In this document: positions 1 to 44,857 of the stretch, one piece after another
Numbering within the stretch: the stretch's first letter is position 1
Layout of the letters: each line of letters starts with the position of its first letter
Source of the DNA: Escherichia phage phiA2-1
DNA length: 44,857 nt
Sequence record: OR861626.1
Strand: one strand, 5' to 3'
Position numbers and translations under genes: made by a program
The notes under the pieces: generated by a model
Seen by the model: only the letters and a program-made list of their open reading frames with translations
What the model was told of the DNA's origin: nothing
Database searches by the model: none

Positions 1-600
1 AAAGGCCTGGCTGAGTTGTGTGATGATAGCGAAGGATTCGGTGCTGCTAGATTGCGGCTTGCCCAGGTTGATAACAATAGCGGAGTTGGTCAGGCAATTG
101 GCATTGACGCGGAGTCTGAAGAGTATAGCGTTCTAAACTCTGATATTGGCGGGATTGATGCGTTCCTGGATAAGAAGTTTGACAGAATCGTTGCGCTGAG
201 CGGTATTCATGAAATCATCCTGAAGAACAAGAACGTTGGTGGAGTGTCATCAAGCCAGAGTACAGCGCTTGAGACATTCCATAAGCTAGTCGACCGCAAG
301 CGTAACGCTGAACTACTGCCGATTCTCGGGTTCCTGATTCCGTTCATTTCAGACGAGCAAGAATGGTCAGTAGAGTTTAACCCCCTCGCTCAGGAGTCGA
401 GCAAGGATAAAGCTGAGATTCTGGAGAAGAACGTAAACAGCATTGCAGCACTAATTGCAGCTGGAGCTATGGATACTAACGAAGCACGTGATACACTACG
501 CACTATCGCACCAGAGATTAAGATTAGTGAAGCTTCAATTGTAACTGAGCAGCCAGTTCAGGAAGAATCACCAAAGGAGGAGATTGTAATTGAAAGCTAA
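1..600 (+). CDS. Portal protein, C-terminal part (continues in-frame from 44192..44857 across the window junction)
   Basis: Reading frame is open from nt 1 with no upstream stop; last complete codon of the 3'-end ORF ends at 44857 and phase continues at nt 1; combined length ~420 aa; sits between terminase large subunit and head genes. Confidence 0.6.
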   Translation, partial: KGLAELCDDSEGFGAARLRLAQVDNNSGVGQAIGIDAESEEYSVLNSDIGGIDAFLDKKFDRIVALSGIHEIILKNKNVGGVSSSQSTALETFHKLVDRKRNAELLPILGFLIPFISDEQEWSVEFNPLAQESSKDKAEILEKNVNSIAALIAAGAMDTNEARDTLRTIAPEIKISEASIVTEQPVQEESPKEEIVIES

Positions 601-1702
601 AATGCGTTACGACAGCGCTAAAGTTAAAGCGCGATTTGACGAAAACGGCTTTCTGGTAGACACGCCAGTTGTTGCTCGTGTAGGCGTGCAATCATACTAC
701 CTGCCAGATGGCTCGGAACGACGCGAATTTAGGCCAGCATCAGAGGTCTTTAAAGCAGATTCACTTGCCAGTTATCAGGGCAAGCCGATTACATTGGGTC
801 ACGTGTTTGTTAACTCTGATAACGCTAAAGATGTGGTTATTGGAGCAGTTTCAGGCGCAGCATTGCGTCAGGATTCAAATGTTGTGGTTCCACTAACAGT
901 TTATGATAAGGAGTCAATCGAGAAAGCTAAATCTGGCCTTGCCGCCGAGTTATCTGTAGGTTACTCAACTGTTGATGTTGAATCTCCAGGCTGGGGTAGC
1001 AATGATACTGGAGAGTACAAGTTAGATGGAGAGTATGATTCTCAAAACGACATTCCGCCTGACTGGGTTCGTTTTGATGCACTGCAAACTAACATTATTG
1101 TTAATCACGTCGCAATGGTATACAAAGGTCGGGCAGGTGTTGCAAAATTGAATATGGACGCAGAACAGGAAAACCCGTATACTGACAGCGTTGATTCTAT
1201 TAAAGAGGATGTTAAAGAAATGGTTAAGATTAAACTGGATGGCGCACAGGAGTTCGAAATCGCTCCAGAAGTTGCCGCACACATTGAAGCTATTAAAAAG
1301 GATGCAGTTGACGCTAAAACCAAAGCTGACTGCATTGAAGCTGAGCGTGACGCACTTAAAGCTAAAGTTGACGCGATGCCTGCTGAAATTGAGAAAGCTG
1401 TCAAGGCTGCTAAAGCTGATTCCGAAGCACTTGCCGCACTGGTTACTGTAGCCGCTGAAGCTGGTGTTAAGACTGATGGTCTGGATACTAAGGGCATCAA
1501 AGTAGCATACGTTAAAGAAGTTTCTGGCCTTGATGTTTCCGAGAAGTCTGACGCATACATCGACGCAGCGTTCGACATTGCCAAAGATTCTGATAAAATG
1601 GCTGAAGTTCGCAAAGCAACCGCAGCTTCCGACAAATCTGACGCTACCGACGCACCTAATAAATTAGACCCGCGCGCTCGTCTGGCTAAAATTAAAAAGT
1701 AA
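590..1702 (+). CDS. Head morphogenesis protein (scaffold/prohead-protease-like; Ala/Lys-rich coiled-coil C-terminal half)
   Basis: 370-aa ORF directly after portal; AAGGAGG 9 nt upstream of TTG start; C-terminal region of low complexity typical of scaffolding proteins. Confidence 0.4.
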   Translation: MKAKMRYDSAKVKARFDENGFLVDTPVVARVGVQSYYLPDGSERREFRPASEVFKADSLASYQGKPITLGHVFVNSDNAKDVVIGAVSGAALRQDSNVVVPLTVYDKESIEKAKSGLAAELSVGYSTVDVESPGWGSNDTGEYKLDGEYDSQNDIPPDWVRFDALQTNIIVNHVAMVYKGRAGVAKLNMDAEQENPYTDSVDSIKEDVKEMVKIKLDGAQEFEIAPEVAAHIEAIKKDAVDAKTKADCIEAERDALKAKVDAMPAEIEKAVKAAKADSEALAALVTVAAEAGVKTDGLDTKGIKVAYVKEVSGLDVSEKSDAYIDAAFDIAKDSDKMAEVRKATAASDKSDATDAPNKLDPRARLAKIKK

Positions 1703-1713
1703 GGAGATAGACA

Positions 1714-2208
1714 ATGGCAATTCGTTCTGTAGCACTGGCAGGCATGGTAGCTGATACTTCCCTGTATAATATCGATGGCGCTTGCGTTGTTGGCGGCACG
1801 GATCCAATCAATGTTGGTGTAGCCGTTTCCGTAACCGAAGACCCTGCAATTGATGGTCACAAGGTTGTTAGCGCAGTAAATAAAGAAGGTAGCGCTTACG
1901 GTGTGGTCGTTCGCTCTCATTACGAGACTCCAGATGGCACCGCTAAAGCTAAGGAGGCTGTTAACGTAATGACAGCTGGTCGCATTTGGATGAAGGCAGC
2001 AGCAGCAATTACCGCCGCAAATCGCGCTGTTGGTAAACCAGTATCTGTTAATGCCGCAGGTTTGGTTGTTAATGAAGCATCCGCTCGTGCAGGAGCTTTC
2101 ACTACCGGATGGACTTTTGCTGGCGGCTACATCGCTAACACTGGTAGTGACCCGCAAAACCTTAGCGTAGATGGCGCTCTGGTTGAGGTTCAGGTCAAGC
2201 AGAAGTAA
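1714..2208 (+). CDS. Putative head structural/decoration protein
   Basis: 164-aa ORF with RBS (AAGGAG), between scaffold-like and capsid genes; Gly/Ala/Val-rich. Confidence 0.3.
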   Translation: MAIRSVALAGMVADTSLYNIDGACVVGGTDPINVGVAVSVTEDPAIDGHKVVSAVNKEGSAYGVVVRSHYETPDGTAKAKEAVNVMTAGRIWMKAAAAITAANRAVGKPVSVNAAGLVVNEASARAGAFTTGWTFAGGYIANTGSDPQNLSVDGALVEVQVKQK

Positions 2209-2227
2209 TAAATATCTCAGCATAAAT

Positions 2228-2252
2228 AAACCTCCTTCGGGAGGTTTTTTTT
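2228..2252 (+). terminator. Rho-independent terminator
   Basis: GC hairpin AAACCTCC-TTCG-GGAGGTTT followed by T8. Confidence 0.55.
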
Positions 2253-2308
2253 GTGATCAAATCACGCCTATGTTATATTTAAACCTCACTTAATAAAGGG
2301 TATTAATT

Positions 2309-2881
2309 ATGGCTTATACCGAAGTTAAGGCTATCAGTGCAGATAGCGAACGATTCAATACACTGCTTCAAGATGCCATCGATGCTGGTTTTCAGCCGGT
2401 AAGTAAAATCACGGTAAATGGCTCTCAGTCATATTCCGTCGTTGTCGCGAAAGGTGCCGACAGTTCGATCACAAATGCAAAGGTGATCACCTCCACCAAT
2501 ATGCGCAAGCTGTTCGAAGCTATTGAAGCTGCATCTGATGACGGCTTCACCATTGACACATCAAACCTGAGCCTTACTGCCGGTCAGTTCTTTGCTTATG
2601 CATATAAAGGCAGTGTTGGCGGTTCTGTTTCTGTGGCGTGGGGAGACGTAACTGGCAAGCCAACCACTTTTGCGCCAATTGTTGGCGCTGGCGCTACTGA
2701 CGCAATGCCAGGTAACAAGTTTGTTGCTGGCGCAGCAGTTGATAAAGTTGGCGACCAGACTGTGACTGGCGCTGATGCAGGAGAGGTGGCAGAAACAGCT
2801 ACAAAAGCTGTTAACGCGGTAGCTGCCAAGTTAAATGAACTTCTCGAACAGCTGCGAGTCACCAAGATCATTGCGGGCTAA
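2309..2881 (+). CDS. Hypothetical structural protein
   Basis: 190-aa ORF in head gene block. Confidence 0.3.
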   Translation: MAYTEVKAISADSERFNTLLQDAIDAGFQPVSKITVNGSQSYSVVVAKGADSSITNAKVITSTNMRKLFEAIEAASDDGFTIDTSNLSLTAGQFFAYAYKGSVGGSVSVAWGDVTGKPTTFAPIVGAGATDAMPGNKFVAGAAVDKVGDQTVTGADAGEVAETATKAVNAVAAKLNELLEQLRVTKIIAG

Positions 2882-2972
2882 CACCAGATGGCGGCCAACT
2901 TATCTGTTGATTTGTGGTCGCCCTGCTGTATAATTGATTCGTACATACCTAACTGAAAAGGAATAAACAAGA

Positions 2973-3914
2973 ATGGCCATTAAATTTGATGCAGAACAAG
3001 CAAAAATCACCGCTCACCTTGAGCAAATGGGTGTAGATAAAGCTGATGCTGCTGGTATCTGGACTGTCAAGCAGTTGACCGCCAACCTGGCGCGTGCGTA
3101 CGAAGCAGAGTATTCGGAAAACTCCGTAGTTAATATCTTCCCAGTAACTAACGAAATCCCGGCCCACGCAAAGTATTTTGAGTATCCTGAGTTTGACGGA
3201 ACCGCAATCGCACAGATTATCGCTGATTACTCTGATGACTTGCCGCTGGTTGATGCGTTCATGACTGAGAAACAAGGTAAAGTGTTCCGTTTTGGTAACG
3301 CATTCCTGATCTCCACTGATGAAATTAAAGCTGGTGCAGCAACTGGTCAGTCACTGTCATCTCGCAAACAGGCTCTGGCATTCGAAGCGCACGACAACCT
3401 GCTCGACAAACTGGTATGGTCTGGATCTGCACCGCACGGCATTCCTAGCGTATTCAATGCGCCGAACGTTAACCAGGTTGTTGCTGGTGTGTGGAACTCC
3501 GCGGCTGCTGCTATGACTGATATCACGGCACTTATCGATGCTATCGAAACAGCGACAAATGGCGCCCATACCGCGACTGATATCCTGCTGCCTGCTTCTG
3601 CTCGCCGCCTGATGCAAGAACTGGTTCCGAACACCTCTATCAGCTACGCGCAGTTGTTTGCAACCAATAACTCCGGCATTACTCTGCGCTATCTGCAGTT
3701 CCTGGATAACTACGATGGTGCTGGCGGTAAGGCTGCACTGGCATTTGAAAAGAATCCTCTCAACATGAGTATTGAGATTCCGGAAGCTACTAATGTGCTC
3801 CCTGGTCAGGCGAAAGATTTGCACTTCAAGTACCCAGTCACCTCAAAAGCGACAGGTTTGATTATCTATAGACCGCTAACTGTTTCCGTCCTTAAAGGTA
3901 TCACCTACGCCTAA
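2973..3914 (+). CDS. Major capsid protein (putative)
   Basis: 313-aa ORF in the expected position; preceded by a TATAAT -10-like element and followed by a strong terminator, consistent with a highly expressed late gene. Confidence 0.55.
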   Translation: MAIKFDAEQAKITAHLEQMGVDKADAAGIWTVKQLTANLARAYEAEYSENSVVNIFPVTNEIPAHAKYFEYPEFDGTAIAQIIADYSDDLPLVDAFMTEKQGKVFRFGNAFLISTDEIKAGAATGQSLSSRKQALAFEAHDNLLDKLVWSGSAPHGIPSVFNAPNVNQVVAGVWNSAAAAMTDITALIDAIETATNGAHTATDILLPASARRLMQELVPNTSISYAQLFATNNSGITLRYLQFLDNYDGAGGKAALAFEKNPLNMSIEIPEATNVLPGQAKDLHFKYPVTSKATGLIIYRPLTVSVLKGITYA

Positions 3915-3920
3915 TAAATT

Positions 3921-3943
3921 GCCCTCTACTGAGGGCTTTTTTT
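3921..3943 (+). terminator. Rho-independent terminator
   Basis: GCCCTC-TACT-GAGGGC hairpin plus T7. Confidence 0.55.
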
Positions 3944-4007
3944 CGCCTGTACCAAAATGATATGATGGGTTATAATCAACCATCAATTAATAAAAGGAGA
4001 GCAACAA

Positions 4008-4253
4008 ATGATTCGTTTAGAACACACTGGCGCTTGCATGATTACATTTCGCGGTGTGAATTATATGCCAGGTGAATTCATCGAGGTTGAGGAAATCAAC
4101 GCTGGACTTAAAAGCCTGATTGCAGAAGGCCGCTTGCAGATTGATGGTGACACCAAGGCAACTAAAGAAATTGTCGCAGATGTTAAATCAAAGTCTAAGC
4201 GCAAAGAACCTAAGACTATTGACGAAGCTCAGACTGGTCAGGAATATAAATAA
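4008..4253 (+). CDS. Hypothetical protein
   Basis: 81-aa ORF with AAGGAG RBS; preceded by TATAAT element. Confidence 0.35.
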   Translation: MIRLEHTGACMITFRGVNYMPGEFIEVEEINAGLKSLIAEGRLQIDGDTKATKEIVADVKSKSKRKEPKTIDEAQTGQEYK

Positions 4254-4260
4254 CCAAATG

Positions 4261-4283
4261 GGCGCTTCGGCGTCCGTTTTTTT
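4261..4283 (+). terminator. Rho-independent terminator
   Basis: GGCGC-TTCG-GCGTCC hairpin plus T7, followed by GGAGG RBS of the next gene. Confidence 0.5.
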
Positions 4284-4294
4284 ATGGAGGTTTT

Positions 4295-4693
4295 ATGAAC
4301 GAACAAGCATTAGCCTTTATGAGGTCACTTGTTCCTGCTCTGCGTAATGTTCCAGATGAAACGTTGGACGTATGGCTTGAACTGGCTAAGCTTTACATCT
4401 GCACAGGTAAGTTTGGTGACGACGCTTACAAGGCTCTGGCGCTATACACTTTGCACATTGCCTTTCTTGACGGCGCGCTTAAGCAGAATGAGTCGCTGGA
4501 TGATTACGGGAAGAAAGTGGCAAGTTACTCTCTGAGCGGTGAATTCTCTATTAGCTATGAATCTACATCTCAAACTCAATCATCGCTTACGGCTACCCCA
4601 TGGGGACGACTTTACTGGAATCTTCTGCGTAAGAAAGGTGGCGGCTTTGGGTTGATTACTTCCGCTTCTGGCGGTGGGTGCGGTTGCCGATGA
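4295..4693 (+). CDS. Head-tail connector protein (putative)
   Basis: 132-aa ORF between capsid and tail genes; stop overlaps next start (ATGA). Confidence 0.35.
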   Translation: MNEQALAFMRSLVPALRNVPDETLDVWLELAKLYICTGKFGDDAYKALALYTLHIAFLDGALKQNESLDDYGKKVASYSLSGEFSISYESTSQTQSSLTATPWGRLYWNLLRKKGGGFGLITSASGGGCGCR

Positions 4694-5061
4694 ACTACAA
4701 CGAAATCGAATCAATCACTCGCGCTGGCATTAACTTCTTTAGTGATGCAAATGGCGTTTACGAAATGAGCACTGGCGATGGATATGTTGAAATCGTTAAC
4801 GGCGTTGAAGTAGAGGTGCCAGCGCAAACATTTCAGCTTAATGGTTTGGTGCGAGAAATAAAGACGCGAGATATCGATGGTGAGTTTATCCAGTTTGGCG
4901 ATAAGCGCGGAATCTTCACGGCCCAGGCAGAAATCAAGCAGGGTTATCAGATTAAGGTTGATGGTGAGACTTTTGTTGTTGTTGATCCCCGCCCAGTTAA
5001 ACCGACTGGTACAGTTGTTGGGTATAGACCGATTCTTCGTAGGGTGGCTACTTATGGCTAG
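4690..5061 (+). CDS. Head-tail adaptor / head closure protein (putative)
   Basis: ORF in track from 4678; ATG at 4690 overlaps the upstream stop (ATGA). Confidence 0.3.
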   Translation: MNYNEIESITRAGINFFSDANGVYEMSTGDGYVEIVNGVEVEVPAQTFQLNGLVREIKTRDIDGEFIQFGDKRGIFTAQAEIKQGYQIKVDGETFVVVDPRPVKPTGTVVGYRPILRRVATYG

Positions 5062-5491
5062 AAATATTGGAAGCGTCGCTACGTTTGAGAAATCTATTGC
5101 TGACTGGATTAACAGAGCAGATAATGGATTTGAAATTGTAGTCGCCAGCACGGTTACCAAGACAGCCAACGCAATTGTGGACCTATCCCCGGTCGATACT
5201 GGTAGGTTCAAGGCTAACTGGCAAATCACCGCAAACTCACCAGCTCAGCAATCACTGAATGAGTACGATCAGACTGGTGGGCAGACAAAAACATATCTCG
5301 CCAGACAGGCTAGAGCGGTCGCTAACTCAAAAGCTACTAGTGTTATTTATATTACTAACCGACTTGATTACGCTTCCGACCTTGAGTATGGGGCTTCGAA
5401 TCAGGCTCCGGCTGGCGTACTTGGCGTGGTGCAAGCAAGGTTGGGTAGGTATTTCCAGGAAGCGGTAGAGGAGGCTCGTCGTGCAATATGA
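5054..5491 (+). CDS. Tail component (HK97 gp10-like, putative)
   Basis: Track ORF 4877..5491; likely start ATG 5054 (MARNIGSV...) overlapping upstream stop. Confidence 0.35.
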   Translation: MARNIGSVATFEKSIADWINRADNGFEIVVASTVTKTANAIVDLSPVDTGRFKANWQITANSPAQQSLNEYDQTGGQTKTYLARQARAVANSKATSVIYITNRLDYASDLEYGASNQAPAGVLGVVQARLGRYFQEAVEEARRAI

Positions 5492-5882
5492 ATTATCATT
5501 GGCAGCAAGGGCATTCGTCGACGATTTGTTGGTAAATGAATTTCCGGTCAGATATCCAGTTGCTTGGGAGAACGCTGCCTTTGCGCCTCCTGCGGACGGC
5601 TCAATCTGGCTTAAGTACGACTACACAGAAGTTGACACAGTAACATACGGGTTAAGCAGGAAGTGCAAATACTACGTTGGCATGGTGCAGATTTCAGTGT
5701 TCTTCAGTCCGGGGACTGGGATTGATAAGCCGAGACAAATAGCTAATCAATTGGCAGAATCTATCGTTGATGGTACAATGCTTGACAGCGGGACCATTTA
5801 TGAGTCTGGAGTTGTTAACCCGGTTATCAAATCCAAGTCTGGGTGGTTTATCCCGGTTCGTTTTTATGTTCGTCTAGACTAA
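5481..5882 (+). CDS. Tail completion/terminator protein (putative)
   Basis: 133-aa ORF, GTG start with GAGGAGG RBS, directly before major tail protein. Confidence 0.3.
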   Translation: MQYELSLAARAFVDDLLVNEFPVRYPVAWENAAFAPPADGSIWLKYDYTEVDTVTYGLSRKCKYYVGMVQISVFFSPGTGIDKPRQIANQLAESIVDGTMLDSGTIYESGVVNPVIKSKSGWFIPVRFYVRLD

Positions 5883-5897
5883 CAAAAGGAAAAATAA

Positions 5898-6554
5898 ATG
5901 GCCCATCTCAGCAATGGCACGCAGGTCTTCGTAGAAGGCTCTCGCGGAGCTGCAATCGACGTAACTGCAATTTCTAACGCAGTTACCCCTGTTTTAACTG
6001 TATCTGACGCGTCTGGTTTGGTCGTTGGTGATTACCTGCTTTTCACCTCTTCTGCTTCAACGCTTCTAGCTGACAAGCAAGTTCGAGTGACTGCAATCAC
6101 TGGTACGTCAGTAACTGTTGAAGGTATTGATACCTCCAGCACCACAAAGTTCCCGGCTGGCTTAACTGGTGAAGTTGTCAAGATCACCTCCTGGTTCGAA
6201 GTTCCGTGCGTTCAGGACGTATCTACTGACGGTGGCGAACAGCAATTCGTTAACTTCCAGTGCTTGTCCGATGACCGTGAACAGCAGATTCCGACCTATA
6301 AATCTGCGGTAACTAACACCTTCACCTTCGCTCACGAGTACACCAACCCTGTATATCCGGTTCTGCGTAACTACGATGAGTCTGGCCAGGTTGTTGCGAT
6401 TCGTCTGTTCGTACCTCGAGCTAGCGAAATGCGCTTGCAGTCCGGCACTATCTCTTTCAACGACACCCCTACCATTGGTGTTAACGAAATCGAAACGGTA
6501 TCCATCGCAGTATCAATTCGTGGTCGCCTGTCCTCTGTGGCAGCTGAAGTTTAA
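5898..6554 (+). CDS. Major tail protein
   Basis: 218-aa ORF upstream of the chaperone and tape-measure genes; AAGGAAA RBS; strong terminator downstream. Confidence 0.5.
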   Translation: MAHLSNGTQVFVEGSRGAAIDVTAISNAVTPVLTVSDASGLVVGDYLLFTSSASTLLADKQVRVTAITGTSVTVEGIDTSSTTKFPAGLTGEVVKITSWFEVPCVQDVSTDGGEQQFVNFQCLSDDREQQIPTYKSAVTNTFTFAHEYTNPVYPVLRNYDESGQVVAIRLFVPRASEMRLQSGTISFNDTPTIGVNEIETVSIAVSIRGRLSSVAAEV

Positions 6555-6559
6555 AACAC

Positions 6560-6582
6560 AAACCCTCTTCGGAGGGTTTTTT
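6560..6582 (+). terminator. Rho-independent terminator
   Basis: AAACCCTC-TTCG-GAGGGTTT hairpin plus T-run. Confidence 0.55.
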
Positions 6583-6587
6583 ATTGC

Positions 6588-6650
6588 ATAGCACTTTTTG
6601 CTAAAGCACTTATTCAGCTTTACTGTATAGTTATCTCATCGAAACGAAAT
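6588..6650 (+). promoter_or_regulatory. Conserved promoter-like cassette (ATAGCAC-N4-TTGCTA box, 22-nt spacer, TATAGT, CATCGAAACGAAA leader)
   Basis: ATAGCACTTTTTGCTAAAG at 6588; TATAGT 22 nt after TTGCTA; ATCGAAACGAA at 6638..6648; ATG at 6665. Confidence 0.5.
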
Positions 6651-6664
6651 GAGAGATTAAAGAA

Positions 6665-6913
6665 ATGAATAACGTTAAAAACATCATCAAACTTGCTGCA
6701 GTTCTTGTTGCTTTTTATGCAGTAGTTCAGATTGTTAACCCAACTGGTGAGGCTGATGCCAATAGCAAGGCAAACAAATATACCGTTGAGTTCGCTAAAG
6801 CTGAGCGAGCATGTCAGGAGCTTGTGGGTAGTAAAGTTGACCAAATCATGAAATATGGCAAAGAGGTCTGCAAGGACTCAGCTGCTAAGATTGCAAAAGA
6901 AAACACTAAGTAA
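6665..6913 (+). CDS. Small secreted protein (signal peptide, no lipobox)
   Basis: 82-aa ORF; N-terminal hydrophobic segment KLAAVLVAFYAVVQIV; own promoter-like cassette upstream. Confidence 0.45.
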   Translation: MNNVKNIIKLAAVLVAFYAVVQIVNPTGEADANSKANKYTVEFAKAERACQELVGSKVDQIMKYGKEVCKDSAAKIAKENTK

Positions 6914-6952
6914 TAGAATACATACTCACAAACAATAAGAGGATTAACTAAG

Positions 6953-7267
6953 ATGGCTAAGTTCAAACTTTCACTGGCAGCACTCCCTGACTTCAAGCTT
7001 CCGGTAAAATTCAAGCTGGCTAACGACCAGGATGTAGAGGTTATCTTTACAGTCAAGCATAAGAAAACATCTGAGCTTCAGGAGCTTTTGCAGAAAGAAG
7101 ACTTGAGTACTAAAGAATTGATTATGGCAATCGCCTCTGATTGGGATTTGGAAGAAGAATACAACGAGGATAACGTTAATGAGTTCTCCGACCTGTTCCC
7201 AGCGTCAACGGTTGCACTGACTACCGCTTACATGCAGGCACTGGCAGGCCAGCGGGTAAAAAACTAA
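6953..7267 (+). CDS. Tail assembly chaperone (lambda G-like)
   Basis: 104-aa acidic ORF immediately before tape measure; downstream ORF in the -1 frame. Confidence 0.5.
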   Translation: MAKFKLSLAALPDFKLPVKFKLANDQDVEVIFTVKHKKTSELQELLQKEDLSTKELIMAIASDWDLEEEYNEDNVNEFSDLFPASTVALTTAYMQALAGQRVKN

Positions 7268-7587
7268 AGAGGGCGGTGTATCTACAGTACCAGTCAGATC
7301 CAACTGATGCCGAACTGGAAGCTATTGGGATGCGCCGCTCTGATTACGAAGATGAAGAGCCTGAAGTTTTACACTTCGACGACAACATGATGAAGGCTTG
7401 GGACATTTATTGTTCAATGGCCACGCAATGGAGGGTTGGAGCTAACGGAGCTACAGGGTTAGATTACAACGTGCTAAATTTCCTCTTTAGAGTGTATAAT
7501 GTCTCAGAAGAAGAATTGGTGCTCAGTGATTTACGCATCCTTGAAGCTAAGGCTCTCGAGATGATGGATAATCTGAGAAAAAAATAA
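7258..7587 (+). CDS. Tail assembly chaperone frameshift extension (lambda GT-like; expressed by -1 frameshift from 6953)
   Basis: Slippery heptamer A_AAA_AAC at 7258..7264 just before the G stop; -1 frame is open through to 7587. Confidence 0.4.
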   Translation, partial: KKLKRAVYLQYQSDPTDAELEAIGMRRSDYEDEEPEVLHFDDNMMKAWDIYCSMATQWRVGANGATGLDYNVLNFLFRVYNVSEEELVLSDLRILEAKALEMMDNLRKK

Positions 7588-7608
7588 CCCGCTTCGGCGG
7601 GTTTTCTA
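7588..7608 (+). terminator. Terminator-like hairpin
   Basis: CCCGC-TTCG-GCGGG plus TTTTCTATT; followed by GGAGG RBS of tape measure gene. Confidence 0.4.
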
Positions 7609-7622
7609 TTATGGAGGCTTAG

Positions 7623-10598
7623 ATGGCAACAAATGAATTAGCCGGAATCACACTAGCCGTAGACGTCTCGCAGGTAGACAGAGGTACACAGTCCCTGCGG
7701 AAGTTCAGGCAGGCAAACCAGCAGGCCGCTTCCGGCATTAGTGAGTTCGTCAACGCCGAGCAGGTTGCAAAGAATCAAGCCAGAGACACAGCTCGCGCAC
7801 TGGCTGAACAGCAATCATCTTTGGCTAAATTGCAAACGGCTATTGACCCAACTGCGGCAAAGTTCCGTAAACTCCAGGAGGCTGCTGTAGGTCTTGATAA
7901 GGCTTTCGCGGCTGGAGTAGTTCCTGATGAGGAGTTTTTCCGCTTAGGTGAGGCGCTTGAAACGCAGAACGCAAAACTTGCTCGTTCACGTGCGGCACTA
8001 ACTGAAGAGGGTAGAGCGGCGGCGCAAGCTGCAAAGGATAAGGCAAAGGCAAAGGCTGAAGCGGATAGATTCATTGCATCACTTGAGCGTCAGGCTCAGG
8101 CGGCAACATTGACGCGAGAGGAGTACCTAAAGTTACAAGCGGCCCAGCTTGGCGTAAGTTCTCAGGCGGCGCCTATTATTGACAGAATCGCCGATGCATC
8201 ACGGAAGGCAAACACCCAGCTAATTGCTCAGAGCAAGGCCTTTCAACGCTCTGGCTTAAGCGCAGGTCAATACAAGGCTGCAATCTCTCAATTGCCAGCG
8301 CAGATTACAGATATTGGGACATCACTTGCTGGCGGCATTCCGATTTGGCTTATTGCAATTCAGCAAGGTGGACAAATTAAGGATGCATTTGGAGGTATTG
8401 GTAACACATTTAGTTTTGCGCTTGCTGCTTTAAACCCGTTCAACGTAGCAGTTGGGGTTCTCGGTGGCGCGCTTGTTGCTTTAGGCGTCGGTGCTGCGCA
8501 GGCTGAAAGTGAATTCAGGGCGTTAAACTCCGCCATTGCGTTCTCAAACAACTCCACAATCGCATCAATCTCGCAGGTTAGAGAGTTGGTTAGCTCTGTT
8601 TCTGATGCCACTGGTGCAACCAGAGGACTTGTGACTAGCATCGCAACAAGCCTTGTTGAGCAAGGAAACCTTACGCTAACGCAGATTGACAAGATTACTA
8701 AATCAACAGCCAGATGGGCTCAGTTGACAGGTAAGGATGCAAAGGAAATTACTGGTTACTATAACCAGATTGCGAGCGACCCAATTCAAGGACTTGCTGA
8801 TTTAGACAAGAGGTTTAACTTCCTTACACAGGGGCAGTTAACAACAATTGAAAGATTGAGAGAGACTAGGGGTGAGGTTGAAGCCGTAACTGCTGCTATT
8901 GATATATTTAGCAAATCACAAGAGGCAAACCTTAACGATATTGCAGCCCAGCTTACTCCTCTTGAATTGGCCTGGAATGACTTCAGGAAGTACATATCTG
9001 ATGTATGGGATGCAATTAGTCGCAGAACGGTTGGGGCGCTAAACCTGTTTGTTGACGTAATCGCCGGAACAATTGAGCAAATTAGGGTCTTCATCAACCA
9101 GGGTGATGTGCTGATTGGTGAATTCGTAATTAGCGCAACACAGGCACTGCAGAACATCCCCGGCCTTGATGGTGTTGGTGATGATGTTGTCAAGGGACAG
9201 CAGAAGATTATCGATGCCGCTAAGAAGCAAAACATTGAGCTAGAGAAGTCTATCAAGGAGCGCGATGCCAGAATCAGAGAAGGAGAACTTGGCTACGTTA
9301 CTCGCAGAGAAAATCAGAATACCAATGAGCAGTCAGGCACGGATGAGGAGTTTGCAAAAAGGAAGAAAGCGCTTCAGGATGAACTTGATGCGATCAAGAA
9401 GAGCAGGAAAGAAGAAAATGGTAGGGTTAAAGAGCAAAGAGACCTTACAATTGGTTACGAATCTGGCGTACTTGCACTACAGGCACAACTCAAGGTGCTT
9501 CAGGAAAACAGGGATATTGGCGCAGTAATAAGCAATGAGCGCAAGCAGTATCTTCAGGAGGTTGCAAAATTCCAGATTCTTGAGCAAAGGCAGCGTGATG
9601 GCTCAATAAAAAAAGAGCAAGCAAGACTTCTCATTGAAAAGGATAAAGTTCTTGAGTTGGCCAGGCAGAAGGCTGAGCTAGGTGATCAGATTGTTTTGCA
9701 AGAAAGAGCCAATAAGTTGGCTGAAGATAACCGCAAGAAGATTCTTCAGATTAACAATGAGGCAAGCAATATTGATTTGGGTACTGGATTATCATCTCGT
9801 GAACTGCAAAGAGCCAAAGAGATTCAGGCTCTTCAGTCCAATCAGGTCAATGCTGGTGGCTCTCTTGATGACGTTGATTTTCAGCAGCTACTGGAAGCAA
9901 GACGTAACTTTTATGCCCAGGAGGATGCGCTACGTGAAAACTGGCTCGCTGGTGTTAATCAATCCTTTGCCAATTGGGCTGAGAGCGCGACGGATGCATT
10001 CTCAATTGCTGGAAGTTTAACCACAACAGTCTTTGAAGGCATTACCGACCAGATTACAAACCTCGTAACAACTGGCGAAACAAACTTCAGAGAGTTTACT
10101 GTTAGCATCCTTAAACAGATTGCTAAGATTGCAACTCAGCTTCTTGTTGTAAAGGCCATCGAATCTAGCTTAAGTAGCTTCGGTGGTACTGGTGGCGCTA
10201 TTGGATCGATTGCATCTGGCTTGGGTTTTGCTGGTGGCGGCTACACCGGCAATGGCGGCAAGTACCAACCGGCAGGAACGGTACACCGTGGTGAATTTGT
10301 ATTCACAAAAGAAGCGACGAGCCGAATTGGTGTGAAAAACCTTTACGCGCTAATGAAAGGTTACGCAAACGGCTGCGCTGTAGGTGGTCCTTCAGGCTAT
10401 GCAAATGGGGGTTTGGTTTCTGGTGGAACAGATGTTAATGTTAGCGGAATAACTGTTAACGTTAATGGCGGTGTTGGTAGCGACCCAGAACAAGCCAAAG
10501 CATTGCAGAGTGGCGTTAAGGCAATCGTAGCGGAAGAGATTGCTCAGTCCTTCCAGCAAGGAGGAAAAGCGTATGCCTATCTGAGAGGTTTTAACTAA
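7623..10598 (+). CDS. Tail tape measure protein
   Basis: 991-aa ORF; long Ala/Gln/Lys-rich coiled-coil regions; follows the G/GT chaperone pair. Confidence 0.75.
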   Translation: MATNELAGITLAVDVSQVDRGTQSLRKFRQANQQAASGISEFVNAEQVAKNQARDTARALAEQQSSLAKLQTAIDPTAAKFRKLQEAAVGLDKAFAAGVVPDEEFFRLGEALETQNAKLARSRAALTEEGRAAAQAAKDKAKAKAEADRFIASLERQAQAATLTREEYLKLQAAQLGVSSQAAPIIDRIADASRKANTQLIAQSKAFQRSGLSAGQYKAAISQLPAQITDIGTSLAGGIPIWLIAIQQGGQIKDAFGGIGNTFSFALAALNPFNVAVGVLGGALVALGVGAAQAESEFRALNSAIAFSNNSTIASISQVRELVSSVSDATGATRGLVTSIATSLVEQGNLTLTQIDKITKSTARWAQLTGKDAKEITGYYNQIASDPIQGLADLDKRFNFLTQGQLTTIERLRETRGEVEAVTAAIDIFSKSQEANLNDIAAQLTPLELAWNDFRKYISDVWDAISRRTVGALNLFVDVIAGTIEQIRVFINQGDVLIGEFVISATQALQNIPGLDGVGDDVVKGQQKIIDAAKKQNIELEKSIKERDARIREGELGYVTRRENQNTNEQSGTDEEFAKRKKALQDELDAIKKSRKEENGRVKEQRDLTIGYESGVLALQAQLKVLQENRDIGAVISNERKQYLQEVAKFQILEQRQRDGSIKKEQARLLIEKDKVLELARQKAELGDQIVLQERANKLAEDNRKKILQINNEASNIDLGTGLSSRELQRAKEIQALQSNQVNAGGSLDDVDFQQLLEARRNFYAQEDALRENWLAGVNQSFANWAESATDAFSIAGSLTTTVFEGITDQITNLVTTGETNFREFTVSILKQIAKIATQLLVVKAIESSLSSFGGTGGAIGSIASGLGFAGGGYTGNGGKYQPAGTVHRGEFVFTKEATSRIGVKNLYALMKGYANGCAVGGPSGYANGGLVSGGTDVNVSGITVNVNGGVGSDPEQAKALQSGVKAIVAEEIAQSFQQGGKAYAYLRGFN

Positions 10599-10650
10599 TA
10601 GCACTAAATGGTAAAGCCAAAAGGATTTGGCTTGCTACAATTAGTGAAAA
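10598..10650 (+). promoter_or_regulatory. Promoter-like cassette variant (ATAGCACTAAATGGTAAAG, 22 nt, TACAAT)
   Basis: Box overlaps tape measure stop; TACAAT at 22-nt spacing; hairpin GCCAAA-AGGA-TTTGGC in the spacer. Confidence 0.4.
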
Positions 10651-10669
10651 TTAACATGAGGTTTAAAAG

Positions 10670-11140
10670 ATGAACTGGAATTATGTTTTTGAGTATAGAG
10701 AGGGTGTTCTTTATTGGAAGGTAAAACCAGCCATACAATACAATATTGGCGATGTTGCTGGTTTCTTTTGTGAAAAGAGAGGTTACATAATCGTTCAATA
10801 CAGGCGTGTAAAGGTAATGGCCCATAGGGTTGTATGGGAAATGTTTAATGGAAGAATAGCTGATGACATGGAAATTGATCACATTGACCACTCTAGAAAA
10901 AACAACAACATATCAAACCTAAGACTGGTAACGAAGAGTGATAACATGAAAAACAAAAGCATGTACTCATCAAATAAAACTGGCGTTGTCGGGGTTAGTT
11001 ACTGCAAAACAAAGAAAAAATTTATATCAAAGATAGGTAAGAGAATTCTATTAACAACAAGCAATTTTGAAGAGGCTGTAAAAGCGAGAAAAATCGCAGA
11101 GATAGCCCTTAATTATCACAAAAATCACGGGAGTAAATAA
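10670..11140 (+). CDS. HNH homing endonuclease (HNH plus AP2-like DNA-binding region)
   Basis: Motifs HRVVWE, IDHIDH, NLRLV...N..N; AT-rich gene inserted between tape measure and tail protein M. Confidence 0.7.
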   Translation: MNWNYVFEYREGVLYWKVKPAIQYNIGDVAGFFCEKRGYIIVQYRRVKVMAHRVVWEMFNGRIADDMEIDHIDHSRKNNNISNLRLVTKSDNMKNKSMYSSNKTGVVGVSYCKTKKKFISKIGKRILLTTSNFEEAVKARKIAEIALNYHKNHGSK

Positions 11141-11141
11141 T

Positions 11142-11492
11142 ATGGCTCTAGATACGTTTAATTTTTGTACTCAGGTTCAGAGTGGCGGCGGCTCATTTAC
11201 CAACGCAAGCAACGTGAGGAGTGTTTCATTCGGTAATGGCTACACCCAAATTGGAACCGGAGGCTACAGAACTAACAAGCGCACTTACAACATGACCTAC
11301 ACCAACACTAACTGGAAGGAAGTGTTAGACTTCTGTTTTGCGCACATCATTACACCTTTTGCGTGGACCACGCCACAAGGCGATACATCAATGTTTGTTA
11401 TTCAGCAGGATAGCATTAGCGTCACACCACTCAGTAAGGAAGTTCAGACTGTAAATATGCAATTCGTAGAAGTTTTTAGCTCAATGCGTTAA
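11142..11492 (+). CDS. Minor tail protein M (lambda gpM-like)
   Basis: 116-aa ORF; RSVSFGNGYTQ and WTTPQGD resemble lambda M; position before L. Confidence 0.6.
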   Translation: MALDTFNFCTQVQSGGGSFTNASNVRSVSFGNGYTQIGTGGYRTNKRTYNMTYTNTNWKEVLDFCFAHIITPFAWTTPQGDTSMFVIQQDSISVTPLSKEVQTVNMQFVEVFSSMR

Positions 11493-11497
11493 ACTAA

Positions 11498-11519
11498 GCC
11501 CCATTAGGGGCTTTTTTTA
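11498..11519 (+). terminator. Rho-independent terminator
   Basis: AGCCCC-ATTA-GGGGCT plus T7. Confidence 0.55.
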
Positions 11520-11531
11520 TTGGAGAAATAT

Positions 11532-12287
11532 ATGTTAAGTCCAAAGTTTGAAAATCAGTTGCAAAGCCTTTTCCCTGGAGAGATTGTGACTCTAATTCAG
11601 GTTGACGGCACGTCGTTTGGTTCTCGCGTTTACAATTTCCACAATGAGAACATTTCATACACACCTGAAGAAATCATGCTAGCCCAAATGAATGGCGAGC
11701 CACTACCAGAGAAAACCATCACCTTTCGTGGTGAAGAGTATGGCCCCAGACCTTTTGGTATCTCGGGCATCAATATGACCTCTGACGGCAAAGCCAACAA
11801 AGTGACGCTAACGGTGTCAAACGTAGACCAGCGCATTAGCGCATTGATTCGAACATACAACGGACTTGTTAAAGCTAAGGTTACCATCTGGATTACTACG
11901 CGAGATAACATCAATGAAGACGGAAGCATTGCTGATGGGGATTATCGCAGATTCGTTTACTTCATTGAGCGACCTAAGCAGGTTGATTACAAGACGGCAT
12001 CGTTTGAGCTAAGTAGCCCGATGGATATGGATGGTATTTACATTCCAGCAAGACTTGTTCAGTCTGTTTGCTACTGGGCTTCAAGGGGCTGGTATCGCAG
12101 CGGTAATGGTTGTGCTTATGCTGGTAATAGATACTTCAATAAGGATGATGAGCCAGTGTCAGACCCTTCATTGGATTTCTGCGCCGGAACGGTAAATAGC
12201 TGCAAGATTAGGTTTGGTGAGAATAATCAGTTGGATTTCGGTGGCTGCGCTGCAGCAAGTCTTCAGGCTAAAGCCAATCAATCATAA
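11532..12287 (+). CDS. Minor tail protein L (lambda gpL-like)
   Basis: Track ORF from 11520; ATG at 11532 after GGAG; ...TLTVSNV... motif resembling lambda L. Confidence 0.6.
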   Translation: MLSPKFENQLQSLFPGEIVTLIQVDGTSFGSRVYNFHNENISYTPEEIMLAQMNGEPLPEKTITFRGEEYGPRPFGISGINMTSDGKANKVTLTVSNVDQRISALIRTYNGLVKAKVTIWITTRDNINEDGSIADGDYRRFVYFIERPKQVDYKTASFELSSPMDMDGIYIPARLVQSVCYWASRGWYRSGNGCAYAGNRYFNKDDEPVSDPSLDFCAGTVNSCKIRFGENNQLDFGGCAAASLQAKANQS

Positions 12288-12311
12288 AAAAGGCCCCGAA
12301 AGGGGCCAAAA
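12286..12311. terminator. Bidirectional terminator between L (+) and rha-like gene (-)
   Basis: GGCCCC-GAAA-GGGGCC hairpin flanked by A-run and T/A-run. Confidence 0.5.
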
Positions 12312-12809
12312 TTACCATCCAAGAGTTAACTGTGCTTCCTTGTAAAGGTTCTCCATTTCTTCTTTCCGCTGCTTCTTGACCCTCTTCCACTCAGATAGTG
12401 TCTTTCCGCAACTGCTAGCAATCTCAACCTCTGACTTTAACGTTCCGATTAACTCATTGCATTTCTGCATTACTGATTTATTTTCTTCTTTATACTCCTC
12501 TTTAAGAATTCGCTCCATTTCGTTAAAAGCATTAATGTAAGCTTCCTTCCACTTTGCTGCCTCCTTTCCGGTAAAGCCCATTGCTAGGAATGAGAAACCA
12601 TCACGTGTAATGTCATAGCAATCTAACTTCTTGTTTTGCTTGGAAATATAAGATGAGGGCCGAAAATTAGGCTCTCTAAATTCTTCGCTACAATCAAGTC
12701 CTCGAATAGCATCAAGCACGTGCTTGTGCGACTTACCAAACTTTTCTGAAACATCCTTTGATGTGACTGTAATGCGACCATCTTTGCCTAAAGATACTAA
12801 ATCGTTCAT
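12312..12809 (-). CDS. Phage regulatory protein, Rha family (antirepressor-like)
   Basis: Track ORF 12312..12854; likely start ATG 12809 (MNDLVSL...); Rha-type motifs SEKFGKSHKHVLDAIRGL and FLAMGFTGKEAAKWKEAYINAF. Confidence 0.65.
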   Translation of the reverse strand: MNDLVSLGKDGRITVTSKDVSEKFGKSHKHVLDAIRGLDCSEEFREPNFRPSSYISKQNKKLDCYDITRDGFSFLAMGFTGKEAAKWKEAYINAFNEMERILKEEYKEENKSVMQKCNELIGTLKSEVEIASSCGKTLSEWKRVKKQRKEEMENLYKEAQLTLGW

Positions 12810-12853
12810 AATATACCTACCTGGTGAGTTGATTATTTGTTTATGGAGATTCA

Positions 12854-12882
12854 AATATAAAACTCCTAATAGGATTTGTCAA
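12854..12882 (-). promoter_or_regulatory. Sigma70-type promoter for the rha-like gene
   Basis: On minus strand: TTGACA, 17-nt spacer, TATATT, about 45 nt upstream of ATG 12809. Confidence 0.5.
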
Positions 12883-12905
12883 ATCTTAAAATCATAGAGG
12901 TGAAG

Positions 12906-13664
12906 ATGTTAACACCAAAAGTTAAACTGGAAATCTTCCAGCACGCAAAAGAAGTTTACCCGCACGAATGTTGCGGGGTTGTCACGCAGAAAGGTCGCGC
13001 GCAGAAATACCACAGAATCAAGAACGCCAGCAAAGACCCAGAGAATGAATTCATCCTTGATTCAAATGAGTATGCAGACGTTCTCTTTGAGTTGGCTCAC
13101 AACGAGTCAATTGTTTATGTAGTTCACTCTCATACAGGCGATGGAGCCACAACAAGACCAAGCCCAGCGGACATTTGCAGCTGCAATGAGTGCGAGATTC
13201 CTTACGTTATCGTCAGCATTCCGGAAGGAGACATGCGGATCCTTGAACCTTCAACCATGCCACTGATTGGTCGCCCATGGGGTCTTGGTAGCTTTGACTG
13301 CTGGGAGTTGGTAATGGCATTTCACAAGAAATACGGCGTCAAACTGAATGACTACCGCGTTAATTACCCGTGGTGGGAGAAGCGATACAATGAGAATATC
13401 TATGAAGACAACTGGATTAAGGAAGGATTTGAGCTAGTAAAAACTTCAGATATTCCTATTGGCTCAATGATTATGATGCAGGTTCAAAGTGAGGTGACAA
13501 ACCACGCCGGAATCTATATTGGCAACAACAGATTCATTCATCACCTTTATGGTAAAATGAGTTCAGTTGATATCTACTCCGATTACTGGCGAGAGCGCAC
13601 TGTGCGAATCGTTCGCCATAAGGATTTACCAGAGGATGTAATTTATGACCCAGAAACTGATTGA
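12906..13664 (+). CDS. Minor tail protein K (lambda gpK-like)
   Basis: Track ORF from 12876; ATG 12906 after GAGGTG; starts MLTPKVKLEIFQHA; HECCG and HSH motifs as in lambda K. Confidence 0.65.
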   Translation: MLTPKVKLEIFQHAKEVYPHECCGVVTQKGRAQKYHRIKNASKDPENEFILDSNEYADVLFELAHNESIVYVVHSHTGDGATTRPSPADICSCNECEIPYVIVSIPEGDMRILEPSTMPLIGRPWGLGSFDCWELVMAFHKKYGVKLNDYRVNYPWWEKRYNENIYEDNWIKEGFELVKTSDIPIGSMIMMQVQSEVTNHAGIYIGNNRFIHHLYGKMSSVDIYSDYWRERTVRIVRHKDLPEDVIYDPETD

Positions 13665-14217
13665 TATTAAGTTAGGCTTGTCTCTAGGCCGCAAGTTTGG
13701 AAAGATTCACCAGATGGCAGTGAATAGCGTGCCAGAGGCTATGCGAGCGCTTTGCTCTCAGATTCCTGCATTCAAGGAGTTCATGAGCAGCCACGTTGGG
13801 CAGAACACAAGATACGCAGTCTTTGTAGATGGTAAAAATGTGAACGAGCATCAAATCTCTGATTTTAGTGCCGTTCAGGAGATACGCATCTTGCCAATCC
13901 CGCAAGGCCGAAAGTCCGGCGGTTTGTTTCAGACAATTTTAGGTGCAGCGCTTATCACGGTTGGCATCTTCACTGGGCAGATTTATCTTGTTGGTGCTGG
14001 CGTATCTTTGGCAGCAGGTGGTATTTCCCAGCTACTCTCACCGCAGGCAACTGGATTAAAGACCCAGAACAACCAAACAAGCAACAGAGCATCTTACGCA
14101 TTTGGCTCGGCCGTGAACACTGTAGCTGCTGGTTATCCAGTTTGCCTTCCATACGGCTATCGAACTGTTGGCGGGTCTGTATTTAGTGCAGGCAGTTATA
14201 GTGAAGATATTTCTTGA
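13645..14217 (+). CDS. Tail assembly protein I (lambda gpI-like)
   Basis: 190-aa ORF overlapping K stop; Gly-rich hydrophobic C-terminal half; position between K and J. Confidence 0.5.
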   Translation: MTQKLIDIKLGLSLGRKFGKIHQMAVNSVPEAMRALCSQIPAFKEFMSSHVGQNTRYAVFVDGKNVNEHQISDFSAVQEIRILPIPQGRKSGGLFQTILGAALITVGIFTGQIYLVGAGVSLAAGGISQLLSPQATGLKTQNNQTSNRASYAFGSAVNTVAAGYPVCLPYGYRTVGGSVFSAGSYSEDIS

Positions 14218-14274
14218 TAATTAAATTATTCTGCATTACAGTCACCTTAAGATTTACTCTTTTGGTGACTTAAA

Positions 14275-14763
14275 ATGCAAAAATTCGAGAATTACCTTTA
14301 CGAGATTGATGGAAAGCTATACTGGAAGGAGGCGAGAAACAACTCGGCCAAAATAGAGTCAGAGGCTGGATTTATTCATCATTCTGGCTATAGGTATGTT
14401 AAATTGAATGACAAACAGACTTCATCTCACAGGATTCTTTGGTACTTAAGAAATGGATTCAAGATGCCACCTAAAGGCATGGAGATTGACCATATAAATG
14501 GAAACAGGCTTGACAACTCAGCTAGTAACTTACGGATTGTATCTTCATCGGTAAACTCAAAAAACAGGTCAAAAAGGTCAGATAACTCAAGCGGCGTTGC
14601 GGGAGTTGGATTTCATAAGTTAACTGGAACGTGGTGGGCTACGATATCAATAAACAAAAAGAGAAAGCACTTGGGGCTATTCGTTGATTGGTTTGAAGCA
14701 GTGTGCGCCAGAAAGAGCGCTGAGAACTTAAATGGTGAGTACACCTATAGACATGGTAAGTAA
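14275..14763 (+). CDS. HNH homing endonuclease (HNH plus AP2-like region)
   Basis: Motifs HRILWY, IDHINGN, NLRIV...N..N; inserted between I and J; inverted repeat AGTCACC/GGTGACT (14240..14270) just upstream of start. Confidence 0.7.
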   Translation: MQKFENYLYEIDGKLYWKEARNNSAKIESEAGFIHHSGYRYVKLNDKQTSSHRILWYLRNGFKMPPKGMEIDHINGNRLDNSASNLRIVSSSVNSKNRSKRSDNSSGVAGVGFHKLTGTWWATISINKKRKHLGLFVDWFEAVCARKSAENLNGEYTYRHGK

Positions 14764-14769
14764 AATCAG

Positions 14770-14792
14770 AACCCGCCTGGCGCGGGTTTTTT
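14770..14792 (+). terminator. Rho-independent terminator
   Basis: AACCCGC-CTGG-CGCGGGTT plus T-run. Confidence 0.55.
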
Positions 14793-14804
14793 ATTTACTG
14801 TAGA

Positions 14805-17800
14805 ATGGCACAAATGATCAAAACAAACATGAGGCTTTGTGATATGGCTGAAGAGATTAAGATTTATGGTGCCAAGGGTGGTAGCCAAAAGCAGCATCAA
14901 CCAGTGGAGCAGGAAGATAACCTAATTTCACTTAACAAGGTTAAGGTTCTTTTGGCGGTTGCTGACGGTGAGGTGGATCCTAACTTCTCATTGAAGGATT
15001 TATACCTTGCTGACGTTCCGGTACAAAATCAGGATGGTAGCTACAACTATGAAGGTGTTCGCGCTGAGTTCCGTGCTGGCACGCAGTATCAGGACTATAT
15101 CGCCGGGCTTGACGGTGCTAACTCAGAGATTCAGGCATCCAGAGAAATCAAGAACGATACCCCGTACATCATTGCAGTTAACAATACTCAGCTTTCAGCA
15201 ATTCGAGTTAAGCTATTCTGGCCTCGACTGGTTAAGCAAGAAAGCAATGGAGACCTGAACGGAACAACCTGCGAGTATGCAATTGACCTTTCTGTTAATG
15301 GTGGCGCTTACCAGGAATACACTCGCGGAGTTGCTAACGGAAAGACCACTACAGGTTACGACCGAAGCATTCGCGTAAACCTTCCGGCAGAATTTGATAG
15401 CGCGCTTGTTCGCATCCGTAAGATTACGCCGGATTCAACAAGTAGCACCCTGGTTAACGGTATGCAGATTACAACCTATCAGGAAGTAATTGACGCTAAA
15501 TTCCGCTATCCGCTTACGGCTCTGGTTTACGTTGAGTTTGGTTCTGACTTGTTCCCTAACGGCATCCCAACAATCTCAATCAAGAAGAGATGGAAGTTGA
15601 TTCAGGTTCCTACAAACTATAACCCTGAAACCAGAACTTATAGCGGCACATGGAATGGTCTATTCAAGATGGCATGGTCAAACAACCCAGCATGGGTTCT
15701 TTATGACCTAGTAACAAACCGCCGTTACGGACTTGACCAGCGAGAGCTGGGTGTAGAGATTGATAAGTGGGGCCTGTACGAAGCTGCACAATTCTGTGAC
15801 CAGATGGTTCCAGATGGCAAGGGTGGCTTAGAGCCGCGTTACCTTTGCGATATGGTTGTACAGAACAAGGTTGAGGCTTACACGCTAATTCGTGATATCT
15901 GTTCAATCTTTCGCGGCCTGACTTTCTATGACGGCGAAAAGATTGGCATCGTGGTTGATAAGCCTCGCAACCCATCTTACATCTTCACCAATGATAACGT
16001 TGTAAACGGATTGTTCAGTCGCACATTTGCCAGCGATAAAAGTCTTTACACCACGGCAAACGTTCAGTTTGATGATGTAGAGAACAACTATCAGCAGGAT
16101 GTTGAGCCAGTATTTGAGCTTGAGGCTACTCGCAGGTTCGGGTTTAATCCAGTCGACCTTACGGCAATTGGCTGCACTCGCAGAAGTGAAGCAAACAGAC
16201 GCGGCAGATGGCTCCTAAAAACCAACCTGAGAAGCGAAACTATCAGCTTCACTACCGGGTTGGAAGGCATGATTCCGATGATTGGCGAGGTTATTGCAGT
16301 TAATGATGCGGCATGGTCGAGCAACTATCAGTTGAACCTTTCCGGCCGCATTGAATCAGTGCAGGGGCTACAGGTTTTTACACCGTTTAAAGTTGACGCA
16401 GCGCCGGGTGACAGAATTCTTCTTAACAAGCCAGACGGAAGCCCGGAGGCAAGAACTATTGCCAGTGTTTCGGAAGACGGCAGAACAATCAACCTTAACA
16501 CTGCTTTCAGTTTTGTAGCTCAGCCAGACACTGTGTTCGCAATTGATAAGGATAACCTTGCGCTTCAGCAGTATGTTGTGACCGGGATTCAAAAGGCAGA
16601 TACTGACGGCTCTGATTCATTTCAGTACACGATTACTGCGGTGGAGTATGACCCTAACAAGTATGACGAGATTGACTACGGCGTTAATATTGTTGACCGT
16701 CCAACTTCAGTCGTAGAGCCTGATAGATTGTCGCCACCTGAGAATTTAACAGTGTCAAGCTACAGCAAGGTTGTTCAAGGATTATCAGTTGAGACGATGG
16801 TTATCGGGTGGGATAAAGCGCCATACGCTAAAACCTACAATGTTCAGTGGAGAAAAGAGAATGGCAACTGGATTAACGTACCAAGAACAGCTAGCACAGA
16901 GGTTGATATCGAAGGTATTTACGCAGGAATTTATGACGTTAGGGTTCGCAGCGTATCAGATACTGAAAACGTGTCTGCCTGGTCTGGTATTGTAACGGTA
17001 TCGCTAACTGGCAAGATTGGTCGCCCATCGGCACCTACGGTTATCACGGCGTCAACTGATGAAGTATTTGGTATCCGTGTTAAATGGGGATTCCCTGAAG
17101 GCTCTGGCGATACTGCTTACACTGAGCTTCAGCAGGTTCCAGATAATGGTGATGGTACTTACAATCCTGATAATGCAAGTTTGCTTACGTTACTTCCTTA
17201 TCCTGCCTACGAATACTGGCATACGCCAATTCAGCCAGGTAAGGTGATTTGGTATCGCGCAAGATTGATTGACAGAATCGGAAATACCTCTGATTGGTCT
17301 AATTTCGCAAGAGGCATGAGTACTGACGACGCAAACATTATCAATGATTTCATCAAGGTTGATATTGAAGGTTCAGAAGGATTCAAATACCTCGAGCAGA
17401 ATGCGATTCAAAAGAATCAGGACATTCAGAATCAAGCTGAGGCAATTATCGAGAACGCACTGGCTAATGATGGCGATGTTCGCAGAATGACAAAGGAGAA
17501 CGGCAAGCGTAAGGCTGAATATGTTCAGGCTGTGAATCTCATAGCCGATGAAACTCAGGCGCGCGTAGAGGCTCTAACGGCCCTTAAGGCGCAGATAGAT
17601 GATGAAGTTGTAGCATCGATTACAGAAGTTCAGACTGCATTAGCCACAGAGACAGAAGCAAGGACTACTGCAGACACGACTCTATCAGCAAGACTTGGTG
17701 AAAATGAGGCGGCTTTAAACCAGAAGCTGGACGCATTCTCTAATGCCACATCGACTGGTGTGCAGTACGGAATTAGTCTTGGCCTGAAATACAATGGACA

Positions 17801-18161
17801 GACTTATTCATCCGGTATGAGCATGGAGCTTGTCGGCACTGGTGACAATGTTCGTAGTCAATTCATTTTTGACGCAAACAGATTCGCTATCAGTAACGGC
17901 ATTGGTTACGGCTCCGGTCAGTGGCAACTCCCCTTCGTTGTCGAGAATGGAAACGTAATCATCAAGAGTGCAGTTATCGGCGATGGCTCAATCAGTAACG
18001 CGAAGATTGGTAACTTTATTCAGTCTAATGACTGGGGTACAAATTCAGGCTGGAGGCTAGATAAGGATGATGGATTGACGCTTAGGGGTTCCGATCGTGG
18101 CAAGATGAGAGTCCTGGACCGGAATGGAGTGGTTAGGGTAAAATTAGGATACTTGGGTTAA
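14805..18161 (+). CDS. Tail tip / host specificity protein (lambda J-like central tail fiber)
   Basis: 1118 aa; strong resemblance to lambda J, e.g. NYNPETRTYSGTWNG...AWVLYDL...RYG...DKWGLYEAAQFCDQMVPDGKGGLEPRY; ATG at 14844 is a plausible alternative start. Confidence 0.8.
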   Translation: MAQMIKTNMRLCDMAEEIKIYGAKGGSQKQHQPVEQEDNLISLNKVKVLLAVADGEVDPNFSLKDLYLADVPVQNQDGSYNYEGVRAEFRAGTQYQDYIAGLDGANSEIQASREIKNDTPYIIAVNNTQLSAIRVKLFWPRLVKQESNGDLNGTTCEYAIDLSVNGGAYQEYTRGVANGKTTTGYDRSIRVNLPAEFDSALVRIRKITPDSTSSTLVNGMQITTYQEVIDAKFRYPLTALVYVEFGSDLFPNGIPTISIKKRWKLIQVPTNYNPETRTYSGTWNGLFKMAWSNNPAWVLYDLVTNRRYGLDQRELGVEIDKWGLYEAAQFCDQMVPDGKGGLEPRYLCDMVVQNKVEAYTLIRDICSIFRGLTFYDGEKIGIVVDKPRNPSYIFTNDNVVNGLFSRTFASDKSLYTTANVQFDDVENNYQQDVEPVFELEATRRFGFNPVDLTAIGCTRRSEANRRGRWLLKTNLRSETISFTTGLEGMIPMIGEVIAVNDAAWSSNYQLNLSGRIESVQGLQVFTPFKVDAAPGDRILLNKPDGSPEARTIASVSEDGRTINLNTAFSFVAQPDTVFAIDKDNLALQQYVVTGIQKADTDGSDSFQYTITAVEYDPNKYDEIDYGVNIVDRPTSVVEPDRLSPPENLTVSSYSKVVQGLSVETMVIGWDKAPYAKTYNVQWRKENGNWINVPRTASTEVDIEGIYAGIYDVRVRSVSDTENVSAWSGIVTVSLTGKIGRPSAPTVITASTDEVFGIRVKWGFPEGSGDTAYTELQQVPDNGDGTYNPDNASLLTLLPYPAYEYWHTPIQPGKVIWYRARLIDRIGNTSDWSNFARGMSTDDANIINDFIKVDIEGSEGFKYLEQNAIQKNQDIQNQAEAIIENALANDGDVRRMTKENGKRKAEYVQAVNLIADETQARVEALTALKAQIDDEVVASITEVQTALATETEARTTADTTLSARLGENEAALNQKLDAFSNATSTGVQYGISLGLKYNGQTYSSGMSMELVGTGDNVRSQFIFDANRFAISNGIGYGSGQWQLPFVVENGNVIIKSAVIGDGSISNAKIGNFIQSNDWGTNSGWRLDKDDGLTLRGSDRGKMRVLDRNGVVRVKLGYLG

Positions 18162-18202
18162 TAAATTATTGGCGGGTAAATCCCGCCTAAGGTTTTATTT
18201 GT

Positions 18203-18574
18203 ATGGCTGGTTTGTATGGTTGGGAGATGTACGATTCTGCGGGGCGGCTTGTAGCTGACAATAGCAGCATAATGAGCAGGAGGCTATTCACTTATAGCGT
18301 GCCACTGATAAGGGCTTTATCTGCAAACATACCATGGGAAGTCTCATTTAATGTTAACTTCTCAAATGGAACGCCTTATGCGCATTGCAATACCAGAACA
18401 GGGGTGGTGGTCCCTGCATCTACTAACTGGTATCCAGTATCACCTGATATAATAATATCTGGAAATGCAGTTACACTCAGGTATACAAACAGGCATGTTT
18501 CCTATCCGGACGATCTTGGGTACATACTTGCAGTTGGTGGTGTTGATGTTCACTTAGGAGTTTATAATAAATGA
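18203..18574 (+). CDS. Hypothetical protein (tail-associated by position)
   Basis: 123-aa ORF downstream of J; stop overlaps next start. Confidence 0.3.
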   Translation: MAGLYGWEMYDSAGRLVADNSSIMSRRLFTYSVPLIRALSANIPWEVSFNVNFSNGTPYAHCNTRTGVVVPASTNWYPVSPDIIISGNAVTLRYTNRHVSYPDDLGYILAVGGVDVHLGVYNK

Positions 18575-19368
18575 GTGATTATGGTGTTGAACTAATAAAT
18601 GACTATGGTTTAAAGGTTGCTGACGCAGAGGATGTAAATTACGTACTAAGAAGTTCTGGTACATTTAATGATTCAAATTTCTACTCATATGCAAACTCCA
18701 CATCTGCAATTAGCCTCATGACCACAGGAATGAATTCGCCTCTTCTATTTCTAAAGATGAACGAAAGTAGGTCAAGGATAAGCCAGAAGCCTGGAGTTAA
18801 CAAAATATCACCTGATTTTGTTAACCCAAATACCACAATAACAAAGACAAGCATAGACCTATTCAAGTGGTGGAACATACCGCTAGGAACTGTAGAGTAT
18901 TACATATTTGACAAGTGGATCCCGCCAGAAAGAAGTGATTATGGAATGCAGATATTTAATGAATCTGGTTCTATAATCTTTGATTCTGGCTGGTACTTCC
19001 TCAAACTTAGGGATGTGCTATGGCTTGATCCAAGTTATCCAAACCATTCAGATCAGGAAGGTGGTAGTAACTGGACTAACGTCGGGAATATTGTCAACTC
19101 CGCGAACGTATCAAACTCAGCATTATCAATGCCTGTTGGTAGGGGGTGGGTTGAAACATCATTGCAGGGTGGGTACTACTATAATGAATGCTGTCACCTT
19201 GACTCATCCGGTAATCTATTTATATCCATAATACCTACAGGTATATACCTTGATGTTTCACCAACTGGCGGCTGGGTTGGCAATATGAGGACGCAAGTTA
19301 TGGTTTGCGACACCTCGAGGCTGCCTCTTAATTACAATCCAGTTGAGATAAGAAAGGAAAACAAATAA
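18571..19368 (+). CDS. Hypothetical protein, Asn/Ser/Gly/Trp/Tyr-rich (tail-associated by position)
   Basis: 265-aa ORF, last gene of the plus-strand late block. Confidence 0.3.
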   Translation: MSDYGVELINDYGLKVADAEDVNYVLRSSGTFNDSNFYSYANSTSAISLMTTGMNSPLLFLKMNESRSRISQKPGVNKISPDFVNPNTTITKTSIDLFKWWNIPLGTVEYYIFDKWIPPERSDYGMQIFNESGSIIFDSGWYFLKLRDVLWLDPSYPNHSDQEGGSNWTNVGNIVNSANVSNSALSMPVGRGWVETSLQGGYYYNECCHLDSSGNLFISIIPTGIYLDVSPTGGWVGNMRTQVMVCDTSRLPLNYNPVEIRKENK

Positions 19369-19390
19369 AAATAAGGCCCTTAATGGGCCT
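19362..19390. terminator. Bidirectional terminator-like hairpin
   Basis: AAGGCCC-TTAAT-GGGCCTT between convergent genes. Confidence 0.4.
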
Positions 19391-19565
19391 TCTTGTTAAA
19401 ACAATATCCAGCTGGTAAAACCGAATAAAGATTTTGATTTACCTCTCCATTGCTGTATTCACAACCTCTAATTGTAACTGAGTAGTCACTGATAAGAACT
19501 ATAGTTCTTTCACCGCCTGAACAACCAGCTAAAATCATTGCAGTGATAACGATTAATTTTTTCAT
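19380..19565 (-). CDS. Small outer-membrane lipoprotein, Cor-like superinfection-exclusion candidate
   Basis: 61 aa; lipoprotein signal MKKLIVITAMILAGC (lipobox LAGC); last gene of a minus-strand operon. Confidence 0.45.
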   Translation of the reverse strand: MKKLIVITAMILAGCSGGERTIVLISDYSVTIRGCEYSNGEVNQNLYSVLPAGYCFNKKAH

Positions 19566-19566
19566 C

Positions 19567-19671
19567 TTAGAACCCTTTAAAGTTGCTAGCCAGCATCAGA
19601 AGCCATACGAAGAAACCAGTAGCTGCTACACCGAAGATTGCAGAGATTACGTTAGTAGTTAAGTTAGTCAT
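19567..19671 (-). CDS. Small hydrophobic membrane peptide (34 aa), not in ORF track
   Basis: Hand translation MTNLTTNVISAIFGVAATGFFVWLLMLASNFKGF; AAGGAA RBS; stop 1 nt before the lipoprotein ATG. Confidence 0.3.
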   Translation of the reverse strand: MTNLTTNVISAIFGVAATGFFVWLLMLASNFKGF

Positions 19672-19689
19672 TTTGTATTCCTTAGTAAG

Positions 19690-19755
19690 TGTGTTTCGTT
19701 TCGATGGAAAGATAATACCGCATCCTTGCGATAAGTGTTTAGCAATTAGTGCTAT
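19690..19755 (-). promoter_or_regulatory. Promoter-like cassette (minus orientation)
   Basis: Minus strand reads AATAGCACTAATTGCTAAA, 22 nt, TATTAT, then CATCGAAACGAAACACAC leader before the small peptide gene. Confidence 0.5.
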
Positions 19756-20024
19756 TAGTGAATATCCTCACAGCCAGGAATGGACTTAACATTGTAATGC
19801 CGATAAGCGAATATCAAGTTAAGAGCCTGCTCGACCGTGCATTTAAGGGCGCCAGAGATAATAAATGAAGACTCAGTGATGTGATTTATTAACTCATTTC
19901 TGACAGGGTCGTCATCTGCTAGTAACTCTGCGCGCTTAACAAAAAGAGCGTTGTTTACCAGGATTGTCACAACCTTTTCATTGAGCTCTTTCTTCGCTTT
20001 TGCAATCTCTTTCTCGTAGTTCAT
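19755..20024 (-). CDS. Hypothetical protein
   Basis: 89-aa ORF; stop codon lies inside the downstream cassette box. Confidence 0.35.
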   Translation of the reverse strand: MNYEKEIAKAKKELNEKVVTILVNNALFVKRAELLADDDPVRNELINHITESSFIISGALKCTVEQALNLIFAYRHYNVKSIPGCEDIH

Positions 20025-20166
20025 CTTATACCGCCTTGTTTTCGATTTGCATTACGCTATTAACTGACATCATAACATTCCGATTCTGCTGCTGAGTAGT
20101 GGTTACTACATGCTGCATTTTATTGCAGTCACTTTAAATGACCACATCTTATTGTGGTCATTAGTG

Positions 20167-20832
20167 CTACTTATCTTTAAGTAGCAACTTGATATCAATT
20201 CCTAGATTATTCTCAATCAATCCAGTCAGTGCACCTACCTTTTCCTTAAGTGCGAAGCACTGTGTTTCATACTTGAATCTCAACTCCATCTCATCAGAGC
20301 GACTTGACCAGCACTGCCGAGCCTCGCACGCTAGCTCATCAATCTTCTTGTCAAGTTCCTTATCTGACAGGGTGATTTCAGTAATTCGCTGCTCAGCTAC
20401 GATTCTCTGGATCAAGTGAGCATTCTGCGCTTGCAGGTATCCATTCTTCATTCTTTCCTCTTTAAGTTCATCAATGCTTACCATCTGACTGATTACTTCC
20501 GCTTGCTTGTTGATGGTGCTTTGCATTTCTTTAAGCTTAGCAAGCACTGCGCGACGAACGAACTTTGATTCTCTCATCCCAATCAAAAGCATCTGTTCCA
20601 TATTGAGCACTGGTGAGTTGATTGACTTTCTATAACCTCCTCTACCCTCACTCTTGATTACGAAACTTTCGTAGTCAAACTCAAACCCTTCAAGCTCATC
20701 CTCTATTCTCTCAACAAAGTCATTGTGTCGAACATTGGACTCCCCAGCGATCAACCTCGCTGGGTTGATAACTTCATTTAAAAACTGATAACTATTCATT
20801 TTTACGTCTTCATTAAGTAATGCTAAGTTCAT
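20167..20832 (-). CDS. Rha-family-like regulatory protein with coiled-coil C-terminal half (putative)
   Basis: Track ORF to 20856; likely start ATG 20832; SNVRHNDFVERIEDEL and MLLIGMRESKFVRRAVLAKL resemble Rha motifs. Confidence 0.4.
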   Translation of the reverse strand: MNLALLNEDVKMNSYQFLNEVINPARLIAGESNVRHNDFVERIEDELEGFEFDYESFVIKSEGRGGYRKSINSPVLNMEQMLLIGMRESKFVRRAVLAKLKEMQSTINKQAEVISQMVSIDELKEERMKNGYLQAQNAHLIQRIVAEQRITEITLSDKELDKKIDELACEARQCWSSRSDEMELRFKYETQCFALKEKVGALTGLIENNLGIDIKLLLKDK

Positions 20833-20856
20833 TTTCGTCTCTCTTTTGTTTTTCAT

Positions 20857-21467
20857 TCCTAAGATTTGAGGAGTTAACTAAGTTCTTTTCCTCAATTTGA
20901 GGAGGAGTTGACAGCACCATTGCCGCCACGCGCCTAAATATACCTAAAGATAGCCAGTTGTCTTTAGCAAATCGTGCTATTTATCGACAATTTCACCATA
21001 AATCACAGTTACACGTAACCGATGTAACTCGATGTATACAATCTCATCCGCGGGAAATGATATACGCGCTGTTACGCCAATTTACGCATTGGTTACATTA
21101 AAATATCTATATATATCAACCTTTTACTCTTATTATTATTATTATATATATTACTGTGTATATCATGTAACTACTTCTATAGAGTGTTCCGGTTATAATT
21201 TTAATATCATGTGGATTTATACAGTATTGCGCGGCAGCTATACCAATGCACCCTCAGCGAGAAACGGCATACACGATATACACGATGTTTACATTGAGCT
21301 ATGGCTGGCTTGAGATGCCAAAAAGCGTAACTAGTGCCAATGCCTACACGAAATTACAAAGATTCACGCGTAAACTTAAATCAACGATTTGCAAAACCAA
21401 TTGGACTGGTTACGGTGCTGAATATATAGTTACCTCATCGAAAGCAATCAACCAGAGAGATATATAA
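20857..21467. promoter_or_regulatory. Large AT-rich divergent control region with (TTA)n and (TA)n tracts
   Basis: 611 nt without a credible ORF; (TTA)5 near 21127..21145; TATATATAT; palindrome CCTCAAATTGAGG; separates minus-strand block from plus-strand early block. Confidence 0.4.
20920..20981 (-). promoter_or_regulatory. Promoter-like cassette (minus orientation) for the 20832 gene
   Basis: Minus strand AATAGCACGATTTGCTAAAG, 22 nt, TATATT. Confidence 0.45.
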
Positions 21468-21662
21468 ATGACCTACTACATTATCAAAGAGAAAAACAAT
21501 GCACTGTTCGGCGACTGCTACTTTGGCGGCCAGGCTGGATACACCACAGATAAGAGTGAGGCCGACAGGTTCGAGACAAAGGAAGAGGCCAAAGGACTGC
21601 TGACAGGATACTTCACTGAAGAAGATTTGAAGGCAATCAAGATTGTTAAAATTAAGGTTTGA
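21468..21662 (+). CDS. Hypothetical protein (first gene of plus-strand early block)
   Basis: 64-aa ORF after GAGAGA RBS-like sequence. Confidence 0.35.
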   Translation: MTYYIIKEKNNALFGDCYFGGQAGYTTDKSEADRFETKEEAKGLLTGYFTEEDLKAIKIVKIKV

Positions 21663-21665
21663 GCC

Positions 21666-22637
21666 ATGACATTTAAAGTTTACACGAACGACGAACTAAC
21701 CAACGAGGCTTATCACGAAGAGCAAGACCATATCTCTGGCTCATCACTGGCTGAGATTCTCGCAACCTCACCAGCTAAATGGAAATTCAAGCAGCGCAAT
21801 AACTCCAGCGCAGCACTTAAGTTTGGCACTCTGAGTCATACGATGATGCTAGAGCGCGAGGTTTTCGATTCAACCTACATGCGAGCCACTGACTTTGACG
21901 AAGTTGAAGGATTGATCACAAGCCAAACAGCTTTATCAGCAGCACTTAAGAAAGTTGGTGTTTCTGGTACGTCAGGAGAGGGCTATAACGAGCTCGTGGA
22001 GATGATGTATAAGTCTGGCGAGGATTGGCCTGTTAAATGGCTAATTGAGCAGCAGGAGAGCGCTGAGGCATTGATTAGTGGCAAGGAGTTGGTTACTGCG
22101 AAAGATTACGACAAGGTAATCTCAATGCGCGAGGTTCTGACCAATATTCCAGCTTACGATTCGGTCATTAATTCACCAACAGCACAGAAAGAGTTATCCA
22201 TCTTTGGTGAGATTTTAGGTTGTGGCGTAAAGGTTAGGCTTGATCACGTTGATGTTGTTGATGGCGTTGTCTACATTACTGACTATAAAACGACGGCAGA
22301 CGCAAGCCCTCGATGGTTTGGTAAGTCGGCTTATGACCATGGATACCTTTGCAAGATGGCACTTCAACGCGATTTGTTTGTGAATGCATTCAGCGAGAAG
22401 CGCAAGGTTGTGGTTCGCCTCCTGGCGCAGGAGAAAACTGAGCCTTACTTACCTATGTGCTACACGCTTACAGATGAGCAGCTTCGCATTGGGCGCATTC
22501 AGTATCTTGAAGCACTGGCTACATACAAACAGTGCAAGGAACTTGATGTGTGGCCTGGTTACAGTAATGGGATTACAGAGCAAGATTTAATGATTCCTGA
22601 GTGGGTAAGTAAAAAGTATCAAGAATTGCTGAAATAG
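21666..22637 (+). CDS. PD-(D/E)XK-family exonuclease (recombination exonuclease, putative)
   Basis: RLDHVDVVDGVVYITDYKT contains a D...D/E-x-K nuclease signature; adjacent to Erf-family gene. Confidence 0.55.
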   Translation: MTFKVYTNDELTNEAYHEEQDHISGSSLAEILATSPAKWKFKQRNNSSAALKFGTLSHTMMLEREVFDSTYMRATDFDEVEGLITSQTALSAALKKVGVSGTSGEGYNELVEMMYKSGEDWPVKWLIEQQESAEALISGKELVTAKDYDKVISMREVLTNIPAYDSVINSPTAQKELSIFGEILGCGVKVRLDHVDVVDGVVYITDYKTTADASPRWFGKSAYDHGYLCKMALQRDLFVNAFSEKRKVVVRLLAQEKTEPYLPMCYTLTDEQLRIGRIQYLEALATYKQCKELDVWPGYSNGITEQDLMIPEWVSKKYQELLK

Positions 22638-22700
22638 CACTAATTGCTAAAGAAAAAGTTAACTGGTGGGGTATCATTACCTCACCAAAACGAAAGAGAG
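22634..22700 (+). promoter_or_regulatory. Promoter-like cassette
   Basis: ATAGCACTAATTGCTAAAG, 22 nt, TATCAT, then CCAAAACGAAAGAGAG leader; box overlaps upstream stop TAG. Confidence 0.5.
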
Positions 22701-22707
22701 ATAGGTA

Positions 22708-23358
22708 ATGAAGACTTCAGAGCAAAACAAGCAAGTATTGAAGGCGTTATTTGAGGCTAAATCAAAGTTTGCCAAGGCTGAAAAATCAAAGCAGAACTCG
22801 CACCTAAAGAACAAGTACGCCACTTTAGATGATGTTTTAGCGGCGGTTGAGCCGGGCCTGGCGGATAGCGGATTGGTAATGTTTCAGTCAATGGTTGATG
22901 ATGATGTTAGCTCTCGTATTAAGGTTGAGACTACCGTATACCATGCCGAGTCTGGAGAATGGGTTAGCTTCCTGACAATCGTCCCAATCAGCAAGCAAGA
23001 TGCTCAAGGTTATGGCTCATCACTCACATACGCTCGCCGTTACGCAATTACAGCGGCATTAGGATTAAGCCAAGCAGATGATGATGGTCAGCTGGCAGTT
23101 AAAGGAATTAACTCATTTAAGAAGGATTTGGCTAAGTGCAATACGCTTGATGACCTTCGTGATGTTTACAAAGAAGCGAAACAGTCACTTGATTCAGCAG
23201 GCTGGCTAGTGCTCGAGCCTCACATCATCGAGAGGAAAGCTGAGATTCAGGCTAATGCAACTAACGGTTTTAATCCTGCAAAACCTAAGCAAGTTGCACA
23301 AAAGAATGTTCAAGAAGAAAAAGTTGAAGTACAATCTCAAGAAATCGATACATTCTAA
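22708..23358 (+). CDS. erf: Erf-family single-strand annealing protein
   Basis: 216 aa; GSSLTYARRYAITAALG resembles the Erf signature; sits between exonuclease and SSB. Confidence 0.7.
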   Translation: MKTSEQNKQVLKALFEAKSKFAKAEKSKQNSHLKNKYATLDDVLAAVEPGLADSGLVMFQSMVDDDVSSRIKVETTVYHAESGEWVSFLTIVPISKQDAQGYGSSLTYARRYAITAALGLSQADDDGQLAVKGINSFKKDLAKCNTLDDLRDVYKEAKQSLDSAGWLVLEPHIIERKAEIQANATNGFNPAKPKQVAQKNVQEEKVEVQSQEIDTF

Positions 23359-23398
23359 TTTAACGGGGCTGCGGCCCCAACATTAAGAGAGAAAGAAA

Positions 23399-23830
23399 AT
23401 GAGTCACGTAATCACTGGTGTTATCCGTCGCGCTCCGTTCACTAAAGAAGGTCAGAATGCCAATGGCACCTGGAAGATGTACGCAGTTGATTTAAACGAG
23501 CGATACAAGGATAAAGATGGACAGGCGCATTATAGCAACTATCGCGCCGTGTTCTTCGCCAAAGAATCAATGCTTGCTTGGTACGATGAGGCTTTCCAGG
23601 AGGGGAAGGTTGTTAGCGTAAGTTGTGAAACATTGGCTGTAGACGTTCGTGATAAAGATGGTAAAACTTATGTAACAATCAACATGAACAACCCGCGACT
23701 TGAGTTTAGTCAGCGTGGTGAAGGTGTCCAGCAACAACAGCAACAGCAAAAACCACAACAGCAACAGCAACAACAGCAGCAGCGTCAACCTCAACAGCAG
23801 AAGAACTTCGAGGATGATATCCCCTTCTGA
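23399..23830 (+). CDS. ssb: Single-stranded DNA-binding protein with Gln-rich linker
   Basis: 143 aa; OB-fold-like N-terminus; poly-Q linker; acidic C-terminal tail ending DDIPF. Confidence 0.75.
   Translation: MSHVITGVIRRAPFTKEGQNANGTWKMYAVDLNERYKDKDGQAHYSNYRAVFFAKESMLAWYDEAFQEGKVVSVSCETLAVDVRDKDGKTYVTINMNNPRLEFSQRGEGVQQQQQQQKPQQQQQQQQQRQPQQQKNFEDDIPF
23720..23800 (+). repeat. (CAR)n trinucleotide repeat encoding the poly-Q linker of SSB
   Basis: CAGCAACAACAGCAACAGCAA...CAACAGCAGCAGCGTCAACCTCAACAGCAG. Confidence 0.6.
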
Positions 23831-23839
23831 TAAAAGACA

Positions 23840-23864
23840 AAGCCCCTTTCGGGGGCTTTTTTAT
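23840..23864. terminator. Bidirectional terminator between ssb (+) and tail fiber gene (-)
   Basis: AAGCCCC-TTTC-GGGGGCTT plus T-run. Confidence 0.55.
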
Positions 23865-24949
23865 GGCATATTTACTCGAATTGAAACGAAAGAGTCAGAA
23901 GGAATATCTATAGGATCGCCGTTACTAAAACCTTCAACTTTATTTCTTGCAAAGGACGGGGATGAATCGTGAGTTCGATGGTAAGTTTTTACTACTATTG
24001 ATCCATTAGACTCAACCTCATAATCTAGCCATATTCTTGGCTGCTTGTTTGCATCTAAAGGTATCTCAAAGCCACCATTAACACCACCCCAGGAGGCATC
24101 CGAATTTAGACCAAGCACACCTGATACCCTATAAACACCAGTGGAAACTCTCTCCACTGTAGCTCCCTTTGATTGCTCGTTTGTTTCAAAACCACCATCA
24201 CTGAAGACTTTAATTATAGGAGAAGCCTTTTTAAGGAAACCGTTAGAGTCTACGGTTACGTTTTGTGAGTGGTAAAGTTCCATGAACCCAAGGCCGTTAT
24301 TATAAGTTGAGTTAGCTATATAGCATCTCCTTTCCGCATAAGAAACGGCAAGCTGAGCCCACTCTCTAGCAGTTGGTCCAGGCATATCCATAAATACAAC
24401 ATAATCTAGGTAGTATAAGTTGGTTGGACTAATAGGTTCATATCCATACGTCCAGGTTGTTTTGGGCTTGTCGGTTCGCATTATCCTTGATCCAAAAACT
24501 AGTTGAACTTGCCCAGGTTCATAGCCATGATCAATGACAGCAGAAGTTCCAAGCCCGAGGTTGTTACGCGCTTCAGGTGCTGTACTAGCTCCTGTTCCTC
24601 CGTTCTCTAATTTTACATTCCCATCATCACCACCGCTCACATAATTATTTGACTGATAAAATCTAAGCGTCTCGGCTACGTCCTGTGCCAAACCCTGAAC
24701 TGTAATACCATCATGAAGAAGAATGGCGTAACCAGTTCCAGCAGCAACGGTTTCAGAATTAGGGTTGTAAACATTAATCTGCGTGTCGCTGATGATTTCA
24801 GAGATAGTGTAAATCTTCACTGGTTCAGTCTTGAAAACAATAGTGGCGCCAACACGAATCAGCGTAAGCGGAGCCATCCAGGTAGTCCCAACACCAGTTA
24901 CAGTGCCGTTAGCTGCCAGGCTGGCTGTTCCAGCGTCATAAATTGCCAT
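23861..24949 (-). CDS. Tail fiber protein (putative receptor-binding fiber)
   Basis: Track ORF to 24979; likely start ATG 24949 after GGAG (MAIYDAGTASLAANGTVTG...); GGTGASTAPEARNNLGLG fiber-type motif. Confidence 0.5.
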   Translation of the reverse strand: MAIYDAGTASLAANGTVTGVGTTWMAPLTLIRVGATIVFKTEPVKIYTISEIISDTQINVYNPNSETVAAGTGYAILLHDGITVQGLAQDVAETLRFYQSNNYVSGGDDGNVKLENGGTGASTAPEARNNLGLGTSAVIDHGYEPGQVQLVFGSRIMRTDKPKTTWTYGYEPISPTNLYYLDYVVFMDMPGPTAREWAQLAVSYAERRCYIANSTYNNGLGFMELYHSQNVTVDSNGFLKKASPIIKVFSDGGFETNEQSKGATVERVSTGVYRVSGVLGLNSDASWGGVNGGFEIPLDANKQPRIWLDYEVESNGSIVVKTYHRTHDSSPSFARNKVEGFSNGDPIDIPSDSFVSIRVNMP

Positions 24950-25012
24950 TGTAAGGTCTCCATTTGTAAAATAGCACAATTTGCTAAAACTAATTCTACC
25001 ATCTTTAATGCA

Positions 25013-25036
25013 ATAAAAAACCTCCCGAAGGAGGTT
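25013..25036 (-). terminator. Rho-independent terminator (minus strand) after the primase-like gene
   Basis: ACCTCC-CGAA-GGAGGT hairpin with A-run on plus strand (U-run on minus). Confidence 0.45.
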
Positions 25037-25958
25037 AGTTTATTAAGTCGTTGGCTTTGTACACTTTCTTGCGTATGCCTGTTTTAAATGACTTACCGTC
25101 ATTGGGAATCACCACATCAACATTGCGATCGTCAGCAACAGCAAGGATATCGATATCATAATCATGGCAAGCAATTCTGAACTTCCTTGACTTGTCGCGG
25201 TGTATAACCATCTCCATATTGTAACAGGAGAAAGCAACAAACACCTCGCGACCCCCAGTAGCAAGGTGAACACGTACGCCATCAATATAATTGTCAACAA
25301 CATAAGTATAACTATTGTCCTGCCTAGAACCAATGACAGCAACAGAATCACGAGTATAATCACCAGCAAGGAACTTAACATTTGAATCCTCATCAATAAA
25401 CATTACGTTACAGAACTCATCACCAAGCCCATCCTCATAAACCATGGAGCAAGGCACGGCATGAATCATTGAACCATCTTTAGCTATACCAACATCAAAA
25501 CCAGATTCAGAGTATATACCCTCATATGTCGTGAGTGGACTTGAGTCAACTCGCTGAGTTCTCCCCATGACCTCCAAAACTTTTTCATGGTCTACTTGAG
25601 CGCCCATCTTATAACGATGAGTTCTGGATGCTTGCTTGTTTGCTTTAACTATAACCTCAATTGGTGTTAAGTTCAGCCAGTCACCAAGCAAATTTACTGA
25701 ATCGGCGAAGGACGATCCAGTGCACTTCATGACCCATCCTATACCGGAGTCACTTCCGCATTTCGAACAAACTGCCGCGCCATTTCCTTTTTCACTGCCT
25801 ATTTCGTCGGTAAATCTGAATCTGTCAGTGCCAAAGCAGTATGGGCATGGTCCGTGCTTCTTACTTAGGTGTCTATCATTCCAACCAAGTTCCTTTGCAT
25901 AAAATGATTTCCACAATCCGGCCATCTTAGGTATAACTTCATTCTTATCGTAATTCAT
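25035..25958 (-). CDS. DNA primase-like protein (zinc-ribbon plus TOPRIM-like region)
   Basis: CPYC...CSKCG zinc-binding motif; acidic AVADDRNVD segment; located in replication block. Confidence 0.45.
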   Translation of the reverse strand: MNYDKNEVIPKMAGLWKSFYAKELGWNDRHLSKKHGPCPYCFGTDRFRFTDEIGSEKGNGAAVCSKCGSDSGIGWVMKCTGSSFADSVNLLGDWLNLTPIEVIVKANKQASRTHRYKMGAQVDHEKVLEVMGRTQRVDSSPLTTYEGIYSESGFDVGIAKDGSMIHAVPCSMVYEDGLGDEFCNVMFIDEDSNVKFLAGDYTRDSVAVIGSRQDNSYTYVVDNYIDGVRVHLATGGREVFVAFSCYNMEMVIHRDKSRKFRIACHDYDIDILAVADDRNVDVVIPNDGKSFKTGIRKKVYKANDLIN

Positions 25959-26434
25959 TTGCTTAACCCGTGATTTTCGTGAAAGTTGTATTTTCTCTCT
26001 GCTTCAATTCTTACTTTATACGCCTGCTCTGGAGTATCGAAGTTCCCAAGGTGTAGCTGCTTGCCGTCAACCTTGATGTGAGCCTTAAATTTTCCGTGAT
26101 TTAGCTTTACCACTCCACAATAACCAGTTGTTGATAAAACGCTAAGATTGCAATTTCTTGAGTTACCTTGATTTGTTGTTACTCTTAGGTTTTCTATTCT
26201 GTTATCTAATTTGTTATGGTTTATATGATCAATGTAGTCGCCATTTTGAAGTTCTCCATTAAACATCTCCCACACAACTCTATGTACATAAGTCCTAAGG
26301 CCATTAACAGACACTTTGTAATAGCCAGATGTAGATAGTGAGTTGCACTCATCGCCAACCTTAACACGTCTTGCAGTGCTAATCTTCCAATGCAATTTGC
26401 CATCTACATAGTAAAAATAATCATGCCAGTTCAT
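25955..26434 (-). CDS. HNH homing endonuclease (HNH plus AP2-like region)
   Basis: Motifs HRVVWEMFNG, IDHINHN, NLRVT; third paralog of the same family. Confidence 0.7.
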   Translation of the reverse strand: MNWHDYFYYVDGKLHWKISTARRVKVGDECNSLSTSGYYKVSVNGLRTYVHRVVWEMFNGELQNGDYIDHINHNKLDNRIENLRVTTNQGNSRNCNLSVLSTTGYCGVVKLNHGKFKAHIKVDGKQLHLGNFDTPEQAYKVRIEAERKYNFHENHGLSK

Positions 26435-26449
26435 TTTCTTCTCTCCAAT

Positions 26450-26480
26450 AAAAAAAGGATGTACCGATTATGGCACATCC
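26450..26480 (-). terminator. Rho-independent terminator (minus strand)
   Basis: GGATGTGCC-ATAATC-GGTACATCC hairpin followed by U7 on the minus strand. Confidence 0.45.
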
Positions 26481-26486
26481 AATTAT

Positions 26487-26960
26487 TTAATCTTTAGCTT
26501 TTCGTGCTGCCTCGTTAGCAATCTTATTCTTGCGCCATGGTCGACATGATGGCTTAGTTGCTAGTTCGGCTTCGGTAACTACGCGAAGCATATGGCGTTT
26601 CTTGCATCGAAGTGTTAGCGGCTTTCCATTCCCGTCGAATTGCAAGTCAGGTCGGCAGAATGTAGCTCGAAAACCTTCCTTATTTCGCTTGTACGCATTG
26701 TGAGCTTTCTGCGCACCTCGAGCTGAAATCATGCCGCGATCAAACCACTGCTCTACAGTCTGGTGAGATACATTTAACTGTTTTGCGATGTTCGCCTTTG
26801 TGCCGTAGAAATCAAGAACCATCTCCAGACGTGCCCTGAGGCCAGCCCTCACCTCATCCTTTAATACGTAGTAACCTGAAGGTCGTTTGCGCTGCTTCTT
26901 GTCTTGTGTGCGTACCGTTCCGTTATTACCGTTAATTGTTCTCTTGTCAATTTCACACAT
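26487..26960 (-). CDS. Putative HTH DNA-binding protein
   Basis: 157 aa, basic; HTH-like segment TKANIAKQLNVSHQTVEQWFDRG. Confidence 0.4.
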   Translation of the reverse strand: MCEIDKRTINGNNGTVRTQDKKQRKRPSGYYVLKDEVRAGLRARLEMVLDFYGTKANIAKQLNVSHQTVEQWFDRGMISARGAQKAHNAYKRNKEGFRATFCRPDLQFDGNGKPLTLRCKKRHMLRVVTEAELATKPSCRPWRKNKIANEAARKAKD

Positions 26961-26972
26961 CTCATTACCTCA

Positions 26973-27040
26973 ATAGCACTTTTTGTTAAACAATAGGTTC
27001 GATAATTGTTATTATACAGCAATGCAACGAACTAACAAAC
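26973..27040 (+). promoter_or_regulatory. Promoter-like cassette
   Basis: ATAGCACTTTTTGTTAAA, ~21-22 nt, TATTAT/ATTATA, upstream of helicase ATG 27057. Confidence 0.45.
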
Positions 27041-27056
27041 TGTCAGGATATTTAAA

Positions 27057-29051
27057 ATGCATCCAGTAGAGCGCTTAGTAGCCAACTTTGATCAAGAGAA
27101 GATTAAGCAGATTCAGAAGGATTATCAGTTTGGAAATATTACGCCGTATCCATTCCAGTGCGTGACATTCGACCAAATAGGTAAGCACATTGCTAAGTAC
27201 GAAGCGCCATTCATAGCAGACCTTTCTGTATCTGCTGGTAAGACAATCATTCTTGCCATGATTGGGAAACGCATGGAGCAGCTTGGCCTTCCTTATATGG
27301 TGCTATCTCGCCAGTCTGAGATTATCAGCCAGAACGCTGAAGAGCTTCGTAACTTCGGCATCCGTAATAGCGTATATTGCGCTGGCCTTAACGTTAAATC
27401 AGTTTACTACCCAACTATAGTGGCTAGTGAGGGAACGGCTGCCAACGGCTTGTTTAAGGGCCTTGGTGACTACGTTCCTGCTGTTATCGCGATAGATGAG
27501 GCGCACATGGTGGACCACATGGATATCGTAGAAGCTGAAGAGAACGAGGAAACATTCGAGCAGATGAGCACAAAGAAAGGTGAGATGGTTTTCAAGGATG
27601 GAGTGAATACCGGATTGCTTGGCACTGGTCGTGCGAAGTACACGCTAATCATTACCGAGATGAAGCGACGCTGCAAAGAGAAGTATGGTCGCGAGCTACG
27701 TATTTTCGGTTTGACTGGTAGCCCGTACCGTAACAACGACCACATTGTAGTTAGTAACCCAAATGTTCGTGGATTCTGGCGTAAGACGGTAATGCAGGTT
27801 CCAACCAGTTACCTTGTTGAATTTGGCTTCGTGGTTCCTACTGTTTACGGCGAGGTTGGCGATTTGGGTTATGACCTTAGTGAGTTCGCGCCTGATGGAA
27901 GTGATGGCGTTAAGGATTTCAGCAAAAAAGAAATGGACGCAATGGCTGAAAAGATTCATGAAAACCAGACCATGACGCAGAAAATTATGAAGTTCGTTAT
28001 CAAGCTACTTGAAACGCGTAACGCCGCATTGGTAACTTGCGCTAGCAAAATGCACTGTAGCGAAGCGGCAGCCGCGCTACCTGATGGCTATCCTTACGCG
28101 ATAATCACTGATTCTACTGGTGAGAAGAAAAGAAGGGAGATTCTCGATGAATGCAATAAAGGAAAGTACAAGATCATATTCCAGATTGGGTGCTTAACAA
28201 CAGGCGTGAACCAACCTTTGTGGGATACTAGTGTGATTCTTCGCAAGATTGGTAGCCTTACACTCATGATTCAGTTACTTGGTAGGGGGATGCGTAAGCT
28301 TAAAAAATGTCACGTTGAAGCTGGATTCCAGAAGGATGACCATGTGGTTCTTGACTTCGCTGGCGCTCTTGATGATATGGCTGAGATTTACTTTGACCCG
28401 ATTATTGAAGAGATTCAGAATGAGAAATTCAAATCATCACGCAATGGTGGAGATGAAGTAAGGATGTGTCCTCAATGTGGTTATGAGAATTCACCGTTCG
28501 CTCGACGTTGCAACAATAAGATAGATGGAGTTAGGTGTGATCACTTCTTTACTTTTGCATTATGTGAAGATATAAAGGATACGCAGACTGGAGTTATTAC
28601 CAAGAAGGGTTGTGGTGCTCGTAACGATATAGCAGCTAAGTGCTGTCGAGAATGCGGCGAGCAAATGAAGGACCCGAATGCCAACCTAACCGGTAAGATG
28701 TACCGCCGCGGAGATTACCTTCGTGTTTACGGATTTGAACTTGGACTTAGCAAGAACCAGTCAGGAATCGTAGTTAAGTACGATATCATGGCTCACACCG
28801 GTGAGCGCTTTAATGCATGGGAATTCTTCAATCCAGAGTCTGAACATAGGGTTTGCAGTGTTCTATGGAAGAACTTTTGCCTTGCTCATATAGAGAGTCG
28901 CGCTGAGGCCACAAGAATTGGCATACTTCGCAATGCGAGAATGATTATGACGAATGCCAGCAAGTTTCGAGCGCCAGTACAAGTTACACACAGAAAAAAC
29001 GGCAAGGGTAAAGATGTTATAGCTCATAAAATATTTGGAGAATTGCAATGA
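27057..29051 (+). CDS. ATP-dependent DNA helicase (SF2, DEAH-type) with C-terminal zinc-ribbon motifs
   Basis: Walker A SAGKT, motif II AIDEAHM, QLLGRGMR; C-terminal CPQCG and CCRECG. Confidence 0.7.
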   Translation: MHPVERLVANFDQEKIKQIQKDYQFGNITPYPFQCVTFDQIGKHIAKYEAPFIADLSVSAGKTIILAMIGKRMEQLGLPYMVLSRQSEIISQNAEELRNFGIRNSVYCAGLNVKSVYYPTIVASEGTAANGLFKGLGDYVPAVIAIDEAHMVDHMDIVEAEENEETFEQMSTKKGEMVFKDGVNTGLLGTGRAKYTLIITEMKRRCKEKYGRELRIFGLTGSPYRNNDHIVVSNPNVRGFWRKTVMQVPTSYLVEFGFVVPTVYGEVGDLGYDLSEFAPDGSDGVKDFSKKEMDAMAEKIHENQTMTQKIMKFVIKLLETRNAALVTCASKMHCSEAAAALPDGYPYAIITDSTGEKKRREILDECNKGKYKIIFQIGCLTTGVNQPLWDTSVILRKIGSLTLMIQLLGRGMRKLKKCHVEAGFQKDDHVVLDFAGALDDMAEIYFDPIIEEIQNEKFKSSRNGGDEVRMCPQCGYENSPFARRCNNKIDGVRCDHFFTFALCEDIKDTQTGVITKKGCGARNDIAAKCCRECGEQMKDPNANLTGKMYRRGDYLRVYGFELGLSKNQSGIVVKYDIMAHTGERFNAWEFFNPESEHRVCSVLWKNFCLAHIESRAEATRIGILRNARMIMTNASKFRAPVQVTHRKNGKGKDVIAHKIFGELQ

Positions 29052-29467
29052 AAATTACAGATAAGGTTGATTACCTTGAGTTCTACGGAGGCGCAGTTGA
29101 GTCATGCCCAAAGGAAGACGACGAACAAATCTTTTGCTCTGACTGGGTTAAGTATAACTATCCGCAAGTTGTTTACTGGCACACAGTTAATGAATCAATG
29201 AAGAGTATTGGTCAGGCAAGGAAAGACCAGGCTAAAGGACTCCTTAAAGGAGTATCAGACTGCTTATTCTTAATACCTGAGTCATTGCGAGGTAGTTATC
29301 CATTTGGAGCCATAGAATTGAAGAGGGCAGGTAAAACACAAGCTAGTCCGGTAAGTGACGAGCAGAAGTCATTCCTAAAAAGTGTAAGAGAATCAGGAGG
29401 TTTCGCCGCTGTAGCCTATGGCAGGGAGGGTTTTCTTGCTGCATTCGAAGAGATGATCAGGAAATAG
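29048..29467 (+). CDS. VRR-NUC-like nuclease (PD-(D/E)XK fold, putative)
   Basis: 139 aa; GVSDCLFLIPE...GAIELKR segment; overlaps helicase stop. Confidence 0.5.
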   Translation: MKITDKVDYLEFYGGAVESCPKEDDEQIFCSDWVKYNYPQVVYWHTVNESMKSIGQARKDQAKGLLKGVSDCLFLIPESLRGSYPFGAIELKRAGKTQASPVSDEQKSFLKSVRESGGFAAVAYGREGFLAAFEEMIRK

Positions 29468-29529
29468 CACGAATCGCTAAAGACGAATCGGTGAGTTGGT
29501 GTATTATCAACTCATCGAAACGAAACACA
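29464..29529 (+). promoter_or_regulatory. Promoter-like cassette
   Basis: ATAGCACGAATCGCTAAAG, 22 nt, TATTAT, ATCGAAACGAAACACAC leader identical to the 19690 copy. Confidence 0.5.
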
Positions 29530-29545
29530 CAAAGAGAGAAACAAA

Positions 29546-29740
29546 ATGGATACTATCTATACTGGAAAAATGTACGAATCACGCAAAACTGGTTACGAGT
29601 ACGAATTAGTTATCACCCAGGAAGGATACGTACTTGATGACAATGATGGTTACGCATTCGAAGTTAGCCCGACTTACAAAGACGATTTAGAAACGGTTAA
29701 AAACCAATTTGGCGAAAAATTTGATGAGGTATCAGAATAA
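29546..29740 (+). CDS. Hypothetical acidic protein
   Basis: 64-aa ORF with GAGAGA RBS-like leader. Confidence 0.35.
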   Translation: MDTIYTGKMYESRKTGYEYELVITQEGYVLDDNDGYAFEVSPTYKDDLETVKNQFGEKFDEVSE

Positions 29741-29961
29741 TGGCAATTTTAACTTTTGACAAGCAGTGGGAGCTATTTAAAGCGATTGCGGCCCAGGAGC
29801 TACACAATGCTGGATATAAAGGTGATGTTTGGGATATGGCTCTATGCCTTGACTACAGCTTTGAGGAAGATTATTTGCGAACTGATATCGAGACGTGGCG
29901 CGAACGCATGGTTGCAGACATTAACGAGATGAAAAAAGATTGCCCGGATGATTTCGAATGA
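29740..29961 (+). CDS. Hypothetical acidic protein
   Basis: 73-aa ORF; start overlaps upstream stop. Confidence 0.35.
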   Translation: MAILTFDKQWELFKAIAAQELHNAGYKGDVWDMALCLDYSFEEDYLRTDIETWRERMVADINEMKKDCPDDFE

Positions 29962-30149
29962 TTGGAATCTGCGTGAAAACAAATGGAAGGTTTACACTTC
30001 TTGAGGATTACGAAGTTAACTTTAATTCAGGTGGCGAAATAATAGTAAAAGGAGACGATGAATTACATTGGTTCCTTAGTTATCAAGGTGATGGCTACTA
30101 CGTGTGTATAGATTGTCACGGAAAAGAGGTAAGTTTCTTGGTTGAATAG
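29958..30149 (+). CDS. Hypothetical small protein (member of a three-copy paralog family)
   Basis: 63 aa; shares C-V...G.G.Y...DG.Y pattern with ORFs at 32292 and 32492. Confidence 0.4.
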   Translation: MIGICVKTNGRFTLLEDYEVNFNSGGEIIVKGDDELHWFLSYQGDGYYVCIDCHGKEVSFLVE

Positions 30150-30210
30150 CACTTTTTGTTAAAAAATAAATCCATGGATGGATTATATTAAAAACATCAA
30201 CAACGCAGAG
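30146..30210 (+). promoter_or_regulatory. Promoter-like cassette
   Basis: ATAGCACTTTTTGTTAAAA, 22 nt, TATATT; box overlaps upstream stop TAG. Confidence 0.45.
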
Positions 30211-30219
30211 GATTAAGAG

Positions 30220-30345
30220 ATGAGAATCGTAGATAAAGAGATGTTCGAGATTGCTCAAATTTATGCGAAGCAAGCAGTTAGAGATAATGACAATTATTGC
30301 TGGATGCTGGCAAAAGAGTATATAAAAATGGCATACGGCTTATGA
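30220..30345 (+). CDS. Small ORF (41 aa), not in ORF track
   Basis: GAGGA RBS 8 nt upstream of ATG; stop overlaps next start (ATGA). Confidence 0.3.
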   Translation: MRIVDKEMFEIAQIYAKQAVRDNDNYCWMLAKEYIKMAYGL

Positions 30346-30584
30346 TAGTTGAAACTGGAAGGGACGCAGTATGGGCGCACTGTGCAGAGGCTGGCATTCA
30401 GGATGACATAAAGATGATATCTAAGTACTTCGACATAAAAGATATCAGCGTCATTTTCAACGGTAAGTTTACATACATGGATGAAAGACCTCGCAAGTAT
30501 GTCAGGGTTAAGCCTGGTGTCACGATAAACACGAATGAGTTCCTGAAAGAGCAGGGATTCAAATTTAAGATAACAAAGGGTTAG
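30342..30584 (+). CDS. Hypothetical protein
   Basis: Track ORF from 30297 (TTG); ATG at 30342 coupled to upstream small ORF. Confidence 0.35.
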   Translation: MIVETGRDAVWAHCAEAGIQDDIKMISKYFDIKDISVIFNGKFTYMDERPRKYVRVKPGVTINTNEFLKEQGFKFKITKG

Positions 30585-30586
30585 CT

Positions 30587-30838
30587 ATGTTTGGATTAGA
30601 TTTTCAGCCTGAACACTATGATTTAGTTCATGGTAGTAGTGGCGACAAGTTTAGAGTGATACCTATTTCTGACTGGTTTCCACCTGACTATGTGGATGTT
30701 AATGCGAAGACAAAGGATGGTAAATGGGTACAGATTTACTATTCTCCAGCGTGCGGAAATTTGTGCATGACTGACCTTGACCAGAAATTAGCAATTAGTG
30801 CGGATTTAATCGACTTCTGGTTGAAAGAAGTTGTATGA
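30587..30838 (+). CDS. Hypothetical protein
   Basis: 83-aa ORF. Confidence 0.35.
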   Translation: MFGLDFQPEHYDLVHGSSGDKFRVIPISDWFPPDYVDVNAKTKDGKWVQIYYSPACGNLCMTDLDQKLAISADLIDFWLKEVV

Positions 30839-30919
30839 AGTACGCCACCCTAGTAGCATTAGTACCACTGTTTAGCTTTACTATCTTATATTTTATCGTG
30901 ATGAACTAAGGACTTGAAA

Positions 30920-32056
30920 ATGGCAGTAGCAAAAATTAGCAACGAGCAGTTGACAGAAGAATTGAGAAATGGCCTAACAAACAAGGCGATTGCGGAGAAG
31001 TATGGCATGAACATTCGCAATGTTGAGCTTCGTCGCAGCAAGTTGGCCAAGAGTGGACTATTCGGGCACGGAAATGAAGGTATCAAGAAGCTAGTGCCTG
31101 ATGGCTATATGGTAAAAGGCACTTCGACAATGATTGATGCGGAAGGGAGAGAGAAGCTGCGCTGGGTTAAGACTTCCATTGATTCAGAAAAACAAGAAGA
31201 GATGCTTCAGCAGATTGTTCAGGCCCTTACTGATGAGGTTCCTCGCGAGGCTCCGAAGCCGCTCAGTGAATCAAGCTATGAGGACACTTTAAGTCTCTAC
31301 CCTGTATTTGATATGCACATTGGCGCGATGGCTCACCATGCGGAGTGCGGAGAAAACTACAGCACAGAAATTGCTGAGCGAGTACTTAACCAGTACTTTG
31401 ATTATGCGGTCGCAAAAGCTCCAAATTCATCGAAGGCCGTGTTACTAATTGGGGGTGACTTCTTGCATTCAGATAGTCTGGAGGCTGTGACACCAACAAG
31501 CAGGCACTCATTAGACCAAGATAGTCGATATCATAAGTTAGTCTATGTTGCTGTGCGATCAACTCGCAGAGCTATCAGCAGGATGCTTGATAAGCACAAG
31601 GAGATTGAGGTGCAAATCATCCCAGGCAACCACGATTTAAGTGGTATGATTTGGCTTCGAGCCGCTATGGCCGCTTTTTACATGGATGAGCCGCGCGTAA
31701 ATGTTGATGCTTCACCAGCAGCGCTTCACGTTACACATTTTGGCAAGACGCTTTTGGGTTATTGTCATGGTCATGAGTTGCGTAAGCCTGACACTCGTCT
31801 TTCAACACTTGCGCGAGACCACCGCAAAGCATTTGGTAGTGCTGAGTATGTTTATACACACAGCGGCCATTACCACCATCAGACAGTTACTGAGGGTAAT
31901 TTAGGTATTGATGAGTCGCACGGACAGTTGGGTTGTAAGGATGCGTACAGCGCAAACGGAGGGTATCGTTCTTATCGTCAGGCTTCAGTAATCATCTATA
32001 GCCCAGAGTATGGTGAAGTTGGTCGATTCACTTGCCGTCCTGAAATGTTTAAGTAA
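30920..32056 (+). CDS. Metallophosphoesterase-domain protein with N-terminal HTH-like region
   Basis: Track ORF from 30914; ATG 30920 after AAGGA; GDFLH, GNHD, GHELR, GHYHH motifs; N-terminal LTNKAIAEKYGMNIRNVELRR. Confidence 0.55.
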   Translation: MAVAKISNEQLTEELRNGLTNKAIAEKYGMNIRNVELRRSKLAKSGLFGHGNEGIKKLVPDGYMVKGTSTMIDAEGREKLRWVKTSIDSEKQEEMLQQIVQALTDEVPREAPKPLSESSYEDTLSLYPVFDMHIGAMAHHAECGENYSTEIAERVLNQYFDYAVAKAPNSSKAVLLIGGDFLHSDSLEAVTPTSRHSLDQDSRYHKLVYVAVRSTRRAISRMLDKHKEIEVQIIPGNHDLSGMIWLRAAMAAFYMDEPRVNVDASPAALHVTHFGKTLLGYCHGHELRKPDTRLSTLARDHRKAFGSAEYVYTHSGHYHHQTVTEGNLGIDESHGQLGCKDAYSANGGYRSYRQASVIIYSPEYGEVGRFTCRPEMFK

Positions 32057-32116
32057 TAGCACTTTTTGTCAAAACATAGCGACTAAAAGTCGCTATTATT
32101 GTTTTATCGAAACGAG
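32056..32116 (+). promoter_or_regulatory. Promoter-like cassette containing a perfect 9-bp-arm palindrome in the spacer
   Basis: ATAGCACTTTTTGTCAAAA, 22 nt (includes ATAGCGACT-AAA-AGTCGCTAT), TATTAT, ATCGAAACGAG leader. Confidence 0.5.
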
Positions 32117-32134
32117 ATGAGAGAGGAAAACAAA

Positions 32135-32275
32135 ATGATTCTAATTGGTATACTGACCGCTTTTTTCTATTATGCTACAGGTCTAACCTTTTTGATGTCC
32201 TTAGGTGCAGCCATAGGTACTTACTTCGTATCTGCTTTACTTGCCTTAATCGTGGGGGCACTGCGCAATCGCTAA
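32135..32275 (+). CDS. Small hydrophobic membrane peptide (46 aa), not in ORF track
   Basis: Hand translation MILIGILTAFFYYATGLTFLMSLGAAIGTYFVSALLALIVGALRNR; GAGAGAGG RBS-like leader. Confidence 0.3.
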   Translation: MILIGILTAFFYYATGLTFLMSLGAAIGTYFVSALLALIVGALRNR

Positions 32276-32291
32276 AATGAGAGAGAAAAAA

Positions 32292-32474
32292 ATGAACAAC
32301 GTTAAACTTAAGTGTGTATCAAACTCATCTAAGTCACTTGATTTTATCACTGGTGACACCTATGAGGCTCAGAATCGTGGCGATGGATTGTACAACGTGA
32401 CCACATCAAAAGGTTGGTGCTTGATTTGCCCACTTGACGGTTATTTCGTTAAGTTTGCTGAAGTTTCAGAATAA
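32292..32474 (+). CDS. Hypothetical small protein (paralog family)
   Basis: Track ORF from 32277; ATG 32292 has the better RBS; similar to 29958 and 32492 ORFs. Confidence 0.4.
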   Translation: MNNVKLKCVSNSSKSLDFITGDTYEAQNRGDGLYNVTTSKGWCLICPLDGYFVKFAEVSE

Positions 32475-32491
32475 ACAATAGAGAACTCAAA

Positions 32492-32665
32492 ATGACTAAA
32501 TTATACTGCGTTAAAAACAACTCAAAAACCCTTCCGTTTACCGAAAACCAGCCATATAGCGGAGAGGCTCTTGGCAGTGGTTACTACAAGATTTACGGCG
32601 ATGACATGACGCACATCCTTGCGCCTATTGATGGCTCTTTAGTGGAATTTATTATCGCAGATTAA
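32492..32665 (+). CDS. Hypothetical small protein (paralog family), not in ORF track
   Basis: Hand translation MTKLYCVKNNSKTLPFTENQPYSGEALGSGYYKIYGDDMTHILAPIDGSLVEFIIAD. Confidence 0.35.
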   Translation: MTKLYCVKNNSKTLPFTENQPYSGEALGSGYYKIYGDDMTHILAPIDGSLVEFIIAD

Positions 32666-32689
32666 CACATTAAAAACATATATTTGCAA

Positions 32690-32717
32690 GTGGGGGGCCT
32701 TTTGGCTCCCCTTTTTG
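32690..32717 (+). terminator. Rho-independent terminator
   Basis: GGGGGGCC-TTTT-GGCTCCCC plus T5. Confidence 0.5.
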
Positions 32718-32720
32718 TGC

Positions 32721-32749
32721 TTACAATCCACACCGGCCTAATGTATTAT
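32721..32749 (+). promoter_or_regulatory. Sigma70-type promoter upstream of lysis genes
   Basis: TTACAA, 17 nt, TATTAT. Confidence 0.4.
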
Positions 32750-32792
32750 ATTTACACTATCTATTGACAAATTAGGATTTTAAGGTGATCAC

Positions 32793-33008
32793 ATGAGGGA
32801 AGTACTTAACGCTGCTACGGCATCAACTGGCGGGGCAGCTGTAACTGGCGCCGCAACTGGTCAAATGACCATCGCAATAATCAGTATTATAGCTCTTGTC
32901 GTTTTTGGGTTATGGGGCGCTTACTGGAAGTTTAAGGATAGCCAGGCAATTAGACGGGCGCTTGAATCAGGAGACCTAAAGAAGGCAATAAAGATAAGGA
33001 GTAAGTAA
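32793..33008 (+). CDS. Holin (pinholin-like)
   Basis: 71 aa; Gly/Ala-rich weak TM segment then strong TM (MTIAIISIIALVVFGLWGAYW); charged C-terminus; directly before endolysin. Confidence 0.6.
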   Translation: MREVLNAATASTGGAAVTGAATGQMTIAIISIIALVVFGLWGAYWKFKDSQAIRRALESGDLKKAIKIRSK

Positions 33009-33493
33009 TGAAGCAGAAGCTTGTGATTAGTGCAGCGACGGCAGCGGCAATATACATCGCAGCGCCGATTATTGAGCTTGTTGAAGGTGTTGAGTACAGG
33101 CCTTATAAGGATATAGCAGGGGTGTGGACAATTTGCAGTGGGATAACTGGCCCAGACGTTATTATCGGAAAGACATACACAAAATCAGAGTGTAGGAGAT
33201 TGTTAGAAAAGCACATTCAGATTCACGGAAAGTATGTGCAGGATGCAGTTACCTATCCAATAGCACCAGAAACAATGGCGGCTTTAATCAGCTTTAGCTA
33301 CAACGTTGGCGGTTCCGCGATGAGGAAGTCAACGGCTGTCAGGTTGATTAACCAGGGTAAGATTGAGGAAGGATGCAAGGCTCTCGGGATGTGGAATAAA
33401 GCTATGGTTAATGGCAAGCTGAAGGTTATCAAGGGCCTAGCAAACAGGCGTAACGAGGAAATCAAATTATGCTTAAGCGGGGTGGGTAAATGA
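33008..33493 (+). CDS. SAR endolysin (T4-lysozyme-like muramidase)
   Basis: N-terminal Ala/Ile-rich SAR-like segment; catalytic-type spacing E-x8-D-x5-T (ELVEGVEYRPYKDIAGVWT). Confidence 0.7.
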   Translation: MKQKLVISAATAAAIYIAAPIIELVEGVEYRPYKDIAGVWTICSGITGPDVIIGKTYTKSECRRLLEKHIQIHGKYVQDAVTYPIAPETMAALISFSYNVGGSAMRKSTAVRLINQGKIEEGCKALGMWNKAMVNGKLKVIKGLANRRNEEIKLCLSGVGK

Positions 33494-33876
33494 GGGCTGT
33501 GGTAATTGCTGCGGTAATTCTGCTTTCCGGCTGTTCGGCAACATCTGCACTGACCGGGTTAATTGGCAGCAAACCGGAGATAAGTGCTCAGGCAGGTGCG
33601 GAGAATAACAAGGTTGGCGTTGGCCTGACTAACAAGGTTGATTCAAGTTCCAGCGCAAAGGCTGAAGTGAAGAACTCAAAGGTTGACACCCTTGATAGCT
33701 CGAGCGGAAAGAAGACTGCTGACAACTCAATCAAAGCGTCAACAATCACGGCAGAGAAGATTGAAATCACCAATAATGATTCGTCTGCCATACCGTGGAT
33801 TGGAAGCGGAATCATGTTGTGCATCATCATCATTCTGCTTTTAGTTATATTCAGGAAAAACAAAAAAGCCCCGTAA
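33490..33876 (+). CDS. Unimolecular spanin (lipoprotein signal plus C-terminal TMD)
   Basis: Lipobox LLSGC at N-terminus; C-terminal TM IMLCIIIILLLVIF; last gene of lysis cassette. Confidence 0.6.
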   Translation: MRAVVIAAVILLSGCSATSALTGLIGSKPEISAQAGAENNKVGVGLTNKVDSSSSAKAEVKNSKVDTLDSSSGKKTADNSIKASTITAEKIEITNNDSSAIPWIGSGIMLCIIIILLLVIFRKNKKAP

Positions 33877-33890
33877 TGGGGCTATTTTTA
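33860..33890. terminator. Bidirectional terminator
   Basis: AGCCCC-GTAA-TGGGGCT flanked by A-run and T-run. Confidence 0.5.
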
Positions 33891-34223
33891 TGCAAACAAT
33901 TCTTCGTCACTCATGGTTGTTATGTTCATCATCTCATTTATATAATCACTAGACTTACCATCAAGACTCATGAGCTCAAACTGGAATGGTCTCTTGCTTG
34001 GACCTTTTGACCAGTAAACACCATTAACTCCATCAAGGTATCCAGCCGTTAGCATTCTCGCCATAAACTCCTTCGAGCAACTTGAGGCAAAGTATCTTTC
34101 ATTAACTCCTGCTGCCTTAGCCATCCTTGCACAATCCTTGTGCTTGTAGATGAATCTTGCGAGGTGCTGGCGGTTGAAGTTTTTGTATCCTTCGCAGAAC
34201 TTGTACACGTCGAGTAGAAACAT
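33888..34223 (-). CDS. Hypothetical protein
   Basis: 111-aa ORF. Confidence 0.35.
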   Translation of the reverse strand: MFLLDVYKFCEGYKNFNRQHLARFIYKHKDCARMAKAAGVNERYFASSCSKEFMARMLTAGYLDGVNGVYWSKGPSKRPFQFELMSLDGKSSDYINEMMNITTMSDEELFA

Positions 34224-34226
34224 CTA

Positions 34227-35810
34227 TCACCCCAACAGTCGTGGATTAATGTAAATCTTATCGCCAATCAGGCACGTATAGTTTTTCTCATCAAGCATCG
34301 GAACCAAGTGGTCTTTTATGCGAGTCATGACTCCAGCCTGAGCTTCGAAAGGCTTAACCTTGCGCGCTGCTTCATATAATGAGCGAATACCAACAACGCC
34401 CTTCCCATTCTTGCCCTGCTTAATCAGGATATCAACCAGCTTGTTCATCTCCGCATTGTCACCAGCATGACCAGCAGCACTAGCAGATGACAAATACGTC
34501 TTGCTTAGTTCGTGGAAAATCATAACCGCTTCCTGCATTGTCTCAAGTTCAATCTCTCTGGACTTCTGAGGACTCGACCCGGCTGGCGCGAACCAGTTGC
34601 GAATAACATGCAGAACAGAAGCGATACGAATTGCTTGCTTATCAAACTTACCTAGCGCACCACGTAACATTGTGTGGGAATACTTACCGCCATCACCAAG
34701 ATGCGGCTCCATCTCCTGACGAGCGCGGTTGAGGTAACGCATGGATGACGCACTTACAGTCAGTTTCACTTCAACTTCATTCATAATCTCATGAACGAGC
34801 CGGAAGTAATCAGCCTTCAACCCACCATCAATAGCCTCATAGGTTGAATCTCCATTCTCATCAACAAACACACGGTCGCCAAGGAATGACTTTTCACGCA
34901 CCAGAAGAAAACGTTCAGATACACCAATACCACGCGCACCAGCATTCATAATAGCATTGATTGTTTCATCCTGAGCAATTACAGAAATACATCCCATAGC
35001 CACAAAACTCATGTTGTTTTCTGCGTTAGCGCGCGCAATAGATACGTTACCAGCATCCCACGCCTTAAGCACTAGCTCGCTGTTCGTTTTCTTTGAGCCA
35101 TCTCCGTATGTCATGCCAAGCAGTGAGTTTACGCTTGTTGCCTCATCCGAGATTACAGCAAAGTTTCCCTGTCGGTTGTTTATTCGCGCAAGACCTTCCG
35201 GCGTAGTATCGGAGACCGGGAATACTATATCGCATAGCTTCTCGAGCTTTTCCTCTAAATCCTCCTTCTCTTCAAATAGTGATGCCATCTCAGAAGGTGA
35301 CTTCTCCTGCTTCATCTCTTTTGATAGAGCGGATAGCTTAGCCATAATCTTTTTGCGGTCACGCTTGCGCACTTCATTCAACCGCTCAGTCTCAGCGATC
35401 ATTGGCGCAATAGATAGTGAGTTGATGGCAGATTTACCAGTTGAGGGAGGCTGGCTTGTTACAACGTACAAAGATGTTGGCTGCTGAGTTCCATGATATT
35501 CAACCGTAAAGCGCCCAAGCATTGCAGCAGACACGCAACCCAGAAAGTGCATGTAAGCTGAAGACTCTGGAAACTGAACTGAACGAGCAATATTGGCAGA
35601 TAGCTTACCAACGATATCAATGTCATTACCTAATGATATGACAGGATACTTGTCATTACCTGCATCAATCTCGACAGGTGTTTTCCAGAATGATTGTGAT
35701 TGTCGATAACCATTTGCATTAATGGCCACGCGCAGGGGTGGGAGGTTGTCATTGGCGGCAATTGCCATAACCTGTTCAACAGATAGTTTATCTTCGTTGA
35801 AATCAAACAT
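34227..35810 (-). CDS. P-loop NTPase, putative replicative helicase
   Basis: 527 aa; Walker A-like SQPPSTGKSA; N- and C-termini repeated in the truncated paralog at 38698. Confidence 0.45.
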   Translation of the reverse strand: MFDFNEDKLSVEQVMAIAANDNLPPLRVAINANGYRQSQSFWKTPVEIDAGNDKYPVISLGNDIDIVGKLSANIARSVQFPESSAYMHFLGCVSAAMLGRFTVEYHGTQQPTSLYVVTSQPPSTGKSAINSLSIAPMIAETERLNEVRKRDRKKIMAKLSALSKEMKQEKSPSEMASLFEEKEDLEEKLEKLCDIVFPVSDTTPEGLARINNRQGNFAVISDEATSVNSLLGMTYGDGSKKTNSELVLKAWDAGNVSIARANAENNMSFVAMGCISVIAQDETINAIMNAGARGIGVSERFLLVREKSFLGDRVFVDENGDSTYEAIDGGLKADYFRLVHEIMNEVEVKLTVSASSMRYLNRARQEMEPHLGDGGKYSHTMLRGALGKFDKQAIRIASVLHVIRNWFAPAGSSPQKSREIELETMQEAVMIFHELSKTYLSSASAAGHAGDNAEMNKLVDILIKQGKNGKGVVGIRSLYEAARKVKPFEAQAGVMTRIKDHLVPMLDEKNYTCLIGDKIYINPRLLG

Positions 35811-35829
35811 TACTTCTCTCCGTGTTGTT

Positions 35830-35889
35830 TCTGAGCGGCCATTATATCAACAGCCGCTTATTATGCATTATCAATTCGTGCTAATTATC
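35830..35889 (-). promoter_or_regulatory. Degenerate promoter-like cassette (minus orientation)
   Basis: Minus strand AATTAGCACGAATTGATA, 22 nt, TATAAT, upstream of ATG 35810. Confidence 0.3.
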
Positions 35890-36237
35890 GGTATTGAGCT
35901 TCAAATCTGTAGTCGCCGCAGATTGTAATAAAACCTACCTCCTCATCTCTTAAAAGCTGCCAGGCATTGCCTTCCTTGTCGTAAATATATCCAGCTCGCT
36001 GACCAAGGCCAGCATGGATGTCAACTTGATACCGCTTTCCTTCAGTGAAGTATTTGCGAATAGATGATCGATGGTTAACCTTTGTACAGTAAAGCGTTTT
36101 AGTCTTAATGTATTTGCCGCGCTCTTCAAGATTAATCCACTTGTCATCTTTTTTGATTTGTTCGATACCATCTTTAACGCGAGCTTTAAACAGTTGATTG
36201 TCTTTACTAATCCAGTTTTTTGTAATCGTAGTGGTCA
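35885..36237 (-). CDS. Hypothetical protein
   Basis: Track ORF to 36262 (GTG); ATG at 36237 overlaps stop of upstream small ORF (TAATG). Confidence 0.35.
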
Positions 36238-36399
36238 TTACTTTACTCTCTTTGTTGTCCACATAAATTTGTTTGGTACTGATTTTCGCACGATACGCAC
36301 AACAATCTTATCAGTCTTCTGAACTAATCCGTAAATCTTTCCATCTAGTGAAGCTCTGAAAACAGCCTCTTCCATCGCGTCATAAAAGTTGTCGAACAT
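36238..36399 (-). CDS. Small ORF (53 aa), not in ORF track
   Basis: Hand translation MFDNFYDAMEEAVFRASLDGKIYGLVQKTDKIVVRIVRKSVPNKFMWTTKRVK; follows cassette at 36413..36475. Confidence 0.3.
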   Translation of the reverse strand: MFDNFYDAMEEAVFRASLDGKIYGLVQKTDKIVVRIVRKSVPNKFMWTTKRVK

Positions 36400-36412
36400 G
36401 CTTACTTACTCT

Positions 36413-36475
36413 ATTTCGTTTCGATGAAGTAACTATACAACAAAAGCCCCGAATGGCTTTAGCAATTAGTGCTAT
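36413..36475 (-). promoter_or_regulatory. Promoter-like cassette (minus orientation)
   Basis: Minus strand AATAGCACTAATTGCTAAAG, 22 nt, TATAGT, CATCGAAACGAA leader. Confidence 0.5.
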
Positions 36476-36620
36476 TTCTCGCCTTCTCAATCGCCTTCAG
36501 CATAACCTCGTGAGACTCAAGCAGATCCTCGTTGAACCAGTCTCCGCAAGGCCAACCATTTCCGCTGTATGCGGCCACAACACTTAAGTCGTAGTAGTTA
36601 ATATCAGATGGTAATAGCAT
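36471..36620 (-). CDS. Small ORF (49 aa), not in ORF track
   Basis: Hand translation; stop TAA lies within the cassette box. Confidence 0.25.
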
Positions 36621-36622
36621 TA

Positions 36623-36823
36623 TTAAATCACCTTAAAAGTTGCAATACCGTGGATGATGACGTAATCAAGGCATTTAAGCGCCTGAAACGTATCGTGATG
36701 CTTGTGTGGGCGGTCTCCTGTAACAAGGCACATGTCATCTTTGAAATCGGTAGCATTGTATTCAGACCCCTTATTGAATGCGTCTTTAAAGTCTTTAATG
36801 ATGTTAGTGCAAAGAAGTTTCAT
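36623..36823 (-). CDS. Hypothetical protein
   Basis: 66-aa ORF. Confidence 0.3.
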   Translation of the reverse strand: MKLLCTNIIKDFKDAFNKGSEYNATDFKDDMCLVTGDRPHKHHDTFQALKCLDYVIIHGIATFKVI

Positions 36824-36824
36824 G

Positions 36825-37043
36825 TTAATCCTCTAAAATTTCAAAAATCAATCGACCTTTAATCGCAGCAATAACAAGGCCATTTTCGATGTAGCAGAAA
36901 ATTGGTCTGAAGTTATCGCCAAACACGTAACCATGAACTTCATCATAACTGTAATGCTTCCCACTGCTAAATTCCCAGGTTCCATCATTAAGATTATTTA
37001 AGCACTTAACTTTCATTTCTTCATTCCTTACCAGGGTAAACAT
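36825..37043 (-). CDS. Hypothetical protein
   Basis: 72-aa ORF. Confidence 0.3.
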   Translation of the reverse strand: MFTLVRNEEMKVKCLNNLNDGTWEFSSGKHYSYDEVHGYVFGDNFRPIFCYIENGLVIAAIKGRLIFEILED

Positions 37044-37249
37044 TCATAGCAACCAAGGCCATCACAACATAGATAATCATCATCTGACTGGAATTGCTTA
37101 GCCAGGTCAATATCGATGCGTCCGCGCAAAACCATATCAGTGTAATCATGGTTAAGTCCAATCAGCGAACATTCCTGCTTTAGTTGCTCAAGTGCTTCAC
37201 CTTTAAGTTTCATATTAGCTCCAGGAGTTGATGTAAATTGAGTTGTCAT
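37028..37249 (-). CDS. Hypothetical protein
   Basis: 73-aa ORF. Confidence 0.3.
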   Translation of the reverse strand: MTTQFTSTPGANMKLKGEALEQLKQECSLIGLNHDYTDMVLRGRIDIDLAKQFQSDDDYLCCDGLGCYECLPW

Positions 37250-37439
37250 TTAACAGGATAATCATCTCAGCGCGATTAAGGCTGCGAACGATTGAGCCCG
37301 TGTGAGTGCCAATAACGTATCGGTAGAACTCACGGCGCGTGATGGTGATTTGACTTACTCCAGCCGAACGGCCCAGCTTGATAACTGCGTGACCCCTGGC
37401 TTCGATATGCATCATTACGTTCTGGGCTTTGATTGACAT
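37215..37439 (-). CDS. Hypothetical protein
   Basis: 74-aa ORF, first gene downstream of minus-strand cassette at 37450..37521. Confidence 0.3.
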   Translation of the reverse strand: MSIKAQNVMMHIEARGHAVIKLGRSAGVSQITITRREFYRYVIGTHTGSIVRSLNRAEMIILLNDNSIYINSWS

Positions 37440-37449
37440 TTTTACTTCC

Positions 37450-37521
37450 TCTTATGTACTTCGTTTCGATGAGATGATTATGGTCTCCTTGCCAATGAAT
37501 GTCTTTAGCAAAAAGTGCTAT
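37450..37521 (-). promoter_or_regulatory. Promoter-like cassette (minus orientation)
   Basis: Minus strand AATAGCACTTTTTGCTAAAG, ~24 nt, CATAAT, CATCGAAACGAAG leader. Confidence 0.45.
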
Positions 37522-38149
37522 TCGTTGGATTTATTGATTGTTGAAGCTACTGCAATGATTCACATCATTATTGCACGTATAGCAATATTGCATTTAATGC
37601 AATGATGTTTTTGATTGTTGCAGAATTTGCAATGATTGATGTGGGATTGAATGAATAGAGGATGGACTACCATACAAGTTGATTTTGATTCTGGCTGAGC
37701 CACTTTTCTGTATACGCGTAACGCCTGTATACTCACTGTAGTCACAAAAGTAAGTGACCACTAACATACGTTTTTTACGCAGCATATACACTTGACATAC
37801 ACTATAAGTATATAATATATATATACTTCTTCTTTATTATTATTATTATTATTATATGTATACCGTGTATACCGCTCATTGATGGAATAGTTGATATGTT
37901 CCTCTGTTATATTCTGACACACGTCAGAATTGGATGACACTTGTCAGAATAAAAAGGCGCATATATAGGAAATCAGCTCAAAAAACCGTATACAGAGGAT
38001 ACTGCAAGGTTACAACCAGTGCTGGCGCGGCTTTGAGTGCCGAAGGGCGTAACTATGATGAAATATACTAAAATATACATTGACAGACACGTAAATCACT
38101 GGCACTATAGCAATCACTGAAACGCAGTACACAACAACGAGGTATTGAG
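37522..38149. promoter_or_regulatory. Large divergent control region with direct repeats, inverted repeats and a (TTA)7 tract
   Basis: TGCAATGAT x3 (about 37550, 37597, 37627); TGTATAC x4; GTCACAAAAGTAAGTGAC; TTGACA and TATAAT; (TTA)7 at about 37834..37856; GTCAGAAT x2. Confidence 0.45.
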
Positions 38150-38698
38150 ATGCAGAAAGTAACGCTTGGTGAAGTTATTCGTGAGATGGTACGAAAGGCG
38201 ATGGAATCGGAAAGTGGTGAGTTTAAGGTTCCAGTCAGCCAGATATTCAAAATGATTCGCGGAAGGTCGTACCCGGAAATGGAGTATGACACTGAGACGG
38301 ATGAGATATTGAATTTGGCAGACCGGTCATTACCTGAGCTTAAGAACTCATACATCTACAACACCGTGTCACGAATGACAGACTTACGAGACGCAAACAA
38401 GAGGGCGCGATATAAATTTATCTGGATTGATGACGAAGGAGAGCAGACAAACGCAAGGCAATTTGATGGTGATGGTGCTGATAAGTACTTGGTTATATAC
38501 ATTGAGAACGGTGCGCACTGGACTGGCAATCGGGAGAAGAAGAAACAAGAAGCTCAGAAAGAGGCGACCACCATTGAAAGGTTCAAGGCCAGAATCCTGA
38601 AACTCATGCCATCAGTGACTGAATTTGAAGGCGATGAGATTTCCGGTGCTATCAAGGCAATCAAAATGTACCAGGAAATGATTAAGGAGACAAAATAA
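38150..38698 (+). CDS. Hypothetical protein (first gene after control region)
   Basis: 182-aa ORF. Confidence 0.4.
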   Translation: MQKVTLGEVIREMVRKAMESESGEFKVPVSQIFKMIRGRSYPEMEYDTETDEILNLADRSLPELKNSYIYNTVSRMTDLRDANKRARYKFIWIDDEGEQTNARQFDGDGADKYLVIYIENGAHWTGNREKKKQEAQKEATTIERFKARILKLMPSVTEFEGDEISGAIKAIKMYQEMIKETK

Positions 38699-39120
38699 TG
38701 TTTAACTTTAGCGATAACAAGCTCACCACTGAAGAAATTATTAAAATCGCTGAGAGTGATGGGCTTCCAGTTATCAGCGTGGCAATCGAAGCGAATGGAT
38801 ACAAGCACTCTCAATACTTATGGGGTCACATTGGTGTATATGATGTTTTCAAGGGTAGCGACCTTGCGATTATTATTAAGAATCTCGAAAAGTTCAGCAA
38901 AAGCGGAAGCTATGTGGTTACTGTGAAGACACTGCACGAAAGCGTATTCGCCATGCGAGAAATCGGGCCACATGAAAGGCTTCATGATGAACTTATTCCG
39001 CAACTTGAGGTGATGAACATTGCTTTCCTTATCGGCAATAATATTTACATTAATCCTGCTCTTGCAGATTCAAGCTGGAATCCTAATTTTAAAGCCCGAG
39101 AAGATGAGCACCCTAGTTGA
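38698..39120 (+). CDS. Truncated paralog of the 34227..35810 helicase (N- and C-terminal segments only, no ATPase core)
   Basis: MFNFSDNKLTTEEIIKIAESDGLP...AIEANGYKHSQ aligns with MFDFNEDKLSVEQVMAIAANDNLP...AINANGYRQSQ; C-terminal LIGNNIYINPAL aligns with LIGDKIYINPRL. Confidence 0.45.
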   Translation: MFNFSDNKLTTEEIIKIAESDGLPVISVAIEANGYKHSQYLWGHIGVYDVFKGSDLAIIIKNLEKFSKSGSYVVTVKTLHESVFAMREIGPHERLHDELIPQLEVMNIAFLIGNNIYINPALADSSWNPNFKAREDEHPS

Positions 39121-39205
39121 CTACCATACCACCTACGGCACAATGAGGGAGAGGTTGAGGCTGCAATAGAGTTCTATTGGAAAGCTAAATTACTCCTGAA
39201 CGGAA

Positions 39206-39260
39206 AATGGCACGAATTGTCAAACCTTCCTCAAGGCCATTTGATATAGTGGCCTTATTG
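39206..39260 (+). promoter_or_regulatory. Promoter-like cassette variant
   Basis: AATGGCACGAATTGTCAAAC, 22 nt, TATAGT; inverted repeat AAGGCCA/TGGCCTT spans the -10. Confidence 0.45.
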
Positions 39261-39282
39261 AAGCAAAGTTAGAGAGGATAGA

Positions 39283-39513
39283 ATGGAGAGGAATAAATAT
39301 GAAAGAGAAATTATTGGGCTTAATGGCGAGCGTGCTATTATTGATGTGTATCGCACGCTATCAGCATTCGACGTTACAGACCCAGCGTGCCAACATGCTA
39401 TCAAAAAGCTATTGTGTATGGGGCTGCGAGGCCACAAAGACATTATAACAGACCTTGATGACGCAATAGACTCACTAAACAAGATGAAAACTTACCTGGA
39501 GCAAACGAAATGA
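39283..39513 (+). CDS. Hypothetical protein
   Basis: 76-aa ORF. Confidence 0.35.
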   Translation: MERNKYEREIIGLNGERAIIDVYRTLSAFDVTDPACQHAIKKLLCMGLRGHKDIITDLDDAIDSLNKMKTYLEQTK

Positions 39514-39743
39514 TTACAATTAACCTGTCAGACAAGCAAGCCACAATTCTTAAGCAGCTAATCTCAAGTCAGCCAATGCAGTGCTCGGCGGTCGAGTTCT
39601 CAGAGATGGTCAAAGAGGTTTGTACTCAAATCAACAATCAGCAGTTCGATGTGTCAGACTTCGAGTCATCACGCCAGTACGAATCTCTAAGCATTAAGAA
39701 TGCTGGATACCTCGATAACTGGGATAAGGCGACTAAGAAATGA
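39510..39743 (+). CDS. Hypothetical protein
   Basis: 77-aa ORF overlapping neighbours. Confidence 0.35.
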   Translation: MITINLSDKQATILKQLISSQPMQCSAVEFSEMVKEVCTQINNQQFDVSDFESSRQYESLSIKNAGYLDNWDKATKK

Positions 39744-39928
39744 AAGATATTAAAACTACAGATAGAAGCGATGACGCCATGACGTTCCAGGTGAGCAGCC
39801 AGACAGCAAAAGAGCACATGAACAAACTGGAGTCATTTGGGATTGACGTTTCTGGATTTGGTGTTAATTGCACAAGTGCAGCTAATACAACCAAGAGTTG
39901 GAGATTTGATAAGGAGTTCAATAAATGA
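39740..39928 (+). CDS. Hypothetical protein
   Basis: 62-aa ORF. Confidence 0.35.
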   Translation: MKDIKTTDRSDDAMTFQVSSQTAKEHMNKLESFGIDVSGFGVNCTSAANTTKSWRFDKEFNK

Positions 39929-40074
39929 TTTACATCCACACGTACTACACTGGCAAATTCAACAGCGTTAAGCACGTTTCGGTGCATCAGAAGAAGAGCG
40001 ACGCAATTAAGCAATATGAGGTTCTTGGCGGTGTAGTTATTGAGGTAATGAAAGCCAGATTGATCCTGAGCTAA
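39925..40074 (+). CDS. Small ORF (49 aa), not in ORF track
   Basis: AAGGAG RBS; ATG overlaps upstream stop (ATGA). Confidence 0.3.
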   Translation: MIYIHTYYTGKFNSVKHVSVHQKKSDAIKQYEVLGGVVIEVMKARLILS

Positions 40075-40075
40075 A

Positions 40076-40140
40076 AATAGCACGAATTGCTAAACAATCG
40101 CCGGAGCAATCCGGCATAATTACCACTTCGAAACGACAGG
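40076..40140 (+). promoter_or_regulatory. Promoter-like cassette
   Basis: ATAGCACGAATTGCTAAAC, 22 nt (contains CCGGAGCAATCCGG), CATAAT, CTTCGAAACGACA leader. Confidence 0.45.
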
Positions 40141-40158
40141 AGGAGGGGAGGAGGGGAA

Positions 40159-40338
40159 ATGAGATTTCAACAATCAGAACCAAAACTACAAGCTAACCAC
40201 TTCGATGGTTACGCAACATTCATCATTGCCCAGGTATGCGGGATGAGTGACGAGCCACAGGTTCACACTGTTCACTTAACCGAAGAGCAAGCTCGAGAGA
40301 TGGCATACGAAATTCTTGAGCAATTGAATAAGATTTAA
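40159..40338 (+). CDS. Small ORF (59 aa), not in ORF track
   Basis: Preceded by purine-rich GGAGGAGGGGAGGAGGGG RBS region. Confidence 0.35.
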   Translation: MRFQQSEPKLQANHFDGYATFIIAQVCGMSDEPQVHTVHLTEEQAREMAYEILEQLNKI

Positions 40339-40835
40339 CGCTTCTAGAACGAATTCTAACGAACAATAATTTAAGTAAGGTGATTCATCATGGAAGCACA
40401 AGAAAGCCCTGTAGAGTGGTGCAGGAGAATGCAGGACGAAGCAAAGACTGGTGAAGAGGCGATGGCCTACTACGAGCTGGCTAAAATGTGGATGGAGCGG
40501 GGGAAGAAACAATGAGCTTAACTGAATACGTTATCGCATGTGAACGACTGGTCTTTGATATGAAGACTTTCCACTTGTTCATCATTAATGATTTAATTAA
40601 GCCTTATAAGCAGGGTGTGAAACCTGAGGAATTTATCAAGAACTTCTATAGCACTAAAAGCTAAATACAGCCGCCACGGATGGCATACAATAACCCAATC
40701 AACACAACGAGAGATTGAGATATGACAAGTTATGGTTCTTACACACTTGGTGAGCTATATGACGCTTATTACTCATGGGGTTCAGCATCAGAATGCGATG
40801 CAGACACAAAGTCAGTAATAATTGAGGATTGAGAA

Positions 40836-41072
40836 ATGTTCGGACTAAATGAAGCGATGTTCAATGCGGTAAAGCGTCAGGCAGATAGACTTAACGACGA
40901 GTACGGGAAGCTAGGCACAAAAAAGAAGGATGATAAGGTTGTGGCTGCACTGATTACTCAGGTTTGGGGACCGGTATCAACACTAATTGCTCGAGACAAA
41001 TTTATTTGGATTGCTGGTTATCGAAAAGGTCGCGTTGGTCATGACGAGAATGGGAATAGTCTTTATGAGTAA
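40836..41072 (+). CDS. Hypothetical protein
   Basis: 78-aa ORF. Confidence 0.3.
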   Translation: MFGLNEAMFNAVKRQADRLNDEYGKLGTKKKDDKVVAALITQVWGPVSTLIARDKFIWIAGYRKGRVGHDENGNSLYE

Positions 41073-41655
41073 ATTAGATGACGCTTTAGCATGGTTCGCT
41101 TACGGGTTGATTGTTGGTGGGGGGATAACTTTAATATGCCTGGTGGTGGTGCTATGAGTGAGTTAACAATCTGGTTTATCGCAGGGCTGGTTACTTGGGC
41201 TTACTTCCTGGTGGCAGCATGAGAGCGTTGAGAAAGATTTTTTACGGCTGCAAAAAGCATCACTACGTTTACTTTCGTGATATTGAATGGTTCGAGGAGG
41301 CTAATTGAAAGTATGGTTTTAAAACAAAGTTAATATGCAAGAAATGCCGGCACATTGAGAGCAGCAGGGTTGGCGTGATGATTTGCCGCAGCACACTTGA
41401 CGACATTGCGTATGGAAAGCTCAAACATCCACCAGTTAAGCCTTAACTGTTAAAAAGAGCTTGCATCACTGACTGGAAACTTCTAATATTAACCACGTAG
41501 ACAAACGAGGCCACCATGTGGCAACGGCGCACGGAGCGCAACTACTAAGTCCGTTGCTCATTAAGTAGCGTATGCGGCATTAAGACCTAGCGCAAATAGG
41601 CATATTAACCGGCTGTATCAGGCAACCCCGGAGCCGTAACCGGGACTCATTCAAG

Positions 41656-41733
41656 GCTCTGCTAGCTCAATTGGATAGAAGCAACGACCTTCTAAGTCGT
41701 AGGTTACTGGTTCGAATCCAGTGCGGAGCGCCA
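41656..41733 (+). tRNA. tRNA-Arg (anticodon UCU), CCA encoded
   Basis: Hand-folded cloverleaf: acceptor GCTCTGC/GCGGAGC (one G-U), D-arm with GG, anticodon stem ACGAC/GTCGT with loop CTTCTAA, T-arm ACTGG-TTCGAAT-CCAGT, 3' GCCA. Confidence 0.7.
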
Positions 41734-41748
41734 ATAAAGGAGTTCATT

Positions 41749-41931
41749 ATGTGGGATGTGAAGTTGTCCATTCGCTTAATGGGCCGCAGTTGCAAGAGTT
41801 GCACTCAAGATTACATCGCGTCAGTTGCCGCAATCAGCGCTGAGGATGCGGTAGCGAAAGTAAAAGAGATGTCGGGCGCTGACCCTGGCACTCACAAATT
41901 CCTGGTAGCTTACGTTCGTGAGCGAAAGTAA
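41749..41931 (+). CDS. Hypothetical protein
   Basis: Track ORF from 41671 overlaps the tRNA; ATG 41749 with AAAGGAG RBS is the credible start. Confidence 0.4.
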   Translation: MWDVKLSIRLMGRSCKSCTQDYIASVAAISAEDAVAKVKEMSGADPGTHKFLVAYVRERK

Positions 41932-41975
41932 AAAGTGTTATACCCTCGTTAAGTTTCGTTTCTCTCGTTGTTTTT

Positions 41976-42000
41976 AGCCCTCGCTTGAGGGCTTTTTTTC
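41976..42000 (+). terminator. Rho-independent terminator
   Basis: AGCCCTC-GCTT-GAGGGCT plus T7. Confidence 0.55.
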
Positions 42001-42010
42001 GTCTGTAATA

Positions 42011-42019
42011 TGGTATAAT
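42011..42019 (+). promoter_or_regulatory. Extended -10 promoter element (TGGTATAAT) upstream of the terminase genes
   Basis: TGnTATAAT match; similar terminator/TATAAT/AAGGAG arrangement to that upstream of 4008. Confidence 0.35.
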
Positions 42020-42043
42020 CTGGCATCAACAAAGGAGGATTAA

Positions 42044-42550
42044 ATGAGCAAAGCAGCATTAAAGATGGGTGAGGGAAACTTCAAGGCGCTTTACAACAAG
42101 AAGTATGGCGATATTGCTATGGTTGCAATCAACCGCAAGTACACGCCAGAAGAGGTGTTTAATTTTGCCGTTAGATACTTCTCCTGGGCTGAGGGTGAGG
42201 CAATTAAAGCTATCGAGACAGCGGCTTTCCAGGGTGTGGTTAGTGAAAGCCTGGTGCACAAGCCTCGGGTATTCACCTTAACTGGCCTGGCACTCTTCAT
42301 GGGTGTTAATATCAATAGGTTCGCTCGCTGGCGCGGTGAGGCTGGGTACTCTGACGTGATGGAGTTTATTGATAACGTAATCTATGAGCAGAAATATCAG
42401 CTTGGCGTTGCAGGTATTATCAACTCCACCATCGTTGGTAAAGAGCTTGGCATTGATAAGCCGCAGGAGATTACCATTAGCAACAACTCCACAGCTAACG
42501 ACGTTGATAGCATGAAGGAAGCGCTGGAATCTGTGATAAGTAAGTTATAA
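42044..42550 (+). CDS. Terminase small subunit (putative)
   Basis: 168-aa ORF immediately upstream of terminase large subunit; AAGGAGG RBS; HTH-like FTLTGLALFMGVNINRFARWR. Confidence 0.55.
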   Translation: MSKAALKMGEGNFKALYNKKYGDIAMVAINRKYTPEEVFNFAVRYFSWAEGEAIKAIETAAFQGVVSESLVHKPRVFTLTGLALFMGVNINRFARWRGEAGYSDVMEFIDNVIYEQKYQLGVAGIINSTIVGKELGIDKPQEITISNNSTANDVDSMKEALESVISKL

Positions 42551-42568
42551 CAACAAGAGGGCATAACA

Positions 42569-44143
42569 ATGAGTGACGTTTTGGTCTGGGAGGAACTATC
42601 CCAATCAGAGAAGCAAGCCGTCAAGCTTCTGTCTACGCATAACTTCGAGACTTTCCTTCGGGTATGGTTTAGCCTTACCCAGGGCCAGAAGTACATAATG
42701 AACTGGCATCATAGATACCTGTGCAGAATAGTTGACGAAATTATAAGCGGTGAGAGAAAGGATACAATCATTAACGTATCGCCTGGAGCTGGTAAAACCG
42801 AGATTACATCCATCCACTTTCCAGTTTACAGTTATCTAAAACTACCAAAAGTGCGAAACCTTAGCCTGTCATTCTCTGACAGCCTGGTTAAGCGAAACTC
42901 AAAGCGAGTTCGTGACCTAATTAAGTGCCAGGAGTTTCAGGAGCTATTCCCAAGCAAGTTTGGCACTTGTAAGGATGACGAAATTCAGGTTCTTGATGAG
43001 TCAGGCAAAGTGCGGTTTGAGTCGATATCAAAGGCTATTGGTGGCCAAATAACTGGGTCACGCGGCGGCTACATTACCGACACTTACAGTGGCTGTCTAA
43101 TGCTGGATGACGTTGATAAAGTCGATGATATGCTCAGTAAGGTTCGCCGCGAGTCGGTTCATATGCTTCTGAAGAACACCATTCGCTCTCGTAGGGCCAG
43201 CTCGGTCAAGGGGAGGGCCACGCCAATTATTTCCATACAGCAGCGATTGCATGTTAACGACTCAAGTTGGTTCATGGCTGAATCTGGCGGCATGGGGATA
43301 GATTTCGATGTGGTGAAGATTCCAGCAATCGTAACCGAGGATTACATCGACACACTTCCTGACTGGTTAAGGCCACACTTCGAGGCTGACGTTCTATCTA
43401 GCGAGTACATCGAGCGGGATGGGGTTAAATACTACAGCTACTACCCACAGAAGGAATCAATTCACGATTTAATGGCAATGCAAGACGCCGACCCATACAC
43501 GTTCGCAAGTCAATATATGCAAAGCCCCATAGCTCTCGGCGGCAACATGGTGGATACGGATTGGTTTATTCGTTACGGTGGGGATTTGCGAGCGCCATTG
43601 AAGTATGATTACCGATTCATTACTGCGGATACCGCACTTACCACGAAGTCATACAGTGACTTTAGCGTATTCCAGTTATGGGGAGTAAAAGATAGGAAGC
43701 TATACCTTCTTGATATGGTTAGGGGTAAGTATGAAGCACCCGAGCTTGAGGCGACGCTATTGGATTTTGAAGCAAAAGCAAGAGCCACAAGTCGCGAGGA
43801 GGGAATACTCCGTAAGGTAATTATCGAGAAGAAGGCATCTGGTATTGGCCTAATTCAGTCCGCTGGTAGAGTTATGCGCACACCTATTGAGCCATTCATA
43901 CCAGATACAGATAAGGTTACCAGAGTGCTGTCGGCAATACCTCAGATTAAGGCTGGCAATGTAATGATTCCAGAATCAGCACCGTGGATGAGTGCATTCA
44001 TCTCTGAGTTTTCAGCATTTACAGCAGACATGAGCCACCGCCACGACGACATTGTGGATACAACAACAATGGCAATCAACTGCGAACTAAACCTTGCAGA
44101 TGACCCTAAATCTCGAATGTTACGCCTCGCGGGAATTAAATAA
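42569..44143 (+). CDS. Terminase large subunit
   Basis: 524 aa; Walker A-like VSPGAGKTE; C-terminal nuclease-like acidic residues; followed by portal. Confidence 0.75.
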   Translation: MSDVLVWEELSQSEKQAVKLLSTHNFETFLRVWFSLTQGQKYIMNWHHRYLCRIVDEIISGERKDTIINVSPGAGKTEITSIHFPVYSYLKLPKVRNLSLSFSDSLVKRNSKRVRDLIKCQEFQELFPSKFGTCKDDEIQVLDESGKVRFESISKAIGGQITGSRGGYITDTYSGCLMLDDVDKVDDMLSKVRRESVHMLLKNTIRSRRASSVKGRATPIISIQQRLHVNDSSWFMAESGGMGIDFDVVKIPAIVTEDYIDTLPDWLRPHFEADVLSSEYIERDGVKYYSYYPQKESIHDLMAMQDADPYTFASQYMQSPIALGGNMVDTDWFIRYGGDLRAPLKYDYRFITADTALTTKSYSDFSVFQLWGVKDRKLYLLDMVRGKYEAPELEATLLDFEAKARATSREEGILRKVIIEKKASGIGLIQSAGRVMRTPIEPFIPDTDKVTRVLSAIPQIKAGNVMIPESAPWMSAFISEFSAFTADMSHRHDDIVDTTTMAINCELNLADDPKSRMLRLAGIK

Positions 44144-44149
44144 GCGTGA

Positions 44150-44180
44150 TAAACTAGCCTCGTGTATGGGGCTTTTTTAT
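44150..44180 (+). terminator. Weak terminator-like hairpin plus T-run before portal
   Basis: AGCCTCGTGTATGGGGCTTTTTTATTGGAG, resembling the cassette upstream of gene L (11498..11531). Confidence 0.3.
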
Positions 44181-44191
44181 TGGAGAAAAAC

Positions 44192-44857
44192 ATGGTCAAG
44201 ACAGACAGCTACGCCAACATCTTTCTCGGCGGTAGTGATGGTAGTGAGATTTACGGGAGTTTACAGAATCAGGCACCTACAATTCTGGCCTCGCTTTATG
44301 CGGATAATGCGCTGGTTCGTAGAATTATCGACACAATCCCGGAGACGGCATTAGCGGCAGGATTCCACATTGACGGCATTGATGACGAGCCTGAATTCTG
44401 GTCTCGCTGGGACTACCTCGAACTAACAAAACACATCAATGAAGCATGGTCGTGGGCTAGATTATTCGGCGGTTCTGCTATTGTTGCTATCGTTAAGGAC
44501 AATAGAGCACTGACAAGTCCGGTCAGAGAAGGTGCAGGACTTGAAACCGTTCGCGTTTACGACCGCACACAGGTGAAAGTGCAAGCTCGCGAGGAGAATC
44601 CACGTAACACACGTTTTGGTAAGCCTCTAACCTATCGCATCACCACAAACGAAAGCGATATGTTCTACGATGTGCATTACAGCCGCATTCACATCATCGA
44701 TGGCGAGCGAATCCCTAACGTAATGCGTCGGCAAAACGATGGATGGGGCCTTAGCGTTCTCTCCAGTGATATTCTTGACTCAATTAGGGATTACACCAAC
44801 TGTGAGCGACTTGCCACTCAGTTACTGAAGCGTAAGCAACAGGCGGTATGGAAAGCT
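44192..44857 (+). CDS. Portal protein, N-terminal part (runs off window end; continues at 1..600)
   Basis: ATG 44192 after TTGGAG; no stop before the window end; phase continuous with nt 1. Confidence 0.6.
   Translation, partial: MVKTDSYANIFLGGSDGSEIYGSLQNQAPTILASLYADNALVRRIIDTIPETALAAGFHIDGIDDEPEFWSRWDYLELTKHINEAWSWARLFGGSAIVAIVKDNRALTSPVREGAGLETVRVYDRTQVKVQAREENPRNTRFGKPLTYRITTNESDMFYDVHYSRIHIIDGERIPNVMRRQNDGWGLSVLSSDILDSIRDYTNCERLATQLLKRKQQAVWKA

What the first reader, a model, noticed from the sequence alone, without database searches (positions are those of the whole stretch)
6588..40140. About 15 copies of a conserved promoter-like cassette with a near-palindromic box at a fixed 22-nt distance from the -10
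A cassette recurs in front of non-structural genes, oriented with the downstream gene. It consists of AATAGCAC-N4-TTG(C/T)TAAA (an imperfect palindrome TAGCA-N5-TGCTA), a 22-nt spacer, a TAT(A/T)AT-like hexamer, and often a CATCGAAACGAA leader. Plus-strand copies begin at about 6588, 10598, 22634, 26973, 29464, 30146, 32056, 39206 and 40076; minus-strand copies at about 19755, 20981, 36475, 37521, with a degenerate one near 35889 and an ambiguous one at 24971. A 22-nt gap is too long for a sigma70 -35/-10 pair. It puts the palindrome centre near -42, where dimeric class II activators bind, which suggests a phage-specific middle-promoter class dependent on a phage-encoded factor. Several spacers carry their own inverted repeats (32076..32096, 10616..10631, 39228..39253). 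The box often overlaps the stop codon of the upstream gene.
Basis: partly seen in the sequence, partly recalled or inferred. Interest (0 to 1): 0.85.

Follow-up and report, generated by a model that had tools for sequence, protein, structure and literature searches.

The report
Phage promoters built on host marbox
A T1-like coliphage carries 16-17 copies of a promoter cassette whose upstream box matches the binding site of the E. coli stress and antibiotic-resistance activators MarA/SoxS/Rob, so this phage family probably depends on a host regulator for most of its transcription.

Summary
The cassette is real. There are 16 strong copies plus one weaker, against about 0.01 expected by chance. 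Each has a 20-bp box (ATAGCAC-N3-TTGYTAAA, not N4), then 18 nt, a -10 hexamer, and a C-A start 7 nt later. Most lie 72-84 nt before a start codon.

The window is a Drexlerviridae (T1/Rtp-like) coliphage. The repeat was already published for phage TLS, and noted there for T1, Rtp and Rogue1, with its function left open (PMC11447400).

My reading is that the box is a near-consensus marbox. It is asymmetric, forward-oriented, centred near -41 and replaces the -35. This is the architecture of class II MarA/SoxS/Rob promoters, and the box-to--10 spacing is the same 18 nt as in E. coli micF. A matrix built only from phage boxes finds the true micF, mar and fumC marboxes.

No phage examined encodes a MarA-like protein. 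The conserved phage regulator is Cro-like, has a variable recognition helix, and is absent from an unrelated podovirus (C130_2) that has the cassette; T4-like phages carry it too (their genomes were not scanned for the regulator).

Host-factor dependence is inferred, not shown; I put it at about 0.65. The phage-encoded dimeric factor is not supported.

The parts
6588..6638 (+). Cassette 1: box 6588-6607 (29.7 bits), 18 nt, TATAGT 6626-6631, predicted +1 A 6638, leader ATCGAAACGAA. It precedes the 82-aa gene at 6665, the tail chaperones and the tape-measure gene.
   Evidence: PHROG
10598..10648 (+). Cassette 2: box 10598-10617 (25.8 bits), TACAAT 10636-10641, +1 about 10648. It precedes the HNH endonuclease gene (10670) and the minor tail genes. 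The first base of the box is the last base of the tape-measure stop codon.
19705..19755 (-). Cassette 3: box 19755-19736 (30.2 bits), TATTAT 19717-19712, +1 about 19705, leader ATCGAAACGAA. A terminator-like hairpin (19733-19716) is nested in the spacer. It precedes small ORFs (19671, 19565).
20931..20980 (-). Cassette 4: box 20980-20961 (30.2 bits), TATATT 20942-20937. It precedes the anti-repressor-like gene 20167-20856, with a longer 5' UTR than the other copies.
22634..22684 (+). Cassette 5: box 22634-22653 (31.1 bits), TATCAT 22672-22677, +1 about 22684. A 7-bp stem flanks the -10. It precedes the Erf recombinase and SSB genes. The TAG inside the box is the stop codon of the exonuclease VIII-like gene.
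24971..25020 (+). Atypical copy: box 24971-24990 (26.3 bits) followed by a poor hexamer (TGCAAT) and a bidirectional terminator, with no ORF downstream. It is reversed relative to the tail-fibre gene (start 24961, - strand) and lies just downstream of TGgTAGAAT on the - strand. The same layout occurs in T1 (34902) and Rtp (33762).
26973..27022 (+). Cassette 7: box 26973-26992 (27.2 bits), 17 nt, TATTAT 27010-27015, +1 about 27022. It precedes the helicase and VRR-NUC genes. The box lies in the 5' UTR of the divergent regulator gene.
27011..27038 (-). Sigma70-like promoter of the regulator gene (TTGTTA-N16-TATAAT). Its -10 overlaps the -10 of cassette 7, and its transcript must read through the box. 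T1 has TTGAAT-N17-TATAAT at the same place.
26487..26960 (-). Conserved phage regulator (T1 gp23 / Rtp52 family): a Cro/XRE-type single HTH with a conserved basic N-terminal arm. It is associated with the system, but my evidence argues it does not read the box.
26460..26510 (-). Weak 17th cassette: box 26510-26491 (15.4 bits, inside the 3' end of the regulator gene), CATAAT 26472-26467 in the loop of the regulator's terminator hairpin. It lies 76 nt before the HNH/primase operon start (26434). Conserved in Rtp and T1.
29464..29514 (+). Cassette 8: box 29464-29483 (27.6 bits), TATTAT 29502-29507, +1 about 29514, leader ATCGAAACGAA. A 9-bp stem flanks the -10. The TAG in the box is the stop codon of the VRR-NUC gene. 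It precedes small genes starting at 29546.
30146..30196 (+). Cassette 9: box 30146-30165 (26.5 bits), TATATT 30184-30189, +1 about 30196. It precedes small genes, including the phrog_2817 protein, and the metallophosphoesterase gene.
32056..32106 (+). Cassette 10: box 32056-32075 (24.3 bits, TTGTCAAA variant as in micF). The terminator hairpin 32076-32096 fills the spacer. TATTAT 32094-32099, +1 about 32106. It precedes small genes and the lysis cassette.
35834..35884 (-). Cassette 11 (degenerate box, 20.6 bits): box 35884-35865, but a perfect extended -10 (TGaTATAAT 35846-35841). It precedes the DUF3987 helicase gene 34227-35810. The same degenerate form occurs in Rtp (43850).
36425..36475 (-). 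Cassette 12: box 36475-36456 (31.1 bits), TATAGT 36437-36432, +1 about 36425, leader ATCGAAACGAA. The TAA at box positions 15-17 is the stop codon of the upstream ORF.
37470..37521 (-). Cassette 13: box 37521-37502 (29.7 bits), 19 nt, CATAAT 37482-37477, +1 about 37470, leader ATCGAAACGAA. It precedes a run of five small genes.
39207..39257 (+). Cassette 14: box 39207-39226 (ATGGCAC...TTGTCAAA, 22.8 bits), extended -10 TGaTATAGT 39245-39250. A GGCCA/TGGCC stem flanks the -10. It precedes small genes starting at 39283.
40077..40127 (+). Cassette 15: box 40077-40096 (29.6 bits), hairpin CCGGA/TCCGG in the spacer, CATAAT 40115-40120. It precedes the gene at 40159.
40648..40698 (+). It precedes small genes and, further on, the terminase genes.

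Best explanation
Each cassette is a sigma70 promoter that has no -35 element. In its place, at about -50 to -31, sits a forward-oriented, near-consensus marbox. This is the architecture of class II promoters of the E. coli mar/sox/rob regulon. I propose that a host monomeric AraC-family activator binds the box, contacts RNA polymerase in place of the missing -35 contact, and starts transcription at the conserved A, 7 nt after the TATAGT-like hexamer. Rob is the most likely activator because it is constitutive and abundant; MarA or SoxS would serve under stress, and RamA in Klebsiella or Salmonella. The phage, its whole family, and transferred modules in two other phage lineages would then get most of their transcription through a host stress regulator rather than through sigma70 -35 recognition or a phage-encoded factor.

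Shown: the sequence match, asymmetry, orientation, spacing, lack of a -35, conservation across phage lineages, and absence of a phage MarA homologue.

Inferred: the transcription start site, actual binding by Rob/MarA/SoxS, and dependence on the activator.
For: (1) Consensus match. The published marbox is GCAHWWWWTGYYAAA (PMC6900184). Of 559 pooled distinct cassettes, 240 have 0 mismatches to it and 248 have 1. Against AYnGCACnnWnnRYYAAAYn (recalled from Martin 1999, which I could not read), 460 of 559 have at most 1 mismatch. Salmonella ChIP-seq sites for MarA/SoxS/Rob/RamA include GCACTATTTGCTAAA, GCATTTTTTGCTAAA and CCACGATTTGCTAAA (PMC10268841), which are essentially the phage core.

(2) Geometry. 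E. coli micF reads ACAGCACTGAATGTCAAAAC, then 18 nt, then TAGAAT, then the annotated +1. The phage has the same 18 nt in 13 of 16 copies in the window, 13 of 17 in T1, 16 of 19 in Rtp and 7 of 9 in Vc1. In the literature, forward-oriented sites cluster at -41, and class II promoters have a canonical -10 and start site but no recognisable -35 (micF about -41). The phage has AAAACn where a -35 would be, a TATAGT-like -10, and C-A 7 nt after it.

(3) Cross-prediction. A matrix built only from phage boxes returns the true micF (14.3 bits), mar (18.2 bits, in the known reverse orientation) and fumC (12.0 bits) marboxes as the single top hit in each locus.

(4) Asymmetry. The variation that breaks the palindrome follows the marbox consensus: position 14 is C or T, matching Y.

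(5) No phage-encoded reader. There is no MarA/SoxS homologue in six phage genomes. The Cro-like regulator has a variable recognition helix. It is absent from podovirus C130_2, which has 7 cassettes. That phage shares only replication proteins, the endolysin and one small protein with the window phage.

(6) Selection in unrelated genomes. In T4-like phages Lw1, RB43, CfP1 and a 178-kb contig, the box is 20/20 identical while flanks are 79-87% identical.

(7) Specificity. Lambda and T7 have no site of at least 15 bits, whereas T1-like genomes have 14-23.

(8) Need. Canonical sigma70 matches are at chance level here, 42 against 45 expected. Only 3 were found in TLS (PMC11447400).
Against: There is no experimental evidence of any kind. 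Start sites are predicted, not measured.

In unstressed cells MarA and SoxS are scarce and Rob is largely aggregated (PMC10268841). It is not obvious that a phage with a very short latent period could rely on them, unless basal Rob is enough for such strong sites or infection itself activates them.

To my knowledge, rob, marA or soxS mutants have never been reported as T1-resistant. Redundancy among the three could hide this.

The cassette persists in a phage recorded on Vibrio cholerae (Vc1). A 95%-identical relative of C130_2 is recorded on Stutzerimonas. If those host labels are right and those hosts lack a marbox-binding protein, a host factor of this family cannot be the whole answer.

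The matrix did not recover the weaker inaA and nfo marboxes.

The TAGCA-N5-TGCTA pseudo-palindrome centred at -42 is physically compatible with a dimeric HTH protein.

The small shared protein phrog_2817 was not excluded as a factor.
Confidence: 0.65

Rival explanations
1. A phage-encoded activator reads the box. The conserved Cro-like regulator (26487-26960, T1 gp23 family) would be made first from its own sigma70 promoter. It would then bind TAGCA-N5-TGCTA as a dimer centred at -42, activating all cassettes as lambda cI does at PRM, while shutting off its own promoter through the box in its 5' UTR.
For: The regulator gene has one of the few good sigma70-like promoters: TTGTTA-N16-TATAAT here and TTGAAT-N17-TATAAT in T1. 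A box lies 11-13 nt upstream of its start codon, on the opposite strand, in the window, T1, Rtp and Vc1, a layout suited to autoregulation. The regulator is present in about 824 Drexlerviridae records. The box travels with the phage lineage into Vc1, which is recorded on Vibrio. A 5-N5-5 inverted repeat suits a dimeric HTH protein.
Against: The regulator has a single Cro/XRE-type HTH. Its predicted recognition helix (residues 66-75) is its most variable part, with entropy 2-3.7 bits, whereas the box is invariant across the same phages. Box conservation is asymmetric. C130_2 has 7 full cassettes but no regulator homologue: the profile search finds nothing at E<=10, against 1e-65 for the T1 control. 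T4-like phages keep the box under apparent selection. A match to the host marbox at about 21 bits of specified positions would have to be coincidence.
Confidence: 0.12
2. The box is recognised by RNA polymerase itself, as an unusual upstream or UP-like element combined with a partial extended -10. The cassettes would then be activator-independent constitutive promoters.
For: G at -14 occurs in 74% of cassettes and a full TGn in 36%. The degenerate-box copy at 35884 has a perfect TGnTATAAT. The TLS authors raised the UP-element idea.
Against: UP elements are A/T tracts. Here G4, C5, C7 and G13 are 95-100% invariant. No known sigma70 or alpha-CTD specificity matches GCAC...TGCTAAA. The element coincides exactly with a known activator site.
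Confidence: 0.08
3. The boxes are negative elements: stoperator-like roadblocks or insulators bound by a phage or host protein to block read-through between transcription units.
For: The sites are asymmetric and oriented with transcription, as L5 stoperators are, and the TLS authors suggested this. Reversed boxes lie just downstream of sigma70-like promoters at the regulator gene and the tail-fibre gene. Terminator hairpins are nested in many cassettes.
Against: The fixed 18-nt distance to a -10 hexamer, the conserved C-A start and the 72-84 nt distance to start codons are promoter properties. This is a virulent phage with no lysogeny module. MarA-family proteins can also repress at misplaced sites, so the reversed copies are compatible with the main explanation.
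Confidence: 0.05

Closest known systems
Class II MarA/SoxS/Rob(/RamA)-dependent promoters of Enterobacteriaceae (micF, fumC, lpxC P2, lpxL P1, rfaY P1)
   Same: A 20-bp asymmetric marbox in forward orientation overlaps the -35 and is centred near -41. The spacing to the -10 is 18 nt, as in micF. There is no recognisable -35, and the -10 and start site are canonical.
   Different: The phage boxes lie much closer to consensus (20-31 bits on the phage-derived matrix) than the host sites (12-18 bits). They occur 14-23 times in a 45-50 kb virulent phage genome instead of being scattered through a stress regulon. They carry nested terminators or flanking hairpins and a conserved ATCGAAACGA leader. 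Binding and dependence on the activator are untested.
The 21-nt direct repeats of phage TLS (aaATAGCACnnnTTGnTAAAA), also noted in T1, Rtp and Rogue1 (PMC11447400)
   Same: The consensus is the same, including the AAA/TTT/GAA variants in the middle. The orientation with transcription, the intergenic location and the roughly 76-nt distance to start codons also match. The window's element belongs to this repeat family.
   Different: That paper left the function open (stoperator, enhancer-binding site or UP element). It did not report the fixed 18-nt link to a -10, the marbox identity, or occurrence outside T1-like phages.
Lambda cI activation of PRM from OR2 (class II activation by a phage HTH dimer centred at -42)
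   Same: The site has the same position relative to the start. A divergent, overlapping promoter pair at the regulator gene could act as a switch.
   Different: The lambda operator is symmetric and is read by a conserved recognition helix. Here the site is asymmetric, and the phage HTH protein has a variable recognition helix and is dispensable in other lineages.
T4 middle promoters (MotA box plus AsiA sigma appropriation)
   Same: An activator box replaces the -35 in a phage promoter class. The TGCT core is superficially similar to the MotA box (from my own knowledge).
   Different: The MotA box is centred at about -30, 11-13 bp from the -10 (from my own knowledge). Here TGCTAAA ends 20 nt before the hexamer. 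No MotA or AsiA homologue appeared in the proteins I scanned. The factor proposed here belongs to the host.

Membership tests
Class II mar/sox/rob promoter | A 20-bp asymmetric marbox matching GCAHWWWWTGYYAAA / AYnGCACnnWnnRYYAAAYn | tested here: met
   All 16 strong window boxes fit. Of the pooled cassettes, 488 of 559 have at most 1 mismatch to the 15-mer consensus. Asymmetry is as expected. The phage-derived matrix retrieves the micF, mar and fumC marboxes.
Class II mar/sox/rob promoter | Forward orientation, overlapping the -35, centred about -41 | tested here: met
   16 of 17 copies are forward relative to a -10. The box spans about -50 to -31 using the conserved C-A as +1. The 18-nt spacing is the same as in micF. 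The start site is predicted, not measured.
Class II mar/sox/rob promoter | No recognisable -35 hexamer; canonical -10 and start site | tested here: met
   The hexamer at the -35 position is AAAACn. The -10 is TATAGT, then TATTAT, then CATAAT in order of frequency. A occurs at +1 in 76%. Compare PMC10268841.
Class II mar/sox/rob promoter | Bound by MarA, SoxS or Rob, with transcription dependent on the activator | not testable with these tools
   This needs EMSA or footprinting, in vitro transcription, and infection of a delta-rob delta-marA delta-soxS host.
T1-like phage direct repeat (TLS DR) | Consensus aaATAGCACnnnTTGnTAAAA, oriented with transcription, about 76 nt upstream of start codons, many copies per genome | tested here: met
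   (72-84 nt in 15 of 17 copies), compared with PMC11447400. The window is a Drexlerviridae genome.
Sigma54 promoter | Invariant GG-N10-GC (-24/-12) spacing with the GG doublet (from my own knowledge) | tested here: not met
   The box has AG-N8-GC, and position 3 is A in 97%. A sigma70-type -10 sits at a fixed distance downstream.
Operator for a dimeric phage HTH activator (lambda PRM type) | Symmetric site read by a conserved recognition helix, co-occurring with the regulator gene | tested here: not met
   Conservation is asymmetric. The recognition helix is variable. The cassette is present without the regulator in C130_2.
T4 MotA-dependent middle promoter | MotA box centred at -30, 11-13 bp from the -10, with MotA and AsiA encoded by the phage (from my own knowledge) | tested here: not met
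   The TGCTAAA end lies 20 nt from the hexamer. No such proteins appeared among the scanned ORFs. Not every ORF was scanned.
L5-type stoperator | Asymmetric repressor sites oriented with transcription that act as roadblocks, with no fixed relation to promoter elements, in a temperate phage (from my own knowledge) | tested here: not met
   The orientation criterion is met. However, the sites have a fixed 18-nt relation to a -10 and a start site, and no lysogeny module is seen.

The most novel reading that the evidence does not exclude
A whole family of virulent enterobacterial phages (Drexlerviridae, more than 800 sequenced genomes) has handed nearly all its promoter recognition to the host's MarA/SoxS/Rob antibiotic-resistance and stress activators. 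So have transferable promoter modules in Hungariovirus podoviruses and T4-like Pseudotevenvirus. Phage gene expression would then be wired to the host's mar/sox/rob state. Hosts lacking rob, marA and soxS would be non-permissive. Mar-constitutive multidrug-resistant strains, and inducers such as bile salts, salicylate, paraquat or dipyridyl, would boost infection.
Probability: 0.5. Interest if true: 0.85.

Novelty: new member of a known kind. Interest (0 to 1): 0.74.

Why it matters
T1-like phages are classic, extremely common, used in therapy cocktails and notorious as fermentation contaminants. Yet their transcription is essentially unexplained. Annotators find almost no sigma70 promoters, and the repeat was published in 2024 with its function open.

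Reading it as a class II marbox promoter gives a concrete hypothesis that can be tested immediately. It names the proteins (Rob, MarA, SoxS, RamA), the mutants and the inducers to try.

If correct, this would be a rare case of a virulent phage relying on a host transcription activator for most of its genes. It would link phage susceptibility to the mar/sox/rob antibiotic-resistance circuitry, which bears on phage-antibiotic synergy and on resistance trade-offs. It would also provide a set of very strong natural marbox promoters. The presence of the cassette in three unrelated phage lineages suggests it is a portable promoter module for Enterobacteriaceae.

Tried and rejected
- The literal N4 pattern fails. 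N3 is the correct gap.
- Sigma54 resemblance (TGGCAC-N5-TTGC): rejected. The spacing is 2 bp too short and the GG doublet is missing.
- T4 MotA box: rejected on spacing.
- A phage-encoded MarA-like protein: tblastn with MarA and SoxS finds nothing in six phage genomes.
- The regulator as a hidden two-HTH protein: rejected. The AlphaFold model (pLDDT 86) matches single-HTH Cro proteins.
- UP element: rejected because of invariant G and C positions.
- The phage matrix did not find the known weak inaA and nfo marboxes.
- My first fumC coordinates were wrong and I fetched the region again.
- The Rtp genome paper (PMC1367250), Martin et al. 1999, and the T1 genome paper were not available. I therefore could not check whether the T1 or Rtp papers noted the repeat. 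The 'AYnGCAC...' 20-mer and the '18-19 bp' rule rest on my memory plus the micF measurement.
- One literature search was wasted by a loose min_terms setting.
- The small shared protein phrog_2817 gave no structural or family hit and was not pursued.
- I did not download the complete T4-like genomes to prove the regulator is absent. All significant hits of the regulator family listed were in 44-53 kb Drexlerviridae records.


Full report
1. Observation

The pattern as literally written is not enriched: 4 matches against 8.6 expected. Reading the claimed coordinates shows the gap is N3, not N4. ATAGCACNNNTTGYTAAA has 12 exact matches and 21 with up to 3 mismatches, against 3.7 expected.

Aligned on the box, 16 copies share one architecture. 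A 20-bp box is followed by 18 nt (17 or 19 nt in two copies), then a TATAGT/TATTAT/TACAAT-like hexamer. About 6 nt later, in 5 copies exactly and 4 approximately, comes CATCGAAACGAA.

A weight matrix from these sites finds 16 sites of at least 20 bits, against 0.01 in simulations. That test is circular for the window. The same matrix, however, finds 23 sites of at least 15 bits in T1, 21 in Rtp and 14 in Vc1, and none in lambda or T7.

A 17th, weaker copy at 26510(-) has correct geometry before the HNH/primase operon. The box lies 72-84 nt from the start codon in 15 of 17 copies. The box overlaps the upstream stop codon in at least 7 cases. Copies precede tail and lysis operons as well as non-structural genes.

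2. What the genome is, and prior art

The window is a Drexlerviridae coliphage. It is nearest to TR1, CY1 and Rao1 at 86-87% identity and related to Rtp, ACG-M12 and T1.

The repeat has been published. The TLS reannotation (PMC11447400) describes 21 copies of aaATAGCACnnnTTGnTAAAA, oriented with transcription and about 76 nt upstream of start codons. It states that similar repeats occur in T1, Rtp and Rogue1. It found only three sigma70-like promoters and left the function open (stoperators, enhancer-binding sites or UP elements).

Other T1-like genome papers ran only generic sigma70 predictors. No held paper links the marbox or MarA/SoxS/Rob to phage promoters. The original T1 and Rtp genome papers are not held.

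3. Anatomy from 557-559 pooled distinct cassettes

The pool came from the window, T1, Rtp, Vc1, TR1, and IMG/VR and related phage loci held at the time.

- The box logo is aAATAGCAC[G/T][A/T][A/T]TTG[C/T]TAAA[a/c].
- The hexamer at the -35 position is AAAACn, so there is no -35.
- G at -14 occurs in 74%.
- The -10 is TATAGT, then TATTAT, then CATAAT in order of frequency.
- C-A occurs 7 nt after the hexamer (A in 76%), which is the expected +1.
- The leader is A-rich: ATCgAAAcnAAA.
- The box therefore spans about -50 to -31, with its centre at -40.5.
- Canonical sigma70 matches in 19-39 kb are at chance level: 42 against 45 expected.

4. Identity of the box

The published marbox is 5'-GCAHWWWWTGYYAAA-3'. 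Class II promoters carry it in forward orientation overlapping the -35 (PMC6900184; PMC12052159). The micF site is at about -41 (PMC8811837).

In Salmonella ChIP-seq, bound sites include GCACTATTTGCTAAA, GCATTTTTTGCTAAA and CCACGATTTGCTAAA. Forward sites cluster at -41. Class II promoters have a canonical -10 and start site but no recognisable -35 (PMC10268841).

I measured E. coli micF directly: ACAGCACTGAATGTCAAAAC, then 18 nt, then TAGAAT, then the annotated +1. The box-to-hexamer spacing is identical to the phage cassette. The mar marbox is ATGCCACGTTTTGCTAAATC.

The phage-only matrix returns the micF, mar (in the reverse orientation, as known) and fumC marboxes as the single top hit in each locus. 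It misses the weak inaA and nfo sites.

Phage boxes score 20-31 bits and host sites 12-18 bits. By my own calculation, the phage consensus matches about 21 bits of specified marbox positions. Chance agreement is about 1e-5 even after allowing for alignment registers.

5. Asymmetric monomer site or palindrome?

G4 is 99% conserved, whereas its mirror position 14 is C 69% / T 28%, exactly the marbox 'Y'. C7 (95%) mirrors T11. A17 and A18 (100% and 93%) mirror A1 and A0. All copies keep one orientation relative to the -10. This fits a monomeric two-HTH reader.

6. Who binds?

MarA and SoxS queries find nothing in the window, T1, Rtp, Vc1, C130_2 or NJS1.

The only conserved phage DNA-binding candidate is 26487-26960, the T1 gp23 / Rtp52 family (about 824 phage records).

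- It gives weak Cro/YdaS Pfam hits and weak Cro hits in the PDB sequence search.
- Its model (pLDDT 86) best matches the single-HTH Cro proteins of Xfaso1, N15 and P22. It shows no AraC-type fold.
- Its predicted recognition helix (residues 66-75) is the most variable segment. The N-terminal arm and C-terminal motifs are conserved. This is hard to reconcile with reading an invariant 19-bp box.

Three comparisons are decisive.

- Escherichia phage C130_2 (Hungariovirus; P22-like virion genes; 55% GC) has 7 strong cassettes with 18-nt spacing, but no regulator homologue (profile E<=10 gives none; the T1 control gives 1e-65). Its primase and helicase genes are directly adjacent. It shares with the window only exonuclease VIII, Erf, primase, helicase, VRR-NUC, the endolysin and a small protein of unknown function. 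That small protein lies downstream of a cassette in both phages.
- T4-like Pseudotevenvirus phages (Lw1, RB43, Citrobacter phage CfP1 and a 178-kb contig) carry one or two copies. The box is 20/20 identical while the flanks are 79-87% identical. The hairpin arms changed in a compensatory way, GGGGTA/TACCCC against GGGATA/TATCCC.
- Klebsiella Webervirus NJS1 (50% GC) also has the cassettes.

Three unrelated phage lineages of Enterobacteriaceae share the element. That points to a host factor.

7. Mechanism proposed

Rob, MarA or SoxS (RamA in other genera) binds the box and recruits sigma70 holoenzyme, substituting for the missing -35 contact. This follows the published micF-Rob/SoxS-RNAP structures as summarised. 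Rob is favoured because it is constitutive and binds with higher affinity.

At the regulator-helicase region, the regulator's sigma70-like promoter (27038-27011) shares its -10 with the helicase cassette and must transcribe through the box. Occupancy of the box should therefore switch polymerase from the regulator gene to the helicase operon. What the regulator itself does remains unknown.

8. Caveats

There is no experimental evidence. Rob is mostly aggregated and MarA and SoxS are scarce without stress. Vc1 is recorded on Vibrio and a close relative of C130_2 on Stutzerimonas; whether those labels are right, and whether those hosts have a marbox-binding protein, is unknown. A dimeric reader of the pseudo-palindrome is not physically excluded.

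9. Secondary features

Of cassettes with a good -10, 53% have a stem of at least 5 bp joining a G-rich spacer arm to the C-rich discriminator. The figure is 29% when discriminators are permuted among cassettes. A hairpin wholly inside the spacer occurs in 40%, against 18% in shuffled spacers. The pooled cassettes are phylogenetically related, which inflates these contrasts.

The inner hairpins followed by TATTATTGTTTT look like terminators of the upstream gene nested in the promoter. They coincide with terminators annotated in T1. The flanking class lies entirely upstream of +1, and its role is unexplained.

10. Verdict

The repeat is already described in the family. Its best reading is a phage-borne class II marbox promoter using a host activator (about 0.65). 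This appears not to have been proposed in the literature I could search, and it is directly testable.

Noticed in passing
window 26961-27056 (also T1 L008:36432-36524, Rtp L009:35282-35382): The regulator gene (- strand) and the helicase gene (+ strand) have overlapping divergent promoters that share one -10 region (TATAAT / TATTAT). The box sits in the regulator's 5' UTR, 11-13 nt from its start codon. The layout looks like a genetic switch.
   Followed up: partly
window 24971-24990; T1 L008:34902; Rtp L009:33762: A strong box lies in reverse orientation immediately upstream of the tail-fibre gene and just downstream of an extended -10 (TGgTAGAAT) on the gene's strand. No usable -10 or ORF follows it on its own strand. 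It is conserved in three phages. T1 also has reversed boxes at 15086 and 18850 before the major head and tape-measure chaperone genes. These may be repressive sites.
   Followed up: partly
window 22654-22683, 29484-29513, 39227-39256; pooled cassettes: Covarying inverted repeats flank the -10 hexamer, with the 3' arm forming the discriminator. They occur in 53% of cassettes, against 29% in permuted controls. The hairpin lies wholly upstream of the predicted +1, so it can exist only in read-through RNA or as a DNA structure. Its function is unknown.
   Followed up: partly
window 32076-32096, 19716-19733, 36443-36460, 26457-26480: Terminator-like hairpins of the upstream gene are nested inside the promoter spacer, with the -10 and downstream T-rich stretch serving as the T-tract. 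At 26457-26480 the -10 lies in the hairpin loop. The result is very compact terminator-promoter modules.
   Followed up: partly
window 6637-6648, 19694-19706, 29513-29524, 36414-36426, 37459-37471: A conserved leader, (C)ATCGAAACGAA, starts at the predicted +1. It is retained even in the copies found in T4-like phages and C130_2. No explanation was found; it could be the initial transcribed sequence, a translation signal or a processing signal.
   Followed up: no
L135:1700-2440 (Lw1), L137 (RB43), L138 (CfP1), L057:11440-11540: T1-type cassettes occur in T4-like Pseudotevenvirus genomes, next to a small gene (Lw1 gp016) homologous to T1-like phage genes. In RB43 and CfP1 the second box precedes a different gene (an endonuclease V-like gene). 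The promoter module appears to move between phage families.
   Followed up: yes
L133 (Escherichia phage C130_2, NC_048067): This phage is a mosaic. It combines P22-like podovirus virion genes with a T1-like replication/recombination module (helicase 44% identical, exonuclease VIII 41%) and 7 T1-type cassettes, at 55% GC. The database lists a 95%-identical phage as infecting Stutzerimonas.
   Followed up: partly
window 10670-11140 and 25955-26434: Two HNH endonuclease genes each lie directly downstream of a cassette. TR1 and Rtp carry HNH genes at other cassette-adjacent positions, which suggests that homing endonucleases insert next to these promoters.
   Followed up: no
phage database records: About 20 records named 'Campylobacter phage' (for example A110b and A120) are T1-like genomes close to coliphages and carry the regulator. 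The host labels look doubtful. The same caution applies to Vibrio phage Vc1, whose regulator is closest to that of Citrobacter phage HCF1.
   Followed up: no
window 35841-35884 (Rtp L009:43850): The one copy with a degenerate box (TTAGCAC...TTGATAAT) has a perfect extended -10 (TGaTATAAT), as if the core promoter compensates for a weaker activator site. The same pairing is conserved in Rtp.
   Followed up: no

What the first reader, a model, noticed from the sequence alone, without database searches (positions are those of the whole stretch)
6588..6913. Secreted small protein with its own promoter-like cassette inside the tail morphogenesis operon
An 82-aa ORF with a cleavable-type signal peptide sits between the major tail protein terminator and the tail chaperone gene, preceded by a full cassette. 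That layout is moron-like: an independently transcribed periplasmic protein in a structural operon, possibly involved in exclusion or envelope modification.
Basis: partly seen in the sequence, partly recalled or inferred. Interest (0 to 1): 0.4.

Follow-up and report, generated by a model that had tools for sequence, protein, structure and literature searches.

The report
Swappable exported-protein gene in tail operon
A real 82-residue exported protein of unknown function sits in a swappable slot of a T1-like coliphage's tail operon; it is an accessory gene whose variant tracks the type of tape-measure protein, so it may block DNA injection by rival phages.

Summary
The window is an Rtp-like virulent coliphage (Drexlerviridae, Braunvirinae). 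ORF 6665..6913 (82 aa) lies between the major-tail-gene terminator and the tail chaperone genes. It is under purifying selection and has a Sec-type N-terminus: published SignalP is positive on the identical protein, an A-x-A site is conserved, and the mature part has two invariant Cys. The upstream "cassette" is the known but uncharacterised Drexlerviridae 21-nt repeat (aaATAGCACnnnTTGnTAAAA). It occurs about 17 times in the window, nearly always 19 nt before a -10-like hexamer.

The gene is accessory. T1 and Rogunavirinae lack it. In Rtp, MM01, AugustePiccard, RobRod40 and TR1 the same slot, with the same terminator and cassette, holds an unrelated lipoprotein (rtp34). The gene diverges far faster than its neighbours, has lower GC, and has no homologue outside Braunvirinae. 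It is not a classical moron: no terminator follows it, so it should be co-transcribed with the chaperone genes.

Its function is untested. The slot allele co-varies with a replaced central segment of the tape-measure protein, across at least three genetic backgrounds. This suggests an HK97-gp15-like, injection-stage superinfection exclusion role, which is an inference. Interest is moderate.

The parts
6560..6585 (+). Intrinsic terminator after the major tail protein gene (8-bp stem, GC-rich, T-run).
   Evidence: Invariant in all aligned relatives, including those with a different slot gene.
6586..6606 (+). 21-nt Drexlerviridae direct repeat (GCATAGCACTTTTTGCTAAAG). It contains the palindrome TAGCA-N5-TGCTA, centred about 42 nt upstream of the predicted start.
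   Evidence: about 17 copies in the window. Same element as the TLS repeat aaATAGCACnnnTTGnTAAAA, whose function is unknown (PMC11447400). Conserved across divergent relatives while the following 15-nt spacer varies.
6626..6631 (+). -10-like hexamer TATAGT, 19 nt after the repeat.
   Evidence: 16 of 17 cassette copies have a TAnnnT/CATAAT-type hexamer at this fixed distance. Promoter activity is inferred, not shown.
6637..6649 (+). Conserved CATCGAAACGAAA at the predicted transcription start / 5' leader. A GAGAG Shine-Dalgarno-like motif follows at 6651-6655.
   Evidence: shared by at least 7 cassette copies in the window and by T1 copies.
6665..6760 (+). Codons 1-32: Sec-type signal peptide or membrane anchor (MNNVKNIIKLAAVLVAFYAVVQIVNPTGEADA). 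The predicted SPase I site is A32|N33.
   Evidence: SignalP 4.1 and TMHMM positive for the identical MSK_000011. Unusually conserved: 79-93% identity versus 44-74% for the rest.
6761..6913 (+). Mature 50-residue basic domain, predicted as two helices, with invariant C50 and C69, plus the stop codon.
   Evidence: AF2: helices 30-54 and 57-81, pLDDT about 70-77 in this part. Both Cys are invariant in all homologues.
6953..7587 (+). Tail assembly chaperone genes G (6953..7267) and T (7276..7587). Predicted to be co-transcribed with ORF82, with a terminator at 7586..7603.
   Evidence: No terminator between 6913 and 6953.
8467..9437 (+). Central segment of the tape measure gene (about aa 282-605 of 991). 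It is non-homologous in phages that carry the lipoprotein allele in the slot.
   Evidence: co-varies with the slot allele, while G, T and the TMP ends stay homologous.

Best explanation
ORF82 is a non-structural accessory gene in an exchangeable slot between the major tail gene and the tail chaperone genes of Braunvirinae phages. Transcription is predicted to start about 27 nt upstream of the ATG, from the phage's own repeated promoter type (a 21-nt repeat plus a -10 hexamer), and to run on into the chaperone genes. The product is exported by Sec. Either it is cleaved after Ala32 to release a 50-residue basic, disulphide-bonded helical hairpin into the periplasm, or it stays anchored in the inner membrane by its conserved N-terminal helix with that hairpin in the periplasm. 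The most likely role is to act in the envelope of the infected cell on the tape-measure-dependent step of genome entry, excluding superinfecting relatives with the same tape-measure type. This would work like HK97 gp15 without being homologous to it. Shown here: the gene is real, its sequence features indicate export, it is accessory and its allele is exchangeable, and the allele co-varies with the tape-measure centre. Inferred: promoter activity, signal-peptide cleavage, the disulphide, and the exclusion mechanism.
For: Real gene. Export: plus published SignalP/TMHMM on the identical protein; two invariant Cys sit in the exported part. Accessory and exchangeable: T1 and Rogue1-type phages join the major tail gene directly to the chaperone gene. 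Rtp, MM01, AugustePiccard, RobRod40 and TR1 carry an unrelated lipobox lipoprotein in the same slot, behind the same terminator and cassette. CY1 has an extra small membrane-protein gene in the slot, copied from the unit at window 32059..32275. ORF82 is 48-57% identical where the major tail protein is 90-96% and G is 69-96%. Its GC is 40.2% against 45-50% in the neighbours. The family forms a single 50%-identity cluster among 1.8 billion representatives. Link to the tape measure: homology between the window and AugustePiccard or Rtp breaks exactly at the ORF and again at TMP aa ~282-605, with G, T and the TMP ends homologous. The six records with an Rtp-type TMP centre are exactly the six with the lipoprotein allele. 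The ORF82 set (81 records) matches the window-type TMP-centre set (82 records) in size. The G gene between the two segments follows genus background, not slot allele, so the pairing recurs in at least three backgrounds. Not receptor-level: ORF82 is 100% identical in OzMSK/MSK (LptD) and 98.8% identical in IME253, whose reported receptor is FepA. A separate cassette-driven lipoprotein lies beside the receptor-binding genes. Precedents: HK97 gp15 is a small envelope protein encoded in the tail operon next to the tape-measure gene, and it blocks genome entry depending on the incoming tail (PMC3594210). Lambda TMP residues around 300-400 set the inner-membrane entry route (PMC13190303).
Against: There is no experimental datum on ORF82. 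The co-variation could be hitch-hiking of two segments only 1.5 kb apart, and it rests on few independent events. At fine scale the two do not track each other: the ACG-M12 group has ORF82 at about 48-54% identity but a TMP centre at 96%, and TR1's lipoprotein is 31% identical to rtp34 with a TMP centre at 95%. The N-terminal segment is more conserved than the mature part, which is the opposite of ordinary signal peptides, so cleavage is uncertain. The AF2 model has modest confidence (pLDDT 65.7), and in an ideal hairpin C50 and C69 would not face each other. No downstream terminator exists, and the cassette's promoter function is unproven.
Confidence: 0.4

Rival explanations
1. ORF82 is an accessory exported or membrane protein with some other envelope role unrelated to the tape measure. 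Examples are tuning lysis timing (an antiholin-like signal-anchor protein such as T4 RI), protecting the envelope, or countering a periplasmic or membrane host defence. On this view the co-variation with the tape-measure centre is linkage.
For: The export features and accessory status are the same as above. The N-terminal helix is Ala/Gly-rich with Tyr and Gln, and it is strongly conserved, as expected for a functional membrane segment. The phage has a SAR endolysin and a small holin according to the OzMSK annotation. The fine-scale mismatch between ORF82 and TMP divergence weakens the tape-measure link.
Against: The lysis cassette (holin, endolysin, u-spanin) is complete elsewhere, at 32793..33876. 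The alternative allele is an outer-membrane-type lipoprotein, which is hard to reconcile with an antiholin role. There is no hit in Pfam, NCBIfam or PADLOC. The exact match between the allele sets and the TMP-centre sets across different G-gene backgrounds is unexplained by this view.
Confidence: 0.3
2. The cassette is simply the restart promoter of the chaperone/tape-measure transcription module, as in T1 'transcriptons'. ORF82 is a passenger gene with little or no selected function beyond filling the slot.
For: No terminator separates ORF82 from G/T. Rogue1 has a plain extended -10 promoter at the same junction. T1 late genes are described as modules flanked by terminators.
Against: dN/dS is 0.08-0.31, with invariant Cys and a conserved export signal across 81 records. 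Slot-less relatives lack the forward-oriented repeat at this junction, so the cassette and the gene look like one inserted unit.
Confidence: 0.15
3. ORF82 is a tail assembly factor or minor virion protein.
For: Its position inside the tail morphogenesis cluster, next to the chaperone genes.
Against: It has a Sec-type signal. It is absent from T1 and Rogunavirinae. It is replaced by an unrelated lipoprotein in phages whose major tail, G and T proteins are 93-100% identical. It diverges much faster than the structural neighbours.
Confidence: 0.04

Closest known systems
HK97 gp15 moron (injection-stage superinfection exclusion protein; Cumby et al. 2012, summarised in PMC3594210)
   Same: A small envelope-targeted protein encoded as an extra gene inside the tail operon, beside the chaperone and tape-measure genes. 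Its activity depends on the incoming phage's tail rather than on the surface receptor. ORF82's allele likewise tracks the tape-measure centre, not the receptor.
   Different: No sequence relationship: no YebO or other Pfam hit. The host phage is virulent, not temperate. There is no downstream terminator. The location is before the chaperone genes rather than after them. ORF82 probably has a cleavable signal and a periplasmic domain. Its function is untested.
Rtp34-type lipoprotein (rtp34 of phage Rtp and homologues in MM01, AugustePiccard, RobRod40, TR1)
   Same: It occupies exactly the same slot, behind the same terminator and the same repeat/-10/leader cassette. It is also exported and also of unknown function.
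   Different: Unrelated sequence (pairwise E 0.15). It is 126-128 aa with a lipobox (LAGC/LTGC) and Asn at +2, so it is probably an outer-membrane lipoprotein. It is paired with the other tape-measure centre type.
Receptor-blocking exclusion lipoproteins: T5 Llp, T1/phi80/N15 Cor, Rtp45 (LptDE-Rtp45 structure, bioRxiv 10.1101/2025.07.07.663478)
   Same: Small exported proteins of virulent or temperate siphophages that act in the envelope of the infected cell.
   Different: Those are lipoproteins encoded next to the receptor-binding protein gene, and they are specific for one receptor. ORF82 has no lipobox, lies 11 kb from the receptor-binding locus, and is identical in phages using LptD and near-identical in one reported to use FepA. 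The window has its own candidate of this class at 19380..19565.
Drexlerviridae 21-nt direct repeat aaATAGCACnnnTTGnTAAAA (TLS reannotation, PMC11447400)
   Same: The element at 6586..6606 is a copy. It lies 77 nt before the ATG, matching the reported distance of about 76 nt.
   Different: The paper leaves its role open (stoperator, enhancer site or UP element). Here it is seen to pair with a -10-like hexamer at a fixed 19 nt, and often with a conserved CATCGAAACGAAA leader. That points to a promoter in which the repeat replaces the -35 element. This is an inference.

Membership tests
PHROG 22925 (unknown function) | Full-length profile match | tested here: met
   E 1.3e-55, residues 1-82 against profile positions 1-82 of 82.
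Sec/SPase I secretory signal peptide | Positively charged n-region, 10-15-residue hydrophobic h-region, helix breaker, and small residues at -3/-1 | tested here: met
   K5 and K9; L10-V24 (mean Kyte-Doolittle score 2.55); P26/G28; A30-D31-A32|N33. A rule-compatible site is present in 21 of 21 homologues. SignalP 4.1 is positive for the identical MSK_000011.
Sec/SPase I secretory signal peptide | Actual cleavage and periplasmic location | not testable with these tools
   TMHMM also calls the segment a transmembrane helix, and it is more conserved than the mature part. An uncleaved signal anchor is therefore not excluded.
Moron (Juhala et al. 2000 sense, as summarised in PMC3594210) | Extra gene between two genes that are adjacent in related phages | tested here: met
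   The major tail gene and chaperone gene are adjacent in T1, Rogue1, AHP42 and JK06.
Moron (Juhala et al. 2000 sense, as summarised in PMC3594210) | Own promoter | tested here: inconclusive
   A repeated cassette with a -10-like hexamer is present, but it is not a canonical sigma-70 match and its activity has never been measured.
Moron (Juhala et al. 2000 sense, as summarised in PMC3594210) | Own downstream terminator (insulated unit) | tested here: not met
   There is no + strand terminator between 6913 and 6953; the next one is at 7586.
Moron (Juhala et al. 2000 sense, as summarised in PMC3594210) | Base composition differing from the neighbours | tested here: met
   GC 40.2% (GC3 37.3%), against 49.8% for the major tail gene and 44.8% (GC3 52.4%) for G.
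Moron (Juhala et al. 2000 sense, as summarised in PMC3594210) | Expression from a repressed prophage | tested here: not met
   The phage family is virulent (Drexlerviridae), so there is no prophage state to express from.
HK97 gp15 / YebO family | Sequence homology to YebO-like proteins | tested here: not met
   The Pfam scan at E up to 1 returned no family. The exhaustive HMM search found only the protein's own cluster.
HK97 gp15 / YebO family | Blocks genome entry in a tail/tape-measure-dependent way | not testable with these tools
   Only indirect support: the slot allele co-varies with the tape-measure centre.
Cor/Llp/Rtp45-type exclusion lipoproteins | Lipobox with an acylated Cys; gene adjacent to the receptor-binding protein gene | tested here: not met
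   There is no Cys in residues 1-49. The gene lies 11 kb from the receptor-binding locus. A separate lipobox ORF lies there, at 19380..19565.

The most novel reading that the evidence does not exclude
The slot between the major tail gene and the chaperone genes of Braunvirinae encodes interchangeable 'injection locks'. These would be unrelated exported proteins (the ORF82 hairpin or the Rtp34 lipoprotein), each matched to one type of tape-measure central segment. Together they would define exclusion groups among virulent T1-like phages at the periplasm/inner-membrane step of genome entry. The shared 21-nt-repeat promoter cassettes would serve as the recombination joints that move such genes around.
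Probability: 0.3. Interest if true: 0.65.

Novelty: new member of a known kind. Interest (0 to 1): 0.45.

Why it matters
If the tape-measure link is functional, the pair ORF82/Rtp34 would be a ready-made, genetically tractable system. BASEL phages Bas01 and Bas02 carry the two alleles. It could be used to study how siphophage tape-measure proteins cross the periplasm and inner membrane, and how virulent phages exclude relatives after adsorption. This step is currently known mainly from HK97 gp15, P22 SieA and T4 Imm/Sp. It would also matter for designing phage cocktails, because phages sharing a slot/tape-measure type could exclude each other. Separately, the fixed pairing of the Drexlerviridae 21-nt repeat with a -10 hexamer offers a concrete, testable explanation for why these phages seem to have almost no canonical promoters.

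Tried and rejected
- Canonical sigma-70 promoter upstream of ORF82: none. The consensus scan gave nothing between 6580 and 6664, and the TTGCTA-to-TATAGT spacer is 22 nt.
- Protein family assignment: no significant hits for ORF82 in Pfam, NCBIfam or PADLOC. The PHROG hit to 'valyl tRNA synthetase modifier' at E 0.03 was judged noise.
- Remote homology: the word-indexed search found 39 relatives, all close. The exhaustive profile search of 1.8 billion representatives found only the protein's own cluster plus one spurious 869-aa hit at E 2e-4.
- Structure: the AF2 model is three helices at pLDDT 65.7. Foldseek found nothing below E 0.9 in PDB or BFVD, only generic helical hairpins.
- Paralogues or mimicry: tblastn of ORF82, its mature part and rtp34 against the window, Rtp and T1 found none.
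- IMG/VR scan: only 4 loci, all close relatives.
- Literature: I found no transcriptome or TSS map for Drexlerviridae and no virion proteome covering this gene. The O157 T1-like proteomics (PMC4070988) concerns Rogunavirinae, which lack the gene.
- Hypotheses considered and rejected:
  - A receptor-blocking exclusion protein: no lipobox, not receptor-linked, and a dedicated candidate lies elsewhere.
  - A tail component.
  - A chance ORF.
- Not done: direct sequence comparison with T4 Sp, Imm, RI or HK97 gp15, beyond the absence of Pfam hits.

Full report
**Identity of the window.** The region 5800-7700 is 99.8% identical to Escherichia phage vB_EcoS-IME253 (Rtpvirus, Braunvirinae, Drexlerviridae) and 95% identical to MSK/OzMSK. 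The local gene order is as follows:
- tail terminator;
- major tail protein, 5898..6554 (PF08813);
- intrinsic terminator, 6560..6579 plus T-run;
- the 82-aa ORF, 6665..6913;
- chaperone G, 6953..7267 (PF08748);
- chaperone T, 7276..7587 (DUF1799);
- terminator, 7586..7603;
- tape measure protein, 7623..10598.

**The ORF is a real gene.**
- It matches PHROG 22925 (unknown function) over its full length at E 1e-55.
- It is found in 81 phage records, all Braunvirinae-like, down to 51-57% identity.
- Pairwise dN/dS is 0.08-0.31.
- No Pfam, NCBIfam or PADLOC family matches it.
- An exhaustive profile search of 1.8 billion cluster representatives returns only its own cluster. It is therefore an ORFan family confined to this phage subfamily.

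**Export signal.**
- The N-terminus has two lysines (K5, K9), a 15-residue hydrophobic core (L10-V24), Pro26/Gly28 and A30-D31-A32|N33.
- All 21 homologues inspected keep at least one site that satisfies the (-3,-1) rule just after the conserved NPT motif.
- The MSK genome paper reports SignalP 4.1 and TMHMM positives for MSK_000011. Its supplementary table places that gene at 5578-5826 with 82 aa, and tblastn shows it is 100% identical to the window ORF.
- The 50-residue remainder is basic and is predicted as two helices (AF2, pLDDT about 70-77 there, 65.7 overall). It carries two Cys that are invariant in every homologue, which fits an oxidising compartment.
- One oddity: residues 1-28 are far more conserved (79-93% identity) than residues 29-82 (44-74%), and they also show fewer synonymous changes. 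Ordinary signal peptides behave the other way. The segment may therefore persist as a functional membrane anchor, or the 5' end may be constrained at the RNA or recombination level. I cannot decide between cleavage and anchoring.

**The cassette.**
- An alignment of the intergenic region from divergent relatives shows three conserved blocks separated by a variable 15-nt spacer: ATAGCACTTTTTGYTAAAG, CTGTATAGTT and TCATCGAAACGAAATGAGAG.
- The first block recurs in the window far above chance: 12 matches with up to 3 mismatches, against 1.6 expected.
- A PWM finds about 17 copies: 6591+, 10601+, 19752-, 20977-, 22637+, 24974+, 26507-, 26976+, 29467+, 30149+, 32059+, 35881-, 36472-, 37518-, 39210+, 40080+ and 40651+. 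Sixteen of them are followed at 18-19 nt by a TATAGT/TATTAT/CATAAT-type hexamer, and many by CATCGAAACGAAA.
- T1 has the same elements.
- This is the 21-nt direct repeat aaATAGCACnnnTTGnTAAAA described for TLS. It was noted there also in T1, Rtp and Rogue1, lies about 76 nt before start codons, and its function is still open (PMC11447400). Here the distance is 77 nt.
- It is not a canonical sigma-70 promoter: the TTGCTA-to-(-10) spacer is 22 nt, and the consensus scan misses it.
- The repeat contains the palindrome TAGCA-N5-TGCTA, centred about 42 nt upstream of the predicted start. I read it as a promoter in which a factor-binding site replaces the -35 element. This is an inference.
- All other strong copies head non-structural units or inserted genes. 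These include the HNH endonuclease at 10670..11140, a lipobox ORF next to the receptor-binding genes, and a 46-aa membrane protein at 32134..32275.

**Not an insulated unit.** No + strand terminator lies between the ORF's stop codon and chaperone gene G. A transcript starting at the cassette should therefore also cover G and T. At the same junction Rogue1 has a plain extended -10 promoter and no ORF. T1 has no ORF and carries one copy of the repeat in the opposite orientation.

**Accessory, exchangeable slot.**
- Rogunavirinae and T1 lack the gene.
- In Rtp (rtp34), MM01, AugustePiccard and RobRod40, the same terminator, repeat, -10 hexamer and leader precede an unrelated 128-aa protein with a lipobox (MKVIIAIMATLLLAGC|N...). 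TR1 has a 31%-identical homologue of it.
- In CY1 the slot additionally holds a copy of the 46-aa membrane-protein gene, together with the -10 and leader of the window's 32059 cassette. This indicates that the shared repeats act as recombination joints.
- ORF82 is 48% identical between the window and ACG-M12, where the major tail protein and G are 96% identical.
- Its GC is 40.2% (GC3 37.3%), against 45-50% around it.
- These are moron-like properties. However, a defining feature of classical morons (a downstream terminator) is absent, and there is no prophage state.

**Link to the tape measure protein.**
- BLAST of the window against AugustePiccard and Rtp shows homology up to the ORF's start codon, then a break over the ORF. 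Homology resumes through G, T and the first ~280 codons of the tape measure gene, breaks again at window 8467..9437 (aa ~282-605), and resumes to the end.
- The six records with an Rtp-type centre (at least 89% identity) are exactly the six with the lipoprotein allele.
- Records with a window-type centre (82 at 60% identity or more) match the ORF82 set (81) in number.
- The G gene between the two variable segments groups by genus, not by slot allele. AugustePiccard's G is 95.6% identical to that of ORF82-bearing EC3a. TR1's G is 90-92% identical to those of ORF82-bearing CY1 and AN_ECEAS, but only 71% to Rtp's. The pairing therefore recurs in at least three backgrounds.
- Caveats: the segments are only 1.5 kb apart, independent events are few, and divergence within each allele class does not track the tape measure.

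**Not receptor-level.** ORF82 is 100% identical in OzMSK/MSK, which use LptD. It is 98.8% identical in IME253, for which FepA is reported. Both slot alleles occur among LptD phages: Rtp and AugustePiccard carry the lipoprotein, while JeanPiccard and OzMSK carry ORF82. The known receptor-level exclusion factor of this group, Rtp45, is a lipoprotein beside the receptor-binding gene. The window has a comparable lipobox ORF at 19380..19565, also behind a cassette.

**Mechanism proposed.** The closest functional precedent is HK97 gp15. It is a small envelope protein encoded as an extra gene in the tail operon beside the tape-measure gene. It blocks genome entry without touching the receptor, and its action depends on the incoming phage's tail (PMC3594210). 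In lambda, tape-measure residues around 300-400 decide which inner-membrane route is used (PMC13190303). The window's tape measure is lambda-H-like (PF06791, PF09718). I therefore propose that ORF82, once exported, interferes with the tape-measure-dependent crossing of the periplasm or inner membrane by superinfecting phages of the same tape-measure type, and that Rtp34 does the same for the other type.
- I put about 0.85 on 'accessory exported envelope protein in an exchangeable slot'.
- I put about 0.35-0.4 on the exclusion mechanism.
- Rivals are another envelope role with the co-variation due to linkage (0.3), a passenger gene behind a restart promoter (0.15), and a tail component (below 0.05).

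**Verdict.** The protein is a new, narrowly distributed family filling a known kind of niche. The tape-measure co-variation and the promoter-like architecture of the family-wide repeat are the two points worth an experiment.

Noticed in passing
window, about 17 sites (e.g. 19752-, 22637+, 26976+, 29467+, 32059+, 36472-, 37518-, 40080+): The Drexlerviridae 21-nt repeat ATAGCACnnnTTGYTAAA is followed at a fixed 18-19 nt by a -10-like hexamer in 16 of 17 copies, and often by CATCGAAACGAAA at the predicted +1. It contains the palindrome TAGCA-N5-TGCTA, centred near -42. It looks like the phage's main promoter type, with a factor site in place of the -35 element. The literature leaves its role open (PMC11447400).
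   Followed up: partly
window 26487..26960 (-): A 157-aa helix-turn-helix regulator (homologue of T1 gp23 / Rtp52, with weak Cro/CI-type Pfam hits). It is transcribed divergently from the helicase gene, and cassette copies lie at 26507- and 26976+. It is a candidate binder of the repeat's palindrome.
   Followed up: no
window 10601..11140 (+): An HNH endonuclease gene (PF13392) with its own, weaker cassette copy is inserted between the tape measure gene and the tail-tip gene. It is absent at this position in OzMSK. GC is 34.8%.
   Followed up: partly
L006/L020 (phage CY1), between the major tail gene and the ORF82 homologue; window 32059..32275: CY1 carries in the slot an extra 46-aa double-hydrophobic membrane protein gene, with the -10 and leader of the window's 32059 cassette. 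This implies cassette-mediated shuffling of small membrane-protein genes.
   Followed up: partly
window 8467..9437 (tape measure aa ~282-605): The central third of the tape measure is non-homologous between Rtp-type phages (about 921 aa) and window-type phages (about 991 aa), while both ends are conserved. The replaced part begins around the lambda-H position 300-400 region that sets ManYZ dependence in lambda.
   Followed up: partly
L009 (T1) 18797..18871 and about 15085: T1 has copies of the repeat in reverse orientation inside the late region. One lies between the major tail terminator and the chaperone gene, with a TAAGAT hexamer 19 nt away that points back into the bidirectional terminator. 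This may be a short antisense transcript or a bare binding site.
   Followed up: no
window 19380..19671 (-): A cassette-driven pair lies next to the receptor-binding genes: a 34-aa hydrophobic peptide, and a 61-aa lipobox protein (MKKLIVITAMILAGC...). The latter is a likely Cor/Llp/Rtp45-type receptor-level exclusion lipoprotein.
   Followed up: no
window 24974..25050 (+): A repeat copy with only a weak -10 (TGCAAT) runs straight into a hairpin with no ORF, in a region whose genes are on the opposite strand. T1 has the same arrangement at 34903. Its purpose is unknown.
   Followed up: no
P0036: A truncated ORF82 homologue is labelled as a Nitratidesulfovibrio liaohensis protein in NCBI. It sits on a 46.7-kb contig, which is probably a contaminating coliphage genome in that assembly.
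   Followed up: no

What the first reader, a model, noticed from the sequence alone, without database searches (positions are those of the whole stretch)
7250..7280. Candidate -1 programmed ribosomal frameshift joining the tail chaperone ORFs
Slippery heptamer A_AAA_AAC (7258..7264) lies three codons before the stop of the G-like ORF (6953..7267), and the -1 frame is open from there to 7587. This mirrors the conserved G/GT frameshift of lambda-like tail assembly chaperones.
Basis: partly seen in the sequence, partly recalled or inferred. Interest (0 to 1): 0.4.

Follow-up and report, generated by a model that had tools for sequence, protein, structure and literature searches.

The report
Phage tail chaperone -1 frameshift site

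Summary
A_AAA_AAC lies at 7258-7264 in the correct register at the end of a 104-aa ORF (6953-7267). That ORF is a Pfam Phage_TAC_4 tail assembly chaperone. The -1 frame is open from 7183 to 7587 and encodes a DUF1799 "T" domain. The pair sits between the major tail gene and the tape-measure gene.

The window is an Rtpvirus-like coliphage (Drexlerviridae), 99.8% identical to IME253 over 5800-7700.

The heptamer alone is no rarer than chance. Comparison supplies the evidence:
- All 92 distinct relatives keep the two-frame layout.
- 59 keep A_AAA_AAC directly followed by the stop, down to about 30% protein identity.
- The base before the Lys codon is A in 92/92, although that codon's amino acid varies.
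- Only 8/92 have a possible start codon near the T 5' end.
- In one relative a -1-frame stop confines the shift to the heptamer.

The joined CDS is already annotated in OzMSK (identical junction), Tls and Sazh, so this is not novel.

New here: a 72-nt hairpin (7270-7341, -31 kcal/mol) begins 5 nt after the heptamer. It is more stable than 1000/1000 synonymous recodings. Other lineages carry different hairpins. No covariation and no protein data are available.

The parts
6953..7267 (+). G-like tail assembly chaperone ORF, 104 aa, zero frame, stop TAA 7265-7267
   Evidence: Pfam Phage_TAC_4 E=3.2e-33, full length. PHROG 569 and PHROG 17368 positions 1-107.
7258..7264 (+). Slippery heptamer A_AAA_AAC. 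Zero-frame codons are AAA 7259-7261 and AAC 7262-7264, and the heptamer directly abuts the stop.
   Evidence: Conserved with an adjacent stop in 59 of 92 distinct relatives. A7258 equivalent is invariant in 92/92. In NHEP3 a -1-frame TGA sits directly before the heptamer.
7264..7587 (+). T-like extension read in the -1 frame, 107 codons from CTA 7264 to TAA 7585-7587. The -1 frame is open from 7183.
   Evidence: Pfam DUF1799 E=5.8e-16. PHROG 17368 positions 107-210 and PHROG 680. The peptide LKRAVYL, directly after the shift, is conserved in relatives that have no start codon there.
7270..7341 (+). Predicted RNA hairpin about 5 nt 3' of the heptamer. It has a 14-bp basal stem (7270-7283 with 7328-7341) plus inner helices. 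It is a candidate frameshift stimulator.
   Evidence: The hairpin alone folds at -31.3 kcal/mol, and basal pair probabilities are about 1.0. Against dinucleotide shuffles z=-3.97, 0/200 as stable. 0/1000 synonymous recodings are as stable. From 7273 on, the stem arms are invariant in 9 Rtp-clade sequences; gene-wide 19% of sites vary. No Rfam family matches.
7276..7278 (+). GTG annotated in some records as an independent T start. It more likely just encodes the conserved Val of KRAVYL.
   Evidence: GAGGG 7269-7273 lies only 2 nt upstream, and both sit inside the 5' arm of the hairpin. The position is GTT or GTA in most relatives. Only 8/92 have a start codon there.
5898..6554 (+). Major tail tube protein gene (upstream neighbour)
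   Evidence: Pfam Phage_tail_3 E=2.3e-68.
7623..10598 (+). Tape measure protein gene (downstream neighbour), 991 aa
   Evidence: Pfam TMP_2 E=1.1e-48 and Tape_meas_lam_C E=6.4e-20.
7586..7603 (+). Terminator-like GC hairpin with a T-rich tail, between the T stop and the tape-measure start
   Evidence: A terminator is annotated at the same place in phage Sazh.

Best explanation
Genes 6953-7267 and 7264-7587 are the G and T parts of a lambda-type tail assembly chaperone pair in an Rtp/T1-like coliphage.

Most ribosomes terminate at TAA 7265 and make the 104-aa G protein. A small fraction slip one base back on A_AAA_AAC (7258-7264). They continue in the -1 frame to 7587 and make a 211-aa GT fusion.

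By analogy with lambda, the G part binds the tape-measure protein and the T part (DUF1799) recruits the tail tube protein. That functional step is inferred.

tRNA-Lys re-pairing from AAA 7259-7261 to AAA 7258-7260 is fully cognate. The A-site tRNA-Asn would re-pair only near-cognately (AAC to AAA). The heptamer is therefore intrinsically weak in E. coli.

Two features probably raise or tune the shift. Both roles are inferred:
- the stop codon that directly follows the heptamer;
- the 72-nt hairpin that starts about 5 nt downstream (7270-7341).

Shown: the sequence anatomy, the family assignment, the conservation, and the thermodynamic excess of the hairpin. Inferred: the shift itself, its efficiency, the stimulator roles, and the protein functions.
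For: Anatomy and register.

Family and synteny:
- G is Phage_TAC_4 (3e-33) and T is DUF1799 (6e-16).
- They lie between a Phage_tail_3 tube gene and a TMP_2 tape-measure gene.
- PHROG 17368, a 213-position profile, spans G and T as one protein.

Conservation:
- tblastn of the fusion hits 1153 phage records. In the 60 rows listed, matches that span both parts are, with one exception, split into two or three pieces, i.e. G and T in different frames.
- 92 distinct intact loci all have T in the -1 frame.
- 59 end ...GNA AAA AAC + stop. These include T1-length contig L070, Tls and Rtp, and relatives at about 30% identity, NHEP3 and ChibiTotoro.

Nucleotide-level selection:
- Codon -3 is GTA, GCA, GAA or CAA. 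The amino acid varies, yet the third base is A in 92/92.
- An Ala codon five codons upstream ends in A in only 19/88.
- Arg codon -4 uses all four CGN codons.
- The Lys codon is invariant as Lys.

Shift window: in NHEP3 a -1-frame TGA directly precedes the heptamer.

No conserved own start for T: the first start codon in the T frame is 17-74 codons in for 82/92 (and 7 codons in for two more). The residues before it are conserved.

Prior annotation of the join: OzMSK, Tls and Sazh. Literature.

Hairpin:
-.
- 41/48 distinct A_AAA_AAC-class loci fold more stably than at least 95% of synonymous recodings.

Precedent for A_AAA_AAC in E. coli: IS1 is a proven case.
Against: There is no protein, ribosome-profiling or reporter evidence for this phage or family.

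A_AAA_AAC is a poor shifter in E. coli reporters (Sharma 2014 supplement):
- 0.16% without a stimulator;
- 0.19% with the IS911 stimulator;
- 0.74% with the IS3 pseudoknot.
A lambda-like 30:1 ratio is therefore not guaranteed.

Rogunavirus relatives have GCA AAG GTC TAA. They lack a canonical heptamer and show no excess downstream structure (0/5), yet keep the same two-frame layout. Klebsiella relatives have GCA AAA GTY TAA. The full heptamer is thus not indispensable family-wide. The universal element may be only A_AAR.

The hairpins show no compensatory covariation: 0 double changes in 22 T1-like sequences. Within the Rtp clade the arms are nearly invariant rather than co-varying. One relative, BEK2, has a stem mismatch.
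Confidence: 0.85

Rival explanations
1. This is a variant of the main explanation. The real shift is a single-tRNA slip of tRNA-Lys on the tetramer A_AAA (7258-7261), helped by the nearby stop, rather than a tandem two-tRNA slip on the heptamer. The junction would read ...RVK-K-LKR instead of ...RVK-N-LKR.
For: A_AAR placed exactly one codon before the stop is the only element common to all 92 distinct loci. The classes are A_AAA_AAC, A_AAA_GTY, A_AAG_GTC and A_AAG_AGT. NNA_AAG and A_AAR tetramer shifts are documented in E. coli. Re-pairing AAC to AAA is poorly tolerated by bacterial ribosomes.
Against: AAC, never AAT, is retained in 59/92. This suggests the seventh base matters. In reporters the tetramer A_AA.A is the weakest of the six working tetramers, whose frequencies range from 0.26% to 5.6% with a pseudoknot.
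Confidence: 0.3
2. T is made on its own by initiation at GTG 7276 (SD-like GAGGG 7269-7273). No fusion is needed, and the two ORFs are simply adjacent genes.
For: GTG 7276 with a purine-rich stretch upstream exists in the window. RefSeq and GenBank records of IME253 and others annotate a separate 103-aa CDS there. The OzMSK annotators note 'also has independent RBS'.
Against: The spacing between GAGGG and GTG is only 2 nt, and both lie inside the 5' arm of a -31 kcal/mol hairpin. The codon is GTT or GTA in most relatives. Only 8/92 distinct loci have any start codon there, and 82/92 have the first one 17-74 codons into the conserved domain. The -1-frame residues L-K-R-A upstream of that Val are conserved.
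Confidence: 0.05
3. The fusion arises by transcriptional slippage. RNA polymerase adds one extra A in the A6 run (7258-7263), giving an mRNA in which G and T are in frame.
For: Inserting one A would fuse the frames. Contig L081 carries A7 and reads REKKL in a single frame. Public assemblies vary in the run length: A5 in four loci and A7 in one.
Against: From general knowledge, six A's is shorter than the runs on which appreciable slippage by E. coli RNA polymerase is documented, roughly 8-9 or more. Relatives with only A4 (GCAAAAGTT) or A3 (GCAAAGGTC) keep the same -1 layout. A downstream hairpin at 5-7 nt spacing fits ribosomal stimulation. At least L019, L034 and L081 among the length-variant assemblies carry other indels nearby, which points to sequencing error.
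Confidence: 0.05
4. The juxtaposition is due to chance. The heptamer is incidental and T is not expressed, or is a decaying remnant.
For: The heptamer is not over-represented in the window. An in-register slippery heptamer in a 28-codon overlap has about 8% prior probability.
Against: The T frame stays open and DUF1799 is conserved, together with the layout, in hundreds of phages down to about 30% identity.
Confidence: 0.02

Closest known systems
Phage lambda gpG/gpGT tail assembly chaperone frameshift (Levin et al. 1993; Xu et al. 2004, 2013, 2014, as summarised in PMC5009743)
   Same: Two overlapping ORFs lie between the major tail gene and the tape-measure gene. The second ORF is in the -1 frame and has no conserved start. 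A slippery heptamer sits at the 3' end of G. Low-level production of a fusion is expected.
   Different: The Pfam families differ: Phage_TAC_4 plus DUF1799 here, with no match to the lambda G or T families. The heptamer is A_AAA_AAC rather than G_GGA_AAG, which is far more shift-prone in E. coli. Here the heptamer abuts the stop codon and is followed by a strong predicted hairpin.
Annotated tape measure chaperone pairs of Drexlerviridae: Tls tfmA/tfmS (AY308796), Sazh CPT_Sazh_046/047, OzMSK CPTvBecoSOzMSK_030/031
   Same: These are orthologues. The junction ...GTA AAA AAC TAA is identical, and the OzMSK sequence is identical to the window over more than 60 nt around the site.
   Different: The window's nearest relative, IME253 (99.8%), and most other records annotate two separate CDSs, named 'hypothetical' or 'tail length tape measure protein'. 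The downstream hairpin of the Rtp clade (72 nt, long-range) differs from the short GGGCGGTT/AACCGCCC hairpin of Tls and T1.
IS1 insA-insB' -1 frameshift at A_AAA_AAC
   Same: The heptamer is the same and works in E. coli at low efficiency. It is a proven case.
   Different: IS1 has no established stimulator. It is a transposase, not a phage chaperone. Here a hairpin and an adjacent stop are present.
E. coli dnaX -1 frameshift (A_AAA_AAG with an upstream SD-like element and a downstream stem-loop)
   Same: An A-rich heptamer is decoded by the single E. coli tRNA-Lys, and a downstream stem-loop lies at similar spacing.
   Different: The seventh base is C, not G, so the site is much weaker. No conserved upstream SD-like element was seen (sequence inspection). 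The product is longer, not shorter.

Membership tests
G/GT-type tail assembly chaperone frameshift pair (Xu et al. 2004 definition) | Two ORFs located between the major tail (tube) gene and the tape-measure gene | tested here: met
   Phage_tail_3 gene at 5898-6554. G at 6953-7267, T to 7587, TMP_2 gene at 7623-10598. One extra 82-aa ORF (6665-6913) intervenes between the tube gene and G.
G/GT-type tail assembly chaperone frameshift pair (Xu et al. 2004 definition) | The second ORF overlaps the first in the -1 frame and lacks a conserved initiation signal of its own | tested here: met
   The -1 frame is open 7183-7587. It is in the -1 frame in 92/92 distinct relatives. A start codon near the 5' end of T is present in only 8/92.
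G/GT-type tail assembly chaperone frameshift pair (Xu et al. 2004 definition) | A slippery sequence in the overlap, conserved among relatives | tested here: met
   A_AAA_AAC at 7258-7264. It is conserved in 59/92, and the A_AAR core in 92/92.
G/GT-type tail assembly chaperone frameshift pair (Xu et al. 2004 definition) | A fusion protein is actually produced at a low, fixed ratio and is required for tail assembly | not testable with these tools
   Needs a Western blot, mass spectrometry or genetics. No experimental report for T1- or Rtp-like phages was found.
Pfam Phage_TAC_4 (PF08748) | Score above the gathering threshold over the full domain | tested here: met
   115 bits against a cutoff of 21.1. 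Residues 1-104 match profile positions 1-124 of 124.
Pfam DUF1799 (PF08809), the T-like domain | Score above the gathering threshold | tested here: met
   58.9 bits against a cutoff of 26. Profile positions 1-80 of 80 are matched.
Canonical bacterial -1 PRF signal (X_XXY_YYZ plus a 3' structure at 5-9 nt) | Heptamer in register allowing re-pairing of both tRNAs | tested here: met
   The register is verified. P-site re-pairing is cognate and A-site re-pairing (AAC to AAA) is near-cognate. It is a low-efficiency class in E. coli.
Canonical bacterial -1 PRF signal (X_XXY_YYZ plus a 3' structure at 5-9 nt) | A downstream stimulatory RNA structure supported by evolution | tested here: inconclusive
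   The thermodynamic excess is strong: z about -4, and 0/1000 synonymous recodings are as stable. 41/48 related loci are significant. However, there is no compensatory covariation, and structure is absent in Rogunavirus relatives. Function is untested.
Rfam frameshift elements | Match to a curated covariance model | tested here: not met
   Only sub-threshold chance hits in 7150-7700, to rsmX and P9, both at the terminator hairpin.

The most novel reading that the evidence does not exclude
The T1/Rtp-like Phage_TAC_4 + DUF1799 chaperone family may use an unusual, tunable signal with three components:
- a deliberately weak heptamer (A_AAA_AAC, below 1% in E. coli reporters);
- a zero-frame stop locked directly against it (a 'shifty stop');
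- lineage-specific hairpins that have been rebuilt repeatedly on one conserved 5' arm (GGGCGG, encoding Arg-Ala-Val) with different 3' partners.

The 3' partner lies at about +20 nt in T1 and Tls, and at about +60 nt in the Rtp clade to which the window belongs.

One lineage (Rogunavirus) has dropped both the heptamer and the hairpin and would rely on a bare A_AAG slip.
Probability: 0.35. Interest if true: 0.35.

Novelty: already known. Interest (0 to 1): 0.15.

Why it matters
The main practical use is annotation. The window's nearest relatives (IME253 and many others) list G and T as two separate 'hypothetical' or mis-named 'tape measure' CDSs. They should carry a joined ribosomal-slippage CDS of 211 aa.

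Biologically it adds nothing new in kind. It does offer a large natural series of more than 1000 phage records in which the following elements vary:
- a weak heptamer;
- an adjacent stop;
- interchangeable hairpins;
- heptamer-less variants.

That series could be used to study how G:GT stoichiometry is tuned.

Tried and rejected
- Upstream SD-like stimulator, as in dnaX. GCAGGC 7244-7249 is not conserved in relatives (sequence inspection). Rejected.
- Other slippery sites in the overlap 7183-7267. No other in-register XXXYYYZ is present.
- Covariation support for the hairpins. There were 0 compensatory changes in 22 T1-like sequences. The Rtp-clade arms are nearly invariant, so the test cannot say anything. 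More Rtp-clade diversity was sought in IMG/VR, but only the 8 contigs already held came back.
- Rfam match for the hairpin. None found.
- Solved structures and NCBIfam names for G/GT. No hits.
- Xu et al. 2004 could not be read; it is not in the library. Its content is cited only through papers that cite it.
- A second look-alike site, A_AAG_GGT at 30575-30581 next to a stop. The downstream ORF has its own ATG and SD, so it is an ordinary gene junction.
- A5 and A7 run-length variants in public assemblies. These are judged to be homopolymer sequencing errors, because at least three of the five loci carry other nearby indels.

Full report
**What is in the sequence**

ATG 6953 opens a 104-codon ORF. 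It ends ...CAG CGG GTA AAA AAC TAA, with the stop at 7265-7267. AAAAAAC at 7258-7264 is therefore in the X_XXY_YYZ register, A_AAA_AAC. The -1 frame is open from 7183 to TAA 7585-7587.

Two details of the finding need correction. The heptamer directly abuts the stop rather than lying three codons before it. The predicted fusion is 211 aa: 104 aa plus 107 aa from codon CTA 7264.

**Is it more than chance?**

The motif alone is not unusual. AAAAAAC occurs 12 times in the window against 13.1 expected. In-register XXXYYYZ heptamers occur at 34 of 11,729 codons of a crude gene set. One in the 28-codon overlap has roughly an 8% prior. It is, however, the only one of the 34 followed by a -1 ORF longer than 100 codons (109; the next are 87 and 69). 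The case rests on context and comparison.

**Identity and context**

Region 5800-7700 is 99.8% identical to Escherichia phage vB_EcoS-IME253, which is Rtpvirus, Braunvirinae, Drexlerviridae.

Family assignments:
- The G ORF is Pfam Phage_TAC_4 (E=3e-33, full length).
- The -1-frame extension is DUF1799 (E=6e-16).
- The upstream gene 5898-6554 is a Phage_tail_3 tube protein.
- The downstream gene 7623-10598 is a TMP_2/Tape_meas_lam_C tape-measure protein.

PHROG 17368, a 213-position profile, matches G on positions 1-107 and T on positions 107-210. Fused G-T proteins therefore already exist in that database.

**Comparative evidence**

A tblastn of the conceptual fusion finds 1153 phage records. 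In the 60 rows listed, matches that span both parts are, with one exception, split into two or three pieces, i.e. G and T in different frames.

I collected 108 loci, of which 92 are distinct intact G..T sequences. All 92 have T in the -1 frame.

The last codons of G fall into these classes:
- CGN-GNA-AAA-AAC-stop in 59. These include a 48,836-bp contig (L070) that is presumably T1 itself, Tls and Rtp. They also include two relatives at only about 30% identity, NHEP3 and Serratia phage ChibiTotoro.
- GCA-AAA-GTY/GCC-TAA in Klebsiella phages.
- GCA-AAG-GTC-TAA in Rogunavirus.
- CAA-AAG-AGT-TAA in one locus.

Signs of selection on nucleotides rather than amino acids:
- Codon -3 encodes V, A, E or Q but ends in A in 92/92.
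- An Ala codon five positions upstream ends in A in only 19/88.
- The neighbouring Arg codon uses all four CGN codons.
- The Lys codon is AAA in 85 and AAG in 7.
- Asn is always AAC.

In NHEP3 a -1-frame TGA lies directly before the heptamer. This leaves only the heptamer itself for the frame change.

The T frame has a potential start codon near its 5' end (the window's GTG 7276) in only 8/92 sequences, all from the Rtp clade. In two others the first start codon is 7 codons in, and in the remaining 82 it is 17-74 codons in, inside the conserved domain. The residues before that point (L-K-R-A-V-Y-L) are conserved.

**Prior knowledge**

The joined frameshift CDS is already annotated in three records:
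- OzMSK, whose junction is identical to the window.
- Tls, as tfmS.
- Sazh.

[quoted passage not shown] The Rogue1 paper noted the missing classical site in Rogunavirus. The biology of lambda G/GT, including the 30:1 ratio and binding of the tape-measure and tube proteins, is summarised in PMC5009743. The finding is therefore correct but already known.

**How it probably works**

E. coli has a single tRNA-Lys, which is shift-prone on A-rich sites. Moving from AAA 7259-7261 to AAA 7258-7260 keeps cognate pairing. tRNA-Asn moving from AAC to AAA does not, and bacterial ribosomes tolerate that poorly.

In E. coli reporters:

| Heptamer | No stimulator | IS911 stimulator | IS3 pseudoknot |
|---|---|---|---|
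| AAAAAAC | 0.16% | 0.19% | 0.74% |
| AAAAAAG | 0.29% | 4.3% | 39% |

IS1 nevertheless uses A_AAA_AAC productively. The site is therefore intrinsically weak.

Two conserved features may compensate or tune it. Both roles are inferred:
- The stop codon always follows one codon after the Lys codon. 'Shifty stops' are a known class of stimulator (Weiss et al. 1987, cited).
- There is downstream RNA structure, described next.

**The downstream hairpin**

In the window, 7270-7341 folds into a 72-nt hairpin. It has a 14-bp basal stem plus inner helices, at -31.3 kcal/mol, and basal pair probabilities are about 1.0.

Support for it:
- It starts about 5 nt after the heptamer.
- Against dinucleotide shuffles, z = -3.97 with 0/200 as stable.
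- No recoding of the T-frame codons that preserves the protein, drawn from the phage's own codon usage, is as stable (0/1000).
- Among nine Rtp-clade sequences, 19% of G-T sites vary. From 7273 on, the stem arms do not vary. The changes inside the hairpin fall in the apical part (7299, 7305, 7311) or at its base.

Other lineages carry different hairpins built on the same 5' arm:
- T1 and Tls: GGGCGGTT...AACCGCCC.
- NHEP3 and ChibiTotoro: GGCGGC...GCCGCC.

Overall 41/48 distinct A_AAA_AAC-class loci beat at least 95% of their synonymous recodings. None of the five Rogunavirus sequences does.

Caveats:
- There is no compensatory covariation: 0 double changes in 22 T1-like sequences.
- BEK2 has one stem mismatch.
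- No Rfam family matches.
- The stimulator role is plausible, at about 0.55, but unproven.

**Rivals**

- Independent initiation of T at GTG 7276 is unlikely. The SD-like GAGGG is only 2 nt upstream, both lie within the hairpin arm, and the codon is not a start in most relatives.
- Transcriptional slippage on A6 would also fuse the frames. The run is short, though, and relatives with A3-A4 runs keep the same layout.
- A single-tRNA slip on A_AAA is a live variant of the main model, because A_AAR is the only universal element. It changes one junction residue, K instead of N.
- Chance is excluded by the conservation.

**Verdict**

The feature is the known G/GT frameshift of T1/Rtp-like phages. 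Interest is low. The only modestly new points are the downstream hairpin and the diversity of shift-site variants in the family.

Noticed in passing
window 7270-7341: There is a strong 72-nt hairpin inside the T coding sequence, more stable than all 1000 synonymous recodings. Related lineages pair the same 5' arm (GGGCGG) with different 3' partners.
   Followed up: yes
L003 (2725-N35, MN840485), L019 (N5822), L034, L064; L081: Four public assemblies have A5 instead of A6 at the slippery run, which puts T in the +1 frame. One has A7, an in-frame G-T fusion reading REKKL. At least three of the five carry other nearby indels, so these are probably homopolymer sequencing errors, but real run-length heterogeneity was not excluded.
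   Followed up: partly
L013-L017, L021 (Rogunavirus: Jk06, Sf12 and others); L022, L023, L082 onward (Klebsiella phages); L026: These relatives keep the -1 G/T layout without a canonical heptamer. Their junctions are GCA AAG GTC TAA, GCA AAA GTY TAA and CAA AAG AGT TAA. Only A_AAR placed one codon before the stop is universal. The Rogunavirus group also lacks excess downstream structure.
   Followed up: partly
window 7586-7603 and 6560-6579: Terminator-like GC hairpins with T tails sit right after the T stop (before the tape-measure start at 7623) and right after the major tail gene. Terminators are annotated at the same two places in phage Sazh. They may set the relative dosage of tube, chaperone and tape-measure transcripts.
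   Followed up: partly
window 6665-6913 (+): An extra 82-aa ORF (phrog_22925, function unknown, no Pfam hit) lies between the major tail gene and G. In Tls-type relatives G follows the tail gene directly.
   Followed up: no
window 41656-41733 (+): There is a tRNA-Arg(UCU) gene. The first Arg codon read after the shift is AGG (7270-7272), which is rare in E. coli and is decoded by this type of tRNA. Relatives use CGA or CGG there.
   Followed up: no
window 30575-30584 and 30587-30838: A_AAG_GGT directly precedes a TAG stop, with an 83-aa ORF in the -1 frame. This looks like a second frameshift site, but the downstream ORF has its own ATG and AAGGG Shine-Dalgarno, so it is an ordinary gene junction.
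   Followed up: yes
NC_047810.1 (IME253), NC_048208.1 and many Pharokka-style records: G and T are widely mis-named 'tail length tape measure protein' or 'hypothetical protein' and are annotated as two separate CDSs. Several records labelled Campylobacter or Pseudomonas phage are more than 91% identical to this coliphage over 5800-7700, so their host labels are questionable.
   Followed up: no

What the first reader, a model, noticed from the sequence alone, without database searches (positions are those of the whole stretch)
10670..26434. Three paralogous free-standing HNH-AP2 homing endonuclease genes at operon junctions
The ORFs at 10670..11140, 14275..14763 and 25955..26434 (minus) share the same architecture and motifs (HR..W, IDHI, NLR). 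They sit precisely between conserved genes (tape measure|M, I|J, HTH|primase) and are visibly more AT-rich than their neighbours. This is typical of mobile homing endonucleases that could mediate marker exclusion in co-infections. Two are preceded by hairpins overlapping their translation start region.
Basis: partly seen in the sequence, partly recalled or inferred. Interest (0 to 1): 0.5.

Follow-up and report, generated by a model that had tools for sequence, protein, structure and literature searches.

The report
Three mobile HNH-AP2 homing endonuclease genes
A T1-like (Rtp-type) E. coli phage carries three related selfish nuclease genes wedged between essential tail and replication genes; comparison with relatives shows they move between phages and drag neighbouring sequence with them, which is real but well-known, ordinary phage biology.

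Summary
ORFs 10670-11140(+), 14275-14763(+) and 25955-26434(-) are intact paralogs, 35-40% identical. Each has a Pfam HNH_3 nuclease domain and a C-terminal AP2-fold DNA-binding domain, and each sits between tape-measure|M, I|J or regulator|primase. All three are more AT-rich than their neighbours.

The homing-endonuclease interpretation is supported by comparative evidence:
- Each gene is absent from most relatives, which have clean empty sites.
- The three genes assort independently among phages.
- HNH1 and HNH3 are 97-100% identical between phages whose flanks are only 62-88% identical.
- Recombination breakpoints sit at the inserts. The first ~320 nt of the window's primase are 100% identical to HNH3-carrying phages, while the rest resembles HNH3-lacking phages. 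TR1 (+) and CY1 (-) are 100% identical on one side of the insertion point and 50-78% on the other.

The hairpin claim is only partly right. HNH2 has a strong, conserved hairpin over its ribosome-binding site and AUG. HNH3's hairpin is an ordinary terminator, and HNH1's start-region hairpin is not significant.

These genes are already annotated as homing/HNH endonucleases in GenBank, and the class is published (Magnani 2004; Lee 2007; Barth 2023). Cleavage activity is untested. Interest is low.

The parts
10670..11140 (+). HNH1: free-standing HNH(HNN)-AP2 endonuclease gene, 156 aa, between the tape-measure gene and tail gene M
   Evidence: ORF. Pfam HNH_3 E 2.8e-20. GC 34.8%, 0.8th percentile. 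100% identical to IME253, 94% aa to TR1, 93.6% to IME542, then <=50%.
10599..11141 (+). Site-1 insert: everything between the tape-measure stop and the M ATG. It replaces a 30-nt spacer (GC hairpin plus AAGGA RBS) found in HNH-minus phages. The RBS of M (GGGAG) lies inside the 3' end of HNH1, with a 1-nt gap
   Evidence: Alignment A2 with ZL19, BEK1-1 and 12210I (minus) and IME542 and JeanPiccard (plus). Annotations.
10609..10637 (+). Hairpin in the HNH1 5' leader (AAGCCAAA/TTTGGCTT core), 33 nt upstream of the ATG. It overlaps an extended -10-like TGCTACAAT at 10633-10641 (TGCTATAAT in IME542 and JeanPiccard)
   Evidence: Fold -11.2 kcal/mol, z -2.7. Conserved across two HNH lineages at this site. 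The promoter reading is inference from sequence only.
14275..14763 (+). HNH2: free-standing HNH-AP2 endonuclease gene, 162 aa, between tail genes I and J
   Evidence: ORF. Pfam HNH_3 E 1.1e-13. Model pLDDT 91.0 matches I-HmuI and AP2 folds. dN/dS 0.03 against the Sd1 ortholog. Lineage IME253/ZL19/Rao1/Sd1.
14218..14769 (+). Site-2 insert (~546 nt net) between the gene I stop codon and the conserved pre-J terminator
   Evidence: Alignment A3 with Rtp, BEK2 and JeanPiccard (minus) and Sd1 (plus).
14232..14279 (+). RNA hairpin that pairs the likely SD (GGUGA, 14264-14268) and the AUG (14275-14277) of HNH2. A promoter-like TTGATA-17-TACAGT (14214-14242) would start transcription inside it
   Evidence: dG -20.1 kcal/mol, z -6.8. 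The Sd1 ortholog folds at -25.7, z -6.75, with pair-preserving or pair-adding changes. Promoter-like match 9/12 only, so this is inference.
14194..14217 (+). Last 24 nt of gene I carrying HNH2-linked substitutions: 100% identical to distant Sd1 (+) but 67-75% to HNH-minus alleles. Candidate target-site immunity changes or a short co-converted tract
14768..14790 (+). Terminator-like hairpin before J, present in both HNH-plus and HNH-minus alleles. It is the right boundary of the site-2 insert. From about 14800 onward the window is 100% identical to HNH-minus Rtp
25955..26434 (-). HNH3: free-standing HNH-AP2 endonuclease gene, 159 aa, between the transcriptional regulator and primase genes. Its stop codon overlaps the primase start (ATGA)
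   Evidence: ORF. Pfam HNH_3 E 3.6e-18. Model pLDDT 91.6 matches I-HmuI plus AtERF1, TEM1 and WRI1 AP2. 9 phage records at 95-99% aa identity, all others <60%.
26450..26480 (-). Intrinsic terminator after the regulator gene (9-bp stem plus T7). It is conserved in the HNH-minus IME253 allele and is the upstream boundary of the site-3 insert
   Evidence: (dG -15.2, z -6.5).
25635..25958 (-). Co-conversion tract: the first ~320 nt of the primase gene are 100% identical to HNH3-carrying TR1 and AugustePiccard. 25735-25958 is specific to HNH-plus phages (52-74% to CY1). 25635-25734 is a conserved island shared with CY1 and is the likely crossover zone. Below 25635 the primase resembles HNH-minus CY1 and IME253 (80-98%) and is only 46-80% identical to TR1 and AugustePiccard (50-nt windows)
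   Evidence: TR1 against CY1 comparison.
21666..23358 (+). Phage-encoded recombination genes (exonuclease VIII-like 21666-22637; Erf-like annealing protein 22708-23358) that could repair a nuclease-made break from an HNH-plus template
   Evidence: ORFs. Annotation of the colinear IME253 genes gp67 and gp68. Any role in homing is inferred.

Best explanation
The three ORFs are free-standing homing endonuclease genes of the phage HNH(HNN)-AP2 class. Each encodes an N-terminal beta-hairpin region, an I-HmuI-like His-Me-finger nuclease and a C-terminal AP2-fold DNA-binding domain.

Each is a separate, site-specific lineage lodged in an intergenic spacer next to an essential gene. In a cell co-infected with a related phage that lacks the gene, the enzyme is expected to cut or nick the empty allele near the insertion site. 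The break would then be repaired by recombination from the HNH-carrying genome, possibly using the phage's own exonuclease VIII/Erf genes. That copies the endonuclease gene together with a stretch of flanking sequence (intronless homing with co-conversion, which produces marker exclusion).

Shown here:
- domain architecture and intact catalytic residues
- presence/absence polymorphism with clean empty sites
- independent assortment of the three genes
- near-identity of the genes across divergent backgrounds
- recombination breakpoints at the inserts
- strong purifying selection on HNH2

Inferred:
- nuclease activity and the target sequences
- cut versus nick
- expression control: an RBS/AUG-sequestering hairpin for HNH2, a possible extended -10 promoter for HNH1, and translational coupling of HNH3 to primase
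For: Domains: HNH_3 in all three. Profile hits to I-HmuI (E 3.5e-9) and plant AP2 domains (6e-8, 2e-5). Models with pLDDT 91-92 match 1u3e and 1gcc/7et4/7wq5. D-H...N...N...N is invariant across 51 homologs.

Polymorphism: empty sites in ZL19, BEK1-1 and 12210I (site 1), Rtp, BEK2 and JeanPiccard (site 2), and CY1 and IME253 (site 3). The HNH-carrying alleles are a minority at each site.

Horizontal spread: HNH1 is 97% identical to IME542 while flanks are 76-88%. HNH3 is 98.5-98.8% identical to AugustePiccard and TR1 while distal primase is 62-75% and the regulator 78-87%.

Breakpoints: the window is 100% identical to TR1 and AugustePiccard from 25635 to ~26535 and then drops abruptly. The pattern against HNH-minus CY1 and IME253 is the reverse. 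TR1(+) and CY1(-) are 100% identical up to the insertion point and 50-78% beyond it. The window is 100% identical to Rtp(-) from the site-2 terminator into J, but only 60-96% in gene I. The window is 99.8% identical to ZL19(-) until ~10100, then 74-94% up to the insert and 62-74% in M.

Selection: HNH2 against Sd1 gives dN/dS 0.03.

Precedent: free-standing T4 endonucleases, co-conversion, marker exclusion and RBS-sequestering hairpins (PMC2988022). The HNH-AP2 'IPA-HNH' HEG class, found near essential genes and at boundaries of exchange (PMC10448857).
Against: - No biochemical or genetic test of cleavage, and no target site identified.
- HNH1 and HNH3 lineages show too few substitutions to demonstrate purifying selection (dN/dS 0.2-1.2 on 6-14 differences).
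- HNH2 and its Sd1 ortholog are about as diverged as their flanks (dS saturated). That pair therefore does not show recent transfer and is compatible with long residence plus loss elsewhere.
- Breakpoints next to a gene could also arise from ordinary homologous recombination at module boundaries.
- HNH2's GC is not a genome outlier (15th percentile).
Confidence: 0.85

Rival explanations
1. Inactive or decaying relics. The genes once homed but are now passengers that move only through ordinary homologous recombination between phage modules. The breakpoints reflect module boundaries rather than nuclease-made breaks.
For: No activity data exist. Within-lineage dN/dS is 0.86 for HNH1, and 0.33 and 1.24 for HNH3 (window against AugustePiccard and against TR1), though on only 6-14 differences. 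Lee et al. 2007 describe progressive degeneration of HNN-AP2 genes in Xanthomonas phages (PMC2248197).
Against: All three ORFs are full length with every invariant catalytic and structural residue intact. HNH2 is under strong purifying selection (dN/dS 0.03). HNH1 and HNH3 are near-identical across divergent genomes, which implies very recent spread. The breakpoints lie exactly at the inserts in three independent comparisons.
Confidence: 0.08
2. Domesticated genes with a function for the phage. Examples would be AP2-mediated transcriptional regulation of the downstream tail or primase genes, a replication or recombination initiator, or a terminase-associated HNH packaging factor. They would be inherited vertically and lost repeatedly in relatives.
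For: Downstream essential genes depend on them for translation signals: the RBS of M lies inside HNH1, and the primase ATG overlaps the HNH3 stop. AP2 domains have been co-opted as transcription factors elsewhere (Magnani 2004, cited in PMC10448857). HNH2 is conserved under purifying selection between two subfamilies.
Against: Most close relatives lack each gene and are viable isolates. Identity patterns require horizontal transfer rather than vertical descent. None of the genes is near the terminase genes, which lie at about 42.0-44.1 kb in the window by colinearity with IME253. The Pfam family is HNH_3 (I-HmuI-like), not a cysteine-containing HNH of the type Lee et al. 2007 separate from the HNN-AP2 genes; that the packaging-associated HNH proteins belong to that other type is my own knowledge, not tested here.
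Confidence: 0.04
3. Competition or defence nucleases rather than homing elements. They would cut rival phages, satellites or host DNA to exclude competitors, without necessarily copying themselves into the cut site.
For: HEG-derived nucleases are used in phage-satellite conflicts in ICP1 (PMC10448857). The marker-exclusion phenotype overlaps with homing (PMC2988022).
Against: Each lineage is tied to one genomic site and is flanked by co-converted sequence. That is the signature of self-copying into a homologous locus, not of pure interference.
Confidence: 0.03

Closest known systems
Phage HNH(HNN)-AP2 homing endonucleases (Magnani, Sjolander & Hake 2004; 'IPA-HNH' HEGs of Barth, Dunham & Seed 2023, PMC10448857; HNN-AP2 genes of Xanthomonas phages Xp10/OP1/Xop411, Lee et al. 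2007, PMC2248197)
   Same: Same architecture: N-terminal HNH and C-terminal AP2. Same motif boxes (HR..W, DH, DNR, NLR, N..N, no Cys dyads). Also free-standing, multi-copy per genome, next to essential structural and replication genes, and sitting at boundaries of genetic exchange. Lee et al. already list T1 and Rtp as carrying multiple copies.
   Different: Nothing fundamental. Here each lineage is strictly site-specific with clean empty alleles, whereas Lee et al. inferred sequence-independent, dispersed insertion. Clade relationship to the ICP1 genes was not tested.
I-HmuI (PDB 1u3e), the intron-encoded HNH nicking homing endonuclease of Bacillus phage SPO1
   Same: It is the best sequence and structure match for residues ~30-120 (E 3.5e-9; Foldseek top hit). 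Same Pfam HNH_3 family and same DH...N...N catalytic core.
   Different: I-HmuI is intron-encoded and has a different C-terminal DNA-binding region (helical and helix-turn-helix modules; my own recollection, not tested here) rather than an AP2 domain. Whether the window's enzymes nick one strand as I-HmuI does is unknown.
Free-standing T4-type endonucleases (seg and mob genes; 'intronless homing', SegF/SegG/MobE; review PMC2988022)
   Same: Intergenic genes between conserved genes. They spread in mixed infection with co-conversion of flanks and marker exclusion. Translation is controlled by hairpins that sequester the RBS, with promoters placed inside the hairpin. The HNH2 leader has this layout.
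   Different: Different phage family (T1/Rtp-like siphovirus). Seg enzymes are GIY-YIG. The mob HNH enzymes have a distinct C-terminal region that the review does not identify; whether it differs from AP2 was not tested. No experimental crosses exist for the Rtp-like genes.

Membership tests
Pfam HNH_3 (PF13392) / His-Me finger nucleases | Score above the curated gathering cut-off | tested here: met
   72.1, 51.0 and 65.4 bits against a cut-off of 24.8.
Pfam HNH_3 (PF13392) / His-Me finger nucleases | Catalytic beta-beta-alpha-metal core with DH general base/ligand and downstream Asn residues intact | tested here: met
   D70-H71, N83, N92 and N95 (HNH1 numbering) are invariant among the three paralogs and among 51 homologs. 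They align to the DH...N...N of I-HmuI. The models place them in a strand-strand-helix unit. The assignment of catalytic roles rests on published I-HmuI work recalled from memory.
AP2/ERF DNA-binding domain (PF00847) | Score above Pfam's gathering cut-off | tested here: not met
   18.4 bits (HNH1) and 16.0 bits (HNH3), no hit for HNH2, against a cut-off of 33.3.
AP2/ERF DNA-binding domain (PF00847) | Three-stranded antiparallel sheet packed on one helix, homologous to plant AP2/ERF domains | tested here: met
   Profile of 51 sequences: WRI1 E 6e-8, TEM1 1.9e-5, ERF096 0.02. 9 of 50 homologs have precomputed PF00847. HNH3 model against 1gcc: rmsd 0.8 A over 49 columns, 33% identity, probability 1.0. 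HNH2 model against 7et4/7wq5/1gcc: probability 0.99-1.0. HNH1 was not modelled; it is inferred from the alignment.
Free-standing homing endonuclease gene | Own ORF outside any intron or intein, with flanking genes intact | tested here: met
   Intergenic position. TMP, M, I, J, primase and regulator ORFs are all full length.
Free-standing homing endonuclease gene | Presence/absence polymorphism at the same locus among related genomes | tested here: met
Free-standing homing endonuclease gene | Evidence of horizontal spread with co-conversion of flanking sequence | tested here: met
   Clear for site 3. One-sided boundaries at sites 2 and 1. HNH1 is 97% identical against flanks of 76-88%.
Free-standing homing endonuclease gene | Site-specific cleavage or nicking of the endonuclease-lacking allele, with immunity of the carrier allele | not testable with these tools
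   Only candidate immunity substitutions were seen, in the last 24 nt of gene I.
Free-standing homing endonuclease gene | Super-Mendelian inheritance in mixed infection | not testable with these tools
   Requires phage crosses.
Terminase-associated HNH packaging factor (HK97 gp74 type) | Gene adjacent to the terminase/portal genes | tested here: not met
   Terminase genes map to about 42.0-44.1 kb of the window by colinearity with IME253 gp34 and gp35. The HNH genes are at 10.7, 14.3 and 26.0 kb.

The most novel reading that the evidence does not exclude
The HNH2 leader may be a T4-style translational switch operating in a T1/Rtp-like siphovirus. Read-through tail-operon transcripts would fold the conserved 14232-14279 hairpin and hide the SD and AUG. 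Transcripts starting from the promoter-like element inside the hairpin (TTGATA-17-TACAGT, predicted start ~14249) would lack the 5' arm and be translated. Separately, placing the downstream genes' translation signals inside the endonuclease genes (RBS of M inside HNH1; HNH3 stop overlapping the primase ATG) could make precise loss costly, which would stabilise the selfish genes. Because HNH2 abuts the host-specificity gene J, it could also drive exchange of host-range modules.
Probability: 0.3. Interest if true: 0.35.

Novelty: already known. Interest (0 to 1): 0.17.

Why it matters
It matters little for discovery. The genes are already annotated as homing/HNH endonucleases in deposited genomes, and the class and its population behaviour are published.

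The practical value is threefold:
- This genome gives an unusually clean natural example of a co-conversion tract, namely a chimeric primase whose 5' 320 nt travel with HNH3.
- TR1 and CY1 appear to be a near-isogenic plus/minus pair suitable for direct homing crosses, judged on the ~1 kb regulator-helicase stretch compared here.
- Phylogenies or engineering of Rtp-like phages should mask the regions around 10.1-11.4 kb, 13.7-14.8 kb and 25.6-26.5 kb, because endonuclease-linked gene conversion scrambles their history.

Tried and rejected
1. I first assumed the window is phage IME253, because the tail region is 100% identical. Rejected: the replication region is only 76-84% identical and IME253 lacks HNH3. 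The window is a different mosaic genome.

2. AP2 by Pfam threshold fails. It was rescued only by profile-to-PDB search and structure comparison.

3. The HNH1 hairpin over its start codon was rejected: -6.1 kcal/mol, z -1.0, and not conserved in IME542 or JeanPiccard.

4. The HNH3 hairpin as a translational element was rejected. It is the regulator gene's intrinsic terminator and is also present in the empty IME253 allele.

5. HNH2 in Sd1 as evidence of recent transfer was rejected. Synonymous sites are saturated (dS 2.3) and the gene is about as diverged as its flanks. That comparison shows purifying selection, not recent mobility.

6. A search for a fourth paralog in the window found none (tblastn).

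7. A terminase-cofactor role was rejected on position.

8. dN/dS for HNH1 and HNH3 was uninformative, with too few differences.

9. The sigma-70 scan does not exceed shuffled expectation (13 found against 8.7 +/- 2.8), so the promoter calls are weak.

Full report
**Observation**

The three ORFs are present exactly as described: 10670-11140 (+, 156 aa), 14275-14763 (+, 162 aa) and 25955-26434 (-, 159 aa). They align over their whole length at 35-40% identity. D70 H71 ... N83 L84 R85 ... N92 N95. tblastn finds no fourth copy in the window.

Pfam gives HNH_3 for all three, well above the curated cut-off (72, 51 and 65 bits against 24.8). PHROG 99 'HNH endonuclease' matches each end to end.

**The AP2 half of the name**

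AP2 needed more work. At Pfam's threshold it fails: 18.4 and 16.0 bits, and nothing for HNH2, against 33.3. Other evidence supports it:
- 9 of 50 full-length homologs from the large protein collection carry a precomputed AP2 hit next to HNH_3.
- A 51-sequence profile hits I-HmuI with positions 30-120 (E 3.5e-9). It hits the plant AP2 proteins WRI1 (6e-8), TEM1 (2e-5) and ERF096 (0.02) with positions ~108-156.
- AlphaFold models of HNH3 and HNH2 are confident (pLDDT 91.6 and 91.0). Both show a C-terminal three-strand sheet plus helix.
- Foldseek returns I-HmuI first and then AP2 domains. For HNH3, AtERF1 (1gcc) superposes at 0.8 A over 49 columns.

So HNH-AP2 is correct for HNH3 and HNH2 by structure, and for HNH1 by alignment.

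**Composition and hairpins**

GC is 34.8, 40.3 and 37.5%, against 44.0% for the window and 42-48% for the immediate neighbours. Among same-size windows these values fall at the 0.8th, 15th and 4.8th percentile. The claim is true relative to the neighbours, but HNH2 is not a genome outlier.

| Gene | Hairpin | Verdict |
|---|---|---|
| HNH2 | 14232-14279, -20 kcal/mol, z -6.8. The inner 3' arm contains the likely SD (GGUGA) and the outer 3' arm contains the AUG. The Sd1 ortholog, 80% identical in the ORF, keeps and strengthens it (-25.7, z -6.75) through pair-preserving or pair-adding changes. | Overlaps the start; significant and conserved |
| HNH3 | Canonical terminator (9-bp stem plus T7) ending 17 nt before the ATG. 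The empty IME253 allele also has it. | Belongs to the upstream regulator gene |
| HNH1 | A hairpin 33 nt upstream of the ATG. The AU-rich fold over the SD is not significant (z -1.0) and not conserved. | Start-region hairpin rejected |

**Where the window comes from**

The tail region is 100% identical to Escherichia phage vB_EcoS-IME253 (Drexlerviridae, Braunvirinae, Rtpvirus). Elsewhere identity is 70-88%, and IME253 lacks HNH3. The window is therefore a different mosaic Rtp-like phage. Within the phage collection, no record carries all three lineages.

**Insertion sites**

- **Site 1.** HNH-minus phages (ZL19, BEK1-1, 12210I) have a 30-nt spacer between the tape-measure stop and the M ATG. 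It contains a GGGGCTTCGGCCCC hairpin and an AAGGA RBS. HNH-plus phages have 543 nt there instead. The RBS of M then lies inside the 3' end of HNH1.
- **Site 2.** The insert (net +546 nt) lies between the gene I stop and a terminator hairpin that is kept in both allele types.
- **Site 3.** The insert lies between the regulator's terminator and the primase ATG. The HNH3 stop overlaps the primase start (ATGA).

**Distribution**

HNH-carrying alleles are a minority at each site. About 10 of 114 matching records carry one at site 1, 6 of 104 at site 2, and 9 records hold the HNH3 lineage.

Each protein forms a discrete lineage tied to its site, with a gap to the next homologs (call numbers in brackets):

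| Gene | Closest relatives (aa identity) | Next homologs |
|---|---|---|
| HNH1 [42] | 94-100% in IME253, TR1, IME542 | <=50% |
| HNH2 [43] | 89-100% in IME253, ZL19, Rao1, Sd1 | <49% |
| HNH3 [40] | 95-99% in nine records | <60% |

The three genes assort independently: IME253 has 1+2, TR1 and IME542 have 1+3, ZL19 has 2 without 1, and JeanPiccard lacks 2. In JeanPiccard, ACG-M12 and phiEB49 the TMP|M site holds a different lineage at 47-48% aa identity. It shares the first ~44 nt of the leader.

**Footprints of mobility**

HNH1 is 97% identical to IME542 at the nucleotide level, while the flanks are 76-88%. HNH3 is 98.5-98.8% identical to AugustePiccard and TR1. The distal primase is 62-75% and the regulator 78-87%.

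At 50-nt resolution the window is 100% identical to TR1 and AugustePiccard from 25635 through HNH3 to about 26535, and then drops abruptly. Against HNH-minus CY1 the pattern reverses:
- 80-98% below 25635
- 100% in a shared island at 25635-25734
- 52-74% in 25735-25935

The window's primase is therefore a chimera. Its 5' ~320 nt arrived with HNH3, and the likely crossover lies in the conserved island.

TR1 (+) and CY1 (-) are 100% identical through helicase and regulator up to the insertion point, and 50-78% identical across the primase. At site 2 the window is 100% identical to HNH-minus Rtp from the terminator into J, but only 60-96% in gene I. The last 24 nt of gene I carry substitutions shared with distant Sd1 (+) and absent from empty alleles. 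At site 1 the window is 99.8% identical to ZL19 (-) until ~10100. Identity then falls to 74-94% up to the insert and 62-74% in M until ~11400.

These patterns require horizontal transfer of the genes with adjacent sequence, and they place recombination boundaries at the inserts.

**Function maintained?**

The catalytic DH...N...N residues are invariant in all three paralogs and in 51 homologs. HNH2 against Sd1 gives dN/dS 0.03. HNH1 and HNH3 lineages have only 6-14 differences, so their ratios (0.2-1.2) say nothing.

**Mechanism**

The best-supported reading is intronless homing, as defined for T4 seg and mob genes. It involves expression in a mixed infection, a cut or nick of the empty allele, and recombinational repair from the carrier genome with co-conversion and marker exclusion (review PMC2988022). 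The phage has its own exonuclease VIII-like and Erf-like genes at 21666-23358 that could do the repair (inferred).

The HNH2 leader resembles the T4 arrangement in which a hairpin hides the RBS on read-through transcripts and a promoter inside the hairpin yields translatable mRNA. A promoter-like TTGATA-17-TACAGT sits at 14214-14242. It is only a 9/12 match, and the scan as a whole is not above shuffled expectation, so this is a hypothesis. The HNH1 leader contains TGCTACAAT (TGCTATAAT in two relatives), an extended -10-like element. This is inference only.

**Comparison with the known**

The architecture and behaviour match published classes:
- HNH-AP2 endonucleases (Magnani et al. 2004, as cited).
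- HNN-AP2 genes in Xanthomonas siphophages. That paper already notes multiple copies in T1 and Rtp (PMC2248197).
- 'IPA-HNH' HEGs, which cluster by essential genes and mark boundaries of exchange (PMC10448857).
- The BASEL paper, which notes homing-endonuclease infestation and gene conversion in E. coli phages (PMC8594841).

GenBank and RefSeq already label the identical or near-identical genes as homing or HNH endonucleases.

**Verdict**

The thing itself is already known. Interest is low (0.17). The residual value lies in the clean co-conversion example, the TR1/CY1 pair for experiments, and the conserved HNH2 hairpin.

Noticed in passing
whole window; e.g. 2927-23864 versus 24650-44856: The window is not any deposited genome in the phage collection. 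It is 94-100% identical to IME253 across the structural region but only 70-88% elsewhere, with several segments lacking any IME253 match. It is a mosaic Rtp-like phage, and the only one seen here with all three HNH lineages.
   Followed up: partly
window 12292-12882 (minus strand): A Rha-like regulator gene (12312-12854, GC 39%) sits on the opposite strand inside the tail operon, between L and K. It has its own strong sigma-70-like promoter (TTGACA-17-TATATT, 12882-12854, 11/12) and terminator (12307-12292). It is present in IME253 and ZL19 but absent from BEK1-1, IME542, JeanPiccard and 12210I, where L and K are adjacent. It looks like a separate moron-like insert.
   Followed up: partly
window 10599-10645; L004 and L005 equivalents: The TMP|M junction is an insertion hot spot used by two HNH lineages that are only 47-48% identical at the protein level (IME253/TR1/IME542 type and JeanPiccard/ACG-M12/phiEB49 type). 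They share the first ~44 nt of leader, including the hairpin and the TGCTA(T/C)AAT element. IME542's first ~45 coding nt resemble JeanPiccard's, which hints at recombination between the two endonuclease genes.
   Followed up: partly
L012 (TR1) versus L013 (CY1): TR1 and CY1, both isolated from fermentation broth in China, are 100% identical through helicase and regulator up to the HNH3 insertion point. Beyond it they diverge to 50-78%. Within the ~1 kb compared on the identical side they look like a natural near-isogenic plus/minus pair; the rest of the two genomes was not compared.
   Followed up: yes
window 23399-23830 (+): This ORF has a long poly-glutamine tract and a C-terminal ...FEDDIPF tail, which resembles the acidic tip of single-stranded-DNA-binding proteins (own knowledge). 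It lies just after the Erf-like gene.
   Followed up: no
window 23861-24979 (-): The lateral tail fibre gene is 372 aa here, against a 2904-nt gene in IME253. Only its 5' ~330 nt match IME253 (window 24650-24979), so the distal receptor-binding part has been swapped or truncated.
   Followed up: no
window 38150-39120 (+): Two ORFs (182 aa and 140 aa) lie mostly in a stretch (about 38254-39100) with no nucleotide match to IME253. Their function was not examined.
   Followed up: no

What the first reader, a model, noticed from the sequence alone, without database searches (positions are those of the whole stretch)
12312..12882. Rha-family regulator encoded antisense inside the tail operon with its own near-consensus sigma70 promoter
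Between tail genes L and K, a Rha-family gene runs on the opposite strand, bracketed by a bidirectional terminator and a TTGACA-17-TATATT promoter. A second Rha-like gene lies at 20167..20832. Rha proteins are usually linked to lysogeny control or host-dependent growth interference, yet no integrase or repressor is visible here. A convergently transcribed host-promoter-driven gene inside the late operon also implies transcriptional interference with K/I/J expression.
Basis: partly seen in the sequence, partly recalled or inferred. Interest (0 to 1): 0.55.

Follow-up and report, generated by a model that had tools for sequence, protein, structure and literature searches.

The report
Self-contained Rha regulator cassette in tail operon
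A virulent T1-like coliphage carries, between two tail genes and pointing the opposite way, a small foreign gene for a Rha-family regulator with its own host-type promoter and stop signal: a real, selectively maintained add-on ("moron") of unknown role, already annotated in public records.

Summary
The window is Escherichia phage vB_EcoS-IME253 (Drexlerviridae, Rtpvirus). The gene is real: 12312..12809 (-), 165 aa, with an N-terminal pRha domain (Pfam 1.3e-31; TIGR02681 92 bits) and a C-terminal ORF11CD3 domain. GenBank already calls it a Rha protein.

It lies in a 618-bp, low-GC insert that exactly replaces the 10-nt L-K junction of relatives. The insert carries the window's only 11/12 sigma70 match with a 17-bp spacer (TTGACA-17-TATATT) and a strong hairpin terminator.

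- **Terminator:** it is one-directional. A T-run follows it only on the Rha strand.
- **Recurrence:** homologues 84-61% identical sit antisense in the same L/K slot in other T1-like backbones. They keep the -35 hexamer, the leader and the terminator. Replacement changes are few while silent sites are saturated.
- **Origin:** homologues about 55% identical head the rightward early operon of lambdoid-like contigs and share promoter sequence. This suggests gene and promoter moved together.
- **Second gene (20167..20832):** it fails every Rha model. It is the positional counterpart of a gene that carries a pRha domain in sister phages. Here the N-domain resembles the P1 antirepressor Ant.

Most likely this is an early, host-polymerase-driven accessory DNA-binding regulator, insulated from late transcription. 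Interference with K/I/J expression is untested. Interest is modest.

The parts
12288..12905 (-). The whole inserted cassette (618 bp): terminator, Rha gene, leader, promoter, plus a new ribosome-binding site for K on the other strand. It replaces the 10-nt L-K junction (GGAGAGATAA) of Rha-less relatives.
   Evidence: Alignment with the empty site of phage UALMA_PCEc3. GC is 38.7% against 45.0% for L and 44.5% for K, the 7th percentile of 618-bp windows.
12286..12307 (-). Intrinsic terminator of the Rha transcript: hairpin GGCCCC-UUUC-GGGGCC (12307..12292) followed by UUUUUU (12291..12286, overlapping the stop codon of L). On the plus strand the same hairpin is followed by AAAAUU, so it is not predicted to stop L-to-K transcription.
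   Evidence: Terminator scan lists it on the minus strand only. Fold energy -14.4 kcal/mol, z -3.3. An equivalent hairpin plus T-run is present in L008, L011, L012 and L015.
12312..12809 (-). Rha-family protein gene, 165 aa. Residues 15-100 are the pRha domain (predicted winged-helix-like fold); residues 112-163 are the ORF11CD3 domain (two long helices).
   Evidence: Pfam PF09669 1.3e-31 and PF10549 1.5e-8; TIGR02681; phrog_518 4e-57. AlphaFold N-domain model pLDDT 91. pN 0.08-0.28 against pS 0.63-0.77. GenBank APU93255 'Rha protein'.
12810..12853 (-). Region between the -10 hexamer and the start codon. It holds the predicted transcription start (about 12847) and the leader, with a conserved block TGAATCTCCAnAnACAAA and a Shine-Dalgarno AGGT upstream of the ATG.
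   Evidence: Upstream region is 67-87% identical between loci (52-54% in pairs with L011, whose called region is 20 nt shorter), whereas third codon positions are 43-61% identical. The start site is predicted, not measured.
12854..12882 (-). Sigma70-type promoter TTGACA-17-TATATT.
   Evidence: The -35 is invariant in five T1-like loci. The -10 varies (TATATT, TGTATT, TAGATT); the TAGATT versions are preceded by TGC, an extended -10. The spacer and -10 sequence TAGGAGTkTTATATTT is shared with lambdoid-like contigs.
12864..12874 (.). Palindrome TCCTA-T-TAGGA inside the promoter spacer; a candidate operator (speculative).
   Evidence: Only occurrence in the window. L015 has TCCTATAGGA, and the half-site TCCTAT is invariant in the five T1-like loci.
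12897..12908 (+). Ribosome-binding site GAGGTG and ATG of tail gene K, supplied by the right end of the insert.
   Evidence: Sequence; K annotated from 12906; alignment with the empty site.
20167..20856 (-). It has a P1-Ant-like N-domain plus a Drexlerviridae-specific C-terminal domain of about 115 aa. It is not part of the cassette.
   Evidence: No Pfam or NCBIfam hit; phrog_8235 6e-83; similarity to P1 Ant1. Sister-phage orthologues carry a pRha N-domain at about the Pfam threshold, E 2e-8 to 9e-7. hhalign against Rha gives 5% probability. It is preceded by the phage's own repeat element at 20962-20980.

Best explanation
This is an autonomous accessory cassette of the kind called a 'moron': promoter, one gene, terminator. 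It is inserted exactly between the stop codon of tail gene L and the ribosome-binding site of K, in inverse orientation.

Inferred mechanism:
1. On infection, unmodified host sigma70 RNA polymerase fires the near-consensus promoter. The roughly 560-nt transcript ends at the intrinsic terminator just before L.
2. The product is a 165-aa protein. Its N-terminal pRha domain (winged-helix-like) binds DNA, and its C-terminal pair of long helices (ORF11CD3) probably mediates self-association.
3. It acts in trans as an early regulator. The targets are unknown. The palindrome in its own promoter is a candidate autoregulatory site, and host or resident-prophage promoters are candidates too.
4. The inverse orientation and one-way terminator insulate the gene from the late operon. 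Late L-to-K read-through, which K apparently needs, would produce RNA antisense to Rha and so confine Rha to the early phase.

Shown here: the anatomy; family membership; insertion into a variable slot; conservation of gene, promoter, leader and terminator at the same slot in distant T1-like phages under purifying selection; and promoter similarity to an early operon of lambdoid-like phages.

Inferred only: transcription timing, DNA binding, dimerisation, targets and benefit to the phage.
For: - Identity and annotation: the window is 100% identical to IME253, where the gene is annotated 'Rha protein'.
- Family. The N-domain is 38.8% identical to P22 Rha, E 1e-11.
- Variable slot: the L/K junction is empty in UALMA_PCEc3, holds an HNH endonuclease in Rtp, a 117-aa ORF in ACG-M12 and SU57, and Rha in IME253, ZL19 and Rao1. 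Cassette GC is low, like the HNH inserts.
- Promoter and terminator.
- Same slot and orientation elsewhere: homologues 84, 81, 62 and 61% identical sit there in metagenomic T1-like contigs, 29 contigs checked. Their tail proteins L and K are 54-83% identical to IME253's and their tape-measure proteins 41-87%. The backbone of L012 matches ~50-kb E. coli T1-like phages that lack the cassette.
- Selection: pN 0.08-0.28 with pS 0.63-0.77, saturated. The non-coding upstream region is more conserved than third codon positions.
- Origin: homologues 54-56% identical are the first gene of the rightward early operon (followed by a replication protein, DnaB, NinB, NinG), divergent from a leftward operon that carries RecT/YqaJ in one contig and Sipho_Gp157 in two. 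Their promoter is TTGCAA-17-TATATT and shares TAGGAGTGTTATATTT.
- Host polymerase: T1-like phages encode no RNA polymerase or sigma factor (PMC11447400).
Against: - No transcript data exist, so promoter use, timing and termination are all predictions.
- The promoter match alone is not beyond chance genome-wide, and in L008 the -10 is poor (TGTATT).
- Many relatives are named 'anti-repressor', which would mean protein-protein action rather than DNA binding.
- The candidate operator palindrome is intact in only two of the five loci.
- The function of Rha proteins is unknown even in phi80 and P22.
- The cassette is rare: 3 of about 117 related cultured phages. Any benefit must therefore be conditional.
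Confidence: 0.6

Rival explanations
1. Antirepressor acting on resident prophages or satellites. The protein binds and inactivates a repressor, by protein-protein contact, as soon as the virulent phage infects. This would induce or disarm co-resident lambdoid prophages or their defence genes.
For: PHROG relatives are labelled anti-repressor: phrog_373, phrog_63 and phrog_10324. Many tblastn hits in temperate phages are annotated antirepressor. pRha is one of the interchangeable N-domains of AriS-like phage regulators (PMC9043618). The nearest non-T1 relatives come from lambdoid-like early regions.
Against: The domain experimentally tied to activity in AriS-type proteins (ANT/KilAC, SOS-inhibitory activity) is absent; the C-terminus here is ORF11CD3. 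'Anti-repressor' labels are annotation transfer, not tests. In the lambdoid-like contigs the homologue sits where a Cro/CII-type DNA-binding regulator would sit.
Confidence: 0.15
2. One reading: the important part is the promoter, not the protein. Convergent firing from a strong host promoter inside the late operon throttles or times expression of K/I/J by polymerase collision or antisense RNA.
For: The arrangement is convergent, and no convincing plus-strand promoter for K lies inside the insert, so L-to-K read-through must cross about 560 nt of opposing transcription. Orientation is antisense in every locus seen. The promoter and leader are conserved.
Against: The coding sequence itself is under strong purifying selection, so the protein matters. 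Most relatives express K/I/J without the cassette. The constant orientation can be explained by a single ancestral insertion spread by recombination. Interference would be a cost rather than an obvious benefit.
Confidence: 0.12
3. Selfish passenger. The cassette persists by hitch-hiking in a recombination-tolerant intergenic hot spot, as the HNH homing genes do, and gives the phage nothing.
For: The same slot holds HNH endonuclease genes in Rtp and XT34. GC is low, like the HNH inserts. Rha alleles do not track the backbone: L015's backbone is close to IME253's but its Rha is 62% identical, while L008's backbone is distant but its Rha is 84% identical. A mosaic breakpoint lies at the left edge of the cassette.
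Against: There is no nuclease, transposase or recombinase domain, so it has no means of homing. An inert passenger would not be expected to keep its ORF, promoter, leader and terminator intact across saturated silent-site divergence.
Confidence: 0.1

Closest known systems
Rha of phages P22 (orf201) and phi80
   Same: Same N-terminal pRha domain: 38.8% identity to P22 Rha over residues 10-104, E 1e-11; Pfam and TIGRFAM thresholds passed. Both are accessory genes lying inside a late or structural operon rather than in an immunity region. P22 rha sits between the lysis genes and terminase.
   Different: P22 rha is co-oriented with the late operon, is 201 aa and belongs to a temperate phage. Here the gene is inverted, has its own promoter and terminator, is 165 aa with an ORF11CD3 C-terminus, and sits in a virulent T1-like phage. 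The defining phenotype, growth inhibition in IHF-deficient hosts (as summarised in PMC4936722), is untested, and no IHF site was found nearby.
Morons of lambdoid phages (concept of Hendrix and colleagues; from my own knowledge, e.g. HK97/HK022 tail-region morons, lambda bor and lom)
   Same: One extra gene with its own promoter and terminator. It is present in some genomes and precisely absent at the same junction in close relatives. Its base composition differs, and it sits among tail genes.
   Different: Classical morons are expressed from the prophage and benefit the lysogen. This phage has no lysogenic state, so the cassette must act during lytic infection.
Rha/ORF11CD3 genes at the head of the rightward early operon in lambdoid-like metagenomic phages (L016-L018)
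   Same: Same two-domain architecture and length (163 aa), 54-56% identity, and a related promoter (TTGCAA-17-TATATT with shared spacer and -10 sequence).
   Different: There the gene leads a replication operon, the position of Cro/CII in lambda. Here it is an isolated monocistronic unit in the tail module.
Modular phage regulators and antirepressors with interchangeable N-domains (AntA/B, Bro-N, pRha) such as Listeria AriS and P1 Ant
   Same: pRha is one of the interchangeable N-terminal modules (PMC9043618). The window's other gene, gp64, shows just such an N-domain swap between sister phages.
   Different: The ANT/KilAC effector domain is absent from both proteins of this window.

Membership tests
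Rha family (Pfam PF09669 / TIGR02681), gene 12312..12809 | Profile match above the curated threshold | tested here: met
   PF09669: 109.4 bits against 29.9, full-length domain 1-91 of 91. TIGR02681: 92.4 bits against 45.95.
Rha family (Pfam PF09669 / TIGR02681), gene 12312..12809 | Direct similarity to the type member, P22 Rha | tested here: met
   tblastn of residues 10-104 gives 38.8% identity, E 1e-11, to NC_002371.2 39701-39994, inside the annotated rha gene.
Rha family (Pfam PF09669 / TIGR02681), gene 12312..12809 | Rha phenotype: blocks phage growth in IHF-deficient hosts; expression controlled by IHF | not testable with these tools
   Needs plating on himA/himD hosts. No IHF consensus (WATCAAnnnnTTR) lies within 11500-14000.
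Rha family, second gene 20167..20856 | Profile match above the curated threshold, or significant profile-profile match to Rha | tested here: not met
   No PF09669 hit even at E<=10. No NCBIfam hit. hhalign against the Rha alignment gives probability 5.4%, E 0.007. Only sister-phage orthologues (P0146, P0151, P0154) carry pRha, at about the threshold (29.8-35 bits against 29.9), and in a different N-domain.
Moron (autonomous accessory cassette) | Present or absent at one precise junction among close relatives | tested here: met
   618 bp replace 10 nt between the L stop codon and the K ribosome-binding site. Only 3 phages among 117 related records carry it.
Moron (autonomous accessory cassette) | Own promoter and own terminator | tested here: inconclusive
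   Sequence motifs are present and conserved. Actual transcription was not measured.
Moron (autonomous accessory cassette) | Base composition different from the flanks | tested here: met
   38.7% GC against 45.0% and 44.5%.
Antirepressor of the Ant/KilAC type | ANT/KilAC domain (PF03374) | tested here: not met
   Absent from both proteins. It is present only in distant relatives of gp64's N-domain (P0188-P0195).
Free-standing homing endonuclease | Nuclease domain (HNH, GIY-YIG, LAGLIDADG and others) | tested here: not met
   Only pRha and ORF11CD3 were found. The HNH_3 genes of the window are separate ORFs at 10670..11140 and 14275..14763.
Known anti-phage defence protein (PADLOC) | Match to a defence-system model | tested here: not met
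   No hit.

The most novel reading that the evidence does not exclude
The cassette is a lytic-phase 'moron' that virulent T1-like phages captured, promoter included, from the early control region of lambdoid-type phages. Its Cro-position regulator would be made in the first minutes of infection to bind operators of resident lambdoid prophages or satellites, or of the host. That would silence their defence or exclusion genes, or block their induction. Its obligatory antisense placement would form a convergent-transcription switch that turns it off once late transcription starts. This would be an example of a virulent phage using a borrowed temperate-phage regulator as an inter-phage weapon with a built-in timer.
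Probability: 0.12. Interest if true: 0.65.

Novelty: new member of a known kind. Interest (0 to 1): 0.3.

Why it matters
Rha-family proteins are very common in phage genomes, yet their normal function is unknown even in P22 and phi80. Here the gene is isolated in a simple monocistronic unit in a virulent, easily grown coliphage; Rao1 plates on MG1655. Natural isogenic-like relatives lack the unit, which gives a clean system for asking what a Rha protein does during lytic growth.

It also shows that moron-type cassettes, usually discussed for prophages, are selectively maintained in strictly lytic T1-like phages. The L/K junction emerges as a recurrent landing site for accessory genes.

For phage therapy screening, the point is practical. 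A 'Rha' or 'anti-repressor' annotation in such a phage is not evidence of a temperate lifestyle.

Tried and rejected
- **Structure search with the full-length model:** the long helices dominated and the matches were uninformative. I re-modelled the N-domain alone.
- **PDB sequence search with the family profile:** nothing meaningful.
- **Recent donor in E. coli genomes:** only about 74% identity over 109 nt of the domain core. Among cultured phages the next relatives are 44% identical or less.
- **Cassette more conserved than its flanks (IME253 vs ZL19/Rao1), as a sign of mobility:** rejected. The 100% block extends right through K, I, HNH and J, so this is ordinary mosaicism with a breakpoint at about 12243-12300.
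- **IHF site near the gene:** none.
- **Plus-strand promoter for K inside the insert:** only a 9/12 match at 12784-12812. Its conservation is explained by the Rha start-codon context.
- **Other copies of the promoter palindrome as possible targets:** none in the window.
- **IMG/VR scan for more L/K-slot copies:** it returned only IME253 itself and distant relatives.
- **Literature on Rha in Drexlerviridae or IME253, and on T1-like transcriptomes:** nothing relevant.
- **PADLOC defence models:** no hit.
- **Direct BLASTP between the two 'Rha-like' proteins:** E 5e-4, but the alignment is out of register and lies mostly in the helical tails, so it was not accepted as evidence.

Full report
**What the window is.** A 4-kb stretch around the finding is 100% identical to Escherichia phage vB_EcoS-IME253 (KX130960 / NC_047810; Drexlerviridae, Braunvirinae, Rtpvirus). 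The record's 74 CDS include no integrase or repressor. The gene in question is already annotated there as 'Rha protein' / 'Rha-like transcriptional regulator', and the second gene as 'KilA protein' / 'anti-repressor'.

**The observation.** The minus-strand ORF is real.
- The mechanical ORF, 12312..12854, starts at a TTG that lies inside the -10 hexamer.
- The ATG at 12809 is preceded by AGGT, and all homologues begin MNDLV. The gene is therefore 12312..12809, 165 aa.
- Residues 15-100 match Pfam Phage_pRha end to end (1.3e-31; 109 bits against a cut-off of 29.9). Residues 112-163 match ORF11CD3 (1.5e-8).
- TIGR02681 gives 92 bits against 46, and phrog_518 'Rha-like transcriptional regulator' gives 4e-57.
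- The N-domain is 38.8% identical to that of P22 Rha (E 1e-11).
- The flanking genes are tail L (Phage_tail_L, 9e-45) and K (Prok-JAB + NlpC/P60).

**Promoter.** TTGACA-17-TATATT at 12882..12854 is the only 11/12 match with a 17-bp spacer on either strand of the window and ties for the best sigma70-like site overall. Taken alone, such a match is expected 0.39 times per window. Its weight comes from its position, 45 nt upstream of the start codon, and from its conservation (below).

**Terminator.** The hairpin at 12292..12307 (-14.4 kcal/mol) is followed by UUUUUU on the Rha strand. On the L-to-K strand it is followed by AAAAUU. It is therefore a one-way terminator, not a bidirectional one.

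**It is an insert in a variable slot.** In phage UALMA_PCEc3 the stop codon of L and the ATG of K are 10 nt apart (TAAGGAGAGATAAATG). In IME253, ZL19 and Rao1 those 10 nt are replaced by 618 bp (12288..12905). The insert holds the terminator, the gene, the leader, the promoter and a new ribosome-binding site for K.
- The same slot holds an HNH endonuclease in Rtp (rtp40) and a 117-aa ORF in ACG-M12 and SU57, both co-oriented with the tail genes.
- Only 3 phages among 117 related records carry Rha there.
- The insert is 38.7% GC against 45.0% for L and 44.5% for K, much like the window's two HNH genes.
- It lacks the phage's own repeated intergenic element ATAGCACnnnTTGnTAAAA. That element, described for phage TLS in PMC11447400, occurs 19 times in the window against 2.1 expected, including upstream of gp64.

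**It is old, recurrent and selected.** The large protein collection holds homologues 85-81% and 62-61% identical. Every one whose contig I read sits between L and K on the opposite strand:
- P0003: three contigs.
- P0008: one contig.
- P0009: one contig.
- P0010: 24 contigs.

These backbones range from close to distant. Their tail proteins L and K are 54-83% identical to IME253's and their tape-measure proteins 41-87%. One backbone matches ~50-kb E. coli T1-like phages that lack the cassette. Another has no megablast match among cultured phages.

Replacement differences are few (pN 0.08-0.28) while silent sites are saturated (pS 0.63-0.77). The non-coding upstream region is 67-87% identical between loci (lower only in pairs with L011, whose called region is shorter) while third codon positions are 43-61% identical. 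The -35, a TCCTAT block, the TGAATCTCC start region and the Shine-Dalgarno are all kept. Where the -10 is weaker (TAGATT) it is preceded by TGC, an extended -10. The terminator hairpin and T-run are present in all.

Rha alleles do not track the backbones. L015 has a close backbone but a 62% Rha; L008 has a distant backbone but an 84% Rha. The cassette has therefore been exchanged between lineages, presumably by recombination in the conserved tail genes.

The 100% identity of the cassette between IME253 and ZL19/Rao1 is not special. The identical block runs on through K, I, HNH and J, with a breakpoint at about 12243-12300.

**Where it came from.** No close donor exists in 5,426 complete E. coli genomes or among cultured phages, where the next relatives are at most 44% identical and are temperate Pseudomonas and Vibrio phages. 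At 54-56% identity the homologues leave the tail slot. In three lambdoid-like metagenomic contigs, a 163-aa pRha+ORF11CD3 gene is the first gene of the rightward early operon. It is followed by a replication protein, DnaB, NinB and NinG, and it diverges from a leftward operon that carries RecT/YqaJ in one contig and Sipho_Gp157 in the other two. Its promoter, TTGCAA-17-TATATT, shares the string TAGGAGTGTTATATTT with the IME253 promoter (TAGGAGTTTTATATTT). This suggests that promoter and gene moved together from such an early control region.

**How it probably works.** T1-like phages encode no RNA polymerase or sigma factor (PMC11447400), so a near-consensus sigma70 promoter should fire as soon as the DNA enters.

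I therefore infer a DNA-binding, probably self-associating regulator made early. A palindrome TCCTA-T-TAGGA lies in the promoter spacer and nowhere else in the window. It is intact in only two of the five loci, so autoregulation is a suggestion only.

No convincing plus-strand promoter for K exists inside the insert. K therefore probably depends on read-through from L across the cassette. That read-through necessarily generates RNA antisense to Rha late in infection.

**The second gene.** 20167..20832/20856 (-) has no Pfam hit even at E<=10 and no NCBIfam hit. It matches phrog_8235 'anti-repressor' (6e-83).

Its homologues form a Drexlerviridae family with a conserved C-terminal domain of about 115 residues and two alternative N-domains. 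Many sister phages (vB_EcoS-12397IV, ESCO41) carry a pRha domain scoring at about the Pfam cut-off (E 2e-8 to 9e-7). IME253 and its nearest relatives instead carry a domain resembling residues ~121-232 of the P1 antirepressor Ant1, which is fused to KilAC in other proteins.

The two N-domains share a motif pattern (RH..V/F, L...L..G.....R..V...L.E). The profile-profile test against the Rha alignment is in register but not significant (probability 5%, E 0.007). 'Rha-like' is thus true of the gene's orthologues but not demonstrable for this copy.

**Comparison and verdict.** The gene is a bona fide Rha-family member, and the unit fits the definition of a moron apart from measured transcription. 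It is not an Ant/KilAC antirepressor, a homing endonuclease or a known defence protein. P22's own rha is likewise an accessory gene inside a late operon, but co-oriented. pRha proteins also occur in other virulent phages such as ICP1.

The finding is real and tidy but of an established kind, and it is already annotated. What is new is:
- its recurrence at one slot across T1-like lineages;
- its conserved regulatory flanks;
- its likely origin from a lambdoid-type early operon.

The function remains unknown. Interest is modest (0.3).

Noticed in passing
window 6588, 10598, 19737(-), 20962(-), 22634, 24971, 26973, 29464, 30146, 32056, 36457(-), 37503(-), 40077 and others: The 19-nt core of the 21-nt direct-repeat element described for phage TLS (ATAGCACnnnTTGnTAAAA; function unknown) occurs 19 times at 3 or fewer mismatches, against 2.1 expected. 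The copies lie mostly just after or before genes. None lies in the Rha cassette. One lies upstream of gp64.
   Followed up: partly
window 20167..20856 (-) and proteins P0122-P0184: The gp64 family shows an N-terminal domain swap between sister Drexlerviridae: pRha in some, a P1-Ant-like domain in others. The swap sits on a conserved C-terminal domain of about 115 aa with no Pfam family.
   Followed up: partly
window 19380..19565 (-): A 61-aa lipoprotein-like ORF downstream of the tail fibre region matches the PHROG 'Cor superinfection exclusion protein' (7e-5). This fits the cor gene known in T1-like phages.
   Followed up: no
window 10670..11140 (+) and 14275..14763 (+): Two HNH_3 endonuclease genes are inserted in the tail module, with low GC (34.8% and 40.3%). 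The first is absent from ZL19 and Rao1. The L/K slot holds another HNH gene in Rtp.
   Followed up: partly
window ~12243..12300: A mosaic breakpoint between IME253 and ZL19/Rao1. The L gene and sequence to its left are about 88% identical or less. Everything from the cassette through K, I, HNH and into J is essentially 100% identical.
   Followed up: yes
window 11496..11513 (+) and 14768..14790 (+): Strong plus-strand terminator-like hairpins lie between M and L and between the HNH gene and J. L-Rha-K-I-HNH may therefore form one terminator-bounded unit, like the 'transcriptons' proposed for T1.
   Followed up: no
L016 4890-5010, L017, L018 (lambdoid-like metagenomic contigs): No cI/Cro-type gene is called within 5 kb of the divergent early promoters. 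The Rha/ORF11CD3 gene occupies the Cro/CII position, directly upstream of the replication genes.
   Followed up: no
L004 1751-2104 (ACG-M12 gp34) and L005 1720-2073 (SU57_00039): A third kind of occupant of the L/K slot: a co-oriented 117-aa ORF annotated variously as hypothetical, virion structural or putative tail fibre protein.
   Followed up: no
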